Source: a virus
IMG/VR virus record: IMGVR_UViG_3300010403_000024
Coordinates: 1 to 64,000 of that record
Length of the DNA: 64,000 nucleotides
Strand: one strand, 5' to 3'
Part shown: positions 1 to 64,000 of the stretch, piece by piece
How positions within the stretch are numbered: position 1 is the first letter of the stretch
Layout of the letters: each line of letters opens with the position of its first letter
Program-made: the position numbers and the translations under genes
The notes under the pieces: model-generated
Database searches by the model: none
What the model was told of the DNA's origin: nothing
The model's input: the letters and a program-made list of their open reading frames with translations, nothing else

Positions 1-702
1 GATTTGCTCATGCGCCTTGGTTGGGCGGTCGGTCACGCTTTCTGGCATGCAGTTCTTTTTGTGCCAGATAATTTCGCTTCTGAGATACCACCCGTCGGCT
101 CGAAGCGCGAAGGCTAGCATCCAGGGCACCCCAATCAAATCCTTTGGCTTTAACCACGGCACAGACCGGGAGCCAACAGCGTGGCTGCCGCGATTTGTCT
201 CCTGCTTCCAACCCACTGTGTCATTTCGGCCTTCAACCGATTGGACGCGCTGTCCCGGCTGGGATGAATAGCTATCACCTAAATTCACCCAAAGCACCGC
301 ATCATGCCTCAGCACGCGGCGCACCTCGCGGAAGACGGCGACCAGTTTGGCTATGTATTCTTCGGGTGTCTTTTCGAGGCCCAGTTGGTGCTCGGCCACG
401 CCCGGGATCTTGCCGGTGCCCTGGCAGTGCGGGCAATCAGGGTCAGGCTCTTTTTTGCAGCGCGGATCGGTGGGGCTGGACTGGCCGGAAGCGCCGGGGA
501 CCTTGGTGCGGCACCATTCGAGCGACGATTCGCTCGTGTGGCGTTGCTGGGCGCAGGAGCAGGCGGAGTAATCGCGCAGGCCGTAATAGGGCGGCGAAGT
601 CACGGCGCATTGAACACTGTTGTCGGGCAGCGTCTTTAGCATGGCCAGGGCCTCGCCGTGCAGGATAGTCAATGGTTCACGCTTGTGGTCACGGCCTGGC
701 AT
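1..702 (-). CDS. Site-specific DNA methyltransferase (N4-C/N6-A, beta class), truncated by window edge
   Basis: Not in ORF track; my translation MPGRDHKREPLTILHGEALAMLKTLPDNSVQCAVTSPPYYGLRDY...QLGLEKTPEEYIAKLVAVFREVRRVLRHDAVLWVNLGDSY...KPKDLIGVPWMLAFALRADGWYLRSEIIWHK..MPESVTDRPTKAHEQI; SPPY motif. Confidence 0.92.
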   Translation of the reverse strand, partial: MPGRDHKREPLTILHGEALAMLKTLPDNSVQCAVTSPPYYGLRDYSACSCAQQRHTSESSLEWCRTKVPGASGQSSPTDPRCKKEPDPDCPHCQGTGKIPGVAEHQLGLEKTPEEYIAKLVAVFREVRRVLRHDAVLWVNLGDSYSSQPGQRVQSVEGRNDTVGWKQETNRGSHAVGSRSVPWLKPKDLIGVPWMLAFALRADGWYLRSEIIWHKKNCMPESVTDRPTKAHEQI

Positions 703-1048
703 TGCGACTTTTATCCTTCCAATAATCCGACTGCTGATTGTAGTCGGTCAGGTCCATCGGCGTCCACGGCTGGGGGGCGTCGGCCACGCGCGGCAGCATG
801 ACTTCGATCTTCGGGCGTTTATTCACCCATTGGTACTCGCGCACCGGGCGCTCCGGATTGATGCGCTCGATCTTGCCGGCGACGACGTGGGCGCGGATGT
901 ATTTGTGGACGATCTGGACCAGGTAAGTGCGCGGGTGTTTCTTGCCGTGGAGCCGCACCAGCTCGTCGATCACGCGCTGGGCGGTGAAGGGCGAGAGGGC
1001 CTGCATCAAGGCCGGGATCTGGAGGGTTTTGCGCGGCATGGTTTTCAA
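689..1048 (-). CDS. Hypothetical protein
   Basis: Tightly packed in minus-strand operon; start uncertain. Confidence 0.6.
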   Translation of the reverse strand: MKTMPRKTLQIPALMQALSPFTAQRVIDELVRLHGKKHPRTYLVQIVHKYIRAHVVAGKIERINPERPVREYQWVNKRPKIEVMLPRVADAPQPWTPMDLTDYNQQSDYWKDKSRNARP

Positions 1049-1428
1049 CTCGGCAACTTTGCGGAGTTATGGTCGGGTTTGTCAAGGACTTTGACTAAGA
1101 CGACGCGCTGGTTGACGTGGTGGACTTCGAGGTTTGGGTAGTATTTGCGGCGGTGACGGGACAGGCGGTACCAGATGGCGCTGGTGCTGAGCCCGGTGCG
1201 GATGGCTTCCAGCACGCACCATTGCTTCATCGGCATGCTGCCGTCACCTTTCTGGCGCAGATAATTCAGCCGGGTCGAGATGTTGAGGGCGTTGAGCCAG
1301 GCGCTCTGCTCTGCCTCTTCGAGCGGTTTAAGCATCTGGCGCGCGGCGTCCAAGGCTTGGCGGGCTATTTTTAGCCGCTCATTAGCCTCTATCTGGCGGC
1401 GCTTGAGGTCCTGAAGTTCGTCTGACAT
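1045..1428 (-). CDS. Hypothetical coiled-coil / DNA-binding protein
   Basis: Start re-assigned to ATG 1428 (MSDELQDLKRRQ), 5 nt after upstream stop. Confidence 0.65.
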   Translation of the reverse strand: MSDELQDLKRRQIEANERLKIARQALDAARQMLKPLEEAEQSAWLNALNISTRLNYLRQKGDGSMPMKQWCVLEAIRTGLSTSAIWYRLSRHRRKYYPNLEVHHVNQRVVLVKVLDKPDHNSAKLPS

Positions 1429-1433
1429 GGCCC

Positions 1434-1613
1434 TTAGAATGGCATGTGTTCCTGGTTGTGGATCGTTGGCGCCTGTTGGGCGAGCCATTCGTCGGCCTGG
1501 GCTTCGGCCAACTGGCGCTCTTCGAGGGTGGCGGGTCGCTGCCCGTTGGTCTGGAGCAGCGTGTACTGCTCGATGCGGCGCAGGTATTCTTCGAATTGTT
1601 CGGAGAGGGTCAT
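1434..1613 (-). CDS. Hypothetical protein (59 aa)
   Basis: MTLSEQFEEY...; ATGA overlap with upstream stop. Confidence 0.6.
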   Translation of the reverse strand: MTLSEQFEEYLRRIEQYTLLQTNGQRPATLEERQLAEAQADEWLAQQAPTIHNQEHMPF

Positions 1614-1780
1614 TCCCATTCCTGTCGGCAGCGGGGGCAGAGGTCGATTTGGCGGGCGCTCTCGCCATTGATTTCCAAAGCCATAAACCACCCCTGATTG
1701 TCTTCGACGAGTGATTCAATGGTCGGGCCTGTTACGTGACACTGGTCACACAACACTTCGTGAGTGGCCTTTACGCTCAT
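1610..1780 (-). CDS. Small zinc-ribbon protein (56 aa)
   Basis: Below track cutoff; MSVKATHEVLCDQCH...QGW...IDLCPRCRQEWE, two CxxC; coupled at both ends. Confidence 0.7.
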   Translation of the reverse strand: MSVKATHEVLCDQCHVTGPTIESLVEDNQGWFMALEINGESARQIDLCPRCRQEWE

Positions 1781-2409
1781 AAGTTGTGGTCTGGCACGTC
1801 GGATAAATCGACGAGGGTTGAGTTGCGGAAAAATCGCGAGGCGATTCGGCGATCAAATTGCTCGCCCCATGCGGTCGGCGCGACGTTTGTCGTCACAAGC
1901 GTCCACATCTGCTCCCGGCGCGAGAGCACTTGGCAGAGCTTGTCTATGCCGACCAAGGAAGGATCGTGGCCCGCTCCAAGATCGTCGATAATCAGGAGTG
2001 TGGCTTCAAACATATCATCAATCGCGTCCCACCCGCCTTCTTTGAAAACATCCAAGAGCCGCGGCCAGTGCCAGTAGCGATAATCAAGGTAGCTGATGTG
2101 GTTTGCTCGTTTCACGAACTGCTTGCCGTGCCCGACAAGGGCAACCCAACGCCGCACAGCTTCAGCACAATGGGTTTTGCCGGTGCCATTTGGGCCGGCC
2201 AGAACAAGCAACCGCCCATCCGTCGGGTAGGTCCACATCTCGAAGCAGAATCGGCCAACTTCGCGCTCAAGTTCCTTTAGTTTCGGATGCCGCTCGGTGT
2301 TTAGCTTCAAGTGCTTGGCGTTCCAGTTTGCGTTTGGCCCCTTCACCGTAGTCCGAGGGGCTGACAAAGACTCCATCGTTACGCGGATTATGTTTCCGAT
2401 TTCTTTCAT
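1777..2409 (-). CDS. DnaC/IstB-like AAA+ helicase loader
   Basis: Walker A GPNGTGKT, Walker B LLIIDDLG, TLVTTN, DRRIASR; follows initiator. Confidence 0.88.
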   Translation of the reverse strand: MKEIGNIIRVTMESLSAPRTTVKGPNANWNAKHLKLNTERHPKLKELEREVGRFCFEMWTYPTDGRLLVLAGPNGTGKTHCAEAVRRWVALVGHGKQFVKRANHISYLDYRYWHWPRLLDVFKEGGWDAIDDMFEATLLIIDDLGAGHDPSLVGIDKLCQVLSRREQMWTLVTTNVAPTAWGEQFDRRIASRFFRNSTLVDLSDVPDHNL

Positions 2410-3181
2410 AAGGTTTGTAGTTGCGGGCCTTGTCCAAGGCTTCGGCCCAGTTTTCGAGCAGTCGGAAGAGGGTTTTGGGGAGATCGAACCGGCGATCTTC
2501 AGATTTCACAGTGCGGCCAAAGACGAGCATGGTATGCTTTTCGGACTTCCAGTTTGGGCGCTTAATGACCTCCAGGGCGGCCAACTCCTCGGGTTGGGTA
2601 GGCCGCTCGCCCTCCGTGCGGTTGTAGAGGTTGAAGCCGAGCTCCTCCAAGAGGTCGGTGACCAATTTGTGCCTCGGGATCGCCTCTGCTTTTGATTCTG
2701 ATTCTGATTCTGATTCTGATTCTGATTCTGATTGTATCGGGGGTGTCGGGTTTTGTCGGGGGTAATCGGGGGTAATGTCGGGGGTAATCGGGTGACGGTA
2801 GCGGCTGTTTGGTCGATTTGGGCGCTTTTGTTTCTCCCACTCGCGCTGATAGTGGCGCCGATCCTCCTTGGTGATCGCGTCGCGGTATTTGAGGAAATTG
2901 AGCAGCCTATAGCCGCCCTCGACCTTCTCTACTCGCCGCCCCTCATACTCCTGGCTGCGTGAATCAGGATCTGGGGATTCGAATCGCTCAAGGGCGGCTC
3001 GGCACTGTTCGACTGGAATCCTGGCCCTGTCAGCTATACCTGGGATGGCAGCAGCGACATAGCCGGTGCTGTCGGCCATAGCCAATAAGGTTATCCAGAG
3101 GATGCGGGCGTAGTTGTCCTCACGCCAGACGGTGGAATCGAGGATGGAAGCAAATAGCTTGGTGTAGCCGCCGGTGACCAT
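2267..3181 (-). CDS. Phage replication initiator / replisome organiser
   Basis: YTKLFASILDSTVW...ILWITLLAMAD N-terminus, central (SE)n linker, internal iterons, upstream of DnaC-like gene. Confidence 0.82.
   Translation of the reverse strand: MVTGGYTKLFASILDSTVWREDNYARILWITLLAMADSTGYVAAAIPGIADRARIPVEQCRAALERFESPDPDSRSQEYEGRRVEKVEGGYRLLNFLKYRDAITKEDRRHYQREWEKQKRPNRPNSRYRHPITPDITPDYPRQNPTPPIQSESESESESESESKAEAIPRHKLVTDLLEELGFNLYNRTEGERPTQPEELAALEVIKRPNWKSEKHTMLVFGRTVKSEDRRFDLPKTLFRLLENWAEALDKARNYKPYERNRKHNPRNDGVFVSPSDYGEGAKRKLERQALEAKHRAASETKGT
2693..2794. repeat. Putative replication origin: (TGATTC)n tract plus TCGGGGGTAA-type iterons inside initiator gene
   Basis: About six TCGGG(GG)T repeats at 2736-2794 beside the hexamer tract; lambda O-like layout. 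Confidence 0.65.
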
Positions 3182-3196
3182 GGGAATCCTGAAAGG

Positions 3197-3290
3197 GCGG
3201 GTTCTCCGTCGCCGCGCCCGTAGGGACAGTCGTGGGCAGACAGGACAGGTCTGCCAAAGAGGTTGCCCAACGCGTCAACGGAGAACCCGC
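3197..3290 (-). ncRNA. Structured leader RNA upstream of initiator (C4-like architecture)
   Basis: 13-bp perfect outer stem GCGGGTTCTCCGT/ACGGAGAACCCGC enclosing GGCAGAC/GTCTGCC hairpin. Confidence 0.5.
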
Positions 3291-3598
3291 AATTTCAAAG
3301 TAGGATAGCACAATTCGGATACACGACTGTAATTTCGGGCGCTCACTCTCAAACGTGTCCAGCCAGCGAGCATGAAACAGAGCGTAAATGGGGTGGGTAG
3401 CCCATGCCAAGAAAAATCGTAAAAAATTTACTAACAGCAAAGAAGACCGGGCGGGGATTGAGCGGTCCCCGCCCGGCGTGGCGATGGAAGCCAAAGCCAG
3501 GAGAACTCTTTTTGTTGGGCCTCCTTTTCGGATGAAGGGCAGTTTCAACTATCATCGCTCCATGAGTGAGACAGCGCTGGGCGCGAGGGTCAAGCAGG

Positions 3599-3979
3599 TT
3601 ATGCGGCTTCGGGTTCGGGTTCTCCGTCTTCGCTGCCCTCCGGCTGCCGTCCGACGCGCAGTTCGAACGTGCCTTGCGTGGGGTCGTCGAGGGTGGTCGA
3701 GGCTTCGTCGGTGACGGACTGGCTAAAGCGGATCGACACCTTCAGGGCCGGGTCGCTCTTCGAATAGTCGATCACGGCGCCGAAGTTGACTTTGACCGTT
3801 TTGTCTTCGGCCTCGTCGCGGAAGGATTCGATCTCGTTTTCGTGTTTGTCCCAGAGGGCGTCCACCATCGCGAGGATGGCGCTCTTGACGGTGTTGGCGG
3901 GAGTTTTGGGCGTGGGTCGTGTTTTACGGGCCATGTGCGTTCTTTCTATTTTAGGTTGCGGTTTTGGTTTGGGGATCAT
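3599..3979 (-). CDS. Hypothetical protein
   Basis: ATGA-coupled to upstream ATPase; alternative start 3934. Confidence 0.7.
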   Translation of the reverse strand: MIPKPKPQPKIERTHMARKTRPTPKTPANTVKSAILAMVDALWDKHENEIESFRDEAEDKTVKVNFGAVIDYSKSDPALKVSIRFSQSVTDEASTTLDDPTQGTFELRVGRQPEGSEDGEPEPEAA

Positions 3980-5667
3980 TCAAAGAATTCGTGGCTGGCG
4001 CGCAGTTCGTGCCCGCCCTGAATCAGTTCCAAGGTGCGGAGTTTACCTAGATACGTGCCGAAGGTGCCGCTGGAACTGGAGATGGCGGCGCGTTCGCCCA
4101 GTTCCTCGCGGGTGAGGCTGGATGGATAGACCTCGGCCAGGTTGGCCAGCATGCGACCCGCCCCGGACTGGCCAAGTTCGTTGAGCCAGTAGGCGAGCAG
4201 ATCCCGCCCTTCGGGTAGCGGCTCGTAGCTGCCCAGGGCGGACTGGCCGGCGGGGGTAATCCGGATCGCATCGGCACCGTCGATCCAGCCGTTGGAGCGA
4301 AGATGTCCCAGGTAGGTGCCGAAAGTGCCGCTCTGGCTGCTGAGGCCGGCGCGCACACCAAGCTGCTTCTTGGTCAGGCCCGGGCGCTGGGCCAGGGCGA
4401 TCAGCATGCGGCGCATGCCGCCGGAGACGGTGCCGTTGGAGGGGGCGGTTGGATGGGTCAGACGAGTAGGACTGGTCGGACGGATAGGACTCGGACGAAT
4501 TTGGGCTGGTTGCCTGACCGCATCGGAGGCGCGAACCCTGATGTTGACCAGAGACGAGTGCATAGCCTCAAGCACCCTCGCCTGCTCTGTGGACTGGCGC
4601 ATGGCGTCGCCGCAGGCTTTTTGGACGGTGTTAAGCAAGGCAAGTTCGGCGCGGCCCAAGACCGGAACCTCTAGTCGCTCAACTTCTGGCTGTCGGTCAG
4701 CTTGGTCAGCCAGTTTGCGCCGCAAATCGGCGATGGTGCGTTTCAGTTCTGCAGGATCGTTTGCCTTCTGCTCCTCAATGACCTTCGGGATGCTGCTGGC
4801 GAGTTTGGCCACGAATTCCGCAGTGTCGGTTGCTTTGGCGCTCTTAAGGACCACTTCCGGAGTGCGGCGGTCGGGGTGGAAAGACCGGCACATCGGCATC
4901 TTCTCGCGCGATGGATGGTCAAGGCTTTTACGTGTCCAAACCCAGGCTTCGCCCGATTGCAGTTTCGGCAGCGATGTGGTTACCTCTTTCGCCGTCTCTG
5001 GGTCGAGCCGGTCGATCCACTTTTCGACGGCCTCGATCGCGTTCTTGCCAACCTGGCAACCAAGCACCAGCGCCGTGCTGCAATTATCGAGCACGGCCTT
5101 GTTGACCTCTTGCGAGCGCTGGTTGATCAACGTGATGCCGACCGAGGCGTTGCCGCCCATGCGCACAAGCTTCTCGACTTCGGCGTAGGTTTCGCCGTCG
5201 TAAATCTTCTGAGGAACAAACTCGGCCGCTTCTTCGAGGAACACATGGCAGGCGCCGCCTTCGTTTTCGTAGTGAATGATATGGATGGCGCGCTGCACGA
5301 TGCGGCGCCAATCAGCCTTACTAAGGGTCTTGTGAAAAAGGTCGATGACCAGAGGCACCCGCTCTCGCAATGAGGCTCGAACAATTTCATCGACGCTCTG
5401 CGGAGTTAATGGAAGGTCTGGCGCGTTGCCTCCAGCGACCACAACCTTGTAAGCTTTACCCATCGAATGCTCCGCGGCCACCTTCATCCACCGCCACTTG
5501 CCAACTGCATCGAAAACGACGCAATGCACGTCGTGCTCTAAGAGCTGCTCGCAAATCCCTTTGCTGGTCACCGTTTTGCCGGAATCGCGAATCCCAAGGA
5601 TGGCCGACGCGCCCGTGGCGTAATCAACTAAAGGTATTTCAATCCCGCCAATTTTTATGATTTTCAT
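3976..5667 (-). CDS. HerA/FtsK-like (DUF87) ATPase with C-terminal tandem winged-helix domains
   Basis: GIRDSGKT Walker A, VFLEEAAEFVPQ Walker B, LINQR; repeated SSxSGTFGTYLGxLR wHTH. Confidence 0.85.
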   Translation of the reverse strand: MKIIKIGGIEIPLVDYATGASAILGIRDSGKTVTSKGICEQLLEHDVHCVVFDAVGKWRWMKVAAEHSMGKAYKVVVAGGNAPDLPLTPQSVDEIVRASLRERVPLVIDLFHKTLSKADWRRIVQRAIHIIHYENEGGACHVFLEEAAEFVPQKIYDGETYAEVEKLVRMGGNASVGITLINQRSQEVNKAVLDNCSTALVLGCQVGKNAIEAVEKWIDRLDPETAKEVTTSLPKLQSGEAWVWTRKSLDHPSREKMPMCRSFHPDRRTPEVVLKSAKATDTAEFVAKLASSIPKVIEEQKANDPAELKRTIADLRRKLADQADRQPEVERLEVPVLGRAELALLNTVQKACGDAMRQSTEQARVLEAMHSSLVNIRVRASDAVRQPAQIRPSPIRPTSPTRLTHPTAPSNGTVSGGMRRMLIALAQRPGLTKKQLGVRAGLSSQSGTFGTYLGHLRSNGWIDGADAIRITPAGQSALGSYEPLPEGRDLLAYWLNELGQSGAGRMLANLAEVYPSSLTREELGERAAISSSSGTFGTYLGKLRTLELIQGGHELRASHEFFE

Positions 5668-5670
5668 TGG

Positions 5671-6360
5671 TTAGTGGGGCACGTCCGCTGGCGGCTGGTA
5701 AAATTCGGCCTGGGGGGCGGTTATGGCGGGGCGGGTGGGTGGACCGCCGTTCAGTTCGATCAGGCGCTGCTGGCCGCGCTCGAATCGAGCCAGGAAGAGC
5801 AACAACGCTTCGTCGATCTTCTGTTGAATCTCGTCGTCGCGCTCGACGTGGACGAGGACGTGGGGGAACCGCCGGCGGTAGGACATGAACTGCCAGGTCG
5901 GTCGGCCCGTCACGTACATGGCGCCGTGGACCTGGGCCAGGTATTTGGACGGCACATCGCCGTCGAGCAGGTACTGGACGTGGGTGTGGGGTTCGGGACA
6001 CTTTATTTCAATGCCGCTGCCATCCCCGATCAAGCCGTCGGGCGAGCAGCCGATTCGGCCGTCGTCGGTAGTGATGAAGGCCACGCGCTGGATCTCGACC
6101 CCGTACTCGAGTTCGTAGAAGGGGATGGCCTGCTCTTCGAGGATCTGGCCGAACTCCATATCGAGGGTGCTGAAACCCATGAGGGGACCGCCCAGCCACC
6201 ACTCGCCCAGCTTGCGCGCCAGGTAAGTGACGGGCATCTGGCCTTTGCGGATTTCCCAGGTGGGCGAGATCAGGTTGTCGAATTCAGAGGCGGTAGGGAT
6301 GCCGCTGCGGGCTAGCATCCATTCGAGAGAGTTGGGGGCAAAGTCGGTGCGGATGATCAC
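5671..6360 (-). CDS. YqaJ/lambda-exonuclease family recombination nuclease
   Basis: SLEWMLARSGIPTASEF, GCSPDGL, IEIKCP, YLAQVH. Confidence 0.93.
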   Translation of the reverse strand: MIIRTDFAPNSLEWMLARSGIPTASEFDNLISPTWEIRKGQMPVTYLARKLGEWWLGGPLMGFSTLDMEFGQILEEQAIPFYELEYGVEIQRVAFITTDDGRIGCSPDGLIGDGSGIEIKCPEPHTHVQYLLDGDVPSKYLAQVHGAMYVTGRPTWQFMSYRRRFPHVLVHVERDDEIQQKIDEALLLFLARFERGQQRLIELNGGPPTRPAITAPQAEFYQPPADVPH

Positions 6361-7109
6361 GTCGTCTTCTCCTTTCGGCGCAGGTTCTGGTCGAGTTCAG
6401 GGTAGCGGTCGGCCCGGATCTGCTCGTAGGTGGAAGCGCCGGCGAATTTGAGGAACGCGCGCTCGTCGCTGCCGGTGGCGTGGACGCGGCTCTTGAGGCT
6501 CTGGGCCTGTTCGGGGCTGATCAACGCGCCTTCAGCCCGCGGATCGTTGTCGCGCTCGCGCTCGATCACGATGTTGAGGGCGTCGCACAAGGCCAGCCGC
6601 TTAGCGTAGGTGCCGGCGGCCCCATCGGCCTGCGTCTCGCTGGCACCGGGCGGGCCCTTGCCGATGCGGACGGCGAATTCGTTGCTCTGCTTGTGGCCGG
6701 ACGTGTGTTGCAGGGTGCAGATTTTGATCAGGCGCGAATCCTCGTAGCGGGTGGAGAAGGCGATGGTGAAGCCGTGCTTTTGCAGCATGGGGGCTACCTG
6801 CTCCATGACATCTTCGTACGGGGCGAAACGGTACCGAACTGTGCCGTCGTTGTTTGGAACCGGGACGGTGGCGCGCACACCCGGCATCTCAGACTGGAGG
6901 GCGTTGAAGGCGGCGGCGAAATCTTTCTCCGCATCCTTGGCCTGCATGTGCTCGTAGAGTTTGACGATCTGCTCGACGGCGGCGACGTTCTCGGCCGTCA
7001 CGCCCTTGGTCAGGACCGCTTGCAGCATGTCGGCCACGTTTGGGGCGCTGCGGGAGAGCGATTGTTCAGGGCGGATGGCGACGGCGGTTTCGGGATCGGA
7101 TTTTGGCAT
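6357..7109 (-). CDS. ERF-family single-strand annealing protein
   Basis: YRFAPYEDV, LQHTSGH, QADGAAGTYAKRLALCDALNI; paired with exonuclease; start ATG 7109. Confidence 0.87.
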   Translation of the reverse strand: MPKSDPETAVAIRPEQSLSRSAPNVADMLQAVLTKGVTAENVAAVEQIVKLYEHMQAKDAEKDFAAAFNALQSEMPGVRATVPVPNNDGTVRYRFAPYEDVMEQVAPMLQKHGFTIAFSTRYEDSRLIKICTLQHTSGHKQSNEFAVRIGKGPPGASETQADGAAGTYAKRLALCDALNIVIERERDNDPRAEGALISPEQAQSLKSRVHATGSDERAFLKFAGASTYEQIRADRYPELDQNLRRKEKTT

Positions 7110-7113
7110 AGGT

Positions 7114-7770
7114 TTAAAAAATAAAGTTGTTTCCGTCGATGGAGAATGGAATTCGGATGGCCAAGCCGTTTCGGACGACGAACTGATGATCGACGACGAA
7201 TTCAAAAAGGGTGCGCTCGATCCGCACATCTTCGATGCAGTAATCGACCAGATCAGCCATCCGGCCTTCTTGGAACATCAGCGGTGCGGTCGCGCCGTTG
7301 GCGGTCTTGCGCATTCGGATGGTGTCCCAAGCCACGTCATCAAGTTTGTAACCGCCATGAGTGCGCGGCTCAAAATGATTTGGGTCAAGGTGAAGCGACA
7401 GCCAGATTTCGCGCAGGATGTCGAAGTCGCGGCTGATTCTTCCATCAGGCTGGACGACCGCGCCATCTGGAATCTTCGTAATCGTGACCGGCCACATGCC
7501 GGGCCAGCTTGCCTTGAGCAGTTTCCAATCGAAGCCGACGGTGTTAAGGCCCACCACCAGATCGTAGGTGCTCAGGATGACTGCCGCCTCGGCGGCGTTG
7601 CGATCATCGAAAATCCGGTAGCGACCGGATTGGTAATCGTAGATGACCAGCACGCTCACGCCCATCTCGTCGTGGGATTTCCAACCATTGGAGCATTTTT
7701 CAATCGGGGTTTTGATCTCGGCGTCGAACACGGCGATCTTGCGGCCAGCTAACAGCGAAGAAGCCCTCAT
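7114..7770 (-). CDS. RNase H-like 3'-5' exonuclease (YprB/RNase_H_2 type)
   Basis: VFDAE, VVGLNTVGFD, YKLDDVA, DYCIEDV motifs. Confidence 0.85.
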   Translation of the reverse strand: MRASSLLAGRKIAVFDAEIKTPIEKCSNGWKSHDEMGVSVLVIYDYQSGRYRIFDDRNAAEAAVILSTYDLVVGLNTVGFDWKLLKASWPGMWPVTITKIPDGAVVQPDGRISRDFDILREIWLSLHLDPNHFEPRTHGGYKLDDVAWDTIRMRKTANGATAPLMFQEGRMADLVDYCIEDVRIERTLFEFVVDHQFVVRNGLAIRIPFSIDGNNFIF

Positions 7771-8057
7771 AGAAGTTTTCCTTTCTCCGCTACGGTGGCC
7801 GACTTGGGCTTGCGGCTCGCACCATGCGACTTTCTGGCGCGGGGCCGGGAGGTCGCGGTAGTGCTGAGGATGTCGATGATCTTCGCGGACTCCTTGATCA
7901 TGAGCTTGAGCAAACTTTCGCCGCTCAAGACGGTGCCTTCCGGGCCAGCTTCGCCCCGGAACAGGTTGGCCAGTTCGTGCTGTTTGGCTTCGTTGATGTC
8001 GCTGAAGGTTTTGCCGTCGCTGGTGGCGTAGGCTTTGGTGAAGGTGATGCCGGGCAT
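7767..8057 (-). CDS. Hypothetical protein
   Basis: YATSDGKTF..EAKQHE; coupled to downstream gene. Confidence 0.7.
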   Translation of the reverse strand: MPGITFTKAYATSDGKTFSDINEAKQHELANLFRGEAGPEGTVLSGESLLKLMIKESAKIIDILSTTATSRPRARKSHGASRKPKSATVAEKGKLL

Positions 8058-8085
8058 AGGATTTGGTTCTTTTGGTTTCGGGTTG

Positions 8086-9240
8086 TCAGAGCAGTTTGTC
8101 GTCGTCCAAGGCGGTTATGAGCCAGGCGTTTAGCTGGTTCATTTTTAGAGCGAGACGGTCAATGAGTTCGGCGTTGCTCAGGGTGGGCGTAGGCACGGCC
8201 CGGATGGCGGCAGCGAACGCTTTCAGCTTTTCTTTGTCAGGCGCTGCTGCTGCCACTCGCTCGGCCTTCTCCCGCGCTTTGCGCTCGGCTTCGAGCTTCT
8301 TCTTTTCGGCGGCTTCGGCTTCCTGCTTTTTGCGCAGTTCTTCGCGGGCCTTGGCGGCGTCAGCCTGGGCAGCCTCGGCTTGTTTGCGCGCCTCGGCCTG
8401 AGCGGCCTCATGCTCGCGTTGCAGGCGGGCCTGCTCGGCTCTGACGACGGCCTCGACGCGCTTGCGCTCGGCTTCGGCGGCGTCGGCCACGCGCTTGATC
8501 TCGGCGGCGGCTTTGCGGGCTTCTTCGGCGCGCTCGGCCTCGATGCGGTCGCGCTCGATCTTGGCCGCAGCTTCGGCCGCTTCACGTTCCTGTCGGGCTT
8601 TCTCCGCTTCCTCCTTCAGGCGCGCGTTCTCGGCGGCGATGCGCTCGCGCTGCTCCTGCTCGGCCCTCGCTTTGGCGGCGGCTTCCTGTTCGGCTTTGAG
8701 GGCGGCATCGATCCGGGCCTGACGCGCCAGCTTGGCGTTGGTCAAGACGGTGGCATAGTCGGCCACGGAAAGATCGGAGAGGTCGCCAATGATCGGGGTG
8801 TCCATGAACGGGGCCAACTCCTGCTCGCGCAACAGCTTGGTCTCGGCTTTGAGCTTGGCGGCGTGGCGCTCGGCGAACTGTTCGGATTCGAGCAGCTTGG
8901 TTTCGAGCGCTTCCATCTCCTCGCGGATGGCGCGGGCGGCGGCGTCGATCTTGCCGGTGCGGGCCTTGAGATGCTCGACCAGGCCCTTGCGGGTTTTCTC
9001 CATCATGACGCGGGCGTCCTTCAGCTCGAGCCGGGCCAGGCGCGCCTGCTGCATCTCGGCTTTCTGGGTGGGACTGGTTACGACCAAGGAGGTCGCTTTC
9101 TCCTTCCACTTGGCCAGGGTAATTTGGAACGGCTGAAAGATCTCGGCCAGCGGCTGGGCGGTGTCGAGTTTCTCGACCGCCAAGGTTGGTGCGACCGCCG
9201 GGGCGGCGGGAGTTTCGGCGGGGGCGGTAGGTGTGTCCAT
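8086..9240 (-). CDS. Long coiled-coil Ala/Glu/Lys/Arg-rich phage protein
   Basis: ARLARLELKDARVMMEKTRK and APDKEKL motifs; first gene of leftward operon. Confidence 0.75.
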   Translation of the reverse strand: MDTPTAPAETPAAPAVAPTLAVEKLDTAQPLAEIFQPFQITLAKWKEKATSLVVTSPTQKAEMQQARLARLELKDARVMMEKTRKGLVEHLKARTGKIDAAARAIREEMEALETKLLESEQFAERHAAKLKAETKLLREQELAPFMDTPIIGDLSDLSVADYATVLTNAKLARQARIDAALKAEQEAAAKARAEQEQRERIAAENARLKEEAEKARQEREAAEAAAKIERDRIEAERAEEARKAAAEIKRVADAAEAERKRVEAVVRAEQARLQREHEAAQAEARKQAEAAQADAAKAREELRKKQEAEAAEKKKLEAERKAREKAERVAAAAPDKEKLKAFAAAIRAVPTPTLSNAELIDRLALKMNQLNAWLITALDDDKLL

Positions 9241-9244
9241 AAAT

Positions 9245-9275
9245 AATTTTGAATTTTGAATTTTGATTTGCGATT
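9245..9275. repeat. Heptamer tandem repeat (AATTTTG)n + GATTTGCGATT
   Basis: Near-copy at 44463-44498. Confidence 0.7.
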
Positions 9276-9310
9276 AAGCGGCGACCCGGTGCCTGATGTG
9301 CTTGATAATT

Positions 9311-9333
9311 CTTGACTACGCAAATTTGTCAAG
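9311..9333. promoter_or_regulatory. Divergent promoter region between leftward and rightward arms
   Basis: CTTGACtacgcaaatttGTCAAG: opposing TTGACT and TTGACA -35 boxes at the strand switch. Confidence 0.55.
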
Positions 9334-9346
9334 TCAGAAACGATGG

Positions 9347-10681
9347 ATGGCCAAATATGTGCATACTTTCCGCTCGCCGGCCCCCTGTGTGTGGCTCTTG
9401 TACGGCCCGGGCTTCCGGCTGCCGCTGCAAGTGACCTGGGCGGATTGGGACCTGCAGATCGCCGATGTGCGGCTGCATCCGGCCATACCGTGGCTGGGCA
9501 TCTGGAAGGAACAGGCCGCCCGGGTGCTGAACAAACTGGCGATCGCGCACGGAGAGGATTGCGACGGGATCGCCAACTGGATGTACGAGCGCGAGGGGTT
9601 GGCGCAGGTCGCCGTGCCCTGGAAGCCGGCCAGCGACCCCAACGGCGTGAGCGTGAATGTCGCGGCCCTGGAAGCGACCGTCTATTGGGCGACCGAACAG
9701 GTGGCGCATGCGCTGCCCAGCTACGAAGAGTTTAAGGTGGCCGAGCCGGAGACGGCGGGGCGCATCCGGACTTTTCTGGGGCAGATGGTGGACAAGCTGG
9801 GTCTGTGCGGATTCGAGACCGTCGATGAACTTGAACTGTTTTATTACCTGCTCTGCAACTGGATGGCGCGCGCCCTCGAGTACGGGACCGAGCCGGTAGA
9901 GATGGTCTTCTGCCGGCTGATACCGTTGCCGTTCAAGCCGGGCTGGCAGGCGGCGGCACGGGCGCGTGCGTGGAAAAAGCACGAAACCCCGGGGACCGTT
10001 GCGGGGACCGCTGCGGGAACCGCGGCGTGGCAGGCGAGCCGCTACGGCGAATACATGGGGTGCGAGAAGCTTGGGTCGAAGCTAAGATCAGCCAAGGCTG
10101 GAACTTTCCATCAGGCACAGGTGCATCGCTGGGGGATCGAGCTGCAAACCAGCAAAAGCTGGCGGCGTAGTTCGGGCGGCAACCAGCGGCGGCTGCTCGA
10201 CCTGTTGGGTGAATACGGCTATTTTACCAGCAACCGTGAACGGATCGAACAAGTATGGCCCTGGCTGTGTCAGGCGCTTAAGGAGTGGTATCGCGAGAAG
10301 CAGGCGCCGGGTTTGGCACAGTTTCTGTCTGATTTTCGAAATATTGAGATCGGCGTGCGAACGGGCGCGGTGCGCAAGACGCGAAACCGGCGCAAGGGGG
10401 CTACTCCGAGCGCTCGGGCCACCATTCTTGGCATTAACGCACGTCGCCGTCGGGCGAAACAGGAGCGAGCCGAGGCTCTGGCGCGAGCGGCTGCGGACCT
10501 GCCAGAGATGCCCGATCTACAACAGGCAGCGCCGGACCTGCGGGACGGCGGGGGAGATGTGGGAGGGGCAGAGGTCAGAGATCGGAGGTCAGAGGTCGGA
10601 GCCGCTCGGCTGCTGGTGTACATCCCCGGTCAAGGCGAAGTTGGCGACGGCGACGTGCTGGGCGAGGGAGAGGGGATCTGA
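9347..10681 (+). CDS. Hypothetical protein
   Basis: Long ORF, first rightward gene; ATG 9347 preferred; C-terminus overlaps next gene. Confidence 0.7.
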   Translation: MAKYVHTFRSPAPCVWLLYGPGFRLPLQVTWADWDLQIADVRLHPAIPWLGIWKEQAARVLNKLAIAHGEDCDGIANWMYEREGLAQVAVPWKPASDPNGVSVNVAALEATVYWATEQVAHALPSYEEFKVAEPETAGRIRTFLGQMVDKLGLCGFETVDELELFYYLLCNWMARALEYGTEPVEMVFCRLIPLPFKPGWQAAARARAWKKHETPGTVAGTAAGTAAWQASRYGEYMGCEKLGSKLRSAKAGTFHQAQVHRWGIELQTSKSWRRSSGGNQRRLLDLLGEYGYFTSNRERIEQVWPWLCQALKEWYREKQAPGLAQFLSDFRNIEIGVRTGAVRKTRNRRKGATPSARATILGINARRRRAKQERAEALARAAADLPEMPDLQQAAPDLRDGGGDVGGAEVRDRRSEVGAARLLVYIPGQGEVGDGDVLGEGEGI

Positions 10682-10700
10682 CTTTGGCTGGCAAAGATAG
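10209..10700 (+). CDS. Cys-rich zinc-binding protein (DUF6171-like), overlapping upstream gene in another frame
   Basis: RLRTCQRCPIYN..RTCG...GCWC..PVKAKLATATCW...GW pattern. Confidence 0.62.
   Translation: MNTAILPATVNGSNKYGPGCVRRLRSGIARSRRRVWHSFCLIFEILRSACERARCARRETGARGLLRALGPPFLALTHVAVGRNRSEPRLWRERLRTCQRCPIYNRQRRTCGTAGEMWEGQRSEIGGQRSEPLGCWCTSPVKAKLATATCWARERGSDFGWQR
10568..10601 (+). repeat. Heptamer repeat (AGAGGTC-type) within coding sequence
   Basis: gcagaggtcagagatcggaggtcagaggtcggag. Confidence 0.8.
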
Positions 10701-10724
10701 GAGATAGAAGATAGGAGTTAGGAG
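10695..10724 (+). repeat. Heptamer repeat (AGATAGG-type) at gene junction
   Basis: agataggagatagaagataggagttaggag directly before ATG 10725. Confidence 0.75.
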
Positions 10725-11282
10725 ATGGAAGAACTGAATAATGGAACTACCGAACAACCGGAGCCGCCCAAGGACGTGGAGTTCGCGCCGTGCAAGCCCT
10801 CGCATGAGATGGGTCGGACCGATAAGCGCACCGGCCAGCATGTGAAGAAAATGGCCAAGGCGATGCAGAAGATGGGCCTGATCGGGATCAGCGAGATGCG
10901 GCTGGCGGCCTTTCGCCAGCTGGGGATCGAACTGGACCCGGCCAGCCTGGTGCGGGACGGGCGGGCGGGCGCGATGGTGGCGCAGCAAGCCGTGCTCGAT
11001 ACCCTGCTGGACGTGCGGCGCATGTACGAGAAAGCCAGCGACAAGGGCAAGGTGAGGCTGGTGCCGCACCTGGGCTTCCTGGCCCGGTGCCTGACGGCCG
11101 CCAACAAGGGAATAACGGATTCGGCGGGGGAGATCGCCAAGGTGCCGAACGTGCCGCAGGTGAATACGGTGGTGCATACGATGGTGCCGGTGCAGATCGT
11201 CAATGAAGTCGTGGAAAAGGTGGAGAAGTCAGAAGTCAGAGGTCAGAGGTCGGAGATCAGAGAGGCAGATCCGGCCGGGTAG
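10725..11282 (+). CDS. Hypothetical protein (terminase small subunit possible)
   Basis: Helical 185-aa protein; function is a guess from size and position. Confidence 0.55.
   Translation: MEELNNGTTEQPEPPKDVEFAPCKPSHEMGRTDKRTGQHVKKMAKAMQKMGLIGISEMRLAAFRQLGIELDPASLVRDGRAGAMVAQQAVLDTLLDVRRMYEKASDKGKVRLVPHLGFLARCLTAANKGITDSAGEIAKVPNVPQVNTVVHTMVPVQIVNEVVEKVEKSEVRGQRSEIREADPAG
11224..11262 (+). repeat. Heptamer repeat (AGAGGTC/AGAAGTC) translated as KSEVRGQRSEIR
   Basis: Direct reading. Confidence 0.8.
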
Positions 11283-11371
11283 GCAAAATTTGCCGCTTTT
11301 TTAGTTGCGGGTGGTGGGTGTTCACCGTAGAGAGTGGACAACGGTAAGGGATCTTACCGCTAAATAAATTT

Positions 11372-11653
11372 ATGGCGACACCTGCACAGTTTGGCCCTCG
11401 ACCGGCACCGGGCGAGGATCGCATCACCGACACCAATGCCCACGCGGGCGAATGGGCGGCCATCCTGGCGCTCGCCGATTCGGTATTTAGCGAGCTGGTC
11501 TCAAAATCCATGAGCCTGAATGCGGCGAGCATCAGCGACGAAGGCCAGTCGCACGCGGGCATGACGCTCTCGCAGGGGATGCTGATCCGGGGGATCTTCA
11601 CTCAGATCACGCTGACATCGGGCGAGGTACTCGCTTACAAACCGCCGGTGTAA
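11372..11653 (+). CDS. Small beta-rich putative virion protein
   Basis: AILALADSVF...GMLIRGIFTQITLTSGEVLAY pattern typical of small genes preceding fibres. Confidence 0.65.
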   Translation: MATPAQFGPRPAPGEDRITDTNAHAGEWAAILALADSVFSELVSKSMSLNAASISDEGQSHAGMTLSQGMLIRGIFTQITLTSGEVLAYKPPV

Positions 11654-11686
11654 ATTCGCCGACCGCCTGAAGGATCTCCAAACAAA

Positions 11687-11896
11687 ATGAGACTGGGAAG
11701 TTCAATCGCGAGCGGGCAGGAGATGAGCCTGTTCGGCCATACCAACCTGCCGCGGCATGGGCATGGGACGTTTGCGTTTGGCGCGGGCATGGGTAGCGGC
11801 GATGGCGACGGGCATGTGCTGGATCCCGAGGGCGGCGGGGTGGTGACCGACCCGGAAGGCGGCGGGCCGGTCGATGACCCGGAAGGCGGGACGTAG
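11687..11896 (+). CDS. Small Gly/Asp-rich protein with 3x DPEGG repeat
   Basis: VLDPEGGGVVTDPEGGGPVDDPEGGT; directly before fibre gene. Confidence 0.6.
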   Translation: MRLGSSIASGQEMSLFGHTNLPRHGHGTFAFGAGMGSGDGDGHVLDPEGGGVVTDPEGGGPVDDPEGGT

Positions 11897-11914
11897 AAAA
11901 CCTGAAAGGCTGAA

Positions 11915-13594
11915 ATGAAAAAGAAGATTCTTTGGGGAGCGCTCGCGCTAGTCGTGCTAACCGTCAGCCTGTGGGCGGCGGCCCCGACGTTTTTGGGCGG
12001 CAAGGCGCAGGTGACGACGCTGCATCCAACCACCAATTACATCCTGGCGATCATGGGCAACTCGACCTCGGCGGTGTACCGGCTGATCAACGACAGCAAT
12101 CTACTGCACCAGATGCTGGCGCTGCCGGAGGCGACGAATTTTACCGGGACCCTAGGCTCCAACGCCGCGCAGAATGTGGCAGTGTGGACCAACGACACGA
12201 CGCAAATCAGACCCAAGGTTGGAAGCTCCGTTGTGCCAGTTAGAATCTACGACGGCGCGGGCAGCAACGTCGTTAGATTAAATACCAACGGGCAATTGAG
12301 GCTTGGTAAGTTTGCAGAACTAATCTTCAACCCCCACGCTGATGATGCCGGAATTTACGACATCCACGCAAATTCTGAGGGGAAGAAGTGGGTGGAATGG
12401 GACGTTGCGATTTACCAAAATGATGACGGTAGCGGCGATTACGCACTAGGGAAGTTCGACTTCGATATTCAAAATCCGGGTGGTTACTTTGGACGAATAA
12501 TTACCAAAACCCGGTTTGGTTCAACCAACATCGAAACATACCTGATGTCAGATTATACACAGGGAGGTGCCGCGCTTAACCTTGTTGGAGCAAACAATAC
12601 CATCGTCTGGCAAAGCGACCCCGATCCATCTCAGCCTTTCATGTTTTACGTCCTGCAAGGCGGTGTAATGCGAATGGTGTTCACCACGAACGACTGGTCA
12701 GCCTTTTTCTCAAGCAACGTATTTGTCGGTGGAACAATCAGCGCCTCAAACGCAACCGCTAGCCGATTGGCGGCATTCGATGCTGGAAAGCGTTTAACCA
12801 ACAGCGCCTATAGCGATACGGATATTGCTGCTTTGCAAGGTGGCACCAATGGCTTGAATGGAAGCAAAATCGACAAACTGAACGGCACAGGAACGAATTT
12901 TTCCGTAGGGCATTTCACCGGCACTACGAATTGGAATTTCGTGTCTCGCGGCACCAATGGCCAACCGACCGGGTTCGGCATTGACACCAATGGTGTGACG
13001 CACCTCGGCACAAACACGGCGAGCGATACGATGTTGAGTAACGCCCCTGGAGTGTTCTCGATACAAACCAGCAACAGCGCATCATCAAAATTTTACCAAA
13101 CGACAACAGGTGTTGGAGTTGGGCAGAGTGCGCCCGCAAACATACTTCACGTGACCCCTCCAGTTGGGAACACTCAGAATGGGTACTTGCGAGTTGACGG
13201 CACCAATGGGTCTCAAGCTATCAATCTTGGTGTTTACCCAACCTCGCAGCAATTTGGCGCTGTCTATGGTGGTGTCAATGCGCCAACGGCAAATAATTAC
13301 ATGCTGCGCGGTGACGGCGGAAACCAGACCACGGTTAACGGTCCCGGCGCTTCCACGATCATAACATTCGCCATCAACGACGTTACCAAGAATCAAGTCC
13401 TTTCAACGGGTGCTTTCAGTGCTGAAACAAACTCTATCATTCTCAAGGGCACCAATTCAATCTCCGCCCCAAACGCTTCGCTTGCCTTTATGGGTGCTCA
13501 GTTATGGACGGATGGCACTAACCTTTGCATCGTTTTTCAAAACGCAGCAGGCACCAGAACCACGAACAAAGTGAGCCTAACTGCATGGCCCTAA
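11915..13594 (+). CDS. Tail-fibre-like protein with Sec signal peptide, Thr-Asn rich
   Basis: MKKKILWGALALVVLTVSLWA signal; TASRLAAFDAGKRLTNS and GVGVGQSAPANILHV fibre motifs; about 18 TN dipeptides. Confidence 0.75.
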   Translation: MKKKILWGALALVVLTVSLWAAAPTFLGGKAQVTTLHPTTNYILAIMGNSTSAVYRLINDSNLLHQMLALPEATNFTGTLGSNAAQNVAVWTNDTTQIRPKVGSSVVPVRIYDGAGSNVVRLNTNGQLRLGKFAELIFNPHADDAGIYDIHANSEGKKWVEWDVAIYQNDDGSGDYALGKFDFDIQNPGGYFGRIITKTRFGSTNIETYLMSDYTQGGAALNLVGANNTIVWQSDPDPSQPFMFYVLQGGVMRMVFTTNDWSAFFSSNVFVGGTISASNATASRLAAFDAGKRLTNSAYSDTDIAALQGGTNGLNGSKIDKLNGTGTNFSVGHFTGTTNWNFVSRGTNGQPTGFGIDTNGVTHLGTNTASDTMLSNAPGVFSIQTSNSASSKFYQTTTGVGVGQSAPANILHVTPPVGNTQNGYLRVDGTNGSQAINLGVYPTSQQFGAVYGGVNAPTANNYMLRGDGGNQTTVNGPGASTIITFAINDVTKNQVLSTGAFSAETNSIILKGTNSISAPNASLAFMGAQLWTDGTNLCIVFQNAAGTRTTNKVSLTAWP

Positions 13595-14055
13595 AACTCA
13601 TCATCGCCTCACTCCTGATTGCGCTTAACCTGAACGCGCAGATCGTTCCAGTGCTGGCCACGAATGGCCCTGCATTGCTGACGACGGCAGTGGCTACAGA
13701 CTTTCCTTCACAAACCACCACGTCATCCACCAACTGGTCTTCCGGCAAGTTCTACACCAACGATCTCTCCCACGAAATCGAAGTGGCCTGTTCGATAACG
13801 AATGTCATGGCCGCTGTCGTCGGTTTCAGTGGCATGGAATTGTGGGTAGGCTACACCACTAACAGCGCCACCTTGCTCGGTGTGGGCGCGACCACCACCA
13901 AAACACTCCTGACTGGACTGGCCACCACTCAGGAAATGCACTTGCGCGGGCGTGTGCCGGTAGGCGGCTATTTCACTTTCACAAACATCTCGTCTGGAGC
14001 AGGTAACTCAGTGACGATGCGGACCGGCTCCGGACAATACACGATTCTGCCATGA
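13585..14055 (+). CDS. Secreted Thr-Asn-rich beta protein
   Basis: MALKLIIASLLIALNLNA|Q signal; ATG 13585 overlaps fibre end; 6 TN. Confidence 0.75.
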   Translation: MALKLIIASLLIALNLNAQIVPVLATNGPALLTTAVATDFPSQTTTSSTNWSSGKFYTNDLSHEIEVACSITNVMAAVVGFSGMELWVGYTTNSATLLGVGATTTKTLLTGLATTQEMHLRGRVPVGGYFTFTNISSGAGNSVTMRTGSGQYTILP

Positions 14056-14717
14056 AGTTCTTAATCATTTTCCTAACCGTGCTCTCGTGCTTCGGGGCAC
14101 AGCAACCGCCTGCGACGTGGCAACTCTACAAGTGGGCGCTGAACGGTAATGGCGACTACACACCAGTAAGCGCACCGGGCAGCGGTGGTGACGTGGCAAC
14201 CTTTGCCTTCGGAGCATCGACGAAGCCTTACGCCGCGTTCCTTACCACCATCGTTGATACCAACCTGCTTGGCGATCTCACGGGCAAGCAACTCACTGCA
14301 ACCGTCAGTGTCTCTGGCAGCGCCACATTCGTTTACGGCGGACAATTCTCATGGAACTCCAACAGCACCGTTCCTGCCAACACGCGCCTTTATTTCTCGA
14401 CCAGCGCCGCTACCTACGACATCGACATTGCCAACACCAACTCAACCGCTTTTTGGTGGAGCCATTACGGAGTGTGCGTCATCACCAACGGCGCAGGCGG
14501 AATAATTGCGGACACGTTTACCCCATCGCATTGGTCCGACGCAAACGGGCATCCCGGCGACGATCCTGGCTACATCGACGCTTTCAATGCGGCAGTGGCC
14601 AATGTTCAACAGATCGGCGTGAGTTTTGGTGGCGGAAGTTTTTTCGATTGCGGAGTAGCCCTATGGCCGCACACTGGATCGGCATCGTTCCACTTGGTTT
14701 CATTTACGGCGAACTAA
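14052..14717 (+). CDS. Secreted carbohydrate-binding-like beta-sandwich protein
   Basis: MKFLIIFLTVLSCFGA|Q signal; IGVSFGGGSFF motif. Confidence 0.7.
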   Translation: MKFLIIFLTVLSCFGAQQPPATWQLYKWALNGNGDYTPVSAPGSGGDVATFAFGASTKPYAAFLTTIVDTNLLGDLTGKQLTATVSVSGSATFVYGGQFSWNSNSTVPANTRLYFSTSAATYDIDIANTNSTAFWWSHYGVCVITNGAGGIIADTFTPSHWSDANGHPGDDPGYIDAFNAAVANVQQIGVSFGGGSFFDCGVALWPHTGSASFHLVSFTAN

Positions 14718-14721
14718 CATT

Positions 14722-14835
14722 ATGACCTTCTCATTCATATCTAGCTGGTTTGAATTTGGTATAGCCGTGATGATGTTAGTGCTGTTTTTGATGGTCAAGA
14801 CTTGGTTTAAATGGTGGAAAGCTGATCGCAAATGA
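14722..14835 (+). CDS. Small single-TM membrane protein (37 aa)
   Basis: MTFSFISSWFEFGIAVMMLVLFLMVKTWFKWWKADRK; ATGA-coupled to next gene. Confidence 0.5.
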   Translation: MTFSFISSWFEFGIAVMMLVLFLMVKTWFKWWKADRK

Positions 14836-15143
14836 GCACTAAACCACAACCAAACTGGGCAACCATCGGCACGGCCTTGGCGATGGTCACCATCGGCGCG
14901 GTGCAGTACTGGAACGGCCACAAACAAGACGTAGCCAACGCTCTCGCTCGCGACACGCACACGCTCGTCAATTCACAAATGGGCGCTCAGAAGAAGCTGC
15001 TCGCGGACGTTACCGCCGCCAAAGCCGCCATCACGAAGACACCCGAAGACAAACAAGCCGCAGCCGATGCTTGGAAAGATTGGCAAGACCACGTAGCAAA
15101 ACAGAACCGCGTGGACGACGAACACCGCAACAAAAAGGAATAA
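14832..15143 (+). CDS. Membrane-anchored coiled protein, lysis-cassette candidate
   Basis: N-terminal TM then THTLVNSQM. Confidence 0.6.
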   Translation: MSTKPQPNWATIGTALAMVTIGAVQYWNGHKQDVANALARDTHTLVNSQMGAQKKLLADVTAAKAAITKTPEDKQAAADAWKDWQDHVAKQNRVDDEHRNKKE

Positions 15144-15144
15144 C

Positions 15145-15294
15145 ATGAGCACTATACTTATCGGCCTCTGGTTAATTTTATTCGGCGCAATGTCATTAAT
15201 TTCAACGAAGGTGCCGGATTGGATTGTGCCACTCGCAGCCATCGCAGTTGGCCTTATCGTTCTTGTCGGGGCGTGGAGAAGGCCAAACCCTTGA
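15145..15294 (+). CDS. Small two-TM protein (49 aa), holin-like
   Basis: MSTILIGLWLILFGAMSLISTKVPDWIVPLAAIAVGLIVLVGAWRRPNP. Confidence 0.6.
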   Translation: MSTILIGLWLILFGAMSLISTKVPDWIVPLAAIAVGLIVLVGAWRRPNP

Positions 15295-15397
15295 TGCGTA
15301 ATGGAAGAACCGCACAAGGACGTGCGCAAGCGCCCGAAAAAAGACTGCGACATGATTCGTGAATGCTGGGAATGGGTGAAACTAAAGAAAGAACAGA

Positions 15398-16162
15398 ATG
15401 AACGCCGGAACCGACCTTCTCGACCAGTTAAAAACAACTCCGCACTGGATGCTGGTGCTCATCGGGTTGACCATCTTCGGGGTCTATTGGAAGCGCAGCC
15501 AGTGGCCGAACCGTTATCTGAAATTCGTCAACCTCATCCTGCCGACCATCGCCTACCCGATTCTTCATTACGGGCCTGACGCCGAGCACTCCTACTGGAA
15601 TCCCATCGCGACACTCGCCTTGCACGGCTTCGCGATCGGGATCGCCAGCGAGTTTGTGCATGAAGGGATCATCACGAAGATCAAGAACGTGTTTCCGGGG
15701 TTCAAATTCCCGGACGAACCGCCACAACCACCTGGAGCACCCCCAAGCATGAAAACCCTCCCGATCTTTCTGCTCGCCGCTTTGCTTTCCGGCTGCTCGT
15801 ACGTGCGCCCGATCGGCAGCATCGGCGACGTGACTTTCTACAAGGTGCAATCGACCAGCATCCTCGGCCCGACCGTGAACGTGCTCGTCACCCGCACCGG
15901 GTGCTGCGCGACGAACGTGCAGGTCTATGGCGCTTATGCCGGCAACGGGATGCTGCCGGCGGTGGCGGGGGCGGGCGGGATCGTGGGCGGTCTTTACCTG
16001 CTGGGGGAAGCGGCGCGGCACAACGGGAGCCAGAGCAGCCAGCAGAGCGTCCAGAACGTGCAGAATACGGTGACGACCGCGATTGAGCCGCCGACGGCAC
16101 CCCCGGCGCCGCCGATTGGCCCTAGCCGCCCGCCGGATAACCGGCCGCCGGTGCATCGTTAA
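15398..16162 (+). CDS. Holin-like three-TM domain fused in frame to a lipoprotein (internal start 15749)
   Basis: LIGLTIFGVYWKRS..PNRYL...HGFAIGIASEFVHE, then MKTLPIFLLAALLSG|C lipobox and Pro-rich tail. Confidence 0.65.
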   Translation: MNAGTDLLDQLKTTPHWMLVLIGLTIFGVYWKRSQWPNRYLKFVNLILPTIAYPILHYGPDAEHSYWNPIATLALHGFAIGIASEFVHEGIITKIKNVFPGFKFPDEPPQPPGAPPSMKTLPIFLLAALLSGCSYVRPIGSIGDVTFYKVQSTSILGPTVNVLVTRTGCCATNVQVYGAYAGNGMLPAVAGAGGIVGGLYLLGEAARHNGSQSSQQSVQNVQNTVTTAIEPPTAPPAPPIGPSRPPDNRPPVHR

Positions 16163-16225
16163 AAAGCGACTCCGCAATTTTGCTGTTGCGCACCGGCTGG
16201 TTGCGCTTAACATGCGCCCGACGAT

Positions 16226-16873
16226 ATGAAATACCTTCTACTCCTTCTTGCCATCGCAACATCACTCGCAGCGCAGGAGCCGCCCATGCCCCCGATGCCG
16301 ATGCCAGTAACACTCAATCGTTCGGTTGCTGGAAATGACTCGGTTCGAGCGGCTAAGCCCGCGCCTCGAAGCTGGACAAAACCTACACTGTTCACAGTCA
16401 ACTGTCCCGAGTGCAGCAAAACACTAAAAGGTGTTCCAGCTTTGGCTATCAAAGTTGACAATCGGCATTGGATGACCAATGGAATTCGCATCGAGCGTAC
16501 AGTGCGATTGGCTTGTCCTGATTGTCGTGAAGAGTTCGATGCTGCAAACGTGAAGTTTTTGCCAAAACCAATCGCTATTGAAGAGGGAGATCAACCGCAA
16601 GCGAGCGTGAAGAGTTTGGACGTAGTAAATCCCATGCTGCGCCTGTCGATAAAGCTAACGAACTGTATCCCACCCGGTGCTGCCGAAGGTCCTGCGGTCG
16701 AGCTGAGTTTTCAAACGGAGTTTGGGAAGCTCTACGAGTGCCAGGCCAGCGACGACAATTTTCAGTCGTGGCTTGGTTCGGTGCCCTTGGCCGGGACCGG
16801 CACCGTCTTGTCTCGGTTTGAATCACCGAGTCACACGCACCGCATGTATCGGGTGAAGGAGACGACTTTATGA
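16226..16873 (+). CDS. Secreted protein with CxxC pairs and Verrucomicrobia-type C-terminal domain
   Basis: MKYLLLLLAIATSLAA|Q; CPEC, CPDC; AVELSFQTEFGKLYECQASDD..W..GTG..RMYRV. Confidence 0.72.
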   Translation: MKYLLLLLAIATSLAAQEPPMPPMPMPVTLNRSVAGNDSVRAAKPAPRSWTKPTLFTVNCPECSKTLKGVPALAIKVDNRHWMTNGIRIERTVRLACPDCREEFDAANVKFLPKPIAIEEGDQPQASVKSLDVVNPMLRLSIKLTNCIPPGAAEGPAVELSFQTEFGKLYECQASDDNFQSWLGSVPLAGTGTVLSRFESPSHTHRMYRVKETTL

Positions 16874-17052
16874 AAACCTTTTTCTTTGCACTCTGCCTCT
16901 GCTGCACATCTTGCAGCACAACGAACATCACGAAGCTGGCCGAGCAGCTAAAGAACGACCCCGCGACAGTGGATCTCAACGTGACGACTATCTGGGGATC
17001 ATTTTATTTCCACCGCTCATTTCCGACAAATTGGGTTGCGCCTGGGAAGTAG
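16870..17052 (+). CDS. Small lipoprotein
   Basis: MKTFFFALCLCCTS|CSTTN. Confidence 0.6.
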   Translation: MKTFFFALCLCCTSCSTTNITKLAEQLKNDPATVDLNVTTIWGSFYFHRSFPTNWVAPGK

Positions 17053-17172
17053 TTTCTCCGGTAGCGACGTGGCCGGGGAGACGCGGCAATCTGCTCCCAG
17101 CGGTCTGGAAATCGCCTTAGCGGCACGCACCCACTGCAAAAGGGTCAAAGACCTCTGCCGCGCCGGTCGAAG

Positions 17173-17218
17173 CCAGAGGTCAGAGATCAGAAGTCAGAGG
17201 TCAGATATTCAGGTCAGA
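17173..17218 (+). repeat. Heptamer repeat (AGAGGTC-type) at convergent gene junction
   Basis: cagaggtcagagatcagaagtcagaggtcaga. Confidence 0.8.
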
Positions 17219-17537
17219 CCTTTAAGAGCCGGCGGTACATCTTGCGCTGTTCGCGGTTGGAGTTCTTCACATGCGACCAGACACCCTTTTTTAAGAACTG
17301 CACATGGCGGCGCAGGTGGAAGAAATCGACCCCGCAACCGCGGGCAAAGGCGTCGATGGTCTCGATCTTCACGCCAGCCCAGGTGCGGCGCACGGAGAGG
17401 CTGCTGACGGTCGCGAGCGACAACCCGGAGCGGGCGGCGATCTGGCGGGCGGAGAGGCCGCGGCGCCCATGCGACTGGCGCGCGACCAGCCGGCAGAGGT
17501 GCGGCGGGAACCGATCCAAGAACTGGAGCAAAGTCAT
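17214..17537 (-). CDS. XRE-like helix-turn-helix protein
   Basis: LSARQIAARSGLSLATVSSLS; coupled to terminase. Confidence 0.75.
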   Translation of the reverse strand: MTLLQFLDRFPPHLCRLVARQSHGRRGLSARQIAARSGLSLATVSSLSVRRTWAGVKIETIDAFARGCGVDFFHLRRHVQFLKKGVWSHVKNSNREQRKMYRRLLKV

Positions 17538-19120
17538 ACCGAAATGATCCCGGATTCTTCCACGTCGGGCTGCGGGCGGGCGGTGGGCTTGAACGCCTCT
17601 TCGAGCATCTCGGCCTGCATCTCCTTAAAGATCGGGTAGGAAAGGGCGTCGAAGACGTGGAGGTCCTCGCTTTTGACGATGTAGTGGTTGTTCGATTGGG
17701 AGAGGTTCTCCAGCATCTTGCGGACCTTGACGCATTTGGCGGAGATGAACAGCCGCTCCTCCTGCAGCAGGATCGAGATCATGCGGACGCGGGTGCGGCG
17801 GCTGTGCGCGGGTTTATGGACCCCTTCGAGCGAGATCGTGCCCCCGGAGGCTTTGGAGATTTCGAGGTAGTCGTAGGGGTTGTCGCTGTTCGGGCGGAAG
17901 ACGTTGAGGGCCGAGTCGTCGGCGTAATGGTCCCACTCGAACTTCTTGCCCGCATGCTTCTCGATGGTCAGGATCGATTGCATGACCCATTCGGTGAAGA
18001 CATCGAGTTTGACGCATTCGTCGTGGGACATGCCGGTGCCGATGTGAACGATCTCGTCCAGAACCGTCCAGCAGCTAATCTCCTTGCCCGCGACCAGCCG
18101 CAGCCATTTATCGAGCAGGATGACGGCGTGGTTGACGCCCCCGATGTCCCATCCGGATTTGAGCTTGGTGGTGGTCGGGGCAACCTGGGCCTGATCCTCT
18201 TCGCCGTCGTTTCCACCGACCAGGTGTTTCGAAGGGCTGAACAAGTGGCGGAAATGGAACTTGGTCTCGAAGCCGCCGACGCCCCAGATGCCGTCGTAAT
18301 AGGCTTCTTTGAGGGCCCGGTCGCCGCGGCAGGTGGCGAAGAGCCGCACCTGCTGCTGGCGGGTCATGTGTGGGTTATCGCGCCAATGCATGTGGATGAC
18401 GCGCATCTGCTTGTAGAGCTCGGACATCATGGCGCGCTCGTCGTCGGTCTCCTCCGGGATCGGGGGTTTGTTGCGCTCGACGTAAAAGACCTGATAGATC
18501 CAACTGTTGCGCCCCATCACCTCGTCGGGGTTGGTATCGGCGATCCATTCGATGAAATTTTCGGCGTATTTCTCCATGCCAGGCATGCGCAGGCTGTTGA
18601 TCGTGATCGGGAGCAGCTTGCGCTCTTTCCACATCGAAAGCTCGACGAAGTACATGCCGGAGAAGTTTTTATTTTTGACCTTCTCCTCGATCTCGTTCTC
18701 GTTATTGATCGAGAAGAGCCAGACCCGGGAGCGGCCCCCGTACCAGTTGCGGACATCGCAGTAGGCGGTGCGGGTGTTGGCATCGACCTTGGGGCCGGGG
18801 TTGCCCTCGGCCGTCTTGCTGACGATGGCGAAGCGGCTCTTGCCGTCGCGCCCGACCAGGTTGGCGTCGATCCATTGGGGCAGGATATGCTCGATCAGCA
18901 TCTGCCAGGAGCCGCCGTCTTTGGCGAGCTTGACCGATTTGGCGAAGATGCCGTATTGGGCGGCGGGAGTCATCCAGAGGTGCTTGGCGATGCGGTGGAG
19001 GATGGAATAGGTCTTCCCGCTCCAGCGGCTGCCGTCCACAAGAATGATCTGCTCACGACAGTTAAACACGTCCCATTGCTTAGAGAAAAGTGAGGGTAGC
19101 CATTGGGGATGGTCGGACAT
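17534..19120 (-). CDS. terL: Terminase large subunit
   Basis: LFSKQWDVF Q-motif, GSRWSGKT Walker A, MYFVE Walker B, DTNP, DNPH, GWDIG nuclease, HVFDALSY. Confidence 0.9.
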   Translation of the reverse strand: MSDHPQWLPSLFSKQWDVFNCREQIILVDGSRWSGKTYSILHRIAKHLWMTPAAQYGIFAKSVKLAKDGGSWQMLIEHILPQWIDANLVGRDGKSRFAIVSKTAEGNPGPKVDANTRTAYCDVRNWYGGRSRVWLFSINNENEIEEKVKNKNFSGMYFVELSMWKERKLLPITINSLRMPGMEKYAENFIEWIADTNPDEVMGRNSWIYQVFYVERNKPPIPEETDDERAMMSELYKQMRVIHMHWRDNPHMTRQQQVRLFATCRGDRALKEAYYDGIWGVGGFETKFHFRHLFSPSKHLVGGNDGEEDQAQVAPTTTKLKSGWDIGGVNHAVILLDKWLRLVAGKEISCWTVLDEIVHIGTGMSHDECVKLDVFTEWVMQSILTIEKHAGKKFEWDHYADDSALNVFRPNSDNPYDYLEISKASGGTISLEGVHKPAHSRRTRVRMISILLQEERLFISAKCVKVRKMLENLSQSNNHYIVKSEDLHVFDALSYPIFKEMQAEMLEEAFKPTARPQPDVEESGIISV

Positions 19121-19131
19121 GGCAGGACGGG

Positions 19132-19362
19132 TCAGACCGACCAGTTAAGCAGCCGCACGCTCTCATGAAAGCCGCAGCCCTCGCGCGGGCAGACGACGGA
19201 GGGGCTGACCACGCCGTCGGGCAGGATGATGTGAGCGTGCTCGGAGCCGGCGACCAAACTGCTGATGTGGCCGTTAGGGCAGCGCATCAGCACGCATGCG
19301 CCGTCGCGGGACCAGCCGAGTTTGCCGGATTTGGAAAGGTCGGCTTTGGGGACATCGGTCAT
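19132..19362 (-). CDS. Small Cys/His zinc-binding protein
   Basis: CPNGH...DGVVSPSVVC...CGFH. Confidence 0.7.
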   Translation of the reverse strand: MTDVPKADLSKSGKLGWSRDGACVLMRCPNGHISSLVAGSEHAHIILPDGVVSPSVVCPREGCGFHESVRLLNWSV

Positions 19363-19442
19363 AATTTCGCTTGCAATAGATAAGCACAGGGGGCAAGTGT
19401 GGCAACACTATGACTAAGCCAACTTAGCCGAAAGACACGCTT

Positions 19443-19808
19443 ATGAAGATCGATCTCAAGCAGAAACCGATGGAGCCATCCGAGAGTCCGATGGAGAAAG
19501 ACGGGTATTACCCAAGCTTTTCGTTCGAGACTTCTGAGGACCATGAGTTGCCAGAGAGCGGTACGATGACCATCGAATACAAGAAGACGAGCAGCACAGA
19601 GGAGGAGAGTGACGGCAAGACACGTTACCGCTGCACGATCCAGCCGCGGGCGATCCTTGGGGCTAAGGCCGGCAAGGGGGATTCGACAGAAGAGAACGAA
19701 GATAACGAAGAGGGAGAAGAAACCGAGGAAACGGAGACGGAGACCAAGCCAAAGAAGAAGCGCGAGCCGGGGGTCGAGGCGGTGTTGGGGAAGGCACAGG
19801 AATACTGA
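19443..19808 (+). CDS. Acidic hypothetical protein
   Basis: Directly upstream of portal. Confidence 0.7.
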   Translation: MKIDLKQKPMEPSESPMEKDGYYPSFSFETSEDHELPESGTMTIEYKKTSSTEEESDGKTRYRCTIQPRAILGAKAGKGDSTEENEDNEEGEETEETETETKPKKKREPGVEAVLGKAQEY

Positions 19809-19817
19809 CATCCTGGC

Positions 19818-22304
19818 ATGATCGACTTGGAGATCTTAAAACGGCGGGGATGCTCGCCTGAAGCGTGGCAGCGGATATTCACCAAACCTGAGAACAGCCT
19901 GCCGGTCTATAACCCTTGGAAGCAGCAGGACAATGTGCTGGCGCCGGATTACGACAAGATCACGGGCGAGTACACCAAACTCGAAGCCGTGGGCGAGGGG
20001 ATCGGGACTTTCCGCAACCGCATCCGCATGCGGATCATGGAGGGGCGCGAGTGGAACTTTCAGAACTACAAGATCTACAAAGGGCTGGACGACGCGCTGG
20101 ACGTGCCGTTGACGCGGGCCGTGACGCCCACATTACTCTCGCGGCTGTGCAACAAGGAAGGCGACGCCGAGAGCCTGAAGAAGGAACTGAGCGCCTGGGG
20201 CTTCAACCTGGATGACGTGATATTGGAAGCGCCCGACGCCAAGGTGCCGGGGCGCAACATCCGGAAGATCTCGGCGCCGAGCTTCTTCCAAATCTTCGTG
20301 CCGCTGGTCAAAGCCTACCTGACGATCCGGCGGGCCAAGATCATGAACGACCTGTCGCGGGGTCCGCTGTTCCCCTACAACCCGGCCTGGGAAAGCGCCC
20401 GGAGCCGATTGCAATGCGATGTCTTAACCTCCAGGGTGGAGGTGATGAGCGAGCAGATGGGCTACTGGAGCACCATCGACGAGGCGGTATTCAAGCTGCT
20501 CCATTACGGGCGGGCTTTTCAGTTTCCAGTCGAGGAATGGTATTCGGAGGAGCAGGAAGTCGAGAAGGAGGACCGGGCCAGCCGGGAGAACGGCAAGGCG
20601 CGGAAAGACAACGGACGCTTCGTGCGCGTGGTGAAAGAAGGGCTGCGCTACCATTTTCCGCATCCAACGCGCGTCTTCTGGGACCAGGCGTATGCGGCCA
20701 ACACCTTCAACACCGGGACCGGCTGCCAATATGCCGGCTACTGGCGGGTGTTCCGATACCGCGACATTTTGGGCAATGCCGGCTTCTACAACCGGGACCG
20801 GATCTTCATCGGCAACTACGGCTGGTATTCGATGAACAGCGTGTATTTCCAGAGCGTGTATCCGTGCGTGATGCAGTATCCCTGGCCGCCGGCGACGCCG
20901 ACCAACGACCGGGAAACGCGGCTGGTCGAGTTTGTCTATACCAAAGACATGGGGGACAAGCCGATTGTGCTGACCGAATATTTCGAGAAGGTGATCCCCA
21001 AGCAATGCGGGTTGGGCGACTACGATTATCCAGTCTGGGGCCGGTTCGTGGTGGCCGGCGACGACACCGTGGTCTATGCCGCACCCTTGCCCTACGACCC
21101 GGTGATCTACTGGCACTACGACGAGGACCCGTCGCGGCTGCACAACAGCAGCATGAGTTTGGAAATCCTGCCATGGCAGGATCATCTGGGCAATTTACTC
21201 ACCCAATACCTGCTCACGATCAAGGCCAATTTGGCCAACGTGACGTTTGTGGATGAGGACCTGGTGGAGAAACGCTTCATCGACCAGATCAAAAATTTAG
21301 GCGAGAAGCTGTTCCGGATGCGCAACTTCATTCCCTTCAGCGGCAAGAAGTTCCGAGCCGCCCAGTACGCAATCCCGAACGCCTTTTTCTCGCACAGCTT
21401 CCCGATGCTGGATTCCAACAGCCTGATCGGAGCGATGCGGATGATCCTGGATCTGACCGAGCGCGTATTGCAGATGTCGAGCCAGGAAGTGGGGGCGGCG
21501 GCCAGCCACGAACAGACCAAGGCGGAGGTGGTGGCGATCGGCAGCCAGACCAGCACGCGCTTGGATTACACCAAAGCGCCGGTCTATAACGGGCTGCACA
21601 CCATGGGGCGGCAGATCTATCACGCGCTGATGGCGTTTTCGGACGAGGAATTCTGGGCGCAGATCCCGGCCGAGCAGACGCTGACGCCGGAGCGCCTGAC
21701 CGAACTTGGATTTACGTTCGACGAGAAGGAGCATCCTCGAAGGCCGCACGACAGCAAGATGGTGGTGCGGGCCAAGAAGACGGCGATTATGATCGAGCGC
21801 TTCGCCCAGATGCGCCAGGGCGAGCCGGACAAGGACACGACGCAGATCGCGATGATCATTTTGCAGAGCTTGGATCGGCTGCTGGCCAACCCGATGCTCG
21901 GCATGGCGATTGGGGCCGAGCAGGCGCTCACGCTTGTAAATCTGGCTGGACGACTGGCGGGTTTCCCGCGCGACTTCAAGCTGAAGAACATGACCCCGCA
22001 GCTAAGCCCCGAACAGCAAGCCGAAGCGACACGCCAGCAGCTATCGGGCTTCGTGCAGGAGATCGAGGACAAGATTCTGGGCGAGGTTAAACAGGGCCTG
22101 CAACCGATTTTGGAGCACGACCGCCAGCAGGACGAAGCCATTGCGCACATCACTTCGATCATCGAGGCCGCCGAAGCACATCGACCGCCAGAGGGCATGC
22201 CGCCCGTGGTTGGAATGGTGCCACCGGGGGCAGTGCCGGGGATGGAAGCGGCAATGGCGCCAGGCATGGCACCGCCGGGCGTGGGCAACGGGATGCCGGT
22301 TTAA
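19818..22304 (+). CDS. Portal protein (podovirus type)
   Basis: 828 aa beside terminase, helical with Pro/Met/Gly-rich C-tail; mainly positional. Confidence 0.72.
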   Translation: MIDLEILKRRGCSPEAWQRIFTKPENSLPVYNPWKQQDNVLAPDYDKITGEYTKLEAVGEGIGTFRNRIRMRIMEGREWNFQNYKIYKGLDDALDVPLTRAVTPTLLSRLCNKEGDAESLKKELSAWGFNLDDVILEAPDAKVPGRNIRKISAPSFFQIFVPLVKAYLTIRRAKIMNDLSRGPLFPYNPAWESARSRLQCDVLTSRVEVMSEQMGYWSTIDEAVFKLLHYGRAFQFPVEEWYSEEQEVEKEDRASRENGKARKDNGRFVRVVKEGLRYHFPHPTRVFWDQAYAANTFNTGTGCQYAGYWRVFRYRDILGNAGFYNRDRIFIGNYGWYSMNSVYFQSVYPCVMQYPWPPATPTNDRETRLVEFVYTKDMGDKPIVLTEYFEKVIPKQCGLGDYDYPVWGRFVVAGDDTVVYAAPLPYDPVIYWHYDEDPSRLHNSSMSLEILPWQDHLGNLLTQYLLTIKANLANVTFVDEDLVEKRFIDQIKNLGEKLFRMRNFIPFSGKKFRAAQYAIPNAFFSHSFPMLDSNSLIGAMRMILDLTERVLQMSSQEVGAAASHEQTKAEVVAIGSQTSTRLDYTKAPVYNGLHTMGRQIYHALMAFSDEEFWAQIPAEQTLTPERLTELGFTFDEKEHPRRPHDSKMVVRAKKTAIMIERFAQMRQGEPDKDTTQIAMIILQSLDRLLANPMLGMAIGAEQALTLVNLAGRLAGFPRDFKLKNMTPQLSPEQQAEATRQQLSGFVQEIEDKILGEVKQGLQPILEHDRQQDEAIAHITSIIEAAEAHRPPEGMPPVVGMVPPGAVPGMEAAMAPGMAPPGVGNGMPV

Positions 22305-23371
22305 GTTTTCAGTTGGCTGGCGATAAATTCAACCTCTGACCAAGGGACTAGTGTGCAACCAACTTTGACCCCACTGGAACCGACTCGGTTTATCTGATGA
22401 TGATCCAGCGGGATTGATAATGAGAGCGACTGGTTTCGGTTTGCCAGCACGGCAGGCAAGGCGCGTTCGACGGCGGCCCTGCTCACGCTATTGCCGTTCG
22501 AGCACTCCACCAAATCTCCGTTGACGCGCAACGCGATGCCTTTGATTGCGATCCAAGCCCCGTGCTTACAGTCGCGCCAAGCTTGAATGGCGGACTCGTT
22601 GGCCAGAAATTCTTTACGCCGCCCGAAAGCAGCGTTTATTTCTTCCAACTCAAAGTGGCGGAAGTGCTCGGCGTTGATCTCAGCGGTGAGTTTCTGCGCG
22701 TCCTTTTCAGGATCGCAGGAAGCAATCTTGTCCAACACAGCTTTCACCCTGGCCTTGGCCGTGCGGCGCAAGGTAGCAATGGCGGCGTAGTGGATCACGA
22801 ACCGTTTGGCAATTTCCCTTTCGCCTGAAGTCTTGGGCGCTTTCTGAACTGTTAGCGAATGGCTATTGCCGACTTTCTTTGACGACGTGATGACGTACTC
22901 CGGATCGTAACCGACAGTGGCGCCCACCTTCAACCCATGCATGGTGCTCCTGTAATCTTTGTACGTGCAGGCCACCAAACTGTCCTCGCGCATCGAAGTG
23001 ACGGTTACATAGCGACCTTGCCAGGTGAATTGTGATCCGACATGGAGGCGCTCTGGGGTCTTGGCGTTTTCCTCCCAGAGAACGGCGGGCCGTTTCGCGA
23101 AAGCTTCAAAACTTTGTTGAGCCGACGCATGGTTAAGGCTGCAAGCGGCGGAGTAGAAGTGTTCACCGATATGACTGCCGGCGCCGTCACCAAACCACCA
23201 ACTCCCGCGCAAAGATTTATAGATGCGCCCGAAGGTGTCTGGCCGGAACGGAAGGTCGGCCTCAATGCAATTCATGAGCGTGCTGCGCAAGGCGGGATTG
23301 AGGCGTTTATAGCTGCGCTCGGGGGAACCTTCCAACATGCGCTCGCAGATGTCGTAAACAATGTCCTTCAT
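22301..23371 (-). CDS. Hypothetical moron protein
   Basis: Opposite strand, lower GC, own promoter and structured leader; start ATG 23371. Confidence 0.7.
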   Translation of the reverse strand: MKDIVYDICERMLEGSPERSYKRLNPALRSTLMNCIEADLPFRPDTFGRIYKSLRGSWWFGDGAGSHIGEHFYSAACSLNHASAQQSFEAFAKRPAVLWEENAKTPERLHVGSQFTWQGRYVTVTSMREDSLVACTYKDYRSTMHGLKVGATVGYDPEYVITSSKKVGNSHSLTVQKAPKTSGEREIAKRFVIHYAAIATLRRTAKARVKAVLDKIASCDPEKDAQKLTAEINAEHFRHFELEEINAAFGRRKEFLANESAIQAWRDCKHGAWIAIKGIALRVNGDLVECSNGNSVSRAAVERALPAVLANRNQSLSLSIPLDHHQINRVGSSGVKVGCTLVPWSEVEFIASQLKT

Positions 23372-23378
23372 ATAATCT

Positions 23379-23487
23379 AAAAAAAAGGCACCCGAACACC
23401 GATGTCTAAGCGCGGGCGTTGGGGAACGACCGCCAACGGCGAACGGATGCCAAATTGTTTGATGTGACTGCATGGGGCTTAGAACCC
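23379..23487 (-). ncRNA. C4-antisense-like RNA / attenuator leader
   Basis: Minus strand: GGGTTCTAAGCCCC target, then GGCATCCG...GCTTAGA...CGGGTGCC stem and U8 tract. Confidence 0.6.
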
Positions 23488-23503
23488 AATTAACAATGAC
23501 AGT

Positions 23504-23529
23504 TCCGCAAAGTTGCGGACAAATGTCAA
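23504..23529 (-). promoter_or_regulatory. TTGACA promoter with palindromic operator TCCGCAAAGTTGCGGA
   Basis: Motif recurs at 1050, 24534, 46357, 53709. Confidence 0.65.
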
Positions 23530-23532
23530 GCC

Positions 23533-24120
23533 CTACTCGGAGGTCTCGGCCAACACCAGCCGGATCAGGCGCTTACCTTGGCGCAGCGTGACTGGCATGG
23601 GACGCGCTCCAAAAGCCGTCTTGGTCGCTGGTCGCGCCACCAGCACACCGTCTCTCCATTCCAGTTCAAAGATGCCAAGATCGCTCTCCTTGCTGAAAGT
23701 GTCGGGCTTCTGCCGCTGGATCGGAATGAGGCCCTGAGGGGAGAACGCACGCTTGCACTCGCGCTCGGTCATGTCACGCACCGGCTTAAACACATTGTTG
23801 TGGTGCCCGCGTCGCACCGGGATCGGAGTGTTGGCCACCACCAGCGCCTGATCGCGGTAGGGTAATTGGGCGACGGCCCCGGCCAGGCGGGCAGGCAGGA
23901 GGAGGGTGCGCGGGTGGAGCTTTTTGTTGCCGATGTCTTCCAGTGTTTCGAGCATCTCCAGCGTGAGATCGGGGTTGATCTCCATGATGTCGTCGAAGAC
24001 GTTAGGCTTCTCCAGCTTCATCTCGACCAGCAGGCGCCCGGCGTCGAGCCACATATCGGCCCCCAGGTCGATCAGGGAGACTATCTTCTCGATCCGCTTC
24101 TCAATGCTGTAGGCCGGCAT
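23533..24120 (-). CDS. Hypothetical protein
   Basis: Protein-like ORF, WLDAGRLLVEM. Confidence 0.7.
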   Translation of the reverse strand: MPAYSIEKRIEKIVSLIDLGADMWLDAGRLLVEMKLEKPNVFDDIMEINPDLTLEMLETLEDIGNKKLHPRTLLLPARLAGAVAQLPYRDQALVVANTPIPVRRGHHNNVFKPVRDMTERECKRAFSPQGLIPIQRQKPDTFSKESDLGIFELEWRDGVLVARPATKTAFGARPMPVTLRQGKRLIRLVLAETSE

Positions 24121-24524
24121 GCCAGCAACTTAAAGCATCGGGCTACTCTGTAAACCCGGATTCGCCGTCGGCGCGCTTCCATGTTGTGTCTGGTCAACGG
24201 CAGTCCGTCCTTGCGCAGCAACCCGCGGATATAAGCCGGGGCCAACCGGCGGGTGGCGCGCTGCATCCGGGCACGGCGCGTGGAATAATTTTTGGAATAA
24301 TGCGCGGGCCAGTTCTTGCGGGCGGTGGCGTTGAAGCGCTGCCGGTTGCGAGCGATCCAGGCGCAGGAAGCGGCGATGGCGCGGACGCGATTGGCCCGAT
24401 ACCACGCTTTTCTGCTGCGGGAACAGCAGGCGCGGCACCAAGTCTGGAGCCCATCGCATTTGCTGGCGCGTCGGGCAAAGAGACGGCGCGGTTTGCGCCG
24501 GCCACATTTGGAACAGCGTTTTAT
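24081..24524 (-). CDS. Zinc-finger protein (HNH/EndoVII-associated N-terminal finger), putative ATA start
   Basis: IKRCSKCGRRKPRRLF...DGLQTWCRAC in the same frame as track ORF 24081..24266; no ATG/GTG/TTG before the finger. Confidence 0.6.
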   Translation of the reverse strand: MKRCSKCGRRKPRRLFARRASKCDGLQTWCRACCSRSRKAWYRANRVRAIAASCAWIARNRQRFNATARKNWPAHYSKNYSTRRARMQRATRRLAPAYIRGLLRKDGLPLTRHNMEARRRRIRVYRVARCFKLLACRPTALRSGSRR

Positions 24525-24533
24525 GTTTGCAAG

Positions 24534-24560
24534 TCAGCAAAGTTGCGGATAAAGGGTCAA
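24534..24560 (-). promoter_or_regulatory. TTGACC promoter with operator TCAGCAAAGTTGCGGA
   Basis: Same architecture as 23504. Confidence 0.6.
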
Positions 24561-24566
24561 GCGCAA

Positions 24567-24773
24567 ATGAACTTCTGGGGCATGAGCTTCTACTGGGATT
24601 GGTGGCGGATCGGCATCTGCCGCAGCCACCGGGCTTTCCTGAGTCAACTGGCCCCGGCGGACCATACTCCCAACCCGCTACCGATCCTGAGCCGGGCGAT
24701 CAACCGGGTCTGTCGGGCCTTTAATGTGCGGGTGCCAAGGTGGCGTCGTGGGCGCTGGAGGGCCAAGACGTAA
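24567..24773 (+). CDS. Small basic Trp-rich hypothetical protein
   Basis: ATG 24567, TAATG-coupled to next gene. Confidence 0.45.
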   Translation: MNFWGMSFYWDWWRIGICRSHRAFLSQLAPADHTPNPLPILSRAINRVCRAFNVRVPRWRRGRWRAKT

Positions 24774-25090
24774 TGTTGCCCATCGACTACGTGCCGCTTG
24801 AATCCCGCGAGGTGGAAGCCATCCAGCACTGGTTCGCCTCTGGGGCTTACCCACTGGTCTGTGAATGCCTGGAGGCGAAGATGGCGCAGGCCACGGAGTC
24901 GGCGCTCAAGGCGATGTGTGATGTCACCCTGACGGACGAGGCGCGGAACGAGCGGATGAGTCACTCCATAAAGGAATCACTCACCATCAAAGCCGCTTTA
25001 GACTTGCTGGAGACGCTGGCGCAGGGTTTCCATGGCGAGGATGAGAGCAACAAGTTTGAGTATTTGAGAATGACCGCGAAGTTGAAGTGA
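24773..25090 (+). CDS. Hypothetical protein
   Basis: Small helical gene before scaffold. Confidence 0.65.
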   Translation: MLPIDYVPLESREVEAIQHWFASGAYPLVCECLEAKMAQATESALKAMCDVTLTDEARNERMSHSIKESLTIKAALDLLETLAQGFHGEDESNKFEYLRMTAKLK

Positions 25091-25095
25091 TTTTT

Positions 25096-26772
25096 ATGGC
25101 TGACGAGAAGACCGACAAGACCCAAACCGAAACAGTAACACTCACGCCCGAACAGCAGGCGGCGCAGGAATTGCAAAAGCAGAACGACGACGCCTATCAG
25201 CGCGCGAAGTTCCTGCACGCCAACAACTACGGTCCGGACCCGGACAAGGAAGTGATCACGCTGCCGGACGGGACGGACGAGCGCGGGCGTCCCAAGATGA
25301 AGGAGTGGGATTTTCGCCCCAAAGCGGGCGACGAACCGCCGGCCGACAAACCGCCAGCCGAAACGACCGAGACCGAGACCGAAGAGCAGAAGGCGGCGCG
25401 GGAGGAAGAGGAACGGAAAAAGGCCGAGGCCAAAGCGGCGGACAGGGCCAGGAAGCCGAAGAAGGCCAAGGCGGAGGCGCCTGCGGCGCCGCCGGCACCG
25501 AGCCAGGAAGAGCTGGTTACGGCGGCGGCGACGGCGGCGGTCGAGGCGGTCAGGGCGTCGGACCGGCTAAAGCCGGGACTCCATACCCCGGCGGAGGACT
25601 TGGAACTGTCCGCGGCGGACAAGCGCGTACTCGAGGTGCTGGGCGGGTTGGAAACCGAGAATGAAGGTTACAAAGGGATCAAAGAAGCCACGATCAGCTT
25701 CTGGCGAAAGGAACGGGCTTATGTTGAAAACTGGGAGAAGGAGCATCCGGGTGAGGTTTTTGACCGCGAGAGCGATCACTATCTCGATTTCTGCCGCAAG
25801 CAGAATCCGGAGTTTAAGCACGCGAACTTCGACGAGGACTTCGAGCGCATGCAGATCGAGCAGGCGGCCGAGCGGGTGGTGCAGAAGCGGGTCTCGAAGC
25901 TGGAAGCGACCAGCCGGGCCACCGAGGAGAAGGTGGAAACCAAACTGCGCATGCGCGAGGAAGCCCAGGAAGTGGTGGGGTTGGCCCAGAGCGGCAAGGC
26001 CGAGTTTGTCGCACTGGTGGTGCCCGAATTGGTGAAAGCCGTTGCGGGCGAGGATGAGTTTGAGATCACGCCCGAAGCGGTGGCCAAGATGGAGGAGCAC
26101 GCGACGCCGGTGCAGATGCGGGTGATCGACGAATTGTCGGACGAGCTGGGTCTGCAACTGGTGGAGTTGGAGCGGCTCTCGCGCTACCCCAGCCAGTACC
26201 GTCCGAATGAGAACTGGAAAGTGGAGTTGAAGACATCTGGGCGCGAGGTCTATCCCCATCGCGAACTGCTGCATTACGCGGCGCGCCTGGAGGCGGCGGT
26301 GGCGAGCGATCCAAAGAACGCCCGCGGTGGCAAAGCCTTTTTGACCAGCGAAGACTGGCAGAAGCGGGTGGACTCCATCATGCAGGGGGCGGGCACGGTC
26401 GAGACCAAGCGCACCGCATTGCAGAAGCTGGATGCGACCCATTACCGGCTGGGGGTGGACGACATTCGCGGGGCGCTGATCGCCGAATACGGAGCACGCG
26501 CCAAGCGCAAGATCACCGAATTGGAGGAATTAGTGGCCTTGACGGGCAAAAAAAATGGAGCGGCCAAAACGGCGCTTGGGGCAGAGGTCAGAGGTCAGAA
26601 GTCAGAAGTCAAAGAGGGGGAAGGAACGGCTAACACCACGGTAAATACTGAGCAGCAGCGCACGCGGTCCAAGCCGCCGGCCTCGGCCTCGGCGTCTGAC
26701 AGAGTGAACGCGCCTGCGCCCAAGGAGTTGACGGAAGCAGAAAGATTGGAGTTGGCCCGCGCCCACTACTGA
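25096..26772 (+). CDS. Capsid scaffolding protein (putative)
   Basis: Acidic, helical, low complexity; directly upstream of capsid gene. Confidence 0.65.
   Translation: MADEKTDKTQTETVTLTPEQQAAQELQKQNDDAYQRAKFLHANNYGPDPDKEVITLPDGTDERGRPKMKEWDFRPKAGDEPPADKPPAETTETETEEQKAAREEEERKKAEAKAADRARKPKKAKAEAPAAPPAPSQEELVTAAATAAVEAVRASDRLKPGLHTPAEDLELSAADKRVLEVLGGLETENEGYKGIKEATISFWRKERAYVENWEKEHPGEVFDRESDHYLDFCRKQNPEFKHANFDEDFERMQIEQAAERVVQKRVSKLEATSRATEEKVETKLRMREEAQEVVGLAQSGKAEFVALVVPELVKAVAGEDEFEITPEAVAKMEEHATPVQMRVIDELSDELGLQLVELERLSRYPSQYRPNENWKVELKTSGREVYPHRELLHYAARLEAAVASDPKNARGGKAFLTSEDWQKRVDSIMQGAGTVETKRTALQKLDATHYRLGVDDIRGALIAEYGARAKRKITELEELVALTGKKNGAAKTALGAEVRGQKSEVKEGEGTANTTVNTEQQRTRSKPPASASASDRVNAPAPKELTEAERLELARAHY
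25560..25584 (+). repeat. REP-like palindrome GGACCGGCTAAAGCCGGGACTCCAT in frame in scaffold gene
   Basis: 24/25 identical to 26801-26825. Confidence 0.75.
26581..26614 (+). repeat. Heptamer repeat in frame in scaffold gene (AEVRGQKSEVKE)
   Basis: gcagaggtcagaggtcagaagtcagaagtc. Confidence 0.8.
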
Positions 26773-26800
26773 AAATCGTTTAAAACCTTGTGTTGAACGG

Positions 26801-26825
26801 GGACCGGCTGAAGCCGGGACTCCAT
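26801..26825 (+). repeat. REP-like palindrome in capsid leader
   Basis: GGACCGGCTGAAGCCGGGACTCCAT. Confidence 0.75.
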
Positions 26826-26853
26826 GCACGTGAAACACAAAGCTTAAACGATT

Positions 26854-28734
26854 ATGGCAGCACCAGTCACCTCGGTCTCAAATACGGTCCCGATCACCAA
26901 CCGGGCCTTAAACATCTCCGACCATTTTGCCGCGCAATGCAGCGTGGTGGTCGATAGCGATTACGATACGTGCGGGACGATCACCCGCGCCAGCATCGCC
27001 TACCTGACCAAGAACCAGCTGGACGCGATCTTCAGTCCGGGCGGGCTGTTCGCCGACCTCGATGCGTGGTTCAAGCATTCGATTGAGATGCGCGCCTGCG
27101 GCGTGCAGCGCTTCGCCCTCTACGACTGGATCATGGCCAACGCTGACCGCCGAAATTTCCGGGCCGCGCTTTACCCCGGCGTGAAGGCGATGAAGGGGCC
27201 GACGATCCTGCAGCCGTTCATCATGGGGCGGCAGATGTCGATCATCAACCGCGACCATTGGCAGATCACGTCTGGCGGCAACATGACGGCGCCGACCGGG
27301 GCTTCGCTGGGCGGCGGCACCCTGCAGAGCCGGTTTACCGACAGCAGCGGCAACGCCCTGGACGCGACCAAATACGTGCGGGTCGAGAGCCGGTACGGGA
27401 CGCCGGTCAATCAGGCGTTCTTCCGCCCGATGGATACCGTGCATATCTTCAACACCGCGAGCGGGGTGCTGCAGCATGGGGCCTGGCGCGTGATCGATTC
27501 AATCCACGATTCGACCCAGCAGTATTGTTACGTGGCCCTGCAGAGTTTGAACGCGGGCTCGACCGAGCAGTATGACGCTTCACCCGGCCAGGCGCTGGCG
27601 GCCTACATGGTGCCGGGCTTGAACAACGTGCAGGACTGGGAAACGTGGTGCAATAACCGTCCAACCCTCGACGGCCGCAAGATGGTGCCCTTCTGGCGCC
27701 AGACCGATCGCTGGACCCGCTGCGTCGATTCGGAATATCTGATCGTCTATTCGCGCCTGATGGAGGCCAATGCGGCCTTCCGCGAATTCGGCGACCTGCC
27801 GCTGGCCGAGCGCAACAAGCAGGACGAGATGGAGCGCCAGAAGCGGTTTGTGAACGACTTCTTCTACAACAAGCCGTTGGCGAACCAGGATCTGGTGAAC
27901 TGGCAGAGTCTGGAAAAGATTTACTCCGTCGATGGCGCCGGCCTGAGCCTGGGCATCGGCAGCAAGCAGGTCGCTTACCGCGCCAACTTTATTGGGGTGC
28001 GCGAGCAGCTCCGCATCTGCGCGCAGGTCTATGACTTGGTGAATCATCCGCTGGAATTCTACGAGTTCCTCGACCTGAACTATTCGATCATGCGGGCGCG
28101 CAACACCTTTTACGGGCGCCAGATCACGGACATCGACTGGTACACGAGCAACCAGTTTGCGGCGCTGCTCTCCCAGGCGTATTCGACCTACATCAATCAG
28201 GTCTGGCCGGGGCTGAACCCGCAGATCCTGGTGGGCGACCAGTTGACCGGGTTGACCAAGCTGGGCCAGCCGTACCTGCGCTTCCGGGTGCATTATCCCA
28301 GCGGCGTGAACATCAACATCATCTCCGACTTTTACTTCGACGACCGGCTGGACCAGTTCCAGAACCAGATCTTTGCCGGGGAATCAAGCGCGGGCATCAA
28401 CCAGGAATGGGCGGGCAACCTGCTCTGGTGCCTCGACATCGGCAAGCCGGGCGCGGGCAGCATCTACTGGGCGCAGGTGGCATCCAACCGGCGCACGACC
28501 TCGACGGCGAGCCTGAACGAACTGGCCAAGCTGGACTCGACCTTCCGCTGCACCATGAACGTGATCAGCATCGAGCAGACGCTGAACAGCAACGAAGGAA
28601 CGGCGGTGGTCGAATGCCCGCTGGGTAACGCCATGCTGGAGGGGATTAGTCTGGTCACGCCGACGACACGCGGACGGGCGAAGACGATTGGGGGAACCGG
28701 GTCCAGTGGCCAATACTCTGATCTTTACAGCTAA
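26854..28734 (+). CDS. Major capsid protein (putative, large)
   Basis: After scaffold, followed by strong terminator, GC-rich third codon positions; positional call. Confidence 0.68.
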   Translation: MAAPVTSVSNTVPITNRALNISDHFAAQCSVVVDSDYDTCGTITRASIAYLTKNQLDAIFSPGGLFADLDAWFKHSIEMRACGVQRFALYDWIMANADRRNFRAALYPGVKAMKGPTILQPFIMGRQMSIINRDHWQITSGGNMTAPTGASLGGGTLQSRFTDSSGNALDATKYVRVESRYGTPVNQAFFRPMDTVHIFNTASGVLQHGAWRVIDSIHDSTQQYCYVALQSLNAGSTEQYDASPGQALAAYMVPGLNNVQDWETWCNNRPTLDGRKMVPFWRQTDRWTRCVDSEYLIVYSRLMEANAAFREFGDLPLAERNKQDEMERQKRFVNDFFYNKPLANQDLVNWQSLEKIYSVDGAGLSLGIGSKQVAYRANFIGVREQLRICAQVYDLVNHPLEFYEFLDLNYSIMRARNTFYGRQITDIDWYTSNQFAALLSQAYSTYINQVWPGLNPQILVGDQLTGLTKLGQPYLRFRVHYPSGVNINIISDFYFDDRLDQFQNQIFAGESSAGINQEWAGNLLWCLDIGKPGAGSIYWAQVASNRRTTSTASLNELAKLDSTFRCTMNVISIEQTLNSNEGTAVVECPLGNAMLEGISLVTPTTRGRAKTIGGTGSSGQYSDLYS

Positions 28735-28755
28735 AATATTAGTTGACCACTGCGA

Positions 28756-28786
28756 GGGTGCGGCTATGTTAGCCGCACCCTTTTTT
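28756..28786 (+). terminator. Intrinsic terminator after capsid gene
   Basis: GGGTGCGGCT-atgtt-AGCCGCACCC + T6. Confidence 0.85.
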
Positions 28787-29512
28787 ATGACCGCAGAAGA
28801 AGTCACTGCCGAGACAATTCGCCGAATCAACTCCCCGAGACGCTCAGATGCCACGCCATTTTTCAGGATGCCGAAGGGTTGGAATTGGAACCACGCACAT
28901 CCAACCCTGTACCTCTGGTTGGCAGTGCTCAGCATCTGCAACCGGGAGAAATACCATCTCGTTCGCAAGTTTGTTTACCGTGCGGCCAACCTGGAGCGCC
29001 GAGCCAAGGTCAAGGTGAAGAATGCCTCCTTGCGGCAATACCGGAAGGAACGCCGGGAAATTCGGCGGCGAGATCCCGCCTACGCCGAGCTTGAACGCCA
29101 AAGGAACAAGGACGACTTCCAGAAGCACAAACCGAGGATCTACGCCTATCGAAAGCGTCGGCGAAAGAGCGACCCGCAATATCAGATCTCCTCCAACCTG
29201 CGGACCTACATCTACCAACATGTGGGAGAGAAGACGCAGCGTGGCGAGAGCCGCTTTCGCAAGCTGGTGGGTTGCTCGGTGGCGGAATTGCAGGCACATC
29301 TTGAGTGGCAATTTTTGCCGGGGATGACGTGGGGCAACTACGGGAGAGGGATGGGCAAATGGAATATGGATCACATTCGACCCTGCGCGAGCTTCGATAT
29401 GACCGATCAACAGCAAGTGCTGGAGTGCTTCAACTGGCGGAACTTGAGGCCGCTCTGGTGGCAGGACAACCTGGCCAAATCAGATAAATTTGTGTTGCAC
29501 TCAGGCTTCTGA
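28787..29512 (+). CDS. HNH homing endonuclease
   Basis: LVGCSVAELQAHLE.QF..GMTWGNYG..WNMDHIRPCASFD...CFNWRNLRPLW..DNLAKSDK. Confidence 0.9.
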   Translation: MTAEEVTAETIRRINSPRRSDATPFFRMPKGWNWNHAHPTLYLWLAVLSICNREKYHLVRKFVYRAANLERRAKVKVKNASLRQYRKERREIRRRDPAYAELERQRNKDDFQKHKPRIYAYRKRRRKSDPQYQISSNLRTYIYQHVGEKTQRGESRFRKLVGCSVAELQAHLEWQFLPGMTWGNYGRGMGKWNMDHIRPCASFDMTDQQQVLECFNWRNLRPLWWQDNLAKSDKFVLHSGF

Positions 29513-29549
29513 CGCGGCACTATGCCGTCGCATTCGCGGGCCATACACC

Positions 29550-29582
29550 GGGCGCTCCTTCTCGACGGGAGCGCCCTTTTTT
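29550..29582 (+). terminator. Intrinsic terminator
   Basis: GGGCGCTCC-loop-GGAGCGCCC + T6. Confidence 0.85.
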
Positions 29583-29652
29583 CTACCCGAATTCACTTCG
29601 GACTTGACAAATTTGCCGAGTTGGAGTTTTGTCGCGGGCGCAAAGCAAATTT

Positions 29653-29964
29653 ATGATCGTGCTGCCCATCCAAGTAAACGACCGCGAGTATGACGTGCTG
29701 ATGGTGCTGGAGGACGAGAACCTGGAGCGGATCAAGGCGGGCGACCCGGCGGAATTGAATCTGGCCAAGTTCCCCGATAAGTGGAGCACCATGCGGCTGC
29801 GCAAGTTGCAAGTCGGCTGGCTGCCGAGCGCGGTGCTCAAGGCGACCATTATCAAGGTGCAGGAGACGGGCGATGTGGCGCACTTGATCGACAAGTTTTT
29901 CAAAGGCTGGAAGGTGGAGCCGCAGGATGACAGCATGGGGCCGCAAAAGATGCGAGGAAACTAA
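29653..29964 (+). CDS. Hypothetical protein
   Basis: LEDENLERIKAGDP; after TTGACA at 29604. Confidence 0.7.
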   Translation: MIVLPIQVNDREYDVLMVLEDENLERIKAGDPAELNLAKFPDKWSTMRLRKLQVGWLPSAVLKATIIKVQETGDVAHLIDKFFKGWKVEPQDDSMGPQKMRGN

Positions 29965-29965
29965 A

Positions 29966-30052
29966 ATGGACGAACTGAAACAAGGCTTGATTGGAGCGGG
30001 GCTGGCGCTGCTGCTGTTGATCCTCTTGGGCATATTGCTCAGGTGCGTATGA
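29966..30052 (+). CDS. Tiny single-TM peptide (28 aa)
   Basis: MDELKQGLIGAGLALLLLILLGILLRCV fills gap with coupled ends. Confidence 0.5.
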   Translation: MDELKQGLIGAGLALLLLILLGILLRCV

Positions 30053-30234
30053 TCCGCCAGAAACCAATCCGACCGAAGCACCCGCGGATCAAGTGTCCAG
30101 AGTGCGGGACGGACGTGAGCGTGTCGGCCTGCGGGATCTGGCCGCACTACGACTGGCGCGGGAGGCTACACGAAAGGTGCCCGATGTCGGGCAAGCGGCT
30201 GCCAGAGCCGAAACCAGAACAGGAGCAACCATGA
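30049..30234 (+). CDS. Small zinc-finger protein
   Basis: CPECG...PH...CPMSG. Confidence 0.65.
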   Translation: MIRQKPIRPKHPRIKCPECGTDVSVSACGIWPHYDWRGRLHERCPMSGKRLPEPKPEQEQP

Positions 30235-30473
30235 CCCACATCCTGATCGAGTTGCAGGTGAAGAACGGCGAGGTGATGGTGCTGGTCCAACACCAAAAGG
30301 GCGCCACCGAAAATGAGAGGGAGAAAGAGATCGGGGAATGGGTAGCCAAGGGCTTGCTCGAACTGATCCCGATGATGCTGGGAGCAGAGGTGCAGGAAAC
30401 GGCGGAAGGCCCCATGAGCGTGGTGGGGCCGCACATCCGCAAGCGGGTCGAGGAGTGGAGGAACAAAACGTGA
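30231..30473 (+). CDS. Hypothetical protein
   Basis: Coupled at both ends. Confidence 0.6.
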   Translation: MTHILIELQVKNGEVMVLVQHQKGATENEREKEIGEWVAKGLLELIPMMLGAEVQETAEGPMSVVGPHIRKRVEEWRNKT

Positions 30474-31330
30474 AAGTGGAGATCCTGGTTGTAACGCACG
30501 CCAAGGACCTGCCTTACCTGCGCTGGTGCCTGCAATCGATCAAGAAGTTCGGGAGCGGGTTTACGGGCGTGACGCTGGTCTATCCTGAGCAGGAGCGCGA
30601 ACAGTTCGATCGAGCCCAAGTGGGGAAGCACTGGTGCGTGGGAGCGTTACTCCTGCGCGAGTTCGACCAGTTCCCCGGCAAGGGAATGCTGGATCACATG
30701 GCGCAGAAGATGATGGCCGACATCCACTGCCCGGAGGCCGACTACATCCTGCACGTCGATTCGGACTGCGTGTTCCGGGAGGCGTTCAAGCCGGAGGATT
30801 ATTTCGAGCCGCATGGGGAATTTTTCTGCAATGAGGACTATCTGAAGGCCAACTTGAAGCCGGTGCTGCTGATCGAGCCTTACGAAGTGCTCAAGACCAA
30901 GCATCCAGGGCGCTATCACTGGAAAAGCGTGGTGGAGGCCATGCTGGGGCTGCCTTGCGAGTACGAGACCATGTGCCGGCATCCGATGGTGAACCCACGC
31001 GGGGTCTACGCGCCCTACCGGGAGTTCCTGGAGCGGCGCTGGAAGCTGCCCTTCCGGCATTACTACCTGACGGGCAACAACGCCTTTCCTCAGTCAATTT
31101 GCGAGTTCAACAGCCTGGGGGCCTTCTGGATCACATGGGAGCATCAACCTGGCGACGGATTCAGCAAGTGTCCCTGGCATCTGATCGACCTTTCGAAGAA
31201 GCAACGCCCCAAGGACAAGCTGGTTCAGTTTTGGAGCCATAGCCCGCCGGACAAGCCGCAGGAGATCTGGATCGACGGCAAGGAAGTGGTGGTGGTGCCG
31301 GAGGTGCTGATCAAGGAGATTCTCGCCTGA
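30470..31330 (+). CDS. GT-A fold glycosyltransferase-like protein (DUF6492-like)
   Basis: ILVVTHAKDLPYLRWCLQSI, QKMMAD, ILHVDSD (DxD). Confidence 0.72.
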   Translation: MKVEILVVTHAKDLPYLRWCLQSIKKFGSGFTGVTLVYPEQEREQFDRAQVGKHWCVGALLLREFDQFPGKGMLDHMAQKMMADIHCPEADYILHVDSDCVFREAFKPEDYFEPHGEFFCNEDYLKANLKPVLLIEPYEVLKTKHPGRYHWKSVVEAMLGLPCEYETMCRHPMVNPRGVYAPYREFLERRWKLPFRHYYLTGNNAFPQSICEFNSLGAFWITWEHQPGDGFSKCPWHLIDLSKKQRPKDKLVQFWSHSPPDKPQEIWIDGKEVVVVPEVLIKEILA

Positions 31331-31348
31331 CCGAACTATCATCGTGAT

Positions 31349-32074
31349 ATGAAAATCTGGATCTTCAGCTTTTGCCGGAATGAGGAGCGGATGCTGCCGT
31401 GGTACCTGCGCCACTACGAGCGGTTTGCCGAGCGCATTTTGGTGTGGGACGATCATAGTTGGGACGGGAGCTTTGAGATTTTGAAACACCACCCGAAGGT
31501 GACGGTCTATCCCTGGCCCTACGACAGCGGGTTGAACGACGAGATGATGAACCGCTTCGCGATGGCGACCGCGCCGGGGTTGACTCAGCACAACAAATGC
31601 GACTGGTGGATGTGGGTGGACATTGACGAGTTCATTTATCACCCACAGATGGAAGACGCGCTGGACATGGGCGGTTACTACGACGCGATAATTCCGATTG
31701 GCTATAACATGATGAGCGCGAATGGGTTGCCGGTCGATGACGGGAAGAGCCAACTGACGGATCTCCTCAGAACTGGAGTGGCGGCACCAGTCTATAGCAA
31801 GCCGGTGATCGTGCGACAGGGACGGCAGGTTTACTGGGATCGTGGGCGGCACCATTTCGAGAACTGTCCGCTGACGGTGAACCCGTATACCGGGATCAAA
31901 CTCCTGCACTACCGCTACCTTGGCGCCGACTACACCCGGGTACGCAACGCCCGCAACTACGCGGCGGTCGGACCGGACAAGCAGGCGGCTTGGAGTTGCG
32001 CGCCGGATTACAAGGGCGAGGGCTCGCCGGAGTGGGTGCTGGCGGCGCAGAAGGGGGCGTTTGAGGTGATATGA
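31349..32074 (+). CDS. Glycosyltransferase family 2
   Basis: RNEERMLPWYLRHY, VWDDHSWDGS, WVDIDEF, GRHH, LLHY. Confidence 0.88.
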   Translation: MKIWIFSFCRNEERMLPWYLRHYERFAERILVWDDHSWDGSFEILKHHPKVTVYPWPYDSGLNDEMMNRFAMATAPGLTQHNKCDWWMWVDIDEFIYHPQMEDALDMGGYYDAIIPIGYNMMSANGLPVDDGKSQLTDLLRTGVAAPVYSKPVIVRQGRQVYWDRGRHHFENCPLTVNPYTGIKLLHYRYLGADYTRVRNARNYAAVGPDKQAAWSCAPDYKGEGSPEWVLAAQKGAFEVI

Positions 32075-32298
32075 GCATCTTGGAGCTTAGACCCGCTGAA
32101 GAATGGGCCGAAGAAAAGGCCCGCGAACTGGCCATGGACTCTGCGCACATTCCAGCCATCAAATCCCAACTCGTGCCGCAATACCGCCAGATCCAAGCCA
32201 ATGTGCTCAGGTGGGCGGCTTCTGAATCCCACTCTCGCGAATCTCGTGACTTCTTAACCGATAAAGCCAACCAGCTCGACCCTGAAAAAGCGGCATGA
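32071..32298 (+). CDS. Hypothetical protein, paralog A
   Basis: RQIQANVLR...KANQLDP. Confidence 0.6.
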   Translation: MSILELRPAEEWAEEKARELAMDSAHIPAIKSQLVPQYRQIQANVLRWAASESHSRESRDFLTDKANQLDPEKAA

Positions 32299-32513
32299 AC
32301 CTCGAACCCGCTGAAAACTTTGCTACTTTCCTCGCGCCTGTTTGCGCAATGGACTTGGAGCAAATTGAAGAGTTTGTTCGGCAGATCCAAGCCAATGCGC
32401 TTAGATTTTCTGCTACTTTCGTATTGGCAAGCCCTGATGATTGCTGCTGCACATCTGACGCTTTGGACAAGATGGCCAACCAACTCCACCCACTGCCTGA
32501 AAAATCAGCATGA
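32295..32513 (+). CDS. Hypothetical protein, paralog B
   Basis: RQIQANALR...MANQLHP. Confidence 0.6.
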   Translation: MNLEPAENFATFLAPVCAMDLEQIEEFVRQIQANALRFSATFVLASPDDCCCTSDALDKMANQLHPLPEKSA

Positions 32514-33076
32514 ACTTCGGCGCCATCACCCCCAACGACGCAGCGCTGCTGGAAGCGCTGGTTATGCGCTTCAAGGGGCGCATCCTGCGCTTCCTGGAGA
32601 TCGGCACCCATGAGGGGAACACCGCGCGCGGGGTGAAGGAACTTTGCGACCGTGACGGAATCTCAATCGACCTGCGCTACTACGGAATCGACGCCCGCGA
32701 CCTTCCGCCGCCCTTTGACGGGGCCTGGCAAATCTCTGGCCGCTCGGAAGAAGCCTGGGAGTTCATACCGGGCAACATGGACATCGTCTTTGTCGATGGC
32801 TGCCACTGCATCAACCATGTGATCCTGGACGTGGTGCATTACTCGGCAAAGGTAGTTGTGGGCGGCTACATGGTCTTTCATGATACCGACCCGCAGGTGC
32901 AGGGGGTGCAGACCAACCCTTGGGTGCATAAGGGGGACGGGCCGATCTACCGGACGGCGGTGCTGGCGGCATTGGAGAAGCTCGGCTGGCCGAATGAGCG
33001 GTGGCAACTGGACTTAACGGCGAGCGACCCACAGTCTGACATTGGGGGCATGATGGCTTTCAGGAGGGGCGCGTGA
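32510..33076 (+). CDS. Class I SAM methyltransferase (Methyltransf_24-like)
   Basis: FLEIGTHEG, IVFVDGCH, GGYMVFHD. Confidence 0.87.
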   Translation: MNFGAITPNDAALLEALVMRFKGRILRFLEIGTHEGNTARGVKELCDRDGISIDLRYYGIDARDLPPPFDGAWQISGRSEEAWEFIPGNMDIVFVDGCHCINHVILDVVHYSAKVVVGGYMVFHDTDPQVQGVQTNPWVHKGDGPIYRTAVLAALEKLGWPNERWQLDLTASDPQSDIGGMMAFRRGA

Positions 33077-33816
33077 TCGAACTTCCGCATCTGGACTGCA
33101 ACGTGTGTGAAAATTGCGACAAGCAATGCACTGGATGCAGCCATGCCTCGCCGATATTGCCGCCGTGGTCGATGCCGCTGGAGATGATCGAACGCGACCT
33201 GCTGGCCCTGAAACCATTCGTGACGGTGGGCCACCTGCAAATCCTCGGCGGAGAACCGCTGCTGCATAAAGAGATTGTGGGAATCCTGCGGCTGGTGAAA
33301 CGAATCCGAATCGACGTTTGCACGACCGTAATTACCAACGGCAACCTGCTGCCGCGCATGACCGAAGATTTCTGGCGCGAACTGGAGTATTTGCAGATCA
33401 GTATTTACCCGACGCTCGACCCGAAGATCCCTTGGCTGGCGGAGTGCAAGAGCCGGGAGTATGGGTTTGGGTTGGGCACGACCGTCTTCGACTCCTTTTA
33501 CCGCGAGATCAAAGCGGTGCCGGACGACGGGGTAGAGTCGTTCAGGAATTGTGGGTGGCGTCACGACTGCTACACTGTGCATCGCGGCCACTTCTACCTG
33601 TGCTCGCAAAGCTGCTTCTTCCCCAAAGCCATCCAGGGACTGCCGCCAGAGATCGACGGCTTGCCCCTCGAAGGCTTGACCGAGGAGAAGCTGGGCAATT
33701 TCATGAACCGGACGGAGCCATTCAACGCCTGCCGGGTCTGCTGTGCGCCGCTGAAACAGCGCGTGCCCTGGCGGGAATCGAAGCGGCGGGAGTGGTCGAA
33801 GGATTCGGCGGACTGA
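33073..33816 (+). CDS. Radical SAM protein
   Basis: CDKQCTGC, GGEPLLH, ITNG, C-terminal Cys cluster. Confidence 0.9.
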   Translation: MIELPHLDCNVCENCDKQCTGCSHASPILPPWSMPLEMIERDLLALKPFVTVGHLQILGGEPLLHKEIVGILRLVKRIRIDVCTTVITNGNLLPRMTEDFWRELEYLQISIYPTLDPKIPWLAECKSREYGFGLGTTVFDSFYREIKAVPDDGVESFRNCGWRHDCYTVHRGHFYLCSQSCFFPKAIQGLPPEIDGLPLEGLTEEKLGNFMNRTEPFNACRVCCAPLKQRVPWRESKRREWSKDSAD

Positions 33817-33821
33817 ATTTT

Positions 33822-34622
33822 ATGGGACGTAAAAACGATTGGATCGAGATGTCGCTGGTATCGGCTTGCGCGCTCAGGTGTGATTATTGCGCGCAGTCGC
33901 TGTTAGCCAAGCGCTACAAGGAATCGGGCGGCGACAAACGGATGACGCTGGAGACGTTCACGGCCATCCTGGATCACATCCCCAAAGACATCGGGGTAGA
34001 TTTCTCAGGGTATGCCGACTGCAACCTGCACCCAAACTTCATCGACTTCTTTACCCTGGCGGTCTCGCGTGGATTTACGGTCAGCGTCTATACGACCTTT
34101 GAAGGGATGAGTTGGGAGCACTACGGGCGCTTCAAGCAGATCCCATTCGAGATCCTGAGCATTCATCTGCCGGATGTGAACGAACTGATTCACCTGCGCT
34201 GGACCGAGGATTACAAGCGCATCCTGCACGCGCTCAACGACGATCCGCCCAAGTGCGTGCGGCAGGACCGGATGTGCGTGAAGGGGCCGCTGCACCCGGA
34301 CGTGGCGTTTCTTGAGCCGGTGCGGATCATGCACATCCAGCCGCGGTCAGGGAATGTTCCGGAGAGCCTGAGCCGGCATGAGAGCTTCCACGCGGACCCG
34401 CTCAAATGCGGCCGGGGAAACAATCTACGCCAGAACGTGGCGTTGCCTGACGGGAGCGTGTACCTCTGCTGCTGCGATTACGGGATGGTGCATAACCTGG
34501 GCAACCTGACCCGGCAGACCTTCGACGAACTGGACGCAGAGCGAGCCAAGTTGATCGACCGGCAGAAGAAGCCGGATGAGAAACTGTTGTGTTCTACCTG
34601 CGAGTTTGCGGTGCCACTCTGA
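33822..34622 (+). CDS. Radical SAM/SPASM (twitch) protein
   Basis: CALRCDYC; C..PDGSVYLCC.D..LGNL...CSTC; start ATG 33822. Confidence 0.88.
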   Translation: MGRKNDWIEMSLVSACALRCDYCAQSLLAKRYKESGGDKRMTLETFTAILDHIPKDIGVDFSGYADCNLHPNFIDFFTLAVSRGFTVSVYTTFEGMSWEHYGRFKQIPFEILSIHLPDVNELIHLRWTEDYKRILHALNDDPPKCVRQDRMCVKGPLHPDVAFLEPVRIMHIQPRSGNVPESLSRHESFHADPLKCGRGNNLRQNVALPDGSVYLCCCDYGMVHNLGNLTRQTFDELDAERAKLIDRQKKPDEKLLCSTCEFAVPL

Positions 34623-34623
34623 C

Positions 34624-34806
34624 ATGAGATTCATCAAACCTGAGCCGATAAAAATCAACTGGCCAAGGCTACGCGCCTTTCGGAAAACCACCCAAGCGAC
34701 CCTAAACATGATCCGCCTGACCCAGGCTAAGCCGACCAAGAAACGGCTTCGTAGAATCCGCTACTGGCATCGGCAAATGCTGCACTGTGCGCGGCGGGAA
34801 GTTTAA
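34624..34806 (+). CDS. Small basic hypothetical protein
   Basis: Fills gap in operon. Confidence 0.45.
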   Translation: MRFIKPEPIKINWPRLRAFRKTTQATLNMIRLTQAKPTKKRLRRIRYWHRQMLHCARREV

Positions 34807-34810
34807 AACT

Positions 34811-35038
34811 ATGAGCGAGACTACCGACAAGAAACCGGAGAGCAACGAACAGTTGCTCAACCGCGCCTATCAACAAACCGAGCGGGCCTACGCGATCGTG
34901 AACAAGGCGACTTCGCGCCGGCAGTTCAAGGGGCCGGAGATTTGGGAGTTTCTGGGCTACCTGCGCGGAGCGACGGCGGCGGCGCAGGAGATGGAGAACC
35001 GGAGCCGGGGGAACGCGCCGGCTCAAGTTGGAGATTAA
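34811..35038 (+). CDS. Hypothetical protein
   Basis: In operon. Confidence 0.6.
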   Translation: MSETTDKKPESNEQLLNRAYQQTERAYAIVNKATSRRQFKGPEIWEFLGYLRGATAAAQEMENRSRGNAPAQVGD

Positions 35039-35062
35039 CAGAAGCAAACGAAGGGAACGAAG
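35036..35062 (+). repeat. ACAGAAG-(GTAACGAAG)2-type repeat at gene junction
   Basis: Related copies at 37751-37780 and 49196-49224. Confidence 0.7.
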
Positions 35063-35266
35063 ATGGAACAATACCAACTACGGGTGGTGGCCGAGGAAAT
35101 GGAACTGAGCGAGCGGCTGGAGCGGCTGCGGGCCTTCATCGAGGATGCGAAATTTCGCAACTTACCATTCGCGGAGCAGGAACGGATGGGCAAGCAGCTG
35201 CGCGCGATGGACACCTACCAGGAGGCACTGCGCGAGCGGATTGCGGCTTGGGGGGAGACAAAGTGA
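35063..35266 (+). CDS. crAss001_48-like coiled-coil protein
   Basis: YQLRVVAE..EL.ERLERL..FI...Q..AM..Y...L.ERI. Confidence 0.78.
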   Translation: MEQYQLRVVAEEMELSERLERLRAFIEDAKFRNLPFAEQERMGKQLRAMDTYQEALRERIAAWGETK

Positions 35267-35436
35267 GGCGCGTTGCCGGCATCTTTCTGATCGCGCTGCC
35301 ATTCGTCGTGATTGGCATCACCCTTTATCTACAAGGGGAACTCTGGGGCTTCGCTAAAATGATCCTGATCCTGGCGGCCTCCCTAGCACCGATCTTCCTT
35401 GGGATGAGCCTTCTGTGCGGAAAGGGCAAGGATTGA
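35263..35436 (+). CDS. Small two-TM membrane protein
   Basis: Two hydrophobic segments; coupled. Confidence 0.55.
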   Translation: MRRVAGIFLIALPFVVIGITLYLQGELWGFAKMILILAASLAPIFLGMSLLCGKGKD

Positions 35437-36332
35437 ACTTAGGCAGCCTCTTGTACCTGCCCGGCTTGTCGGTCACGCCTGAGCGGACGGCGGCGTGCCT
35501 GGCCAACCTGGCAAGATGGAAGCACAAATACCCGATCTACATCTACAGCGAGCGGGAGTGGCATCCGAGCTTGTGGCGGATGATCGGCGGGATCGAGTTC
35601 AGCCAGTGCGAGAACCCGGAGGTGGTGCGGAGCGAGACAGTGCATCATGTGCCCAAGCTGGCCTACCTGATGGGAGTGCAGATCGCGGCTAATGCTGGAC
35701 TGGAGTTGTTCCTGACGTTGGAGACGGATTCGAGGGTCTGGGGCGATAACTGGGATGAAGCGATCTTCGACGAGTTTTTGGCGCAGCAGGAGTCGGCCCA
35801 GACCGAGATGGTGCTGGGCGGGACCATGTTTGTGTGGCATCCATTCAACGACGGGTTGGATTATGCGCTGGAGTTCGGGACGTTTGTGGAAAAGTTTATC
35901 GCCCGGCGCGGGTCAGGCGTGGAAAACGGGGCTATCAAGGTGCCAAACATGTTCATTTATGGAGGCAGAGGGTCTTGTTCGACGCATCATGTGTGCGCCT
36001 ACCCCAACGGAGCGGGGAGCGTGGCCCGGACCAGTTTCGTGCAGCGGGTGTTTGGTCCGCGCGCGATCAAGCTGGCAGCGCAGGAAGGGAGTGCGTGGGA
36101 CGCCCACTTGGGCTATGGATTGTTTGAGAGCTACGGGCCGCAGGGCTACCGTCGGCTGGCGCCGCTCAATACGGTGTTTAGCGTATATGGTGATCTGTTA
36201 ACGAGTGAAGGAATGCGGATCGGGTTGCTGACTTCAGGGCAGTGTCGGTTAGCACATCAGATCAAGAGCGACTGGAGTGGTGCCGGCTTGGAATTAAACC
36301 GCAGAGACGCAGGGGACGCAGAGAAGACATGA
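35433..36332 (+). CDS. Putative GT-A glycosyltransferase-like protein
   Basis: FLTLETD, PNG, AWD pattern; TTG start. Confidence 0.55.
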   Translation: MNLGSLLYLPGLSVTPERTAACLANLARWKHKYPIYIYSEREWHPSLWRMIGGIEFSQCENPEVVRSETVHHVPKLAYLMGVQIAANAGLELFLTLETDSRVWGDNWDEAIFDEFLAQQESAQTEMVLGGTMFVWHPFNDGLDYALEFGTFVEKFIARRGSGVENGAIKVPNMFIYGGRGSCSTHHVCAYPNGAGSVARTSFVQRVFGPRAIKLAAQEGSAWDAHLGYGLFESYGPQGYRRLAPLNTVFSVYGDLLTSEGMRIGLLTSGQCRLAHQIKSDWSGAGLELNRRDAGDAEKT

Positions 36333-36685
36333 AACCGGAAGCACAGCGGATCGCGATTGCTGAAGCGCAGGGGAAGAAGCCTGTCTTAATGAACGCAGGT
36401 CTGCGAGCGACTTGGATGGAACTGACAAATGAGGATTTAGGCGAATGGTGCGAGATTCCCAATTACCCGAACGACAAGAACGTGATGCTGGAAACGACCT
36501 GGAGCCTGCGCAGCAAGCCGGAGACGGTAAAGCAGTTTATGAAAATCTTGCACTTGATCTTGCGGAAGGAGCGCGGTTTGTCTTATGTCGATTGGCATCT
36601 CTTAGACTACGCGCTGCTGCATGCCAGCGCCGCGCAGTTGGCCGAGGCGTATCTGAAAACGATTGGAAAGTGGGTGGAAGAATGA
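36329..36685 (+). CDS. Hypothetical phage protein
   Basis: RIAIAEAQG...PNYPND...HASAAQLAEAYLKTIGKW. Confidence 0.7.
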   Translation: MKPEAQRIAIAEAQGKKPVLMNAGLRATWMELTNEDLGEWCEIPNYPNDKNVMLETTWSLRSKPETVKQFMKILHLILRKERGLSYVDWHLLDYALLHASAAQLAEAYLKTIGKWVEE

Positions 36686-36978
36686 AAAAAATATTACTGT
36701 TGTGTGTCTTACTGACCCTCGCGGGCTGCTGCCTGCTGCCGAAGGACAAGCCGGTGCCGGTCGAGCAGATTGGTGACCCGGAGGCCAAAACCAGTGCGGC
36801 CGTCTGGACCGTTGCGGTTGGAGATCCAGCCTCGCCGATCTGGAGCAGGAGCAACTGCTTCCCGCCGGTTGAGCACGAACAAGGCTGCTGGCTGGTGCGC
36901 TGGCTGGAGAATGGGCAGACCAATGAGTTCCACGCATGGTCTGTGCCGGTTAGCTTTTGGCGAGTTTATACAAAGTGA
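36682..36978 (+). CDS. Lipoprotein
   Basis: MKKILLLCVLLTLAG|C lipobox. Confidence 0.7.
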   Translation: MKKILLLCVLLTLAGCCLLPKDKPVPVEQIGDPEAKTSAAVWTVAVGDPASPIWSRSNCFPPVEHEQGCWLVRWLENGQTNEFHAWSVPVSFWRVYTK

Positions 36979-37126
36979 GCGAGCCACTGCAAATCCATCC
37001 AATCCCCGGACCTTCACCAGAGGTAAAAACCGTCTTTGAAGCGATGGGGAAAATACTGGACGTGATGGAGAGGTTGCTGCTTCTGCCTGAGCCGCCAACC
37101 AACCCCGACGAACAATCCTTTGCGGA

Positions 37127-37795
37127 ATGAAACCCAGGAAGAAAAAGAGCAGCAAACTTAACTTCAACCTGGCCAAGCACGACGAGGCGGTGCAGGGCCG
37201 GCGGGAGCTGGAGGACCGGGTGGCGGCGGGCGAGATCCTGCAAAAGCTGGGTCTGGCCTGGGAGCAGATGAAGCGCCGGCTGCTGCATAAGCGCAAGCCG
37301 ACGGTCAACGACCTAAACAAGTTCGTGGCCGAGATGGAGACGACGGTGCGGCGCGAGTGCGTGGGCAAGAATTTGGACGGGTTTCGCCAGTTTGCTTTGA
37401 CGCTGCTCCGGGAGAAGGCGGAGCTGCTGCGCTTGAGCGGCTTCAACCAGCACAATGTGTTTACCCCGGCCAGCGTGGTCGAGCCAGCGGCCTCGCCCGA
37501 ACTTCCGAGCGCCTATCAGCCGGTGCAGGTGCGCTACACCTTCAACCGCTTCGAGGAGTTTGCCAGCCTGGAGCCAGTGCGCCGGGTGATGAAGAAGGAC
37601 GGATTTGTCGGCTTCATCCTGGAGGAGAACCAGGTGATCGGGGTGTTCACCGACGGGCAGTATGTGCTGATGGGCAGCGTGGTGAACGGACTGGGGATGG
37701 AGAAAGTGCCAAGCAAGGAGCAGTATCTGGCGGCGCTCGGGAAGGGGAATATCACAGAAGGTAACAAAGGTAACGAAGGTGAGCGCGAAATTTGA
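37127..37795 (+). CDS. Hypothetical protein
   Basis: Protein-like ORF. Confidence 0.7.
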   Translation: MKPRKKKSSKLNFNLAKHDEAVQGRRELEDRVAAGEILQKLGLAWEQMKRRLLHKRKPTVNDLNKFVAEMETTVRRECVGKNLDGFRQFALTLLREKAELLRLSGFNQHNVFTPASVVEPAASPELPSAYQPVQVRYTFNRFEEFASLEPVRRVMKKDGFVGFILEENQVIGVFTDGQYVLMGSVVNGLGMEKVPSKEQYLAALGKGNITEGNKGNEGEREI

Positions 37796-37994
37796 TCCGA
37801 TGCCGCATCCAGAGGCGGAGATTCACCCCGCAATGGGACGGGCATTTCAGCGGTCAGAGCCTGAGCAGGACGCCACTCCCACCGAAGACATCGACCTTGA
37901 AGACCCCGAAGTGCAATGCTGGTGCGGGGCCAAAGGCAAGGCGTCGCAACTCTTTGACGGCAGCGGGCCCGGATGCCCCGACTGCGAGGGATGA
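37779..37994 (+). CDS. Small Cys-containing protein
   Basis: CWCG...CPDC. Confidence 0.5.
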   Translation: MSAKFDPMPHPEAEIHPAMGRAFQRSEPEQDATPTEDIDLEDPEVQCWCGAKGKASQLFDGSGPGCPDCEG

Positions 37995-38491
37995 CGGCGC
38001 GCGACATTCAGGTGGCGCTGATTCGGGAACGCTATAGCCGCAACCTCTGCATGCCGAACTACACGCCCTCCGGCTGGTTTGAATGCGATGTGTTTGAGTT
38101 AACGCCCGCCGATTACTTCCACGAATACGAGATCAAGCTGACGGCCAGTGATTTCCGGGCCGAGAGCCGCAAGCGCAAGAGCTGGACGATCATCAACAAT
38201 GAGTGGGTGCCGCATGGGCCAAAAAAACTGGACTTGCTCGACGGCCAGCATGTGAAGGGCCCGACGAAGTTCTATTACGTGTATCCATCCGGGATGCTGC
38301 CAGAGAGCGAGATCCCGGTCTGGGCGGGGATCGTGACCGTGACGGAAACGGAGTGGGGAATCAGAACAAATACGGCGAGAATTGCGCCACAACTGCACCG
38401 CAGCAAGGTGCTGCCAGAAGTGCGGCGGCACGCCCATGGCGTCTGCTATTGGCGGTTTATGAAGTTGTTCCTAAAAGACAAAAGTTGCTAA
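37991..38491 (+). CDS. PD-(D/E)XK nuclease-like protein (MmcB-like)
   Basis: ECDVF...EYEIKLTASDFRAE, FYYV.P, IPVWAG. Confidence 0.8.
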   Translation: MTARDIQVALIRERYSRNLCMPNYTPSGWFECDVFELTPADYFHEYEIKLTASDFRAESRKRKSWTIINNEWVPHGPKKLDLLDGQHVKGPTKFYYVYPSGMLPESEIPVWAGIVTVTETEWGIRTNTARIAPQLHRSKVLPEVRRHAHGVCYWRFMKLFLKDKSC

Positions 38492-38521
38492 GGGCCACGG
38501 CTCTGTGTATTGGTTGCCGAT

Positions 38522-38953
38522 ATGGTAGCATACTTCAAGGCCGCGGCGCCGCGGCAAAAGCGATGGCTCTCCAACGGCAGCCACGTGCAGTTCTCACCCG
38601 TGACCACCGAACTGGGGGTGTTCAGCACCGACAACGAGTTTGTGATCAAGGAACTGAACCTGATGATCGCCGAGAGCCGGGGCGGAGTCTTCGCCATCGA
38701 CGAGCGCGAATACGAGACGTTAAAAAAAAATCGGATTTCGGGCAGGCCCTGGCGGGAGGAACTGGGCAAGCGGGGGCTGGAAGTGAACCAAAGGCCGGTG
38801 CAACACCAGCCCAACCCGCAGGCAATGGCGGCGGCAACCGCCGCCGAGGCCGCACCTGCTGCGGCGGCTAATCCAGAGCCGGAGCGGCCGAGGGGGGCAT
38901 CGCCGGTGCCGGAGGGGTTCAGGCCGACGGCGCGAAAGAAACCTGCTGCGTGA
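38522..38953 (+). CDS. Hypothetical protein
   Basis: In late region. Confidence 0.65.
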   Translation: MVAYFKAAAPRQKRWLSNGSHVQFSPVTTELGVFSTDNEFVIKELNLMIAESRGGVFAIDEREYETLKKNRISGRPWREELGKRGLEVNQRPVQHQPNPQAMAAATAAEAAPAAAANPEPERPRGASPVPEGFRPTARKKPAA

Positions 38954-39189
38954 TCAACCGCCGTTCATTTTTCAAGTCACTCGCCCGAACTGCGGCGATC
39001 ATTGCGCTGGCACCACAGATCGCGTTCAGGGTGCCAAAGCTAACTTTTGAAGTTTTTCCCCAAGGTAAGTCACTGGTTTCTCAGGTTTTTGATTTTCAAG
39101 AATGGGTGGCTTTAAACTCAGCTATCGTGAAGGCCAGAGGTAAGGCGTTATATTCAGAGTGTCGCGGTAAAGTTCTGACGAGCCAATGA
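38950..39189 (+). CDS. Small protein with twin-arginine-like N-terminus
   Basis: MINRRSFFKSLARTAAIIALAPQ; lower GC. Confidence 0.55.
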   Translation: MINRRSFFKSLARTAAIIALAPQIAFRVPKLTFEVFPQGKSLVSQVFDFQEWVALNSAIVKARGKALYSECRGKVLTSQ

Positions 39190-40886
39190 TCTCCTACGGC
39201 GACTTCATTACCGGCATACGGCGCACAATGTGGCCGCATCCGGGCGAGGCGTCGTCGCTGGTGACGTCGCACTCCCAGATGTTTCTGGAGGCGATGATCG
39301 ACCTGTGCAAGTGGATACCGTGTCTGCAAACCCACCATACGGACGTGCATCCGGCTTGCTCGACCTACGTGCAGTGCGGGTTGACGGTGTTTGCCGCGCC
39401 CTACGGGGAGATCGAACGGGTCTATACGCTTTCGAATGGCGACTGGTGCAACAAGGTTTCCTACCTGCCGGCCAACTACAACCGAGTGCAATGCTGGAGT
39501 GATCGACTGTTGAAATCCCCGGTCTTCACCTCGCCGGCCAACACAGGACTGCCGGCCTTGCAGCAGGGGTTGAAGTATGCGGAGAAATCGACCGACTCGG
39601 TTTATGGCCGATCGCGCAGCGGAATCTATGCGGTGCATCGGCGGCGGCTCTACATCGCCCCGTGGGTGCAGAGCAACGAAAGCGTGGTGGTCGAGTGGGA
39701 AGGGGTCAAGACCGACTGGCGGGCCGAGGACCTGCTGGACGAGACCTACTGGACGCCGGATGTGGGCAGTGCGATCAAATCTTACGTGCAGTGGCAGCAC
39801 GCCAAGGATCACACCGAGACCGCGGCGCTGGAGGTGCGGACCCTGCGCCAGGATTATGAGGACGCGCGCGCCGACCTGATCTACTGGTGCCAGCAGCGCA
39901 CGAAGGAAAACGAAGCGCAGGAGGCGGCCGCGATCTGCACCGAGCGCACCTGTGACGACGGCAACCTGCCGAGCCGCACCCAACTGGAGGCGGAGGCGGT
40001 GGGCGAGGAAGCGGGTCCGGAGATCTTTGCCGTGATCGGCGACTACGGGGCGGACAACGAAGCCGAGCAGGATGTGGCGGACCTGATCAAGGGCTGGGAC
40101 CCCAGCTATATCGTGACCAACGGCGACAACTGGTATGACGGCACGGCGGCCGAGGACTTGGACGCGGCGGTGGGCAAATATTTCTCGGACTTTCTTTTTC
40201 CTTATACCGGCGACTTTGGGGCCGGGGCGGCCACGCAGCGGTTTTTTCCCGCGCTGGGAGCGAATGACTTTGACCCATCCGGCAAGCTGGCGCTGGTGCT
40301 GGCCTACTTCGCGCTCTCGGCCAACTACTACACCTTTACCCAAGGGGCGGTGCAGTTCTTTGTCTTGAACAGCGGATTCGACCTGAGCCAGGTGAATCAG
40401 GAAGCGGACGGCAACACCCTGGACTCGACGCAGGGCAACTGGCTGCAGGCGCAACTGGCCCTGAGTGTCGCGCCCTTCAAGATCGTGATCGTGCATCATC
40501 CGCCCTTCACCTCGGCGGCGACCTCGCTCTCGACTGACCCGCTGGCGGGCGACGGCACGCTGAGCTATCCGGACTTGCAATGGCCGTTTAAGGATTGGGG
40601 GGCGGACGTGGTGATCAGCGGGCGGGCCCATGTCTATGAGCGGCTGACCGGCAACGGCACCATCGGCGAGGACGGAATGATCTACATCGTGAACGGCCTG
40701 GGAGGGCAGCCTGCCGACGCGCCGGAGGAGCCGGGGACGTTTGCCGAGGAGCCGCTGGCGATCTCGGAGAAGCGCTACGCCGATGACTTCGGGGCCTTGC
40801 GCGGGACAATCGATTGCCAGACGTTGACGCTGGAGTTTTTTAATCGGGACGGGACGCTGATCGACAGCGTTAGCATCACCAAATGA
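39186..40886 (+). CDS. Head-tail adaptor-like domain fused to degenerate metallophosphoesterase
   Basis: N-half virion-like (LYIAP, YV.W); C-half GDYG, GDNWY, GAND, HHPP, SGRAHVYER, YIVNGLGG. Confidence 0.75.
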   Translation: MISYGDFITGIRRTMWPHPGEASSLVTSHSQMFLEAMIDLCKWIPCLQTHHTDVHPACSTYVQCGLTVFAAPYGEIERVYTLSNGDWCNKVSYLPANYNRVQCWSDRLLKSPVFTSPANTGLPALQQGLKYAEKSTDSVYGRSRSGIYAVHRRRLYIAPWVQSNESVVVEWEGVKTDWRAEDLLDETYWTPDVGSAIKSYVQWQHAKDHTETAALEVRTLRQDYEDARADLIYWCQQRTKENEAQEAAAICTERTCDDGNLPSRTQLEAEAVGEEAGPEIFAVIGDYGADNEAEQDVADLIKGWDPSYIVTNGDNWYDGTAAEDLDAAVGKYFSDFLFPYTGDFGAGAATQRFFPALGANDFDPSGKLALVLAYFALSANYYTFTQGAVQFFVLNSGFDLSQVNQEADGNTLDSTQGNWLQAQLALSVAPFKIVIVHHPPFTSAATSLSTDPLAGDGTLSYPDLQWPFKDWGADVVISGRAHVYERLTGNGTIGEDGMIYIVNGLGGQPADAPEEPGTFAEEPLAISEKRYADDFGALRGTIDCQTLTLEFFNRDGTLIDSVSITK

Positions 40887-41224
40887 ACAACGACGCCGAA
40901 ATGCCGGGAGCCTGGATCTGCCCCAAGTGCGGCTTTGTCTTGCAGAAGAACATCCTTCACACAGGCGACGGATCGATCTCGGCTGATACGAGCCCGCTCA
41001 ATAACAAGTGTCCGAACGACGGGGTGCTGATGCGGCCCTTCACTTGGCGCGAGGCCAACGAAGAATTGTTCAACGAACTGGTCAAGGAACGAAGCCGCCT
41101 GAACTGGCTGGACCAGCATTGCTCATTTGTCGCCGATCATGAGTATTGTCTTGGGCCGTTCAAGGTGGGCCAACTTAGGGAGTTGGCTGATGCCGGCCTG
41201 GCCGAAGACGCAAAACGAACATGA
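40883..41224 (+). CDS. Zinc-ribbon hypothetical protein
   Basis: CPKCG...CPND; RLNWL. Confidence 0.65.
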   Translation: MNNDAEMPGAWICPKCGFVLQKNILHTGDGSISADTSPLNNKCPNDGVLMRPFTWREANEELFNELVKERSRLNWLDQHCSFVADHEYCLGPFKVGQLRELADAGLAEDAKRT

Positions 41225-41478
41225 CAAAGGACGCAGAGGAATTTCAGCGGACGGTCGGGGCCATGGTCAAGGAGGCGGCCAGCCGATTGGGCGAGCATGT
41301 GGACTCGGTGCAGATCATGGTGACCAAGTACTCGCCGAGCGGCGAGGGTAACACCCTGACCTTCGAGCACGGCATCGGCAATTTCTGCGCCCGGTTTGGG
41401 CAGGCTGTGGAATGGGTCGAGGTGCAGCGCGAGTTTCAACGGGAATGGGCCAGGCGCAAACAAGTGGAGGGTGAATGA
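41221..41478 (+). CDS. Hypothetical protein
   Basis: LGEHVDSVQI...GIGN..AR.G. Confidence 0.65.
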   Translation: MTKDAEEFQRTVGAMVKEAASRLGEHVDSVQIMVTKYSPSGEGNTLTFEHGIGNFCARFGQAVEWVEVQREFQREWARRKQVEGE

Positions 41479-43655
41479 GCTTCGACGAGCTAACGACCGC
41501 CAACTGTCTGGTGCCGGGGCATAACCCGCCCTGCGATCTGGACGCCCATGGGGGAGGTCCGACGCCGCCCGTGCCTTGCTGCGAGGACCCGGAGTTCAGC
41601 GCCTCGAACCCGATCATCTGCCGGACGGATGACGAGCGCTGCGCGGAGGCGGCGTTTGCCCAGGCGAATCCATTGCTCTGCCCAAACTCGGCGAGGTTGA
41701 TCCTGAAGCCGAGTGTGCTGATCCGCGACCCGTTGCAGCAGGTGACATACAAAGCGGTGCTGCTCAACAAGGGCAAGGAAGTGGCGTTGACCAACGTGCA
41801 TTTCTCAACCCTGAACGGGGCGGTGGCCAGCATCGGGGGCCTGAGCGGCAACCTGACGACAGTGGCGGCGGGGACGACCCAGGTAATGGCGCAATGGGCG
41901 GGCTTGTCGGCCTTTGGCACCGTGCAGGTGCTGGCCACGGGCGGGTGCGCCACGCACAAGACCAATTTCGTGATCCTGATCGACAACTCGAAGTCCATGA
42001 GCGGGGCTTTCAGCGCCATGTATGCGACCAAGCTGCATTATGCGAAGGCCATCGCCATCGCCCTGATCGAGTCGATAGACCTGACCAAGGACCGCGCCGC
42101 GATCTATTCGTTCAATACCGGGGCCAGCCTGGATCAGGGGTTGTCGCAGACCGAGGCGACGCTGACGACCGCGATCTCCAGCATCAGCCCAACCGAGGGC
42201 GTGACCAACCTGAAGGCGGCGCTGGATGCGGCGGCGCTGTATCTCGATGGCCAGAATGGATCGGGCGAGACGCCGGTGATCGTGCTGATCTCAGATGGCG
42301 AGAACAAGGTGGGGGGAAACCCGTTGGCGTCGGCAGCCGGGTTCCAATCTTCGGGCGTGATCCTCGCGGTCGGAGTGCGGGCTTACGGAGCCAACTTTAC
42401 CCTACTGGACAAGATCGCGACCGGCGGTTTCTTCGCCAACGCCTACGAGACGGACGAGGGCGACGTGATCGATTGGCTGGTCGGGATGAAAGGCTACCTG
42501 TGCAGCGGCCAGTGCGACGTGCTGCCGGATAATGAGGCAATCCCAGTCAACTACTGCGTGCCCTACGCCCAGTTGAACTACACCGGGTTTGTGAACTGGG
42601 ATGTGGAAGAGGGCGTGGTGGACTTGTGCGGGAGCGGCGGAAAGCCGCTGTTCGATTTCCTGCCTGGACACGGGTTGTATGTCGATCTGGCGGGGAGCAG
42701 CCCCACCTGGAAGGGGCACCTGACGAGCAAGGTTGAATACGATTTTACGACGGCCCTGCCCTACACCATCAGCCTGAAGCTGGCGGGCAATCAGCGCGAG
42801 GATTCGGGGGCGTTTACGGTGCGGGTCAGGATCGGCACGCTGGTCGATCAGGTGATCACGATCGACAACTGGTTGCAGCCATTCACGGCATACGAATTTG
42901 ACTTTACGCCAAGCGGCGATCAATCGGCCAAGATCGAGATCATCCTTGAAACCCAGCCGGCCGGCGGCAACCCCAGCTACGGGATCTGGCTGGATGAAGT
43001 GCTGCTGACCCAGGGCGTGACCGAGATGCTGAACGACGATTTCGACGACGAGCACCTGACCTGCTTCAACGTCTGCGGCACCGACGAGTGCGATGCGACC
43101 AACGATCAGGGTCCCTACCCGGTGGAACTGGAGATCGTGGATTGGGAGGACGACTATTTTGATCTCTCGGACTGCACGGGCACATTGGAGGATGGGACTG
43201 AGTTCTGCACGGCGGGCGATCCGTGGGACGGATTGCTGCCCCAGACTGAGGAGTTTGCCTGGAACATTGACGCCACTGGCGGCGGGATCGGCTCTGGCGT
43301 GGCCGGGAGTCTGGGCGGGGGCAAAGCCATCCACTTCATCGGCATCTCGTTTACCGAAGACCCGCCGGATCGGTGGCTGCTGGAAGTCTCGATGGATGTC
43401 TGTGTGAGTGAAGGCGGTGGCCCGGACTCGTCGCTGATCGTCTGGGCGGGTGAGAAATGCGGGGACAGCCCGATTGGGGTCTATACCCGGACGGGCGGCT
43501 GTTGCCTGCGCGAGACGGTGACGATCAGCATTCCGGGCGCCGACCCGTGCCAGCCGGATCATAACAGCAGCGGCTGTTTGGACAGCACGCCGGTGCCGGC
43601 ACAGATCCCGGATGCCTCGCCCCTGACCGATATTGAGGCTTGCGTTGTGAACTGA
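41475..43655 (+). CDS. Cys-rich virion protein with Ig-like and von Willebrand A domains
   Basis: LIDNSKSM MIDAS, TNLKAAL, LISDG; AVASI..AAGTT Ig-like segment; 24 Cys. Confidence 0.8.
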   Translation: MSFDELTTANCLVPGHNPPCDLDAHGGGPTPPVPCCEDPEFSASNPIICRTDDERCAEAAFAQANPLLCPNSARLILKPSVLIRDPLQQVTYKAVLLNKGKEVALTNVHFSTLNGAVASIGGLSGNLTTVAAGTTQVMAQWAGLSAFGTVQVLATGGCATHKTNFVILIDNSKSMSGAFSAMYATKLHYAKAIAIALIESIDLTKDRAAIYSFNTGASLDQGLSQTEATLTTAISSISPTEGVTNLKAALDAAALYLDGQNGSGETPVIVLISDGENKVGGNPLASAAGFQSSGVILAVGVRAYGANFTLLDKIATGGFFANAYETDEGDVIDWLVGMKGYLCSGQCDVLPDNEAIPVNYCVPYAQLNYTGFVNWDVEEGVVDLCGSGGKPLFDFLPGHGLYVDLAGSSPTWKGHLTSKVEYDFTTALPYTISLKLAGNQREDSGAFTVRVRIGTLVDQVITIDNWLQPFTAYEFDFTPSGDQSAKIEIILETQPAGGNPSYGIWLDEVLLTQGVTEMLNDDFDDEHLTCFNVCGTDECDATNDQGPYPVELEIVDWEDDYFDLSDCTGTLEDGTEFCTAGDPWDGLLPQTEEFAWNIDATGGGIGSGVAGSLGGGKAIHFIGISFTEDPPDRWLLEVSMDVCVSEGGGPDSSLIVWAGEKCGDSPIGVYTRTGGCCLRETVTISIPGADPCQPDHNSSGCLDSTPVPAQIPDASPLTDIEACVVN

Positions 43656-43672
43656 ACGGAGTATTTGAAGCT

Positions 43673-43972
43673 ATGCGAGTCAATCTGCCGAACACACCGG
43701 GGTTCAACAATAACGATGCGACGCTGCTGGCGACCATTGTGGCGGCGCCGACCGACAAGGTGATTCTGATTACCGCTCGCGGCACGTTTCTATGCACTGT
43801 CTCGCAACTGGTTTCTTCGGCGGGGACGACGGTGTTCCCGACGGGGGTCGGGTCGCCGGAAGGAGCGGTCACGGCCGATGTGGGCACGCCCTATATCGAC
43901 ACCGACGCCGATGCGCTCTGGTACAAGAAGACCGGGAGCGGGAATACCGGATGGCAGCAGTTGCTCGCGTAA
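43673..43972 (+). CDS. Short tail-fibre-associated protein
   Basis: GSPEGAVTADVGTPYID...LWYKKTGSGNTGW motif. Confidence 0.75.
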   Translation: MRVNLPNTPGFNNNDATLLATIVAAPTDKVILITARGTFLCTVSQLVSSAGTTVFPTGVGSPEGAVTADVGTPYIDTDADALWYKKTGSGNTGWQQLLA

Positions 43973-43978
43973 GAATTT

Positions 43979-44461
43979 ATGAAGACACTTTTGGGAATCA
44001 TCGGAATCATCTGCGGGTTGCTGCTTGGGGCCTCGCTCTTTGGGGCGGCCCCATTGCAGCGCAATTACTGGACGACCAACGCGGTGCCGGTCGGCGAGCT
44101 GCGGACCAACCCGGCCTCGACGTTGACGGCGGTCTCCTGCTCATTCGACACCAACGGTCCAAGGTACTGGTTCTGGACGAACATGGTGACGAACGTGACG
44201 GTGAACCTGACCAACACCTGGAGCGCGACTCGGACCAACCGGACGCTGGACTTCTTCTTTACCGGCGCGACCAACAACGGACCGAACTACACCGTGACCT
44301 TCCAGACGCTGAACCCCGCCGGGGTCGTTTATCGCTGGGGGATATTTTCTCTCACCAACGGCGCGACCAGTTTCAGCGTGACCAACAATGGAGGGGCTGG
44401 GGCGAGCCTTACGCTTTGGAACACGAATCTGGTTGAGGGGTATTTTTCGCCGACGCACTAA
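43979..44461 (+). CDS. Secreted Thr-Asn-rich protein
   Basis: MKTLLGIIGIICGLLLGASLFGA signal; 11 of 18 Asn preceded by Thr. Confidence 0.8.
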   Translation: MKTLLGIIGIICGLLLGASLFGAAPLQRNYWTTNAVPVGELRTNPASTLTAVSCSFDTNGPRYWFWTNMVTNVTVNLTNTWSATRTNRTLDFFFTGATNNGPNYTVTFQTLNPAGVVYRWGIFSLTNGATSFSVTNNGGAGASLTLWNTNLVEGYFSPTH

Positions 44462-44474
44462 GGATTTTTGAGTT

Positions 44475-45284
44475 TTGAATTTGGATTTGCGATTTTGGAA
44501 AGGAGCGGCTGCTTGCGCAGCCTTTCTGGCTTTTGCCCTGATCGCTAGCGCGGATCGGCGCGGGCAACTTTCGCAGCAACGACCGGCATCGGGTTGGGTG
44601 GACCCGTCGGGATCGAACACGCTCTATGCGTGGTGGGTGTCGAGCGACTTTGCGGTGAACCTGTCGGTCAACAACACCAACCCGTGGATCGACCGGGTGC
44701 AGGGGCGGCTGCTCAGAAATGGTAACAGCACCACCAGCGCAACCAATGCCGCCCTTGGCATTTACACAGCAGACGCCAGTGGTGGCCTTACCAACGCCCC
44801 AACAGCCCAAGGCTCCAATTCAACTTACTGCATTATCTTTCGTCCGTTAAATCTCTCCAGTGGAGACAACACATTCAACACCTGCCTAAGCGGCCCTTAC
44901 TCTTTAGGTGACGGAACACAAGGCAGCACTCCCGGCTCCTTTGCAATCAGAAGATCGACGCGCGTTATTTACTGGGGGACTTTCAACATTAGCGGCCAAG
45001 CCATCTCGTCGCCTTTGGCAAACGACACCACTTACGATTTAATTAGCGTTCAGACCAACAGCACCATGGTAGTTTATACCAATGGCACCCAATCTGCGTC
45101 CATAACAGCGATGCCGCCATTAACGGGTTGGCCCTGGTTTTGGGTGGGACATGATACAGACAGTGCGGCCAACCATTTTGACGGTTATATTAAGGAAGTG
45201 CTGATCTGGAGCAACAGTTTCTCGTCGGTGCAGTTGTCGAATGTTCATTTTTACGCTACCAACCAATACTCCTTTGCTCCCTAA
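44475..45284 (+). CDS. Secreted LamG/concanavalin-A-like lectin with DRRGQL peptide
   Basis: ASA|DRRGQLSQQRP; LYAWW, VYTNG, FDGYIKEVLIW. Confidence 0.8.
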   Translation: MNLDLRFWKGAAACAAFLAFALIASADRRGQLSQQRPASGWVDPSGSNTLYAWWVSSDFAVNLSVNNTNPWIDRVQGRLLRNGNSTTSATNAALGIYTADASGGLTNAPTAQGSNSTYCIIFRPLNLSSGDNTFNTCLSGPYSLGDGTQGSTPGSFAIRRSTRVIYWGTFNISGQAISSPLANDTTYDLISVQTNSTMVVYTNGTQSASITAMPPLTGWPWFWVGHDTDSAANHFDGYIKEVLIWSNSFSSVQLSNVHFYATNQYSFAP

Positions 45285-45359
45285 GCTGGCGCATGTGTCG
45301 GTCGATGCGCTGATCTCCTGCTACTGGTTTTGGCTTTACCTGTGCTTCGTTGCAGTCTC

Positions 45360-45429
45360 GACTTGAGAAATCTTCCGATTCTCAAGTCTCGACTTGACAA
45401 ACTTGCCGAGTTGCGGTGTGCTCCCCGCA
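45360..45429 (+). promoter_or_regulatory. 10-bp hairpin followed by TTGACA promoter with operator-like spacer
   Basis: GACTTGAGAA/TTCTCAAGTC; TTGACA-aacttgccgagttgcgg-tgtgct-7 nt-ATG. Confidence 0.5.
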
Positions 45430-45726
45430 ATGGCTGAACCGCATATCTCAGGTGATCCGAATTTCTCCTCCTGCGCGAACTGCGAAATCCCCGCATGGCA
45501 GTCACACCCTGAAGTCTGCATCGCCGAAGCGCCGCTGGATATTGGCGGGCAGGTGCTGCATTTGATCTTCGACCCGGAGAGCAATGACTGGAACGTCTGG
45601 CTGGACACGGAGGTGATGGCGATGGACGGGCTGGTGATTGGCGGCGGCGCAACGCGGGCCGAGGCGATTGCGGACGCCAAGGCGGTGCTGACCGAGGCGC
45701 TGCGGCGGGTGGAGCATTTGCTATGA
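45430..45726 (+). CDS. Hypothetical protein (HicB-like fold possible)
   Basis: GGGATRAEAIADA. Confidence 0.55.
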   Translation: MAEPHISGDPNFSSCANCEIPAWQSHPEVCIAEAPLDIGGQVLHLIFDPESNDWNVWLDTEVMAMDGLVIGGGATRAEAIADAKAVLTEALRRVEHLL

Positions 45727-46148
45727 GCACGCTAATGGCGATCAGCCTCTGGGAGCCGTGGGCGAGCGCGATGCGCCTGGACTTGAAGCGGAACGAGACG
45801 CGCCACTGGGGGACAGGCTACCATGGCGACCTGGCCATCTGCTCGGCAAAACGCAAGATGGGGGACCTGGAATGGGAGATCGCCCGACGCTGGTTGCCCT
45901 CGGATTTTGTGCCACAATACGGGTTGTGCCTTTGCGTGGTGGAGATTTACGACTGCCAGTACAGCGACGACATGGACCTGGACCAGATCGGCGAACAGGA
46001 ATTGGCTTTGGGCGACTACGGCCCAGGGCGGCGGGTGTGGATGACGCGCCGATGCCGACCGCTGATCCAACCCGCGCCGATCCGCGGCCAGCAAGGGATG
46101 TGGCAACTGGACTTTGCGAACACGGAGGCGATCAATCAAAGATTGTGA
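45723..46148 (+). CDS. ASCH-domain protein
   Basis: AISLWEPWAS...KRNETRHW...GDLAI, P.RGQQGMW. Confidence 0.87.
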   Translation: MSTLMAISLWEPWASAMRLDLKRNETRHWGTGYHGDLAICSAKRKMGDLEWEIARRWLPSDFVPQYGLCLCVVEIYDCQYSDDMDLDQIGEQELALGDYGPGRRVWMTRRCRPLIQPAPIRGQQGMWQLDFANTEAINQRL

Positions 46149-46351
46149 GCGCCTCCGGCCATCGGCATCGCTGCCCGAAGTGCGGGAAGGATCGGGCCTT
46201 CAGCTACCGCTGGGACGCCTACTACTGCGAGAAGTGCAAGGTCTGGCTGGAGGAGAAGTGCGCGGACGCGCTGTGCATCTTCTGCGCGGACCGGCCAGCG
46301 GAGCCGCCCAGGACCGAGCACTGCAACAGCACGCGGAGTAAACTTTCTTGA
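46145..46351 (+). CDS. Cys-rich zinc-binding small protein
   Basis: CPKC...DAYYCEKC..WLEEKC....C.FC..RP. Confidence 0.72.
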   Translation: MSASGHRHRCPKCGKDRAFSYRWDAYYCEKCKVWLEEKCADALCIFCADRPAEPPRTEHCNSTRSKLS

Positions 46352-46388
46352 CCCAATCGGCAGAATGGCGGACAAGGACTAAAAGCAA

Positions 46389-46595
46389 ATGTTTACGCGC
46401 TTTACCCTGGCCGACCTGGCGGCGACGATTGTGCAGCCGGACGACGACCTCTGCACCGCGATCAAGAAGGTGATGCAGGCGCAGCGGCTGTGGTACCAAT
46501 ACCAGCGCTACAAGTTCAACGACGACGGATCGATCTCGGACTCTTTTTGTCAGGAGATAAAAAATTGCTTTGCAACTCTGGAGGCGGGAACCTAA
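46389..46595 (+). CDS. Small virion-type protein, paralog of N-terminus of 47666..49192
   Basis: DLC...Y.FNDDGSISDSFCQEI..C. Confidence 0.65.
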   Translation: MFTRFTLADLAATIVQPDDDLCTAIKKVMQAQRLWYQYQRYKFNDDGSISDSFCQEIKNCFATLEAGT

Positions 46596-46602
46596 CGCAT
46601 TT

Positions 46603-47364
46603 ATGGCAAACAAAACACTAACCCCCGAAGTCGCGGCTGTCCTGAGTCGCGCAACGATCACCGGCAACAAACTCGTCGTGCCGAATAATCCTGACGGCTC
46701 TCGGCTCGACCGCTCCCTCTACCAAAAGGTCAATGATGCGCTTGTGGCCGCTGGTGGAAAATGGAACACCAAAGAGCAAGGTCATATATTCAACAGTGAT
46801 CCGCGCCCAAAACTAGAACTGATGCTGGAAACAGGAGTGGCCGTGGATGAGGCTGGAACCAAGAAAAAGAAACTCCAAGCCTTCTACACCCCAAAGCCGC
46901 TCGCGGATGAACTCGTCCAACTGGCAAACGTCAAAGGCCAATTCGTGCTCGAACCATCGGCAGGACGAGGTGCATTGGTGGAAGCCTGCGCTCGCGCTGG
47001 TGCGCGTGGTGTGGTCTGTGTAGAACTCGACCAGGAATCCGCCGCACAACTCAAAGCGGACGGACTGACAAATGTAACCTGCGCCGATTTCCTGACACTC
47101 AAGCCAAATCGCAAATACAGCCGCATTGTGATGAATCCGCCGTTCACTCGCGGACAAGACATCAAGCATGTGGAACACGCCCTGAAATGGCTCGCGACCG
47201 ACGGTGTTCTTGTGTCAGTGATGCTCGCAGACGGCGACCGTCCAAAACTCAAGGAAGTGCTGAACGGCCACGAATGGAATCTCCGGGATGTGCCAGTCGG
47301 TGCCTTTAAGGAATCCGGCACAAACATCGCAACTGCAATCCTGACCGTGCGAGCGCGTGGATAG
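46603..47364 (+). CDS. DNA N6-adenine methyltransferase
   Basis: FYTP, VLEPSAGRG, IVMNPPF, FKESGT. Confidence 0.9.
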   Translation: MANKTLTPEVAAVLSRATITGNKLVVPNNPDGSRLDRSLYQKVNDALVAAGGKWNTKEQGHIFNSDPRPKLELMLETGVAVDEAGTKKKKLQAFYTPKPLADELVQLANVKGQFVLEPSAGRGALVEACARAGARGVVCVELDQESAAQLKADGLTNVTCADFLTLKPNRKYSRIVMNPPFTRGQDIKHVEHALKWLATDGVLVSVMLADGDRPKLKEVLNGHEWNLRDVPVGAFKESGTNIATAILTVRARG

Positions 47365-47372
47365 GCTAACGT

Positions 47373-47669
47373 ATGAGCAGTCCCGAAACAACCCAACTGC
47401 ACGCGACCGTGCCCTCAGCGACGGGTTCTCCGACGGCTGAAGAACTCGCAGCACTGAAGGCCGAAAATGCGCAACTGAAAGACATCATGCGCAAGTGCAA
47501 CCGGGACGGGCACCGGCTGAAGGATTTCATCATCGCGTGCAATGGGCCGGGCGAGATGATTCGCTTCCAAGAGGCGGCGACCAATAACAAGGGCGTCGAT
47601 ATTTTCTTGAGCTACCTCGACAGCTTGTGGCGCGAACTCGATAAGGCCAAGTCGGAGGCTAACAAATGA
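47373..47669 (+). CDS. Hypothetical protein
   Basis: Coupled to next gene. Confidence 0.55.
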   Translation: MSSPETTQLHATVPSATGSPTAEELAALKAENAQLKDIMRKCNRDGHRLKDFIIACNGPGEMIRFQEAATNNKGVDIFLSYLDSLWRELDKAKSEANK

Positions 47670-49192
47670 GCTCACCTGTTACACCATCGCAACTGCTCGC
47701 TACTGTCGCGTCGGGCACAGGGGACGTATGCCAAAGGTTCGCGGCGCTGCTGAAGTTCGGGCAGCTCGCGCATGATGAATTTGCCTACGAGCGCAATGAG
47801 CAGGGGGACATCACGCCAGAATTTTGCAGCGACATTTTGGCGTGTGCCGGCATCTCCGGTGTCACGCCCCCGGGCGGCGGCACGGGCGGCACATTAGCGG
47901 CCCCGGTGATCTCGGCCTCGGACGGCACCTTTGGCGACCGGGTGCGGATCACCTGGAATGCGGTGAGCGGCGCGACTCAGTATTTTGTCTATCGGGCGAC
48001 GGCCGACAACCCGGCGCTGGCGACGCAGATCGCGACCAGCGTCTCGATGCAGTATGACGACACGACCGGGACGATTGACACCACCTACTACTACTGGGTG
48101 AAGGCATCCAACGGCACCACGACCTCGGCGCTGTCCAACTCTGACCCAGGCTATTACTCGACGCCACTGGGTGCCGTGAGCGACCTGGAATGCAGCCGCG
48201 GGGCGGCCACGACGCTGAACCCGCAACGGGTGATCTACATGCAATGGACGGAAGTGCCGACCGCGACGGTGTATGACATCTATCGGCATACGGCGGACGA
48301 TTTCCCGAACGCGACCAAGATCAAGGACGGGTTGGCCCCAGGCGACAACACCAGCTACAGCGGGGCGAGCCCGAACGGGTTGACCGACAACGTGACCGAC
48401 CTGACCTACTACGACACGCCGCCCGACCCGTTCCTCGAGTACTTTTACTGGGTGATTGGGCGCAAGCTGAATCCGAACGCAGCCGGGTTGGTCAGCAACA
48501 CGGGCTCCGGCTGGGCGGTGGGCTTCGGCGAGGGCAACACGCCGGATGCGGCGGTCCACATCACGGACGTGGCGGAGCATACGGTGCCGGCGTCGATGAC
48601 GCGCGCCTGGATCTACATGATCGGCGGAGCAGCGGGCGGGGCCGGGGCGGGCGTGAACTTTGGCGGGGGCGGCAGCGGGGCCGGGGCGGTGCTGTGGGGC
48701 GAACTGGCGGTGGCGGCTGGCGGCAAGTTCCAGTTTGTGGCGACTGGCTCGGCGGAGAGTACGGCGGCGGCGGAGACCGATGGGGCCGATGGGCGCCTTT
48801 GGGAATTGAAATACAAACCACCGGCGGGCAGCTACGCGACGGTGATGACATCCTCGGCGGCGACCGGCGGCAACTACAACGCCGCTGGCGGCGGCACGGG
48901 CGGGACTGGGGCGGTGGCGACCAACGACGGCGTGATCAGCAACGGGGCCGAGCACGACGGCAACGACGGGTTGCCGGGTCAGGGGGCCAAGGGCGGGCGC
49001 AGCGGGAAGATCTGGGGGTATGTCAGGACACCGGCGGCGCATTCGTTGCCGGGCTTTCCATTGCCTGGCTTCAGCGGCGACGGCAACGGCGCGGGCGGGA
49101 GCGTGGCGGTCGGCAACCCGTCATTTTTGGCCTACGCGACGGGCGGCAAGGGGCAGACGGCGCAGGCGAGTATTTCGTTTTCCATCGCCTGA
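47666..49192 (+). CDS. Tail fibre/spike with fibronectin-III repeats and glycine-rich domain
   Basis: ASDGTF.DRVRITW..VSGAT.Y.VYR, YYYWVKA; GGAAGGAG..GGGSGAG; no signal peptide. Confidence 0.8.
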   Translation: MSSPVTPSQLLATVASGTGDVCQRFAALLKFGQLAHDEFAYERNEQGDITPEFCSDILACAGISGVTPPGGGTGGTLAAPVISASDGTFGDRVRITWNAVSGATQYFVYRATADNPALATQIATSVSMQYDDTTGTIDTTYYYWVKASNGTTTSALSNSDPGYYSTPLGAVSDLECSRGAATTLNPQRVIYMQWTEVPTATVYDIYRHTADDFPNATKIKDGLAPGDNTSYSGASPNGLTDNVTDLTYYDTPPDPFLEYFYWVIGRKLNPNAAGLVSNTGSGWAVGFGEGNTPDAAVHITDVAEHTVPASMTRAWIYMIGGAAGGAGAGVNFGGGGSGAGAVLWGELAVAAGGKFQFVATGSAESTAAAETDGADGRLWELKYKPPAGSYATVMTSSAATGGNYNAAGGGTGGTGAVATNDGVISNGAEHDGNDGLPGQGAKGGRSGKIWGYVRTPAAHSLPGFPLPGFSGDGNGAGGSVAVGNPSFLAYATGGKGQTAQASISFSIA

Positions 49193-49225
49193 TTTTTTAC
49201 AGAAGGCAACGAAGGTAACAAAGAA

Positions 49226-50143
49226 ATGCAGACTATAGTTATTTATCACCGAAGCGACTTCGACGGCATCTTTTGCAGGGAGGTCGCCCGCAAGTTTCTA
49301 CCGCAGGCTGAATTGATCGGATGGGAGTACGGCGACCCGGTGCCGTCGGTGCCGGAGGAAGCGCAACTCTACATCCTCGATCTGAGCGTGGAGGGCCTGA
49401 TGCAGCACCCGAACCTGATCTGGATCGACCATCACAAGAGCGCCATCGACAAGTACCCATCGACGATCAAGGGCTACCGGATCGATGGCGTGGCGGCCTG
49501 CCGGCTGGCCTGGCAATGGTTCGCGAAGAAGAAAAACGCTTATCCCTGGACAGCTATAATTGACTGGCCAGAGAAGCAGCATTTTGTCCGCAGGGAAGTT
49601 GAGGAACCAATAGCCGTGCGCCTCGCCGGTGAGTACGACATCTGGGACAGGAGAAATCCCGACGCTGAACTGTTTCAGCACGGACTGCGTAGCCAGGATC
49701 TTGAACCGCTCTGGGAAATTCTTTTGTCTGGCCCATTCTCGGAGGACGCAGACGGCAAAGTTGGGTTGGACGAAATCACGGTCGATGCGCTGCTCGAAGC
49801 TGGACGCGCGCTCCAATACGCCAAGACCAAGGAGAACGAATCGATCATCAAGGCCCAGAGTTTCCGCATGCAATGGGAGGGGTTGCGCTTCCTCTGCTGC
49901 AACCATGCGCGCTTCAACTCATTTTTGTTTACGGCGGGACTGACACCCGACGACGACGCCTGCCTGGGCTTCTGCTGGGATGGCCGAAAATGGAAAGTCT
50001 CGCTCTACCACGCGACGGGCAAGGAGCACATTGATCTATCAGTGATCGCGGTCAAGCATGGGGGTGGAGGCCACCGCGGCGCTTGCGGGTTCGCCTGCGA
50101 TACGCTGCCCTTCCCATTGAAGACTCCATCCGACCCCGCTTGA
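49226..50143 (+). CDS. DHH/DHHA1 phosphoesterase
   Basis: YHRSDFDG, ILD, WIDHH, GGGGHRGACG. Confidence 0.9.
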   Translation: MQTIVIYHRSDFDGIFCREVARKFLPQAELIGWEYGDPVPSVPEEAQLYILDLSVEGLMQHPNLIWIDHHKSAIDKYPSTIKGYRIDGVAACRLAWQWFAKKKNAYPWTAIIDWPEKQHFVRREVEEPIAVRLAGEYDIWDRRNPDAELFQHGLRSQDLEPLWEILLSGPFSEDADGKVGLDEITVDALLEAGRALQYAKTKENESIIKAQSFRMQWEGLRFLCCNHARFNSFLFTAGLTPDDDACLGFCWDGRKWKVSLYHATGKEHIDLSVIAVKHGGGGHRGACGFACDTLPFPLKTPSDPA

Positions 50144-50149
50144 GGTAGT

Positions 50150-50608
50150 GTGATCGAAATCAAAAAATCTGAAACCGCCGATACCCGGACCTGTGACTTC
50201 GCCAACACGTCCAAGGAAACATTGCTGGCATCCAGCCGGCAGCATATCGGCGACGTGGTGAAGGCCCTCGCTTTCTTCTCTGCCAAGATCACGGAGGCCG
50301 CGGGCGAACATGACTATGACAAGCTGACCGCCATCGACTGGTTTCATTCGGACTTCGTGACTGGATTCAAAAAGACTGGATGGTGGGATAATCATCGGAA
50401 GATCCACCGGCACCACCTCGACAAGGCCGATGGGGTGCCGGATAACGTGAACCTGCTCGATGTTATCGAACACATCGCCGATTGCGTGATGGCCGGAATG
50501 GCGCGGAGCGGGAACGTCTATGAATTGAAGCTGTCGGATGAACTACTCCAACGCGCCTTTCGGAACACAGCCGAACTGCTCAAGGCGCAGGTAAGGGTGC
50601 AGGAATGA
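50150..50608 (+). CDS. HD-domain protein (DUF5662-like)
   Basis: H...HDYDK...HRHH...EHIAD. Confidence 0.72.
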   Translation: MIEIKKSETADTRTCDFANTSKETLLASSRQHIGDVVKALAFFSAKITEAAGEHDYDKLTAIDWFHSDFVTGFKKTGWWDNHRKIHRHHLDKADGVPDNVNLLDVIEHIADCVMAGMARSGNVYELKLSDELLQRAFRNTAELLKAQVRVQE

Positions 50609-50823
50609 CCACCAGCGCCACCCAAAAGCCGGCGCCGCACCCGTTCTACGGCGATGCCTACGAGCGGGGCAAAGATCCCTGGCACAAGGAGGCGTTCCCG
50701 GATGGGTTCAAGGACGCCGCGCCCAATCAGGGTGATCGGCGCGAGGGCTGGTTTCTACTCGACGGCTTCGGAAACGCCATCGGCTTCGTGCCCGATGGGA
50801 CGGAACTGCCAACCCCAACCTGA
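50605..50823 (+). CDS. Hypothetical protein
   Basis: Coupled small ORF. Confidence 0.55.
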   Translation: MTTSATQKPAPHPFYGDAYERGKDPWHKEAFPDGFKDAAPNQGDRREGWFLLDGFGNAIGFVPDGTELPTPT

Positions 50824-50824
50824 G

Positions 50825-51106
50825 ATGATTTTGGAAGCGACCACGAAGAATATTGAGTGGCTGGTTGAACGCCTCTACGAAGTCAGGCGCTACATGCAGG
50901 CTGAAGGCATTGAGAATCCAACCTTTGTGCTGCTCACGAAAGGCGAGGAGGACCGGCACAGGATTGAACGGATCTTTTTTTTGTATTTCCAATCCCGCTA
51001 TGGAATCCCATCCTTTGAGTGCATTCAAGTGGCTGAAACCAGCCGGTCGCACAGCCGGTACGAACTGCCAAACATAGGCGCGTCGATCATCTTAATGGAC
51101 ATCTGA
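50825..51106 (+). CDS. Hypothetical protein
   Basis: ATG 50825. Confidence 0.55.
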   Translation: MILEATTKNIEWLVERLYEVRRYMQAEGIENPTFVLLTKGEEDRHRIERIFFLYFQSRYGIPSFECIQVAETSRSHSRYELPNIGASIILMDI

Positions 51107-51109
51107 ATC

Positions 51110-51628
51110 ATGAGAAGACACTGGTCTTATCTGCAATATGTCCTTCGGCACAAATGGTTTGTATTCCTCGCCGGCCTTAAAACTGGCGCGCCACTGTGGC
51201 GGTTGATCATCCACGACTGGAGTAAGTTCCTGCCCTGCGAATGGGGGCCATACGTGCGGAGCTTCTATAACCGGGATGGCAGCAAGCGCGATTGGAAGAC
51301 GCGCGACCCTTGGGACAAGGTGGAGTTTGACTGGGCGTGGAACCACCACCAGAAATCGAACGATCACCATTGGCAGTACTGGTTACTGACCAACGACTCG
51401 GACGATCCAAAGCACCGCCCACTGATGATGCCGGAGGAATGCGTGCGCGAGATGGTGGCCGACTGGATGGGGGCGGGGCGGGCCATTACCGGCAAGTGGG
51501 ATGCGCTCAACTGGTACGGACAGAATCAAGGGAAGATACTGCTGCATGAACTGACGCGCAGCCAAGTGCGCGAGATCCTCGAACGCGCCATGGAGAAAAT
51601 GGTTCTCGACAAGCGGGGCAAAAACTAA
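51110..51628 (+). CDS. HD-domain protein (DUF5662 family)
   Basis: RHKWFV, HDWSK, HHQKSNDHHWQYW, EMVADW.GA. Confidence 0.82.
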   Translation: MRRHWSYLQYVLRHKWFVFLAGLKTGAPLWRLIIHDWSKFLPCEWGPYVRSFYNRDGSKRDWKTRDPWDKVEFDWAWNHHQKSNDHHWQYWLLTNDSDDPKHRPLMMPEECVREMVADWMGAGRAITGKWDALNWYGQNQGKILLHELTRSQVREILERAMEKMVLDKRGKN

Positions 51629-53694
51629 TGGCCGCGCGAGTCCCATACAAGCCGATCACCATCCGCCCGATCGATGGCTTGCTCGATACTCGTCTGACCC
51701 CGGACGAGATCCCGATTGGCGGGTACCGCTACGTCGAAAGCTGGGAATGCCTGGCACGGGGCAAGCTCTGCCGGATGAGCGGCTGGCGGCGATTGCTGGA
51801 CGAGGAGTTCAATAACAACGCGGATCTGCACGATCAGTTGCTGACGATCACCGAGCGGGAAGTGCGGCAGCCGATCATCTTTCTCTTTACGCATCCGATG
51901 CCGCTGGGGACGAACAAGTTTTATGCCGCGAGCGCCAATGTGCTGTATGCCCTCAACAACGGGACGGGCAACTGGAAAGTGATCGGCGACGAGTTCAGTC
52001 CCGCCCAGAGCGCCTCCTGCCCAGAGGTGAGATGGAGCGCGGCGGGCTTTGGCGACGTGGTGGTATTCAGCAACGGGATCGACCCGGTAGTTTATCAGGT
52101 GGTCGATCAGCCGGCGCTGGGCGACACCGACCAGAGCGTGCAGACGATCAGCGACCTGGAACTGTTGAACATCACGCGGGTCGGGTTTGTAAAGCAGTTC
52201 GCCGGCCTCACCATTTACTTCAACGTCGTGCAGGATGCGGTGCGGCACAGTTACCGGGCCATCTGGAGCGATTATCAAAATCCGCTGAGCGTGAAGCCCA
52301 AAGCCAGCGCCAGTGTCGCGGGCTACAAGGACCTGGACTTTGGCGAAGTGATATTGGCGGCGGAAGAACTGGGCAACTCGCTGGTCGTCTATACCAACAA
52401 AGCGATCTGGCAGGCGGATCTGGGGGGCGACGCCGGGTTGATCTGGAGCAAGCGCTATTCACCCAAGGATGTCGGCGACCGCTGCTTGGTCTATCCGCGC
52501 ACATTGGTCTCGACCGGATCGGAGCATTACTTCTTTGCCCGCGACGGCATTTACCTCTTCTCGCAGTATGTGGCCAAGCCGCAGCGCATCGAGTGGATTC
52601 ACAACGCGAGCGCCATTGTCTTCGAGGACCTGGACAGCAGCCGGTGCGTGGTGCATCACGGGGCCCATGAGGTGGACAAGAAACAAATCTGGTGGAGCTG
52701 GGCCAAGACGGGCGAGGCGTGTCCGACCCAGAGCTTTGTGATCAACACCGAGTATTCCTTTGCCTCGCTGGTGCCGAAAGGGTTTAGCGCCTTCGGGTTG
52801 TTTGGATTTATCCGGCAAAGGATTCTGCGCGATTTCTTGATCGAGAAGTGCATCTGCGACGCCGCCGGGTTGGAGGAGAACGGGCTGGGCTTCGTGCATG
52901 AAGGCGGCTTCTGCGCGGCCCCCGCCGACTGCACCGGCTGCGACGCGGACACTGAGAGCGACTGCGAGGCCCCGACCTCGATCTACACCAACGAGACGGT
53001 GGACCTCGACGGTGTGGAGGTCGAGGACCTGAACTTTGGTGGCGGCAACACCCCGGATGCACAGTCGCTCTGCACGGCGTTGGCGGGGTTGACCGTGCAG
53101 GACCTCTGCCAGGTGGAAGCGGTCGCGGCCGAGTGCAAGGACGCGGATTTGTTTATCGGGGCCAGCACCGAAGATTTTTGTTTGAAGGAGATGGACAGCG
53201 AGGTGCGCTACCGGGAACGGTGCAGCGACATGGCGGGCTGCGGGACCTACATCAAGGACGGGTATCTGAGCATCCTGCGGAGCGGTCCGCTCGACTTGGG
53301 CTTGCCGGAGCAGGAGAAGCGCATCAGCCGCTTCGGGGTGGAGATACATCCGGAGGAGCAGAGCGTGCCCAGCCAACTGGAACTGAAGGTGGGAAGCGCG
53401 GTGCAGGCGATTGACCCGAACAAGTTCGACGAGAACGGGCGCTGCGTGATCATGTACCGGGAGGAAGTGCCGCGCAGCCTGGAATGTTTATCAACCAAGA
53501 CGGCGGTCGAGCACGCCGAGGCTGGGACGCGCCCGGACGAGGACGTGGCCTGGACGCTGGATATGATCGGGCGCTATTTCTATTTTGAACTGACGGTCAG
53601 CAACCCGAACGTGAGTCCACCGAATACGGGCGGGGCGGTCTGTTTGTCGCGGATCAGTTTCCGGGCCGGGGCGGCGGCGATGCTGAAGATGTAG
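51628..53694 (+). CDS. Tail stabilisation / nozzle protein (P22 gp10-like), Cys-rich
   Basis: GLLD..LTP N-terminus, beta-propeller-like VVFSNG.D, IWSD, VYTNKAIW, DGIY. Confidence 0.72.
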   Translation: MAARVPYKPITIRPIDGLLDTRLTPDEIPIGGYRYVESWECLARGKLCRMSGWRRLLDEEFNNNADLHDQLLTITEREVRQPIIFLFTHPMPLGTNKFYAASANVLYALNNGTGNWKVIGDEFSPAQSASCPEVRWSAAGFGDVVVFSNGIDPVVYQVVDQPALGDTDQSVQTISDLELLNITRVGFVKQFAGLTIYFNVVQDAVRHSYRAIWSDYQNPLSVKPKASASVAGYKDLDFGEVILAAEELGNSLVVYTNKAIWQADLGGDAGLIWSKRYSPKDVGDRCLVYPRTLVSTGSEHYFFARDGIYLFSQYVAKPQRIEWIHNASAIVFEDLDSSRCVVHHGAHEVDKKQIWWSWAKTGEACPTQSFVINTEYSFASLVPKGFSAFGLFGFIRQRILRDFLIEKCICDAAGLEENGLGFVHEGGFCAAPADCTGCDADTESDCEAPTSIYTNETVDLDGVEVEDLNFGGGNTPDAQSLCTALAGLTVQDLCQVEAVAAECKDADLFIGASTEDFCLKEMDSEVRYRERCSDMAGCGTYIKDGYLSILRSGPLDLGLPEQEKRISRFGVEIHPEEQSVPSQLELKVGSAVQAIDPNKFDENGRCVIMYREEVPRSLECLSTKTAVEHAEAGTRPDEDVAWTLDMIGRYFYFELTVSNPNVSPPNTGGAVCLSRISFRAGAAAMLKM

Positions 53695-53708
53695 ATTTCG
53701 TTTGCGAT

Positions 53709-53724
53709 TCGGCAGAGTTGCGGA
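53709..53724 (+). promoter_or_regulatory. Operator-like motif TCGGCAGAGTTGCGGA
   Basis: Matches motif at 23504; 12 nt before ATG 53737. Confidence 0.55.
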
Positions 53725-53736
53725 CATTGTGCCTTT

Positions 53737-54009
53737 ATGAATGCAAAGAGCACACCCCAAATTGTAAGACGAGTCGGACATTTCAGACCGCCGATCCCGC
53801 AACCGATACCTGAGTTAAGGCCAAGCCCGCCCAGCCTGGTGCCGCAGAACATGGCCCAAACCATCCTGGTGCTGGAGAAGACGATCTACGAGGCCAAGCG
53901 CAAGTACGTGACCGGATCAGGCGACCCGCTGGTGGATCTTGCCAAGCTGATCGAGACGGCGACCGCAGAATGCAACCGCTGTCCGGCAGCTAGCCAGGCA
54001 GTTAAATGA
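53737..54009 (+). CDS. Hypothetical protein
   Basis: Follows motif; coupled to next gene. Confidence 0.55.
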   Translation: MNAKSTPQIVRRVGHFRPPIPQPIPELRPSPPSLVPQNMAQTILVLEKTIYEAKRKYVTGSGDPLVDLAKLIETATAECNRCPAASQAVK

Positions 54010-55154
54010 GCGAGCACTACGAAGAGCGGCATCGGCAGGAGCAACAAGAGCAGCAGGAGCAGGAAATGCAGGTGCGGCCCATCCCGCCGCACCATCACAA
54101 GCCGCATCCACAGCACCAGCAACATCTGCGGCGCCCGCTGGAGATCGACAAGCACCAGTCGCCCCACACGCTTTACCGGAGGTTCGCGCGGCCAGATTGC
54201 CTCAAGGACCCGCTCTACGTGGTTACCAGCGTGTTTAACCCGATCCGTTACCGCTCGCGCTGGAAGCTCTACGAAGATTTCTGCAAGATGTGCGCGGAGA
54301 CCGGCGCCATCCTCTACACAGTGGAAGTCGCTTTCGGGGACCGGGCCTTTTGCTGCACGGACGAGAACAATCCGTTCCACCTGCAACTGCGCACCTGGCA
54401 CGAGATCTGGTTCAAGGAAGCGGCGCTGAACCTGGCGGTGCAATGTTTGCCACACGATTGGAAATACGTAGCCTGGGTCGATGCCGACACACACTTCGCG
54501 CGCTACGACTGGGCGGACGAAACCCGGCATCTGTTGCAACACTACCCGATCATCCAGATGTGGAGCCAGATGCACGACCTGGACTCGAACTTCCAACTGG
54601 TGGGGAGCACGCGCAGCTTTGGCGATGTTTGGATGTCGGGCGAGAAACCGCCGCCGGGTTGGAACCGCGAGGACTGCAAGTATTACTATCCGCACCGCGG
54701 CTACCCTGGGGCCCCGGGCCTGGCCTGGGCGATGCGGCGCGAGGCATGGGAGCAACTGGGCGGCTTGATCGACTACTGCATTCTGGGCGCGGGCGACTGG
54801 TACATGGCCCACGCCTTGACCGGCCAGATCGAACGCGTGCTGGCGCCGGGGCAGCATCCGCGATTGAAAGAGAAGTTGCGGCAATACCAGCACCACGCGG
54901 AGCGCAGCCTGTGGCAGGAGCGCCCGATCTGCGGCAACCTTGGCGTGATGAAAGGGTTAGCGCTGCATTACTGGCACGGGCCGAAGCTGAACCGGCGCTA
55001 CCGATCGCGGGAGCAGATTCTGTACGGGAACAACTACAACCCCGACATCGACCTGAAGCGCGACTGGCAGGGGCTGCTCCAACTGACCTCGCGGTCGGCG
55101 GAGTTGCGCCGGCAGGTGCAGCGATACTTTGCGGAGCGATTGGAGGATGCCTGA
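54006..55154 (+). CDS. GT-A glycosyltransferase-like protein with His/Gln-rich N-tail
   Basis: FNP.RY.SR, WFKE..LN, YVAWVDAD (DxD), PGLAWA, LGAGD, HYWHG. Confidence 0.75.
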   Translation: MSEHYEERHRQEQQEQQEQEMQVRPIPPHHHKPHPQHQQHLRRPLEIDKHQSPHTLYRRFARPDCLKDPLYVVTSVFNPIRYRSRWKLYEDFCKMCAETGAILYTVEVAFGDRAFCCTDENNPFHLQLRTWHEIWFKEAALNLAVQCLPHDWKYVAWVDADTHFARYDWADETRHLLQHYPIIQMWSQMHDLDSNFQLVGSTRSFGDVWMSGEKPPPGWNREDCKYYYPHRGYPGAPGLAWAMRREAWEQLGGLIDYCILGAGDWYMAHALTGQIERVLAPGQHPRLKEKLRQYQHHAERSLWQERPICGNLGVMKGLALHYWHGPKLNRRYRSREQILYGNNYNPDIDLKRDWQGLLQLTSRSAELRRQVQRYFAERLEDA

Positions 55155-55396
55155 TGCAGCCGTTCCAACAGCGGGTGATCGAGGAGAAGAAAGAACTGGA
55201 TCAAAAGATTGATCGGCTGGTGGCGTTCACGAAGGGACTGACCGCGCAATCGGATCGGGTGGATGGAGTGAGCGTGTGCTCGATCTTCCATCGGCTGCCC
55301 CCGGATGAACAACTGAGGCTGGCGCGGCAGTTGGATGCGATGCAGAATTACTCCGGCATACTGGCCGAGCGCATCGCGCATTTTTGTGTAATATGA
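55154..55396 (+). CDS. crAss001_48-like protein, second copy
   Basis: MQPFQQRVIEEKKELDQKIDRL..F...QLDAMQNYSGILAERI. Confidence 0.8.
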   Translation: MQPFQQRVIEEKKELDQKIDRLVAFTKGLTAQSDRVDGVSVCSIFHRLPPDEQLRLARQLDAMQNYSGILAERIAHFCVI

Positions 55397-55581
55397 AAAA
55401 AGGAACAAAAGTAAGCTGGCTGGCCGCAGGCGCTACGGTGCGCGGCCACGGAGTAACCATCTCGGACGAAGAGAACGGCCATGTGATGGTCGCGGTTGAT
55501 AGCGGGGTGTTTGAATACATCCCATTGGCCTACCATGTGGTGATCCACTGCACCGTCACCTGGCTAACCGTCGAAGCATGA
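55393..55581 (+). CDS. Small SH3-like hypothetical protein
   Basis: MKKGTKVSW; coupled. Confidence 0.55.
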   Translation: MKKGTKVSWLAAGATVRGHGVTISDEENGHVMVAVDSGVFEYIPLAYHVVIHCTVTWLTVEA

Positions 55582-55775
55582 CCGCCGCACAGTTAGCAGA
55601 CTTCAGGCGCCGCACCGGCGGCAGCATCGCGCCCGCGGTGCCGGTCAAGGAACTGCCCAAGTTTGCCGAGATGCTGGAAGTGTTCGCCACCAGCGACGAG
55701 CGCAAGTCGGCGTTAAAGAAGCTGGACGGGAAGAGCGAGGAGTGGCGCAAGGCGCTGGGCTTCAGCATTACGTGA
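55578..55775 (+). CDS. Hypothetical protein
   Basis: Coupled. Confidence 0.55.
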   Translation: MTAAQLADFRRRTGGSIAPAVPVKELPKFAEMLEVFATSDERKSALKKLDGKSEEWRKALGFSIT

Positions 55776-56191
55776 GGCGAGCGAGGCGAGTGAAGCGAGC
55801 GAAGCGCAAAGCCAAGCCCATTGTGGATCGGCACTTGGGGGTGTTCCTAATGGGCCACCTCAACGTCGATCTCTACGCCAACACCCAGATGCAGGGAGGC
55901 GAGTTTTATTTCTGGCCCGACGAGAAGTCGCTGCCGTGCATCCGGGTCGGATTGGATGGAAGCTGGCCAGACACCATAAGCTGGCTGCTGCATGAGGCGC
56001 TGGAGTTTGCCCTGTGCCACCGGCAACTGCGCTTTGCGCGCACCGCAAAGCTCAATGGTGATCACGCGGATTTCCTGTTTGTGTTCGACCACTGCGAATA
56101 TGGAAACGTGTGTTCGATGGTGGGAAGATTTCTCGTCGATGCGCTGCCTGCGTGGACCAAGGCGTACCGGGAGTGGAAACGAAAGGGCTAG
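55772..56191 (+). CDS. Hypothetical protein with LLHEALE (zincin-like) motif
   Basis: GTG 55772; HExxE. Confidence 0.55.
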   Translation: MRRARRVKRAKRKAKPIVDRHLGVFLMGHLNVDLYANTQMQGGEFYFWPDEKSLPCIRVGLDGSWPDTISWLLHEALEFALCHRQLRFARTAKLNGDHADFLFVFDHCEYGNVCSMVGRFLVDALPAWTKAYREWKRKG

Positions 56192-56319
56192 AGTTTAATC
56201 ACCCACGTTCGCTTGCACTTGTGGCACTCCCACACCGTCCCGGACATCACGACACCATGGAATTTTCCGTGCCTGCGCTTGCACCAGTTTGCCTTGAAGT
56301 TGTATAGCCACTTTTTCAT
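56188..56319 (-). CDS. Small zinc-finger peptide (43 aa)
   Basis: MKKWLYNFKANWCKRRHGKFH...WECHKCKRTW. Confidence 0.55.
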   Translation of the reverse strand: MKKWLYNFKANWCKRRHGKFHGVVMSGTVWECHKCKRTWVIKL

Positions 56320-56346
56320 GCGGCAAGCTTCTCAAGTTTTGAAGCA

Positions 56347-56365
56347 GTAGGCAAAACTTGCCTAG
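56347..56365. promoter_or_regulatory. Palindrome GTAGGCAAAACTTGCCTAG before internal virion genes
   Basis: Identical 19-mer at 59873-59891; partial at 11279-11294. Confidence 0.7.
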
Positions 56366-56396
56366 TCCGGGGGAATAGCGTAATAGACGCCTTGAG

Positions 56397-58043
56397 ATGG
56401 CAACGTACGCATCAGCCTTGTCGCCCCGTTACTACGGCGGGCAGCAGGTGAACCCGATGGGCTACGGCTCGAACATCGCCGACAATCAACTGATCGACTG
56501 GCAGCAGCAGCTCCAGAAATTCCCAAGAATCTACGGCACGGGTTGGGGCTATGGACCAGCGCCGGTGCCGACCGGAACGGCCAAGAGCGTGATGGCGGGC
56601 GCCTCGCCCTGGGGCGGATTTAACTTCGGAGCGGTCGCACCCTCGACGGCAACGGGCTCGACGAGTGGCCTGCCGCTGCTCACGACCTCGAAGTCTCCGG
56701 CGGGCAATGCGGCGCTGGAAGCGACGCTCGCGCGGGTGAGCAGCCTGTCGAACGACCCGAACCAGCCAGTGTTCACCACCATCAAGGACCCGGCGCAGGC
56801 GGCGCGGATCGCTGCCACCGGCGGACAGTTCGACACCGCGACCGGCCAGGGGCGCGAACGGCTGGCGGATTTCACGGCCAACTTTTTCAACGCCGCGCCG
56901 GAGGCCAAGCGTTACACCGATCAGGAGACGGGCGCGATCGGCGAATACTACGGTCCAGCCAGCGACCCCAACTCGGTCACGGCGTCATTGAACCGATTGC
57001 TCAACCAGCGCCGGCAAGCGGTGGCGGGCAGCCTGCAGCGGGCGCTGAACCAATCGGTGCGGCGCGGCAACATCAATCGATTGGGATTGGGCGGCGACTC
57101 GTCTTACAACAACCAGCAGTTTATGGACACGGCCGCCGGCATCATGTCGGGCGAGGCCGCGACCGAGGCGGAGTTGAACCGCAACAATTACCTGGCGGTG
57201 AAGGACGCGCAGGCGCGATTGGCCGGCCAGCGGAGCGGGCTGTTGCAGAATTATCTGACGCGGGATCTGATCCCGATAGAGGCTAACCAGCGCTTCCTGA
57301 GCAGCACGGTAGGGAACCTCGGTGCGCTCGGCAACGTGACGAACGCCAACAACCTTTACCAGACGCCCGAACAGTTGCAGAGCGCGAGGCTGGGGCTGCT
57401 CGGCCAGTACGGGGCGGACCTGAATGCGCTCAACATCTTCGGCGTAGGCGGGAATTTCCCAAGCCCGGCAGCGAACTGGGGGAATCCGAATCGGGGCTTG
57501 GGACCAATCGACTACAGCGGCTTCGGCGGCGGCCTGACGCTTGATGCGAGGACCGGCCAGGTGGTGGGTGGCGGCGGAGGAGGCACAAGCCAGACCCGCG
57601 GGATGTTGCCCGCCCAGTACGCCAATGCCGACCCGGTGACGCGGGCGGCGGCCATGCAGTATTATCAAGCGAGCGGGGTGTGGCCAAACCAGGACGTGAA
57701 CTACTCGCCCGAATTGTGGAACTGGGCGCGAGGACAAGTCGCGGGCATGCCGAGGCCGAACACCGGCACGACCGGCAACGTGGGATTGTACGGGTTGGAT
57801 TACGCCAGCCAAGTGGTGAACGGCGGAGGTGGAGGAAACCTGCCCGGCAATTACGGCCTGTACGGCACCGACTACGGGCCGCCGATGGTGAATGGCGCGC
57901 CGCTTGGCTACGGGCTTTACGGCACTGATTACGGCCCGAATGTGTGGCCAACAGCGGGCGGCGCACGCGGGGCGATGATTGACGCGCGACGCGCCGGGGG
58001 GCTGAGCGATGCGGATCTGGCCTACTTGTTCGGGGGTGGCTAA
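56397..58043 (+). CDS. Internal virion / DNA ejection protein (putative)
   Basis: Gly/Asn/Gln/Ala-rich, no Cys, after tail genes; GLYGxDY x3. Confidence 0.65.
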   Translation: MATYASALSPRYYGGQQVNPMGYGSNIADNQLIDWQQQLQKFPRIYGTGWGYGPAPVPTGTAKSVMAGASPWGGFNFGAVAPSTATGSTSGLPLLTTSKSPAGNAALEATLARVSSLSNDPNQPVFTTIKDPAQAARIAATGGQFDTATGQGRERLADFTANFFNAAPEAKRYTDQETGAIGEYYGPASDPNSVTASLNRLLNQRRQAVAGSLQRALNQSVRRGNINRLGLGGDSSYNNQQFMDTAAGIMSGEAATEAELNRNNYLAVKDAQARLAGQRSGLLQNYLTRDLIPIEANQRFLSSTVGNLGALGNVTNANNLYQTPEQLQSARLGLLGQYGADLNALNIFGVGGNFPSPAANWGNPNRGLGPIDYSGFGGGLTLDARTGQVVGGGGGGTSQTRGMLPAQYANADPVTRAAAMQYYQASGVWPNQDVNYSPELWNWARGQVAGMPRPNTGTTGNVGLYGLDYASQVVNGGGGGNLPGNYGLYGTDYGPPMVNGAPLGYGLYGTDYGPNVWPTAGGARGAMIDARRAGGLSDADLAYLFGGG

Positions 58044-58051
58044 CACTCTTT

Positions 58052-58867
58052 ATGAAAAACTGGATTGCCAAAGCCACGCGCAACAAGGGCGGCTTGCACC
58101 GCTTTTTGATCGCAGCGCTCGCGCTCGCGCTCTGCCTGCCGGTCTTGGCGGATCGGCGCGGTCAACTGATGCAGCAGCGGCCAGGGAGTGCGGCGGCAAC
58201 CGCCATTCACTACTGGAAATTCGACGAGTCAGCCAGTCCATGGGCAGATTCGGTCGCGGCCACGGCCATGACTTCGGGCGACGCCGTGCTCTCAGCGACC
58301 GGGATACTCAATCTTGGAGTACGCTTCGCGAGTGTCGGAGCGACCCCAATCACGATCAATTCGGACAATGCCGCAAACATCGTGATCGGCGGAGCCGGAC
58401 TCACCTTCACCGCTTGGGTAAAGTTTGCCAGTTTTGGCACCAGCGCTGGGGCGCAAATCTTTTCCTTCACCGGCTCCTCACCGCTGAAACGATTCAGGGT
58501 GGTGGTCGATGACACTGGCACGCCAAATTTCTACATCGGGTTATCATTGCAATACACACCGACCGCGACATTTGCTCTCAACCAGTGGACGCTGGTGCGC
58601 ATCCAGTACGACAACTCGACCAAGAAATTCGGCTTTCAAAGGTCGGATGCCATGAACGGGATCGGCTCGCTGGAGGAGAGCGCGGTAGTCTCAGACTTGG
58701 CAGGGAGCACCAGCGGCTTCATCCAGTTGAGCAGTGACGGGGGGCCGGCGGCCTCAAATGATTATATTGAGGACGAGTGCGGGTTATGGAACCGGCTCTT
58801 GAGTTCGGGCGAGCACAGCACGCTCTATGGCGGCGGCTCGCCGCCATCGTACCCCAACGTGCCTTAA
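58052..58867 (+). CDS. Secreted LamG/concanavalin-A-like lectin with DRRGQL peptide
   Basis: VLA|DRRGQLMQQRP; IHYWKFDE, TFTAWVK, DECGLWNR.LS..E...LY. Confidence 0.82.
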   Translation: MKNWIAKATRNKGGLHRFLIAALALALCLPVLADRRGQLMQQRPGSAAATAIHYWKFDESASPWADSVAATAMTSGDAVLSATGILNLGVRFASVGATPITINSDNAANIVIGGAGLTFTAWVKFASFGTSAGAQIFSFTGSSPLKRFRVVVDDTGTPNFYIGLSLQYTPTATFALNQWTLVRIQYDNSTKKFGFQRSDAMNGIGSLEESAVVSDLAGSTSGFIQLSSDGGPAASNDYIEDECGLWNRLLSSGEHSTLYGGGSPPSYPNVP

Positions 58868-58870
58868 CCT

Positions 58871-59767
58871 ATGGCCTACGTGTTTGGCAACGACTACGGC
58901 AACCTCTACGGCAACCTTCTGGGCACGCAGCAGGCCGATGCCTCGAACTGGTTTCGGATGTCGGACCTGGGCCGGGCGCAGGAGGGCGATCAGTTCAACC
59001 GCATGCTGGCGGTCAGCAATCTGGCCAATCAGGAAGCGGAGCGCGCGCGAGCCGCGCAGCAGTGGAATTTCCAGCGGCAGAACGCAGTGGCGGAGATGGC
59101 GCTACGGCAGGCGGCGGAGCGGCGGGCCGAGCAGGAGATGGGCCTGCGCGCCAAAGAGAGCGACTGGCGGATGCGGCAGCCGAATCCGACCGAGGAACGC
59201 GGGGCGGAGATGCTGTTTAAGAGTGCGCTGGAGGCCGCCGACACCGGGGAACTGACGCCGGAAGTGACGAAGACCCTGCCGGAGAGTCACCGGGAATTTC
59301 TCAACCTGCACAACGAACGGGCGCGCAAAGCGATCTCCGGACAGAAAAGCGATCTCGATGCGGCGGCGGATTTGTTGAACGAGATCACTTCGCTCGAGTA
59401 CCAGATCAAGCAGAGCAAGGAGGATATGCCGGGCTACATCAGCACCCGCCAACCCTTCGGCTTGCTGCCCGGACCCAAGCCGGGCGAGGGCCGCTACGCC
59501 CAGCGCGAGCGCATGATGGACGTGGATTTGCCGGAGTGGCAGAGCCGGCTGGAACAGTTGCAGAAGGCGGCAGCGTCAATCAGGCCCGAGACGCGGGCGC
59601 ACCTGCGGATCAATGAGCGCGGCTGGTGGGAACCCAATTTCAGGCTGCCGTGGGCTACGGGGCCAAGTGGTGCGATGCCGCCAACAGGATCACCAACTGC
59701 CGGACCAATCGCCGCAAGAGCGCCAGTGCTGGAGAACGACCCGCTTGGGTTGGGGATCAGACGATAG
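58871..59767 (+). CDS. Internal virion protein (putative)
   Basis: Coiled coil, C-terminal NDPLGL. Confidence 0.65.
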   Translation: MAYVFGNDYGNLYGNLLGTQQADASNWFRMSDLGRAQEGDQFNRMLAVSNLANQEAERARAAQQWNFQRQNAVAEMALRQAAERRAEQEMGLRAKESDWRMRQPNPTEERGAEMLFKSALEAADTGELTPEVTKTLPESHREFLNLHNERARKAISGQKSDLDAAADLLNEITSLEYQIKQSKEDMPGYISTRQPFGLLPGPKPGEGRYAQRERMMDVDLPEWQSRLEQLQKAAASIRPETRAHLRINERGWWEPNFRLPWATGPSGAMPPTGSPTAGPIAARAPVLENDPLGLGIRR

Positions 59768-59872
59768 GGCGAGCGCGGCAGAGGATTGCACTCTGCATGA
59801 TGGTTGCTCTTTTCACCTGGAGGGTGGATGTCCATTTTTGCCGCCTCAAATGAGGAAGCAAAAATGGACAAG

Positions 59873-59891
59873 GTAGGCAAAACTTGCCTAG
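59873..59891. promoter_or_regulatory. Palindrome GTAGGCAAAACTTGCCTAG before giant ORF
   Basis: Identical to 56347-56365. Confidence 0.7.
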
Positions 59892-59919
59892 CAGGCGGGC
59901 GTGGCGTACAAGGCCAGCA

Positions 59920-62900
59920 ATGCCGGGCAACAGCGTGATCAATGCGGTGCGGGAGAAATACCCGCAGTACGCGGACGTGGAGGACGATGAACTGACGCGG
60001 GCCATCGGGCAGAAGTATCCGCAATACCTGGACGTGGAGGATTTCGCGAAGGACTTCAAGCGGGTATCGGGCGCTCTCACTCAACCATCAAGCGAAACCA
60101 CTTCGGCAGGCGGCGCGATGCTGCGCACGGCGGTCAAGGGCGCGGTGCCGGCAGCGGCTTTCGGCACGGGCTTTGGCGCGGTCTATCCCTGGGCGACGGG
60201 TGCGCTCGCCCCTGTAACAGGGCCGCTGGCGCCGATCCTCGGAGCCATCCCGGCGGCGATTGCGGGGAGCGTGGCGGCGCGAGCAGCGGGCGCGGTGCAG
60301 GGAGCAGTGGCCGAGACGGTCGCGCCAGAGACAACCAAACGATTTGAGGAACTGGAGCGGGCGGATGTCGAGCAGCATCCAGGCGCGGTCTTTGCCGGGG
60401 AGCTGGCCAGCGGCCTGCCCTCGATGCGATTGGCACCGGGAACGGTCGCGCGCGGGATTGGGTTGTTGCCGCGGCTGGCCCGGGGGGCGGCGACAGCGGC
60501 AGAGAAGCAAGCGGTCGGCGAGGCCGCCGGTCGCGTAGTGGGTGGCGCGGTGTTTGGAGCAGCCACGCCGTTGCTCGAAGGACGGCTGCCGACCTGGCAT
60601 GATGTGCTGAGCGGGGCGGCGTTTACGAGCATCTACGGGGAGCCGAGGTGGCATGCGCCGGGGGCGCGGGCGGGAGCACGCTACGCACAACGTGGGAAGC
60701 TCGGCTACTTGTCACGGCAGGCGATCAAGGAAGGCGTCGCCGAGCCGATTGAAGGTGGAGAGAGGACAGAGCCTGAACCGCCGGAGACGGAGGAAGGCGG
60801 AGCGGGAGTGACGCAGCCGCCCCCTGGACCAGGACCGAAGACACCGCCGCCTGTGCAGGTGCCGGAACCGGAGACAGTCGAAGCGCGCACTGCCACAACC
60901 GAGCAACTGAACCGGGCGCGAAAGCTGGGCTACCGCATCCTGGCCAATCGCGGCGTGGCCCCCGATGTGGCGAATTTATTTGTCGAACGCTACGTGCAGC
61001 AGAACCAGCCGGCGGAAGTGGGCGAGAAGTTCCGAAGCGACCTCAATGCGGCCTTTGACGAGAGCGGTTTGCTCTCGGAGCGCGAGGCCAACCAGTACTC
61101 GAACGAAGCGCGGCTGCGGGCGGCGGAAGGGGTGGGCAGCGAATCGGAGATCCAGCAGGCCATAGAAAAGCACGCCCAACGGGCGCAGGAGATCGCGGCC
61201 AACAACCGAAAGATTTTAGCAAACGAAGGTCTGATCGAGAAAGGAAAAACCAGTGAAGGAGAAAAGCAAAAAGCAGGTGCGCTACCTGTTGTCGAGCGGC
61301 AGCCCGCTCAAGCCCAGCCAGAAGCAGAAGCTCAAGCGGGAACTGCACAGCGGCCAGGTGCGGGTGAAGAAAAGCAAGCTCAGCCGGTATTAAAACCGGA
61401 GTGGGCGACCGACTACCAGCCTGAGCAGTGGCGGGTGACGGTGCAGCGGGATGCGGCCACGCCGGAGGGCGGGACCATCCCGACCGGCTACGTGCAGATG
61501 GATCGGGTGATCGACGGCCAGAACACGCACTCGACCAACCCGGAGGCGATGCGGCAGGCGGGCTTGGAGGTGCCGACGACCGCCGAGTTGAAGACGCTGC
61601 CGCAGGGACAATACACGCTCGCGGAGGCGGTTAAGAAATTGGGCGAGAAAGCGGCTCCAGTTAAACCGACGACGATTAACCAAACTGCACCTGGGGCCGA
61701 GAATCTTAACCAGCCAGCAGGAGGCCAACAGAAAGTTGAGCCTATCACTGAAAGGGTAACACCGCCATTAACGCAGCCAGCCAAAGAGACAACGGCTGTC
61801 CCTGCAAAAGCTCCGGTGGCCAAAGCCCAAGCTGAAGTCTCGAAAGTTGCCAAGACGGAAGGCGTGCGGAGCGCGAAGGAGATCAAGACTGAACTGATTT
61901 CCAAAATCGAAGCAGCGCATAAGAATGCTCCGCTTCTCGCGGATTGGCGCAAGGGGATGCCTAGCCATATCACAATCGAAATTCCGGGTGATGGCACTTT
62001 CAAAGTCTTGAACAGCAAAGAGGCGATTGGCGAAGTGCTCGCGAATGCCAAACGTATCGCAACAAATCCAAACGTAAAAAGGACAGTCAAATCTTCTCAG
62101 GCTGTGGGCGATATTGCAGTTCAAGCTGAATCCGCAGCCAAGGCGTACGGCAGTCCCGAAGAAGCATACCGATCAGCTATCCGCCAACGAGACGCACTGC
62201 AATCTCAAGAACCACCTGCCGAAGCCGCAGAACGCGAGGCGTGGAACAAGCAAATTGAATCTGCTGATTTTCTGGCCATGGAACTCTACGGCAGCACCAA
62301 GGCTGGCAAACTGGAAACACAAGCCGAAGCCGCAAGAGATCGCGTCGCAACGTATAAAATTGGTGCCCAAGGATTTGAAAAGGAGATCGCCCGCCTCGAA
62401 GCGATTAAGAAAAAAAATCCAGCGAACAAAGAGAGGCTGAAGGACCTGAAAGAGCGTTATGCTGAGAACCGAGCTTTCATAGAAACGAACGAACGCAACG
62501 CCGCGAAATGGGAACAGGAAGCCGCAAAGGAAAAGGCTGCGCTTGAACAACCCGCCGCCAAGCCCTCGGAAGCGGTGCCGGAGAAGGGATTGGACGAACA
62601 GATCGAGGCCCAGAAAGCCAAGCTGAAAGACAGCGCCTCCGGCTTCTACAAGATGGGGATCACGCCCCAGATGAACCTGCAATTTTACCGGGACCTGTAC
62701 GACCTGGCGGTGCTCTACGTGAAGAAGGGAGTGAAGACCGTCGAGGACTTCGCGCGGGAGACTGGCTTCAAGGTGAGCGCCACGTTGCGCAAGGCGTGGG
62801 AGGATGCGAGTGCCGGGCGCGCCCCAGAAGCTGAAGCGGAGAAGGTGCCGACGCCAGAGGCCTCCGAGTTCAGGGCTGACACCGACGGCGCTGTTACAAG

Positions 62901-64000
62901 GGTGATGGGCAGCGAGGACAATGTGCTCGGTCGCCCCAAAGCCTCTCCCGCAGCCGATGCGGCGGCCTTGGGCCATCTGCATCAGGCGATTGACCAGAGC
63001 GGTTTGCGCGTGGTGACCACCCCCAACCGCAGCCTGGGCGGGGTGGAATTTGTGCCCGACGGCTTCAACTACGACGCCGAGGGGCAACGGCTGATCGCCC
63101 ACTTGGAAGCGGAGTTGGCCCTGGCCGGCGGTGCCGACCGTTCGCCCTACCATTTGGCGGCGCTGATCAACTCGATACGCCTCAACCATGAGCGCGGCAA
63201 CCTGAATGACATCTTCTCCGAGCCAGTGCGGGACCGCCTCTATCAACTAACGCAAAGCGAAGCCAGCCACTACGGCTTGATGCTGCACAGCCTGCAACGG
63301 TTCGGACAAGGGATTGAGCGCATCGCCCGCGACGTGCGCGTGTATCTCAAGCGCGAGTGGCGCAAGGAATTTGGCGGCCAGAATTTTGATGCGATCTTCC
63401 GCCGTGTGATGGAGCGGCTGACGCGCGACCTGCCCGACGCGGCGGCGACGACGCTGCGCGATCACCCTGACGTGCAGGAGTTTGTGGAGCGCGTGATCGA
63501 AGCCAACGCCCGCGACCTGGGCGGGCGGGTGTACCGGCGCTTCCAGCAGTTGATGAAACCCAAGAGCGCCAAGCGATTGGGCACTCTGCTGGCCGATACC
63601 CGTGCCCGCGAGGCGGTACAAAAGCTGGTCGAGGACGCCAAGCGGCAAGGGATGACACCAAGGAAAGTGCCGGGCAAGACCAAGCTCGAACCTTGGGAGG
63701 AACTGCTTTACCTGGCCAACCCGGAGAACGCCAGCCGGGTGCAGGACCTGATCGAGGATGCGGTGCGGCAGGGCGAACGCAACGCCGCCCGCGCCATGGC
63801 CGAGCGGCGGCTGAGCCCCGAGGAACTGGACCTGTACGACCAGCGCACGCGCGACCCGCGCGTGGTGGGGCCCGACCCGGTGCCGGAGGAGATTGCCGGC
63901 GGATTGGAAACCCCGGAGTTCAAGCACTGGCAGGTGGTGCGCGATCATTTCCTGGGTTACGACCCGACGACCCTGCGCCTGGCCCGGCAGGTGTTGAGCA
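59920..64000 (+). CDS. Giant internal virion / polyvalent-type protein, truncated by window edge (>1360 aa)
   Basis: Not in ORF track; MPGNSVINAVREKYPQYADVEDDELTRAIGQKYPQY; checked stop-free codon by codon to about 62.7 kb and appears open to the end. Confidence 0.8.
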   Translation, partial: MPGNSVINAVREKYPQYADVEDDELTRAIGQKYPQYLDVEDFAKDFKRVSGALTQPSSETTSAGGAMLRTAVKGAVPAAAFGTGFGAVYPWATGALAPVTGPLAPILGAIPAAIAGSVAARAAGAVQGAVAETVAPETTKRFEELERADVEQHPGAVFAGELASGLPSMRLAPGTVARGIGLLPRLARGAATAAEKQAVGEAAGRVVGGAVFGAATPLLEGRLPTWHDVLSGAAFTSIYGEPRWHAPGARAGARYAQRGKLGYLSRQAIKEGVAEPIEGGERTEPEPPETEEGGAGVTQPPPGPGPKTPPPVQVPEPETVEARTATTEQLNRARKLGYRILANRGVAPDVANLFVERYVQQNQPAEVGEKFRSDLNAAFDESGLLSEREANQYSNEARLRAAEGVGSESEIQQAIEKHAQRAQEIAANNRKILANEGLIEKGKTSEGEKQKAGALPVVERQPAQAQPEAEAQAGTAQRPGAGEEKQAQPVLKPEWATDYQPEQWRVTVQRDAATPEGGTIPTGYVQMDRVIDGQNTHSTNPEAMRQAGLEVPTTAELKTLPQGQYTLAEAVKKLGEKAAPVKPTTINQTAPGAENLNQPAGGQQKVEPITERVTPPLTQPAKETTAVPAKAPVAKAQAEVSKVAKTEGVRSAKEIKTELISKIEAAHKNAPLLADWRKGMPSHITIEIPGDGTFKVLNSKEAIGEVLANAKRIATNPNVKRTVKSSQAVGDIAVQAESAAKAYGSPEEAYRSAIRQRDALQSQEPPAEAAEREAWNKQIESADFLAMELYGSTKAGKLETQAEAARDRVATYKIGAQGFEKEIARLEAIKKKNPANKERLKDLKERYAENRAFIETNERNAAKWEQEAAKEKAALEQPAAKPSEAVPEKGLDEQIEAQKAKLKDSASGFYKMGITPQMNLQFYRDLYDLAVLYVKKGVKTVEDFARETGFKVSATLRKAWEDASAGRAPEAEAEKVPTPEASEFRADTDGAVTRVMGSEDNVLGRPKASPAADAAALGHLHQAIDQSGLRVVTTPNRSLGGVEFVPDGFNYDAEGQRLIAHLEAELALAGGADRSPYHLAALINSIRLNHERGNLNDIFSEPVRDRLYQLTQSEASHYGLMLHSLQRFGQGIERIARDVRVYLKREWRKEFGGQNFDAIFRRVMERLTRDLPDAAATTLRDHPDVQEFVERVIEANARDLGGRVYRRFQQLMKPKSAKRLGTLLADTRAREAVQKLVEDAKRQGMTPRKVPGKTKLEPWEELLYLANPENASRVQDLIEDAVRQGERNAARAMAERRLSPEELDLYDQRTRDPRVVGPDPVPEEIAGGLETPEFKHWQVVRDHFLGYDPTTLRLARQVLS
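61253..61393 (+). CDS. Small basic protein overprinted in +1 frame of giant ORF (46 aa)
   Basis: AAAGGA SD then GTG; MKEKSKKQVRYLLSSGSPLKPSQKQKLKRELHSGQVRVKKSKLSRY. Confidence 0.65.
   Translation: MKEKSKKQVRYLLSSGSPLKPSQKQKLKRELHSGQVRVKKSKLSRY

What the first reader, a model, noticed from the sequence alone, without database searches (positions are those of the whole stretch)
11915..58867. Candidate new system: a Sec-exported kit of phage fibre and lectin proteins
Seen: seven genes in structural-gene context begin with classic SPI signal peptides (11915, 13585, 14052, 16226, 43979, 44475, 58052). They include a protein with tail-fibre motifs and two LamG lectins, and 43979/44475 sit directly behind a tail-fibre-motif gene. 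Capsid, portal, nozzle, VWA and FN3 proteins have no signal. Known: tailed-phage virions assemble in the cytoplasm and their fibres normally lack signal peptides. Inference: these subunits mature in the periplasm and join the particle at or after lysis, giving two-compartment assembly. The alternative is that they remodel the infected cell surface.
Basis: partly seen in the sequence, partly recalled or inferred. Interest (0 to 1): 0.9.

Follow-up and report, generated by a model that had tools for sequence, protein, structure and literature searches.

The report
Exported fibre-like proteins of a phage
A probably temperate soil phage puts ordinary bacterial export signals on seven late proteins built from tail-fibre and sugar-binding parts, and relatives in other phages keep those signals, so these proteins very likely work outside the cytoplasm where phage particles are built, though what they do there is not known.

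Summary
All seven ORFs start with a charged, hydrophobic, small-x-small N-terminus. No other called gene does except one lysis-type membrane protein. For six of the seven, homologues in other phages keep a hydrophobic leader even though its sequence has diverged. The 43979 domain sits at the C-terminus of about 25 protein clusters, and every full-length member has a leader. It folds like the T4 gp10 / CBA120 TSP4 docking domain of phage tails. 44475 and 58052 are LamG lectins that share a leader plus the peptide DRRGQLxQQR. 14052 looks like a carbohydrate-binding module.

The pair [leader...gp10-like domain] then [leader-DRRGQ-LamG] recurs in four phage contexts, with stop and start overlapping or a few bases apart. 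None of the seven is present in the four closest relatives, so they are mobile accessory cassettes. The phage has an integrase and a leaderless fibre candidate (47666).

Export is well supported, at about 0.8. Joining the particle after lysis is not supported (about 0.12). I favour action on the envelope of the infected or lysogenic cell.

There are no paired cysteines and no excess of glycosylation motifs. Host and expression are unknown, and SignalP was not available. This scan has noted the same theme on many other genomes.

The parts
11372..11653 (+). Small leaderless protein (93 aa). It is the first gene of a tight operon that follows a terminator-like hairpin at 11282-11294.
   Evidence: phrog_34166, unknown function, E 6e-6. 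Terminator-like site. Gaps of 33 and 18 nt to the next genes.
11687..11896 (+). Small Gly/Asp-rich leaderless protein (69 aa) with DPEGGG repeats.
   Evidence: Translation. No family hit.
11915..13594 (+). Leader-bearing fibre-like protein (559 aa). It has a modular domain after the leader, and N/T-rich composition.
   Evidence: Leader. Residues 22-65 are 66% identical to L031 9878-10009 and to P0015, both behind a leader. A 46-aa motif is shared with the fibre-repeat protein P0001. Atlas look-alikes are phage tail-fibre families at low TM, a lead only. Its C-terminal end is shared with L031 16626-17366.
13585..14055 (+). Small leader-bearing protein (156 aa), always downstream of an 11915-type fibre gene.
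   Evidence: Leader with Q at +1. 85-87% nucleotide identity to L031 17280-17651, which has the same leader. Overlaps 11915 by 10 nt.
14052..14717 (+). Leader-bearing beta-sandwich protein (221 aa), probably a carbohydrate-binding module.
   Evidence: Leader with Q at +1. The Atlas's own model has pTM 0.77. Nearest clusters are 212-263 aa hypothetical proteins (TM 0.73-0.75). Weaker look-alikes are CBM-type families, a lead only. ATGA overlap with 13585.
14832..15143 (+). Membrane protein with one N-terminal hydrophobic segment (103 aa). Holin- or antiholin-like by position.
   Evidence: Flagged by the leader rule. No family hit.
15398..16162 (+). Lysis-like ORF. It has N-terminal hydrophobic segments, then an internal start (Met118) followed by the lipobox LLSGC and a later hydrophobic segment.
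   Evidence: Translation. No family hit.
16226..16873 (+). Leader-bearing protein (215 aa): Pro-rich linker, two CxxC pairs, C-terminal beta domain.
   Evidence: Leader with Q at +1. P0038 (74% identity) keeps a divergent leader before the conserved QEPPMPPMP. The L031 homologue of the C-terminal domain has a hydrophobic N-terminus. Weak zinc-ribbon hits lie below cut-off.
43673..43972 (+). Leaderless 99-aa protein that precedes the 43979-type gene.
   Evidence: C-terminal motif hits PHROGs of unknown function. Homologous 104-aa genes sit directly before leader-bearing 43979-type genes in L030 and L034, and L031 has a similar pair.
43979..44461 (+). Leader plus gp10-like docking domain (160 aa).
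   Evidence: The domain is C-terminal in about 25 clusters of 147-951 aa, 23 of 27 with leaders. Model pLDDT 68. The top structural matches are all phage virion proteins, at Z 8.2-9.8, with the next match at 6.5.
44475..45284 (+). Leader, DRRGQLSQQR peptide and LamG lectin (269 aa).
   Evidence: PF13385 at 31.5 bits against a cut-off of 27.6. Family alignment A1. A low-confidence model matches ConA-like lectins. The same gene pair occurs in G006, L031 and L033.
58052..58867 (+). Second leader-DRRGQLMQQR-LamG lectin (271 aa), with a long basic n-region. It lies between tail-module genes and the giant protein gene.
   Evidence: PF13385 at 28.1 bits. Shares only the N-module with 44475. Its C-terminal end resembles the leaderless LamG protein G006 7639-9273. 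Gaps of 8 and 3 nt to its neighbours.

Best explanation
The seven genes are mobile accessory cassettes of a probably temperate soil phage. Each protein has a genuine Sec / signal-peptidase-I leader, so it leaves the cytoplasm.

The mature proteins are made of phage tail parts and sugar-binding parts: a gp10/TSP4-type docking domain, fibre-like N/T-rich stretches, two LamG lectins and a CBM-like sandwich. They come as fixed gene pairs: fibre or hub followed by a small partner or lectin.

I infer that each pair assembles in the periplasm, or further out, into a glycan-binding fibre-lectin complex. This complex would act on the envelope of the infected or lysogenic cell. Most likely it binds or masks the surface glycan that serves as receptor, which would block superinfection and stop new particles from sticking to debris.

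Shown here: the leaders and their conservation, the folds, the gene pairing, and mobility between distant phages. Inferred: export, complex formation, and the envelope target. My odds: export 0.8; envelope action given export about 0.5.
For: - Leaders: canonical N-termini on exactly these genes. In homologues the leader stays hydrophobic while its sequence drifts.
- Glutamine follows the hydrophobic core in about 17 of 34 leader proteins outside the DRRGQL family, against 9% of background windows. This is the pattern of real signal peptidase I substrates in Bacteroidetes (PMC5837995).
- The model of 43979 has a leader helix, a disordered linker and then a beta-sandwich.
- Folds: the gp10-like domain matches only phage virion proteins at the top, Z 8.2-9.8. 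LamG passes the Pfam cut-off. 14052 is CBM-like, a lead only.
- Pairing: [leader...gp10-like] then [leader-DRRGQ-LamG] occurs in the window, G006, L031 and L033. [11915-type] then [13585-type] occurs in the window and L031. Both partners of each pair carry leaders.
- Accessory and mobile: none of the seven is in the four closest relatives. They have lower GC and atypical codon use. The 13585 cassette is 85-87% identical in DNA to one in a phage whose capsid and portal are only 24-27% identical in protein.
- The phage has an integrase and a leaderless fibre candidate with a conserved N-terminus.
- Precedent that fibre-like proteins can be Sec-exported and shown on a cell surface: Bdellovibrio MAT fibres (PMC10769870).
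- Precedent for phage genes with Q-rule leaders, proposed to modify the outer membrane: PMC10367356.
Against: - No trained signal-peptide predictor and no experiment. My rule alone is barely above chance.
- The two LamG proteins carry net positive charge (DRR) right after the leader, which in E. coli hinders Sec export (established knowledge).
- The genes sit in late operons, with stop and start overlapping or a few bases apart, next to structural or lysis genes. I found no promoter or terminator of their own, unlike classic morons.
- No route across the outer membrane is identified. There is no lipobox and no type IX secretion sorting domain by HMM.
- The gp10-like fold is otherwise known only from virion parts, which favours a virion role.
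- Relatives G001 and G002 carry large leader-bearing proteins with beta-helix and GDSL-like domains right after the nozzle-like gene, where tailspikes are usually encoded.
- The host is unknown and no binding target was tested.
Confidence: 0.4

Rival explanations
1. Two-compartment assembly. The fibre and lectin subunits fold in the periplasm and dock onto cytoplasm-built particles during or after lysis. The dock might be the leaderless 43673 protein or the VWA protein, and the docking peptides might be conserved mature N-terminal peptides such as DRRGQLxQQR or P-x-QRN.
For: - The gp10-like fold is known only from virion docking domains.
- The genes lie in the tail module, tightly spaced against structural genes.
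- A leaderless 99-104 aa gene is conserved directly upstream of the leader-bearing hub gene in three or four contexts.
- Mature N-terminal peptides are conserved on otherwise different bodies.
- Module shuffling is like that of tail fibres.
- Relatives place leader-bearing beta-helix and GDSL-like proteins at the tailspike position.
Against: - No tailed phage is known to assemble this way (established knowledge; none found).
- Docking after lysis would have to work in a diluting lysate.
- No paired cysteines and no excess of glycosylation motifs give a reason for periplasmic folding.
- A leaderless fibre candidate exists.
- The seven genes are dispensable in close relatives.
Confidence: 0.12
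2. Lysis or release helpers. The exported fibres and lectins work with the neighbouring holin-like and lipoprotein genes on peptidoglycan, the outer membrane or extracellular polysaccharide, to free the progeny.
For: - 11915-14717 lies directly upstream of 14832-16162, which has membrane segments and an internal lipobox.
- In L033 a leader-bearing trio sits directly before two membrane proteins and a lipoprotein.
- Relatives carry leader-bearing beta-helix and GDSL-like enzymes.
Against: - No catalytic domain was found in any of the seven.
- The 43979/44475 pair and 58052 are far from the lysis genes.
- Tail-fibre and lysis genes are often neighbours anyway.
Confidence: 0.12
3. The hydrophobic N-termini are not export signals in the host. 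The proteins stay in the cytoplasm and are ordinary virion fibres, or the segment serves as a membrane tether or assembly helix.
For: - No trained predictor was run and the heuristic has a sizeable false-positive rate.
- There is basic charge directly after the LamG leaders.
- One database gene call for 16226 omits the leader.
- Signal-peptide calls on phage capsid proteins are treated as non-export in PMC10367356.
Against: - Leaders are kept in 23 of 23 full-length members of the 43979 family and in all five retrieved 44475 homologues, while the leader sequence drifts.
- Small-x-small sites and a five-fold excess of glutamine at +1.
- No core structural protein has such a segment.
Confidence: 0.1
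4. Surface display for adhesion. The conserved C-terminal domains act as sorting or anchoring domains, so the infected or lysogenic cell shows phage lectins and fibres on its surface, as Bdellovibrio shows MAT fibres.
For: - The architecture is leader, variable body, conserved C-terminal domain.
- C-terminal domains of 13585 and 16226 are conserved in L031.
- MAT fibres are a precedent.
- The glutamine excess and scarce Shine-Dalgarno motifs hint at a Bacteroidota host, where leader plus C-terminal domain is the usual secretion format.
Against: - No type IX secretion sorting-domain HMM hit at E 0.1 or below.
- The C-terminal domain of 43979 matches phage gp10-like domains, and no sorting domain is listed among the 50 best of 48,161 chains.
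Confidence: 0.08

Closest known systems
Bdellovibrio bacteriovorus mosaic adhesive trimer (MAT) fibres (Caulton et al. 2024, PMC10769870)
   Same: Phage-tail-fibre-like mosaic proteins that start with a signal peptide. They are exported, shown on a diderm cell surface, and bind glycans.
   Different: MAT genes are chromosomal genes of a predatory bacterium. Their conserved domain (about 130 aa) follows the signal peptide, and their tips vary. Here the genes are in phage late operons, the conserved gp10-like domain is C-terminal, and a separate leader-bearing lectin gene follows. Sequence relatedness to MAT proteins was not tested.
T4 gp10 and CBA120 TSP4 N-terminal docking (XD) domains; Klebsiella phage KP1 baseplate protein; Pseudomonas phage Pa223 capsid spike
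   Same: The same beta-sandwich fold as residues 38-160 of 43979: Z 8.2-9.8, rmsd 2.4-3.0 A over 95-100 residues. In those phages the domain holds other fibres or spikes.
   Different: Those proteins have no signal peptide and are built into the particle in the cytoplasm. Sequence identity is only 8-11%. Here the domain is at the extreme C-terminus, behind a leader.
Exported accessory proteins of temperate and lytic phages: lambda Lom and Bor, T5 Llp, the Cor lipoproteins of T1 and phi80 (established knowledge)
   Same: Signal-peptide or lipoprotein genes placed in or next to tail-fibre and lysis genes. They act on the host envelope, and Llp and Cor mask the receptor.
   Different: Those are small outer-membrane proteins or lipoproteins unrelated to fibres, and they usually have their own promoter. 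The proteins here are fibre- and lectin-type, come as pairs, and show no promoter or terminator of their own.
Signal-peptide genes of Porphyromonas gingivalis phages that obey the Bacteroidetes Q-rule (Matrishin et al. 2023, PMC10367356)
   Same: Phage genes of unknown function whose leaders expose glutamine. They were proposed to use host secretion and to modify the outer membrane.
   Different: That paper does not describe fibre or lectin proteins or conserved gene pairs. No sequence relation was tested.
Tail fibre plus downstream chaperone or adhesin pairs (T4 gp37/gp38, lambda Stf/Tfa; established knowledge)
   Same: A fibre gene followed by a small partner gene, exchanged together between phages.
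   Different: In the known pairs both partners are cytoplasmic and lack leaders.

Membership tests
Sec / signal peptidase I signal peptide | Basic n-region, uncharged hydrophobic core of about 8-18 residues, small residues at -3 and -1 | tested here: met
   My own rule flags all seven. It is a heuristic with 1.5-7% false positives on non-gene ORFs.
Sec / signal peptidase I signal peptide | The leader is kept in homologues while its sequence diverges | tested here: met
   Searches show this for six of the seven. No homologue of 14052 was retrieved.
Sec / signal peptidase I signal peptide | Call by a trained predictor (SignalP, DeepTMHMM), and cleavage in the host | not testable with these tools
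   No such predictor is on hand. The host is unknown.
Laminin_G_3 / ConA-like lectin (PF13385) | Pfam score above the gathering cut-off of 27.6 bits | tested here: met
   44475 scores 31.5 bits and 58052 scores 28.1 bits. A low-confidence model of 44475 matches ConA-like lectins.
gp10-like / TSP4 XD docking domain of phage tails | The same beta-sandwich fold over most of the domain, standing clear of unrelated matches | tested here: met
   Z 8.2-9.8 for the phage proteins against 6.5 for the next match, in a search of 48,161 chains. The model has pLDDT 68.
gp10-like / TSP4 XD docking domain of phage tails | Trimer that binds another fibre or spike | tested here: inconclusive
   The complex job on 43979 domain with 44475 gave no verdict. 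Trimer formation was not tested.
Virion tail fibre or receptor-binding protein | An N-terminal anchor domain shared with fibres known, or expected, to be in the particle | tested here: not met
   No hit of any of the seven in the four relatives or in cultured phages. The domains after the leader recur only behind leaders.
Virion tail fibre or receptor-binding protein | Presence in purified particles | not testable with these tools
   The lineage is uncultured. Capsid-like and nozzle-like proteins have no match in 50,697 phage records.
Type IX secretion cargo (signal peptide plus C-terminal sorting domain) | Match to the sorting-domain models in NCBIfam | tested here: not met
   No such family at E 0.1 or below for any of the seven. 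By structure the test is inconclusive: no sorting domain is listed in the top 50.
Moron / lysogenic-conversion gene | Own promoter and terminator inside a late operon; expression in the lysogen | tested here: inconclusive
   Consensus scans found no excess of sites, and the host's promoter type is unknown. An integrase is present. No RNA run was found.
Bdellovibrio MAT fibre family | Conserved beta-rich domain of about 130 aa directly after the signal peptide; trimeric beta-prism shaft | not tested
   No MAT sequence was compared. The resemblance is of architecture only.
Spanin (for 15398-16162 only) | Lipobox with Cys, and a membrane anchor, next to a holin and an endolysin | tested here: inconclusive
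   An internal lipobox LLSGC and a later hydrophobic stretch are present. No endolysin was identified and there is no family hit.

The most novel reading that the evidence does not exclude
The outer host-recognition gear of this phage group is built in two compartments. A leaderless stub (43673-type, or the VWA protein) is mounted on the tail in the cytoplasm. The leader-bearing hub (gp10-like domain) and the DRRGQ-tagged lectins fold in the periplasm and snap onto the stub when the holin and spanin genes open the envelope. On this reading, interchangeable exported cassettes set the host range.
Probability: 0.12. Interest if true: 0.9.

Novelty: new variant of a known kind. Interest (0 to 1): 0.6.

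Why it matters
Tailed-phage particles are thought to be built wholly in the cytoplasm, and exported phage proteins are thought to be lysis proteins or small exclusion factors. Here, domains otherwise known only from virion tails carry conserved export signals, together with lectins, and travel between distant phages as fixed gene pairs.

If they act on the envelope, this is a new class of phage tool for reshaping or masking host surface glycans, made from recycled tail parts. If they end up on the particle, a basic rule of phage assembly would need an exception.

In practice, gene callers can drop the leader (16226), and annotation pipelines would label such genes as tail fibres. That would mislead host-range prediction.

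Tried and rejected
- Complex prediction of the 43979 domain with 44475: no verdict.
- Cultured-phage collection: no match for the capsid-like protein, the nozzle-like protein, 43979 or 14052.
- Species genomes: no relative of the 43979 domain. The capsid alignment found only a 3.4-kb contig in a MAG labelled Candidatus Obscuribacter, which is too short to name a host.
- A DNA pattern for DRRGQLxQQR in IMG/VR gave ten chance hits in non-coding or Arg-rich frames, none behind a leader.
- 11915 has no relative in IMG/VR and only a 46-aa motif match in 5.8 billion proteins.
- PADLOC: no hit. NCBIfam: nothing above cut-off.
- Bacteroidota O-glycosylation motif D-[ST]-[AILMTV]: 6 seen against 5.9 expected. 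No paired cysteines.
- N-x-S/T sequons occur about as often as the N/T-rich composition predicts, except in 44475 with 9 against 4.6.
- Sigma-70 promoter and terminator scans: no excess.
- TANNTTTG: 19 seen against 11.5 expected, not significant.
- No RNA holder was listed. Laid contigs show only that identical pieces occur in a second, rhizosphere study.
- 43673 against solved structures: only weak similarity to a beta-propeller blade, E 0.03.
- PHROGs gave no hit for the large leader-bearing proteins of the relatives.
- Literature searches found no report of signal peptides on tail fibres of tailed phages.

Full report
**What the DNA is.** The window is the first 64 kb of a single 77,439-bp virus record of about 60% GC.

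- A large terminase lies at 17534-19120 on the minus strand (phrog_2, E 3e-14).
- The core that is conserved in four IMG/VR relatives (G001-G004; capsid-like protein 38-57% identical) is: a portal-like gene 19818-22304; a capsid-like gene 26854-28734; 39186-40886 (metallophosphatase fusion); 41475-43655 (VWA); 47666-49192; 51628-53694 (phrog_3287, virion structural protein); and a 2564-aa protein from 59884.
- A tyrosine integrase lies just outside the window, at genome 68655-69572 on the minus strand (PF00589, 52.7 bits). ERF and YqaJ recombination genes are at 5671-7229. The phage is therefore probably temperate.
- No cultured phage matches the capsid-like or nozzle-like protein.
- The DNA comes from soil. 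Identical pieces occur in a second, rhizosphere study.

**Checking the observation.** I wrote a simple n/h/c-region rule and ran it on 89 called genes. It flags exactly the seven claimed ORFs plus 14832-15143, a lysis-type membrane protein. No core structural protein is flagged.

The rule is lenient. It passes 19 of 260 non-gene ORFs (4 of 260 with a short n-region). Shuffling the first 40 residues of the real proteins gives 3.1 hits on average and at most 8. The count alone is therefore weak evidence.

Conservation is strong evidence:

- The 44475 family (five homologues, 49-63% identical) always has a short leader of drifting sequence in front of the conserved ADRRGQLSQQR.
- An exhaustive HMMER search with 43979 found 27 further proteins. 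The homologous part is always their extreme C-terminus.
- 23 of these 27 begin with a leader. The exceptions are two truncated entries and the two weakest hits.
- The 13585 homologue in L031 has the same leader, with a stop codon just upstream.
- The 16226 homologue P0038 has a different leader before the conserved QEPPMPPMP. One database gene call for 16226 starts at Met21 and loses the leader.
- The domain after the leader of 11915 recurs behind leaders in P0015 and L031.
- Glutamine follows the hydrophobic core in about 17 of 34 leader proteins outside the DRRGQL family, against 9% of background windows.
- That is the pattern reported for signal peptidase I substrates of Bacteroidetes (PMC5837995). 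It argues that the leaders are really cleaved.
- Together with scarce Shine-Dalgarno motifs (20 of 89 genes against 14% at random), it hints at a Bacteroidota host. This is a lead only.

**What the proteins are.**

- 44475 and 58052 pass the Pfam cut-off for Laminin_G_3. A low-confidence model of 44475 matches only ConA-like lectins.
- The model of 43979 (pLDDT 68) is a leader helix, a disordered linker and a ten-strand sandwich.
- In a search of 48,161 solved chains, the four best matches to 43979 are a Klebsiella phage KP1 baseplate protein (Z 9.8), the Pa223 capsid spike (Z 8.9) and two entries of the CBA120 TSP4 N-terminus (Z 8.4 and 8.2). The next match scores 6.5.
- The T4 baseplate (chain 5iv5_AC) scores 8.7 in the second look at Foldseek's matches. 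This is the gp10-type docking domain of phage tails.
- 11915 is fibre-like by composition, by a motif shared with the fibre-repeat protein P0001, and by its Atlas look-alikes. The last is a lead only.
- 14052 has a confident Atlas model. Its nearest clusters are hypothetical proteins, with weaker CBM-type look-alikes.
- 16226 has two CxxC pairs and a C-terminal beta domain.

**Gene pairs and mobility.**

- The order [leader...gp10-like domain] then [leader-DRRGQ-LamG-like] is found in four places: the window (43979/44475); G006, a complete 56.6-kb phage of 52% GC (5029-6753 / 6750-7490); L031, from a 75.7-kb contig (9818-10429 / 10428-11219); and L033 (1036-1749 / 1746-2591). In G006, L031 and L033 the stop and start overlap; in the window they are 13 nt apart.
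- A leaderless 99-104 aa gene precedes the hub gene in the window, L030 and L034, and L031 has a similar pair.
- An 11915-type gene followed by a 13585-type gene recurs in L031, at 85-87% DNA identity. The capsid and portal of that phage are only 24-27% identical in protein to those here.
- None of the seven has a match in the four closest relatives. The genes have lower GC and atypical codon use.
- These are therefore mobile accessory cassettes in which both partners are leader-bearing.

**Context.** 43979, 44475 and 58052 lie inside the tail module. 11372-16873 is a tight block that starts after a terminator-like hairpin. It ends in lysis-like genes: 14832, and 15398 with an internal lipobox. 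L033 shows the same adjacency.

Relatives G001 and G002 carry other large leader-bearing proteins right after the nozzle-like gene. One has a right-handed beta-helix domain above the Pfam cut-off. Another has a GDSL-like hit below the cut-off. The theme therefore extends beyond this genome.

**Which mechanism.**

- Export is the simplest reading of conserved canonical leaders. I put it at about 0.8.
- I found no reason for periplasmic maturation of virion parts. There are no paired cysteines and no excess of the Bacteroidota O-glycosylation motif (6 seen, 5.9 expected). N-x-S/T sequons occur about as the N/T-rich composition predicts.
- The phage has a leaderless fibre candidate whose first 163 residues are conserved in all relatives (47666-49192; phrog_496).
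- With the integrase and the accessory nature of the cassettes, I favour action on the envelope of the infected or lysogenic cell, such as receptor masking or exclusion (overall 0.4).
- Against this reading: the genes show no promoters of their own, no route across the outer membrane is identified, and the gp10-like fold is otherwise virion-only.
- Two-compartment assembly stays possible, at about 0.12.
- Other rivals are help with lysis or release, non-functional leaders, and surface display through a sorting-type C-terminal domain.

**Comparison with what is known.**

- The closest working analogue is the Bdellovibrio MAT family. These are phage-fibre-like proteins with signal peptides that are shown on the cell surface and bind glycans (PMC10769870).
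- Phage genes with Q-rule leaders were noted in Porphyromonas phages, but not on fibres (PMC10367356).
- I found no paper that describes signal peptides on tail-fibre-type proteins of tailed phages.
- This scan has recorded the same theme on many other genomes. Later checks there rated the observation at 70-80 in 100 and the virion reading at about 10 in 100. My own odds are similar and rest on the tests above.

**Limits.** There was no trained predictor. The host is unknown, and there are no expression or proteome data. The complex job gave no verdict.

Noticed in passing
genome 68655-69572 (-), outside the window (L046:4655-5572): Tyrosine integrase (PF00589, 52.7 bits), directly after the giant protein gene. 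Homologues are in G001 and G002. The phage is probably temperate.
   Followed up: partly
window 5671-7229 (-): YqaJ-like exonuclease and an ERF single-strand annealing protein, a recombination pair in the early arm.
   Followed up: no
window 33073-34622 (+): Radical SAM genes, one with a SPASM domain, right after the capsid-like region. A paper on a bacterial radical SAM-matured periplasmic effector that blocks phage DNA entry (PMC13128918) turned up in the searches. Any link to the exported proteins is untested.
   Followed up: no
window 39186-40886 (+): A conserved 566-aa core protein carries a calcineurin-like phosphoesterase plus the purple-acid-phosphatase C domain (Pfam above cut-off), in the head-to-tail part of the structural module.
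   Followed up: no
window 43640-43972 (+) versus 41475-43655 (+): The ORF of the leaderless 99-aa protein can start at TTG 43640. That start overlaps the end of the VWA gene by 16 nt in another frame. Its motif matches the C-terminal ends of long PHROG families. A frameshift extension of the VWA protein is conceivable.
   Followed up: no
G001 48884-53245; G002 32030-39988 (L011, L014): Relatives carry 413-1453 aa leader-bearing proteins directly after the nozzle-like gene. One has a right-handed beta-helix domain (34.5 bits) and one a GDSL-like hit below cut-off. The two largest share the leader plus the first 49 residues (84% identical) and a 316-aa block (89% identical), but differ elsewhere.
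   Followed up: partly
window 16226-16873: A database gene call (P0037) starts at Met21 and drops the leader. Automated annotation can hide this kind of feature.
   Followed up: yes
window 13508-14056 versus L031 17280-17651: 85-87% DNA identity, with a 170-nt indel, between two phages whose capsid and portal proteins are only 24-27% identical. This points to a recent cassette transfer.
   Followed up: partly
window 49226-50143 (+): A DHH phosphoesterase (phrog_4771, E 8e-30) sits inside the tail module. A homologue in G001 lies next to the portal gene instead.
   Followed up: no
L035 (JADYXS010000299.1, 3.4 kb): A capsid homologue (47% identical) sits on a short contig binned into a Candidatus Obscuribacter MAG. 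This is probably a binning artefact and not a host assignment.
   Followed up: no
window 44475-44560 and 58052-58195; G006 6750-6850; L033 1746-1830: The peptide DRRGQ(L/I)xxQ(R/H)P directly after the leader is kept on LamG bodies that are otherwise unrelated. Its basic charge is unusual for the start of an exported protein. Its role (docking tag, sorting tag or processing site) is unexplained.
   Followed up: partly

Follow-up and report, generated by a model that had tools for sequence, protein, structure and literature searches.

A selected threonine-asparagine motif in predicted exported fibre-like proteins of an uncultured soil phage

Why should four proteins of one phage carry the residue pair Thr-Asn (TN) about three times as often as their composition predicts? 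The window, by which we mean the whole stretch of 64,000 nucleotides analysed here (positions 1 to 64,000 of IMG/VR record IMGVR_UViG_3300010403_000024), comes from an uncultured soil phage and encodes four such proteins, here called A, B, C and D (Table 1). The first-pass annotation had counted TN by hand in these proteins and read it as a selected periplasmic modification site, probably for host glycosylation; its counts for A, B, C and D were reproduced exactly. Against a composition-based expectation obtained by shuffling each protein separately, TN occurs 18 times in A (5.7 expected, p < 0.001; NT 4), six times in B (1.4 expected, p = 0.001; NT 0), 11 times in C (2.9 expected, p < 0.001; 11 of its 18 Asn; NT 2) and six times in D (2.0 expected, p = 0.004; NT 4).

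Table 1. Features of the window discussed in the text (TN counts are observed vs. expected).
Feature	Coordinates	Strand	Basis or remark
Protein A, 559 aa, predicted exported, modular fibre-like	11915..13594	+	Homologues from HMMER search
Predicted Sec signal peptide of A: MKKK, hydrophobic core, WAA	11915..11983	+	Hydrophobicity of 2.5 across 12 residues
Conserved N-terminal module of A, ..FLGGK..VT.LHPTTNY..	11984..12244	+	Common to proteins with differing C-termini
C-terminal module of A, ..LW.DGTNLC.V.QN..GTRTTNK....AWP	13427..13591	+	At very C-terminus; two invariant TN pairs
Protein B, 156 aa, small, predicted exported	13585..14055	+	Without family match
221-aa predicted exported protein	14052..14717	+	Weak TN excess, 3 vs. 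1.3, not significant
215-aa predicted exported protein	16226..16873	+	TN 2 vs. 0.6; C-terminal ~80 aa give host clue
626-aa protein, "capsid" of first-pass annotation, T/N-rich, without signal peptide	26854..28734	+	TN 1 vs. 2.7; control
GT2-like glycosyltransferase without signal peptide	31349..32074	+	PF13704, 1.2e-16
Protein C, 160 aa, signal peptide and nine-strand gp10-XD-type beta-sandwich	43979..44461	+	Model, fold matches
Protein D, 269 aa: signal peptide, ADRRGQL.QQRP motif, LamG/ConA-like domain	44475..45284	+	PF13385
508-aa Thr-rich FN3 protein without signal peptide	47666..49192	+	TN 1 vs. 2.2; control
548-aa Asn/Thr-rich protein, 44 N and 36 T, without signal peptide	56397..58043	+	TN 1 vs. 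2.9; control
Exported LamG paralogue of D	58052..58867	+	TN 0 vs. 0.9

The excess depends on the order of the two residues: in the mature parts of A–D taken together TN reaches 41 against 12.7 expected (observed/expected, O/E, 3.2), whereas NT, at 10 against 12.6 over the four proteins, is at or below expectation, so that TN is not close to NT as an effect of composition would have it. Among all X-N and T-X pairs in A–D, TN alone stands out; the SN and N-x-S/T sites that had been described as numerous are no more frequent than composition gives (SN 11 vs. 9.1 expected, O/E 1.2; N-x-S/T 27 vs. 20.9 pooled, p = 0.08). In the genes, ACNAAY is found 41 times in frame and only 2 and 4 times in the other frames; the signal sits at the protein level, not in the DNA. 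That A–D are rich in Thr and Asn, and that the region from 12 to 16 kb is lower in G+C, might speak for an artefact of composition, chance, a DNA-level motif, repeat amplification or DGR-type mutagenesis. Such an origin is, however, refuted by the shuffling (p ≤ 0.004 in each of four unrelated proteins, with NT not enriched), by the reading frame, by codon usage at TN sites that resembles the rest of the A–D genes, by the lack of tandem repeats in these proteins and of any reverse transcriptase found, and by replication in 49 homologues and other phages; we give it practically no weight. No paralogy was found among A, B, C and D. The proposal that TN is under selection was borne out; the excess is order-specific and follows predicted export.

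The TN excess tracks predicted export in this phage and in four others. Signal peptides were called by an in-house heuristic for hydrophobicity and cleavage sites rather than by SignalP; A, B, C and D all pass it (basic n-region, uncharged hydrophobic core, small-x-small cleavage site), the conserved mature modules of their homologues start directly after the predicted cleavage site, and a signal peptide is present in every complete gene seen that encodes the terminal AWP module. Hydrophobic cores of 19–22 residues could also serve as signal anchors. In four phage genomes pooled, proteins with a predicted signal peptide contain 202 TN vs. 68.5 expected and all others 126 vs. 130; in three complete phages the corresponding O/E values are ~3.0 and ~1.0. 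T4 long tail fibres gp34–37 show no excess (19 vs. 19.4 expected). The first-pass annotation had held the enrichment to be confined to exported proteins. Within the window, enrichment is absent from every protein that lacks a predicted signal peptide, and the 626-aa "capsid" (no match in a family search) and the 508-aa FN3 protein contain exactly one TN each, as it had estimated. The claim needs qualifying at two points: the exported LamG paralogue of D has no TN, from which it follows that TN is needed neither for the LamG fold nor for export, and the homologue P0046 is TN-rich with no signal peptide in its called open reading frame.

The same bias is found well beyond the window. In 49 metagenomic homologues TN stands at 556 vs. 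184 expected and NT at 123 vs. 184; counted with signal peptides and the conserved C-terminal module removed, TN is still at 645 vs. 220 expected. Five homologues (P0010, P0028, P0039, P0044 and P0026) match residues 1–110 of protein A in the HMMER search. Three complete phages with a TN excess (G001, G002 and G003) share almost nothing else with the window phage or with each other; the G001 orthologue of protein D retains two of the six TN pairs. A–D are best explained as proteins that are related to the fibre, tailspike and lectin modules of phages and predicted to be exported by Sec, and their class as a metagenome-only one that occurs in cassette form in tailed phages of soil and freshwater, which are otherwise unrelated and probably infect Verrucomicrobiota.

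Fold comparisons agree with such relationships to differing degrees. Residues ~39–160 of protein C, in an AlphaFold2 (AF2) model of pLDDT only 70, have the same fold as the gp10/XD phage sandwich (Z 9.2–10.9, rmsd 2.5–3.1 over 98–103 residues): the closest entries are a KP1 baseplate protein (9F4A, Z 10.9), CBA120 TSP4 (7REJ, Z 9.7), a Pa223 capsid spike (9NY6, Z 9.2) and the Solidus tailspike (Z 8.0). The phage proteins, at Z 10.9, 9.7, 9.4, 9.2 and 8.0, are followed by matches of 6.7 (6O38) and lower; 6O38 is an unrelated chaperone-substrate complex entry. Foldseek gives E = 5.6e-5 to the phage fold, and 177 BFVD matches at E ≤ 0.001 are mostly phage fibre or baseplate proteins. On its model, then, protein C has a gp10/XD-type tailspike-baseplate domain, with a fold that stands clear of unrelated matches; a sequence-level match to gp10/XD-type proteins was not found, identity being only 9–13%, and those proteins differ from C in having no signal peptide and being assembled in the cytoplasm. 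Protein D is assigned as a Laminin_G_3/ConA-like lectin by the Pfam gathering score (31.5 bits against a cut-off of 27.6; 34.4 bits in a six-frame search). For protein A, searches of Pfam, PHROG, NCBIfam and PDB returned no match; its structural neighbours in the Atlas are phage tail-fibre clusters, weak at TM ≤ 0.39, and its AF2 model (pLDDT 51 overall) is confident only in the C-terminal module (pLDDT 63–84, three strands).

TN is best explained as a selected two-residue motif laid over several different folds. It is spread evenly over whole proteins, through shafts, conserved attachment modules and enzyme core, and it appears inside the LamG and alpha-galactosidase-like domains, whose relatives lack TN there: a 1699-aa fibre has 11 TN vs. 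3.1 expected in its alpha-galactosidase-like and Melibiase_C part, and the solved GH27 enzyme 3A5V has KD, GD, KM, KQ and SN at five of the six aligned TN positions. The context is [VLA]-T-N-[GLA] with a hydrophobic residue at N+2; Pro, Glu and Asp are avoided after the Asn, and Ser is second-best before it. Conservation is 0.89 for Asn after Thr vs. 0.49 for other Asn, 0.70 for Trp and 0.72 for Gly, and TN is retained as a pair at 0.78 vs. 0.34 for other pairs; in the C family, no feature is better conserved than the TN pairs.

As far as sequence can tell, the motif matches no described bacterial sequon. The Campylobacter oligosaccharyltransferase PglB uses D/E-x-N-x-S/T and other bacterial oligosaccharyltransferases are relaxed to N-x-S/T (PMC4894442); that system, in which Asn of exported proteins is modified in the periplasm, corresponds to the reading of the first-pass annotation, but A–D contain zero D/E-x-N-x-S/T sites, which rejects a PglB-type sequon, and no multi-spanning STT3/PglB-like candidate was found in the phages. 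A generic N-x-S/T sequon (NGT, relaxed, archaeal and eukaryotic oligosaccharyltransferases) is rejected by the pooled count given above and by the finding that x-S/T follows the Asn of TN less often (0.159) than other Asn (0.211; background rate 0.213), so that the supposed link to classical sequons is not supported. HMW1C/NGT, as cited in PMC12645811, N-glycosylates N-x-S/T of exported adhesins in the cytoplasm; the likeness lies in many sites along a large exported fibre-like adhesin, and the differences in the motif, in an enzyme that would be phage- or host-cytoplasmic, and in the fact that no glycosyltransferase (GT) is common to all the phages. The surface (S-layer) protein of the anammox planctomycete Kuenenia carries an O-glycan motif G-(T/S) (bioRxiv 10.1101/2020.12.03.409086), likewise of two residues and from the PVC superphylum, which includes the probable host phylum; there Gly precedes Thr, whereas in TN it is the Asn after Thr that defines the pair, and the G-(T/S) motif is rejected (GT dipeptide O/E 1.13; GTN 3.08 vs. 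2.93 for TN overall). Similar in logic are the Bacteroidota: a short lineage-specific motif in proteins past the inner membrane, with a host envelope enzyme as reader that would likewise act on whatever phage proteins such a host exports. Their general O-glycosylation motif is D-(S/T)-(A/I/L/V/M/T). It is rejected for A–D (4 vs. 3.8 expected), TN having no Asp before Thr and having Asn in place of the methyl-bearing residue after it. The P. gingivalis O-glycoproteome is covered by PMC8729774.

The host is probably a member of the Verrucomicrobiota: the C-terminal ~80 aa of the 215-aa protein resemble a domain that ends many of the enzymes secreted by Verrucomicrobiota (feature score 0.91–0.92, 178–183 shared features, structure TM 0.63–0.70; top matches all Verrucomicrobiota), and G001 has a homologous domain at 34707–35768. 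No membrane oligosaccharyltransferase was found in the four phages, none of which encodes any protein with at least three membrane segments. With the known sequons rejected and no such enzyme found in the phages, glycosylation is something that we infer. Modification by phage-encoded glycosyltransferases in the cytoplasm before export, as HMW1C does with the HMW1 adhesin, could draw on the window's GT2-like gene, which sits in a run of GT, methyltransferase and radical-SAM genes (two radical-SAM enzymes), all without signal peptides, and on G001, where a GT4 gene lies upstream of the TN-rich fibre, at a distance of two genes, and GT2 genes are also present. Yet the window enzyme has no homologue in G001–G003, searches of the complete phages G002 and G003 with GT1 and GT2 Pfam families gave no match despite an equal TN excess, and T/N-rich cytoplasmic virion proteins of the same cell are not TN-rich; we therefore consider this route very unlikely.

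What, then, reads the motif, if anything does? We think it possible, at somewhat short of an even chance, that a host-envelope factor reads [VLA]-T-N-[GLA] in the predicted exported proteins. The fibre- and lectin-like phage proteins would leave the cytoplasm via Sec, and their TN would then be read by a factor not encoded in these phages. This would most likely be an enzyme modifying Thr or Asn, with a glycosyltransferase as leading candidate, and less likely a periplasmic folding or sorting factor; the phage proteins would obey the same rule as the proteins that the host itself secretes. More tentatively, Verrucomicrobiota and some other lineages may possess an undescribed general system of envelope protein modification, probably glycosylation, with TN as its acceptor motif; their phages would submit fibre- and tailspike-type proteins to it by Sec export, and these proteins might enter virions no earlier than lysis or work at the cell surface. 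Against an envelope reader count the missing enzyme candidate in the phages, the TN-free LamG paralogue, the TN-rich P0046, and several properties that fit a structural role equally well (strand-end placement, conservation, N+2 hydrophobicity and TN spacing).

That structural role is the main rival: Thr would end a beta-strand and Asn start a turn (a combined ST-turn and Asx-turn) with no reader or modifier at all, a capping style inherited and spread among the beta-rich surface proteins of a single gene pool, which must fold outside the cytoplasm. It accounts well for the model of protein C, in which each of the eight TN pairs within the folded domain is placed at a strand end or in a turn and T149-N150 forms a two-residue hairpin turn, for the hydrophobic-T-N-G/A/L context and the hydrophobic N+2, for Ser as second-best before Asn, for an Asn conserved like structural Gly, and for spacings of 2, 3 and 5 that are nearly absent next to an excess of 8–11, as one cap per strand predicts. 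It accounts poorly for the lack of a TN excess in T4 fibres and in those cytoplasmic proteins of the same phages that are rich in Thr, Asn and beta-structure, for unrelated folds that carry TN where their relatives lack it, and for one invariant TN of the C-terminal module of A that AF2 places mid-strand; moreover, no threefold dipeptide bias that arises from structure and holds across folds is known to us. We regard the structural role as somewhat less likely than an envelope reader. The proteins' kinship with fibres, tailspikes and lectins (gp10/XD in C, LamG in D, YadA_head and an alpha-galactosidase part in the G003 fibre) would also suit arrays of TN hydroxyls and amides selected to bind receptors such as polysaccharides, and carbohydrate-binding sites often contain Thr and Asn; but TN is distributed evenly rather than concentrated in tip domains, and strict order and adjacency are not expected of a binding surface, which makes this reading improbable.

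Should an envelope enzyme read TN, the pair would represent a new bacterial protein-modification sequon that can be found from sequence alone, and would provide a simple host-lineage marker for uncultured phages; if its role is purely structural, TN would still be a sharp rule for beta-strand capping in one large class of surface proteins. Whatever the mechanism, these proteins raise the question of why tailspike and fibre modules of tailed phages, which are normally assembled in the cytoplasm, should carry Sec signal peptides.

The residue pair TN is over-represented in four predicted signal-peptide proteins of the window, here called A, B, C and D. The hand counts of the first-pass annotation were all reproduced: TN/NT counts are 18/4 in A, 6/0 in B, 11/2 in C and 6/4 in D; 11 of the 18 Asn of C stand in TN pairs; and two T/N-rich comparison proteins lacking a signal peptide, the 626-aa "capsid" protein (26854) and the 508-aa FN3 protein (47666), hold one TN each (2.7 and 2.2 expected). 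Per-protein shuffling gives expected TN counts of 5.7, 1.4, 2.9 and 2.0 for A, B, C and D (p between <0.001 and 0.004), with NT at or below expectation in all four, so that composition does not explain TN. In the pooled mature parts, TN occurs 41 times against 12.7 expected and is the sole outstanding Asn- or Thr-containing pair (SN, 1.2); the "many SN and N-x-S/T" sites noted earlier are not above expectation. Codon choice at TN matches overall usage of the A–D genes; of the three sense frames, the coding one contains ACNAAY 41 times and the others 2 and 4 times, with 0–1 copies antisense; and neither tandem repeats nor detectable paralogy among A, B, C and D was found. From the shuffles, codon usage, frame counts, and absent repeats and paralogy, we conclude that the excess is genuine and a protein-level effect. 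Frame counts, lack of repeats and lack of kinship among A–D led us to reject a DNA motif, tandem repeats and paralogy as its cause; composition, chance and repeat amplification were likewise rejected, as was a DGR/reverse transcriptase. That the excess is an artefact is scarcely credible.

Each of the four proteins starts with a basic segment, followed by a hydrophobic core free of charge and a small-x-small site, and is thus predicted by our hydrophobicity and cleavage-site heuristic to carry a signal peptide. The proposal that TN enrichment is confined to exported proteins holds inside the window, where no protein without a predicted signal peptide is enriched (1 TN against 2.9 expected in the 548-aa protein at 56397; 3 against 3.7 in a 2564-aa protein), and has one clear exception among homologues: P0046, a 699-aa metagenomic homologue of A residues 387–519 with an SGNH/GDSL-esterase-like N-terminus, has 16 TN against 5.1 expected although its called ORF lacks a signal peptide. 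Export alone does not bring TN, because an exported LamG paralogue of D contains none. Gln directly follows many predicted cleavage sites (..A/Q.., the stroke marking the cut), both in metagenomic homologues (P0019, P0022, P0032, P0033, P0040 and P0049) and in the window proteins at 13585–14055, 14052–14717 and 16226–16873. A "Q-rule" at signal-peptide cleavage is described for Bacteroidota; these sites recall it, whereas the setting here is probably Verrucomicrobiota.

Cassettes of these kinds also occur in three complete phages with terminal repeats, G001 (56.6 kb), G002 (31.5 kb) and G003 (45 kb), which otherwise have almost no genes in common with the window or with one another. In each of the four genomes, the observed/expected ratio of TN is 2.8–3.0 in predicted signal-peptide proteins and 0.8–1.2 in all others, with NT about 1 throughout; the pooled comparison of secreted with other proteins, which the first-pass annotation had called for, gives 202 TN against 68.5 expected and 126 against 130, respectively. 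Among 15 further metagenome loci, all complete genes ending in ...AWP start with a predicted signal peptide, and apparent signal-less copies are contig-end cuts or over-long called starts. The TN observation is confirmed and generalises beyond the window.

Protein A is built of modules, of which the N-terminal (..YLGGK..VT.LHPTTNY..) and the C-terminal (..LW.DGTNLCVV.QN..GTRTTNK....AWP) are found again across about 40 metagenomic proteins that vary widely in length. The C-terminal module always forms the protein's end, ..(S/T)AWP, with DGTN and TTNK invariant and a single Cys nearly so, and sits on about 40 signal-peptide fibres, again very different in length. It is absent from the species-representative bacterial genomes scanned, which yielded only a weak Clostridia match with NT above TN; the family seems to be absent from these genomes. 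Across 49 homologues, TN occurs 556 times against 184 expected, NT 123 against 184 and SN 180 against 131. With the signal peptides and the conserved terminal module left out, the TN count is still 645 against 220 expected. Protein C has nine homologues with mostly invariant TN positions: family conservation reaches 0.89 for Asn after Thr, as compared with 0.72 for Gly, 0.70 for Trp and 0.49 for the remaining Asn, and TN pairs are retained at 0.78 compared with 0.34 for other pairs.

AF2 models C (pLDDT 70) as a beta-sandwich of nine strands, and the best structural matches of this model, clear of the remaining list, are baseplate, tailspike and spike domains of phages. Protein D is LamG/ConA-like. 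The tail-fibre likeness of A is weak, the AF2 model of its residues 299–559 is poor (pLDDT 51), and a PDB sequence search returned no match for A or for the family of C. Judged from its domains, a 1699-aa fibre of G003 would be an exported depolymerase-type tailspike. These proteins are thus phage-type fibre, tailspike and lectin modules with predicted export signals, in itself an unusual combination. In LamG paralogues that are otherwise only 23–27% identical, the predicted signal peptide is directly followed by a common stretch, ADRRGQL(S/M)QQ(R/H)P, which may serve as a tag for docking or sorting.

Features of the window and of related loci (window coordinates unless a locus is named)
Feature	Position	Remarks
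Protein A	11915-13594	predicted signal peptide
Protein B	13585-14055	predicted signal peptide
Protein C	43979-44461	predicted signal peptide
Protein D	44475-45284	predicted signal peptide
Further predicted signal-peptide proteins	14052-14717; 16226-16873; 58052-58867	last is LamG paralogue
Predicted lipoprotein	16870-17052	60 aa
Apparent lysis cassette	14832-17052	small membrane protein also present in G001; 254-aa protein with membrane segments and internal lipobox; 60-aa lipoprotein
C-terminal ...AWP module	13427-13591; L002 8001-8165; L003 8001-8153; L015-L029	~35 residues, sharply conserved
ADRRGQL(S/M)QQ(R/H)P	44550-44585; 58151-58186; L001 6804-6839	
Terminase large subunit	17534-19120	
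GT2-like gene, Methyltransf_24, radical SAM, radical SAM-SPASM run	30338-36332	behind head genes
566-aa protein	39186-40886	C-terminal calcineurin-like/purple-acid phosphoesterase domain
Signal-peptide fibre, 1699 aa	L011 12538-17637 = G003 32538-37637	YadA-head repeats; GH27-like alpha-galactosidase part and Melibiase_C; long TN-rich shafts

The virus record, whose first 64 kb make up the window, is linear, 77,439 bp long and about 60% G+C, with a CheckV completeness of 75%. Soil and rhizosphere metagenome runs carry the window DNA, with no RNA dataset listed among them; the 64-kb window has no tRNA genes, and queries with the 626-aa protein and C matched no isolated phage. The block at 12001–16000, which encodes the first exported cluster, falls to 0.54 G+C (about 0.60 elsewhere) and has negative GC skew; its low G+C is partly the result of ACN/AAY-rich coding and may partly reflect a foreign cassette origin. 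A and B adjoin the apparent lysis cassette, and the gene order of G002 is like that of the window, a fibre and then a small exported protein/lipoprotein. As a lead from one source of evidence, the host may belong to the Verrucomicrobiota: language-model features and predicted structure liken the C-terminal ~80 residues of the 16226–16873 product to a domain that stands at the end of numerous secreted enzymes in Verrucomicrobiota. In G001, a TN-rich exported protein terminates in this domain too; a word-based search for longer proteins containing it found none, and plasmids gave a chance match only. The verrucomicrobial plasmid of Opitutaceae TAV5 (100 kb) encodes 8 predicted exported proteins with 2 TN against 2.8 expected, too few to judge.

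Several features would suit a pure strand-capping motif: in the AF2 model of C, each of the eight TN pairs in the folded domain falls at the end of a strand or in a turn; the surrounding sequence is (V/L/A)-T-N-(G/L/A), where N+2 is hydrophobic and N+1 avoids Pro, Glu and Asp; and successive TN pairs are hardly ever spaced by 2, 3 or 5 residues (0, 1 and 6 observed, about 25 expected). A cap tied to one fold, however, agrees poorly with the unbiased T4 gp34–37 (19 TN against 19.4 expected) and the equally unbiased cytoplasmic fibres of these phages; moreover, TN is enriched even within the enzymatic portion of the G003 fibre (11 against 3.1), a solved GH27 enzyme differs at 5 of the 6 TN positions that could be aligned, and D has only 2 of 6 TN in common with its orthologue and none with its paralogue. 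We consider strand capping alone rather unlikely. The T4, cytoplasmic-fibre, GH27 and LamG comparisons make TN look like something superimposed on several different folds once a protein is destined to leave the cytoplasm. That the pairs form a binding surface seems improbable.

Of the earlier proposal that selection favours a glycosylation site, the first half stands, since exported proteins are indeed under selection for TN. Classical sequons are excluded: A–D contain no D/E-x-N-x-S/T site, and N-x-S/T is not enriched. Furthermore, x-S/T is rarer after the Asn of TN than after other Asn; the Bacteroidota O-glycosylation motif occurs at expected frequency; the anammox G-(T/S) motif does not apply (observed/expected 1.13 for GT); and a literature search found neither a described T-N sequon nor a verrucomicrobial glycoproteome. 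Modification before export by phage enzymes might draw on the GT2-like, methyltransferase and two radical-SAM genes of the window or the GT4 and GT2 genes of G001, but the window glycosyltransferase has no homologue in G001–G003, and searches with the GT1 and GT2 families gave no match in the complete G002 and G003; we regard this route as very improbable. The four phages lack proteins that cross the membrane three or more times, and hence have no PglB-, PglL- or PMT-like enzyme. With no such membrane enzyme and no glycosyltransferase common to the phages, any modification would have to be made by the host. The earlier interpretation is partly supported, with glycosylation itself a hypothesis, and we tentatively favour, at less than even confidence, a host-envelope factor, most likely a modifying enzyme, that would read TN in these exported phage proteins.

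What the first reader, a model, noticed from the sequence alone, without database searches (positions are those of the whole stretch)
44475..58867. Shared DRRGQLxQQRP peptide exposed by signal cleavage on two divergent lectins
Seen: 44475 reads ASA|DRRGQLSQQRP and 58052 reads VLA|DRRGQLMQQRP. The DNA also matches (gcggatcggcgcgg.caact near 44550 and 58148), yet the genes lie 13.5 kb apart and their signal peptides and LamG domains show no obvious identity. Inference: this is a docking tag made free by signal peptidase, letting interchangeable receptor-binding heads plug into one virion site. It may also act as a recombination anchor for swapping cassettes.
Basis: partly seen in the sequence, partly recalled or inferred. 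Interest (0 to 1): 0.85.

Follow-up and report, generated by a model that had tools for sequence, protein, structure and literature searches.

The report
Shared post-signal tag on phage lectins
Two otherwise dissimilar small lectin-like proteins of an uncultivated soil phage carry the same 11-residue peptide directly behind their export signals; it looks like a portable address tag, rare and undescribed, but what it binds is unknown.

Summary
Genes 44475-45284 and 58052-58867 each encode a Sec-type signal peptide, then A|DRRGQL-x-QQRP, a ~10-residue linker and one LamG (Laminin_G_3) domain. The motif occurs only twice in the 77.4-kb virus contig.

It is selected as a peptide. Five of the ten shared codons differ synonymously. 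In three orthologues of the first gene (52-63% identical) the signal peptides are unalignable but the motif is invariant.

I found it, or a weaker DRR..L...R form, on four LamG lineages (six proteins among billions searched). It always follows a -3/-1 (A/V-x-A) cleavage site. It was absent from IMG/VR and from 400 Verrucomicrobiota genomes.

The closest relatives of the second LamG (35-39% identity) have no signal peptide and no motif. They carry a different conserved 13-residue N-terminus, so the N-terminal module is exchangeable. AlphaFold2 places the tag on a low-confidence arm outside the fold.

Best reading (0.45): an address or tether peptide exposed by signal peptidase on exported lectins, binding one shared partner in the cell envelope.

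It conflicts with export and no adapter was found (0.2).

The same genome was noted by other first readers. The motif was not found on other DNA in this scan.

The parts
44475..45284 (+). Gene for the 269-aa exported LamG protein (P0001/P0004)
   Evidence: ORF and translation. Pfam Laminin_G_3 E 2.3e-7, 31.5 bits against cutoff 27.6. Orthologues P0005 and P0006 at 63% and 52% identity.
44475..44552 (+). Signal peptide of P0001
   Evidence: Basic n-region (R6, K9), a 17-residue uncharged run, A-x-A at -3/-1. Start may be the TTG at 44475, 44481 or 44487. Cleavage is inferred, not shown.
44553..44585 (+). Tag DRRGQLSQQRP (residues 27-37)
   Evidence: Invariant in three orthologues whose signal peptides are unalignable.
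44616..45281 (+). LamG / concanavalin A-like domain of P0001 (about residues 48-269)
   Evidence: Pfam match to residues 112-251. The conserved first-strand block DPSxSNTLYAWW starts at residue 43.
58052..58867 (+). Gene for the 271-aa exported LamG protein (P0002)
   Evidence: ORF and translation. Pfam Laminin_G_3 28.1 bits against cutoff 27.6. 910 LamG relatives in the exhaustive HMMER search.
58052..58150 (+). Signal peptide of P0002
   Evidence: n-region net charge +5, a 16-residue uncharged run, V-x-A at -3/-1.
58151..58183 (+). Tag DRRGQLMQQRP (residues 34-44)
   Evidence: pLDDT 53-68, and under 50 for residues 40-45, in the AlphaFold2 model built with an alignment.
58199..58864 (+). LamG domain of P0002 (about residues 50-271)
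   Evidence: pLDDT 86-97 in the AlphaFold2 model. Foldseek matches only generic ConA-like jelly rolls. Aligns end to end with the signal-less relatives P0007-P0012.
43979..44461 (+). Upstream 160-aa signal-peptide protein, co-conserved with the first LamG gene
   Evidence: 50% identical homologue directly upstream of the LamG orthologue in metagenome contig L099. Binding to the LamG protein is not shown.

Best explanation
The two genes encode small single-domain LamG (concanavalin A-like, lectin-type) proteins of an uncultivated tailed phage from soil. Each is made with a classical Sec-type signal peptide.

Cleavage by signal peptidase I after the conserved Ala would leave DRRGQL-x-QQRP as the new N-terminus. 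It would sit on a flexible arm of about 20 residues in front of the LamG body. This basic, Gln-rich undecapeptide is a portable address tag: it is kept unchanged while signal peptides and LamG bodies diverge, and LamG bodies of the same clade exist with other N-terminal modules.

Most likely the tag tethers the exported lectin heads to one common partner in the cell envelope (periplasm, peptidoglycan or outer membrane, or another exported phage protein). The phage can then place two different glycan-binding heads at the same site, for example to mask or hold receptor glycans, as exported Llp- or Cor-type phage proteins do.

Shown: the motif, its selection at the peptide level, its position at a predicted cleavage site, its presence on several LamG lineages, the exchange of the N-terminal module, and its position outside the predicted fold.

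Inferred: export, cleavage, the tethering role and the compartment. The partner is unknown.
For: - Motif present twice and only twice in the contig, far above chance.
- Peptide-level selection: 5 of 10 shared codons differ synonymously between the two window genes. Codon identity at identical residues between P0001 and its orthologue in L099 is only 34%, so synonymous sites are saturated.
- In the orthologue alignment A1 the run A-DRRGQLSQQR is invariant while the signal peptides do not align.
- Six proteins on four LamG lineages carry the tag or a DRR..L...R variant: P0004/P0005/P0006, P0002, P0018, P0156.
- All six have a basic n-region or start, a 15-17-residue uncharged run (too short for a stable membrane anchor) and A/V-x-A before the Asp.
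- The closest relatives of the P0002 LamG (P0007-P0012, 35-39% identity, same C-terminal GGxPPSYPNIP) lack both signal peptide and tag. They share another N-terminal peptide, MxxxCEK[DE]F.....
- On a tree of the LamG domain alone, P0002 is sister to that clade (SH-aLRT 92) and P0018 and P0156 lie elsewhere.
- AlphaFold2 with 66 sequences: LamG core pLDDT 86-97, residues 1-49 at 53-68.
- Eight other signal-peptide-bearing LamG relatives start the domain 3-25 residues after the cleavage site, without any such basic peptide.
- The phage has at least five further proteins with clear Sec signals. The 43979 + LamG pair sits at the 3' end of a structural operon, where exported accessory genes of known phages often lie (established knowledge: T5 llp, T1/phi80 cor, lambda lom).
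Against: - No signal-peptide predictor and no experiment: export and cleavage are inferred from rules.
- Two Arg at +2/+3 of the mature protein (net +1 to +3 over 11 residues) are unusual for Sec substrates in E. coli, where basic residues early in the mature part slow export (established knowledge).
- No partner was identified.
- P0002 lies tightly packed between large structural-looking genes: 9-nt and 3-nt intergenic gaps (between the stop at 58043 and the start at 58052, and between the stop at 58867 and the start at 58871), next to a 2564-aa ORF. Signal-less relatives of its LamG lie in phage structural modules next to an Ig-domain protein. This fits a virion role at least as well.
- Single origin of the tag-bearing LamGs is not formally rejected (AU p 0.064).
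Confidence: 0.45

Rival explanations
1. Virion docking peptide. The undecapeptide plugs interchangeable LamG heads into one adapter site on the tail, as the 7- and 11-residue N-terminal peptides of K1E/K1-5/SP6 tailspikes do. Either the heads are picked up from the periplasm at lysis, or the hydrophobic leader is removed by something other than signal peptidase.
For: - Precedent for docking peptides of exactly this length, shared by two receptor-binding proteins of one phage (PMC6872550).
- Both genes lie in or at the end of structural operons.
- Signal-less relatives of the P0002 LamG carry a different conserved 13-residue N-terminus and sit in structural modules of other phages, beside a He_PIG/PKD Ig-domain protein.
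- The tag is a flexible arm outside the fold.
Against: - The leaders have every feature of Sec signal peptides, so the mature proteins should be periplasmic while tailed virions assemble in the cytoplasm.
- No T4gp10-like adapter or other docking protein was detected by Pfam or PHROGs in the 39-64 kb region.
- The proteins are ~25-kDa single domains, not trimeric spikes.
- I know of no documented case of post-lysis decoration through a cleaved signal peptide.
Confidence: 0.2
2. Uncleaved signal-anchor. The hydrophobic segment stays in the inner membrane and DRRGQL-x-QQRP is a juxtamembrane motif that fixes orientation or contacts lipid head groups or a membrane partner.
For: Basic residues directly behind a hydrophobic segment are typical of membrane-flanking regions. 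In P0005 the n-region carries only one basic residue against a net +2 behind the segment, so its topology is ambiguous.
Against: The uncharged runs are only 15-17 residues including the c-region, with A/V-x-A at -3/-1 in all six proteins. P0002 has a +5 n-region, which fixes the N-terminus in the cytoplasm. A Pro sits at -4 in P0002.
Confidence: 0.1
3. Processing or export-control element. The motif is read by the export or maturation machinery: it tunes Sec or signal-peptidase kinetics, or is a dibasic propeptide cleavage or modification site. It is not a binding tag.
For: It always abuts the cleavage site. It contains RR and Gln pairs that could be protease or transglutaminase-type targets (inference only).
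Against: Ten invariant residues are far more than cleavage-site context needs. Other signal-bearing LamG relatives do without it. No protease or modifying enzyme is linked to it.
Confidence: 0.1
4. DNA-level feature or recent gene-conversion patch with no function for the peptide.
For: The first 14 bases, GCGGATCGGCGCGG (with a GATC), are identical in all three available DNAs. Under the phage's codon usage this has probability about 4e-4 to 8e-4.
Against: The remaining codons of the motif differ synonymously in all three DNAs. The motif is kept in proteins from five separate contigs. No RNA structure: z-scores 0.71, 0.77 and -0.24.
Confidence: 0.03

Closest known systems
N-terminal conserved docking peptides of dual receptor-binding proteins in K1E/K1-5/SP6-type and KP32/KP34-type podoviruses (Leiman 2007 as cited in Latka 2019, PMC6872550)
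   Same: A very short (7-11 residue) conserved N-terminal peptide is shared by two otherwise different host-binding proteins of one phage. It differs between phage groups and allows heads to be exchanged.
   Different: There the peptide is the true N-terminus of a cytoplasmic, trimeric tailspike and docks on a T4gp10-like adapter. Here it follows a Sec-type signal peptide, the heads are ~25-kDa single LamG domains, and no adapter was found.
Exported phage accessory proteins encoded beside tail or receptor-binding genes (T5 Llp, T1/phi80 Cor, lambda Lom/Bor)
   Same: Signal-peptide-bearing small proteins encoded in or next to tail modules, acting in the host envelope.
   Different: No sequence or fold relation. 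Those are lipoproteins or beta-barrels, not lectin-fold proteins. None is known to carry a shared post-signal tag.
Small single-domain Laminin_G_3 proteins of tailed phages
   Same: Same fold and size. The nearest ESM Atlas clusters are 208-231-aa Uroviricota proteins. P0007-P0012 are 35-39% identical to P0002.
   Different: Those seen here (P0007-P0012) lack the signal peptide and the tag. They carry another N-terminal peptide or none.
Post-signal sorting motifs of bacteria (for example the lipoprotein export signal of Bacteroidota, or N-terminal Ala-Asp peptidoglycan-linked outer-membrane proteins of Alphaproteobacteria). Recalled from memory, not tested.
   Same: A short motif at the mature N-terminus decides where an exported protein ends up.
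   Different: Different sequence. No lipobox in 5 of 6 proteins. Cleavage before the Ala is unlikely (Leu at -1 in P0002). The motif was not found in 400 Verrucomicrobiota genomes or in the truncated genome-collection scan.

Membership tests
Pfam PF13385 Laminin_G_3 (ConA-like lectin/glucanase superfamily) | Score at or above the gathering cutoff (27.6 bits) | tested here: met
   P0001 31.5 bits, P0002 28.1 bits.
Pfam PF13385 Laminin_G_3 (ConA-like lectin/glucanase superfamily) | Beta-sandwich jelly-roll fold | tested here: met
   AlphaFold2 model of P0002, pLDDT 86-97 over residues 50-271. Foldseek probability 1.0 to ConA-like lectin subdomains at 10-16% identity. This is a generic fold match only and says nothing about the function of the matched proteins.
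Sec-type (signal peptidase I) signal peptide | Basic n-region, hydrophobic h-region of about 10-16 residues, small or neutral residues at -3 and -1, no Pro at +1 | tested here: met
   All six tag-bearing proteins: A or V at -3, A at -1, D at +1, uncharged run of 15-17 residues. Rule-based only; no SignalP-type tool was available.
Sec-type (signal peptidase I) signal peptide | Actual export and cleavage | not testable with these tools
   Needs N-terminal sequencing or reporter fusions.
Twin-arginine (Tat) signal peptide | S/T-R-R-x-F-L-K motif in the n-region, before the hydrophobic core | tested here: not met
   The RR lies after the hydrophobic core, and no hydrophobic stretch follows it.
Bacterial lipoprotein (signal peptidase II) | Lipobox [LVI][ASTVI][GAS]C at the cleavage site | tested here: not met
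   Only P0005 has L-A-A-C just before the tag. P0001, P0002, P0006, P0018 and P0156 have no lipobox at that place.
K1-5/SP6/KP32-type N-terminal docking peptide system | Short conserved peptide shared by two or more host-binding proteins of one phage | tested here: met
   10 of 11 residues identical in P0001 and P0002.
K1-5/SP6/KP32-type N-terminal docking peptide system | Peptide is the N-terminus of the primary, cytoplasmic translation product | tested here: not met
   It is preceded by an 18-33-residue signal-like leader in all six proteins.
K1-5/SP6/KP32-type N-terminal docking peptide system | Adapter or first receptor-binding protein with a T4gp10-like docking domain | tested here: inconclusive
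   None named by Pfam or PHROGs among 20 ORFs of 39-64 kb. Most of these ORFs have no family at all. No profile-profile search was done.
Receptor-masking or superinfection-exclusion proteins (Llp/Cor type) | Sequence or fold relation, or a demonstrated exclusion phenotype | not tested
   No homology is expected. The analogy rests on gene position and export only.

The most novel reading that the evidence does not exclude
The phage exports its lectin heads, and perhaps other fibre-like parts, through Sec. Signal peptidase creates a free undecapeptide N-terminus, and this peptide then docks the heads onto finished virions (at or after lysis) or onto a dedicated envelope scaffold. That would be a two-compartment assembly route for host-binding parts of a tailed phage, with the tag as a universal plug for swapping heads.
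Probability: 0.12. Interest if true: 0.85.

Novelty: new variant of a known kind. Interest (0 to 1): 0.5.

Why it matters
Short N-terminal peptides that let phages exchange host-binding heads are known only for cytoplasmic tailspikes. A conserved tag that becomes an N-terminus only after signal-peptide cleavage would extend that principle to exported phage proteins. It would point either to an unknown envelope target shared by several phage lectins or to assembly steps outside the cytoplasm. Practically, an 11-residue tag with its partner could serve as a targeting handle. The family is tiny (six proteins found) and known only from soil and rhizosphere metagenomes, so the general impact is uncertain.

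Tried and rejected
- Complex prediction of mature 43979 (residues 23-160) with mature P0001 (residues 27-269): score 0.00, no verdict. This counts neither for nor against binding.
- Single-sequence AlphaFold2 of P0002 failed (pLDDT 36). It was repeated with an alignment.
A gene co-occurrence table could not be made.
- The genome search could not reach the rest of contig JADMIO011288096.1.
- Motif DNA scans:
  - Metagenome and genome collections gave ~236 matches. All but L099 were chance hits in other frames.
  - IMG/VR gave 0, and 9 chance hits with a looser tag-plus-YW..DE pattern.
  - 400 Verrucomicrobiota genomes gave only the known chance hit.
- The search for related loci with P0001 and P0002 in IMG/VR found no relatives.
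- GenBank phages: no match for the region or for the window 26854-28734 ORF, the putative capsid gene.
- Word-based protein searches: P0002 and the P0018 tag region found only themselves.
- RNA structure around the motif: none.
- Tat signal, lipoprotein and donor-strand readings were rejected on sequence grounds.
- An internal start (the ESM Atlas holds P0001 from residue 42) was rejected because Val42 is not conserved in the orthologues.
- NCBIfam: nothing for the window proteins. P0156 weakly matches the LamG part of haloarchaeal TafC, far below cutoff.
- No RNA holder was listed among sequencing runs. Laid contigs were identical to the window over the tag, so they gave no polymorphism data.
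- AU test of a single clade of tag-bearers: p 0.064, not decisive.


Full report
**What is there**

The window is the first 64 kb of a single 77,439-bp virus record. It has the hallmarks of a tailed phage:
- a large terminase at 17534-19120 on the minus strand;
- a PHROG 'virion structural protein' at 51628-53694 and a weak tail-fibre match at 47666-49192;
- a 2564-aa ORF starting at 59884.

It has no relatives among GenBank phages. Identical fragments occur in soil and rhizosphere metagenome runs from several studies.

The two genes of the finding are 44475-45284 (P0001, 269 aa) and 58052-58867 (P0002, 271 aa). Each encodes a hydrophobic leader, the peptide DRRGQL[S/M]QQRP, a short linker, and one Laminin_G_3 domain that passes the Pfam cutoff.

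Yes.
- The 20-base DNA pattern occurs twice, against none in 100 shuffles.
- DRRGQL occurs only at these two places in all six frames of the contig.
- BLASTP aligns only this region between the two proteins.

The conservation acts on the peptide. Between the two window genes, five of the ten shared residues use different codons: Gly, Leu, Gln, Arg, Pro. Between P0001 and its orthologue in contig L099, only 34% of identical residues use the same codon, so synonymous sites are saturated.

One oddity remains. The first 14 bases (GCG GAT CGG CGC GG) are identical in all three DNAs I could read, with probability about 4e-4 to 8e-4 under the phage's codon usage. There is no RNA structure there. I leave this unexplained.

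**How far does the motif reach?**

A degenerate DNA scan of the metagenome and genome collections gave about 236 matches. After translation only one was real: L099, part of a 75.7-kb contig.

A word search restricted to residues 21-62 of P0001 found two orthologues, P0005 (the L099 gene) and P0006. In their alignment the signal peptides cannot be aligned, yet A-DRRGQLSQQR is an invariant run.

The exhaustive HMMER search with P0002 gave 910 LamG relatives. Among the 150 listed representatives:
- P0018 carries VGA|DRRGQLMEQRPP;
- the P0129/P0156 cluster carries ALA|DRRALLLSKR, a weaker form sharing DRR..L...R.

That makes six proteins on four LamG lineages. In every case the motif starts right after an Ala, with A or V at -3, behind an uncharged run of 15-17 residues and a basic n-region.

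The motif was not found in IMG/VR or in 400 Verrucomicrobiota genomes. It is therefore not a general host sorting signal, at least in that phylum.

**The N-terminal module is exchangeable**

The closest relatives of the P0002 LamG (P0007-P0012, 35-39% identity, same C-terminal GGxPPSYPNIP) have no signal peptide and no tag. They begin with another conserved 13-residue peptide, MxxxCEK[DE]F[AQ][LI][HS]V, directly before the first LamG strand.

They sit in IMG/VR phage contigs that share no other gene with this phage. In L241 the gene follows a divergently oriented terminase gene, a 608-aa ORF and a He_PIG/PKD Ig-domain protein.

A tree of the LamG domain alone puts P0002 next to this signal-less clade (SH-aLRT 92), with P0018 and P0156 elsewhere. 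An AU test does not quite reject a single clade of tag-bearers (p 0.064), so polyphyly is suggested but not proven.

Eight other signal-bearing LamG relatives start the domain a few residues after the cleavage site, with no basic peptide. The AlphaFold2 model built on 66 sequences gives a confident jelly roll for residues 50-271 and low confidence for residues 1-49. The tag is therefore an arm outside the fold. Foldseek finds only generic ConA-like lectin domains at 10-16% identity.

**Context**

Between this phage and the L099 phage the matched core proteins are 23-26% identical: the large terminase, and the ORFs I take from position to be portal and capsid. By contrast the LamG is 61% identical, the upstream signal-peptide protein (43979) is 50%, and a 149-aa protein (55742) is 60%. 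These three look like a more constrained or more recently exchanged set.

The 43979 homologue in L099 carries an extra ~50-residue module behind its signal peptide. That module is 53% identical to the N-terminus of the window's 559-aa signal-bearing protein at 11915. This is a second case of a shuffled post-signal module.

The phage has at least five further proteins with clear Sec signals. This agrees with notes other first readers made on this genome.

**Mechanism**

The leaders meet all rule-based criteria of Sec signal peptides and are too short for stable anchors. I therefore take export and cleavage as the most likely fate (about 0.7).

Given that, the simplest role for an invariant, flexible, basic N-terminal peptide carried by different lectin bodies is a tether or address for one shared partner in the envelope (confidence 0.45).

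The signal-less relatives with their own N-terminal peptide fit it. It needs either post-lysis pick-up or a non-Sec fate of the leader, and no adapter was detected (confidence 0.2).

An uncleaved anchor, a processing element and a DNA-level feature are lesser rivals.

**Limits**
- No signal-peptide predictor and no experiment were available.
- Only three DNA sequences of the tag could be read.
- The one complex prediction gave no verdict.

**Verdict**

This is a new variant of the known principle of short N-terminal address peptides on exchangeable phage binding heads, unusual in being placed behind a signal peptide. Interest is moderate (0.5).

Noticed in passing
window 44550-44563, 58148-58161; L099 about 14096-14109: The 14 bases GCGGATCGGCGCGG (codons for A-D-R-R plus GG, containing a GATC) are identical in all three DNAs. 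The rest of the motif varies synonymously. Probability is about 4e-4 to 8e-4 under the phage's codon usage. No RNA structure there.
   Followed up: partly
L099 13432-14043 and window 11915-12150: The 43979 homologue of the related phage has an extra ~50-residue module behind its signal peptide (HPTTNYIL...AVYRL). It is 53% identical to the N-terminus of the window's 559-aa signal-bearing protein: a second shuffled post-signal module.
   Followed up: partly
window 55742-56191; L099 130-552: A 149-aa basic protein with a conserved WLLHE..E....CHRQLRF block is 60% identical between two phages whose matched core proteins (terminase, putative portal and capsid) are only 23-26% identical. In L099 it lies directly upstream of the large terminase. 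No family found in Pfam or NCBIfam.
   Followed up: partly
window 11915-13594, 13585-14055, 14052-14717, 16226-16873, 43979-44461: Five further ORFs begin with textbook Sec signal peptides. This is unusually many for a tailed phage, and several lie in or beside structural or lysis modules.
   Followed up: no
L240 10001-10750, L241 5264-6010, L242 2638-3381: Signal-less LamG relatives in unrelated IMG/VR phages share a conserved N-terminal peptide MxxxCEK[DE]F.... In L241 the gene follows a protein with He_PIG/PKD Ig domains. This may be another docking peptide.
   Followed up: partly
window 41475-43655: A 726-aa protein with a VWA domain and an intact DxSxS MIDAS motif (DNSKS), without a signal peptide, lies two genes upstream of the first LamG gene.
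   Followed up: no
window 59884 to contig 67578 (L239 885-8579): A single 2564-aa ORF with no family match follows the second LamG gene and a 298-aa ORF. It may be an internal virion or ejection protein.
   Followed up: no
window 43900-59900: Fragments identical to the window occur in contigs of soil and rhizosphere metagenome runs from at least three further studies, so the phage is recurrent in that habitat.
   Followed up: partly
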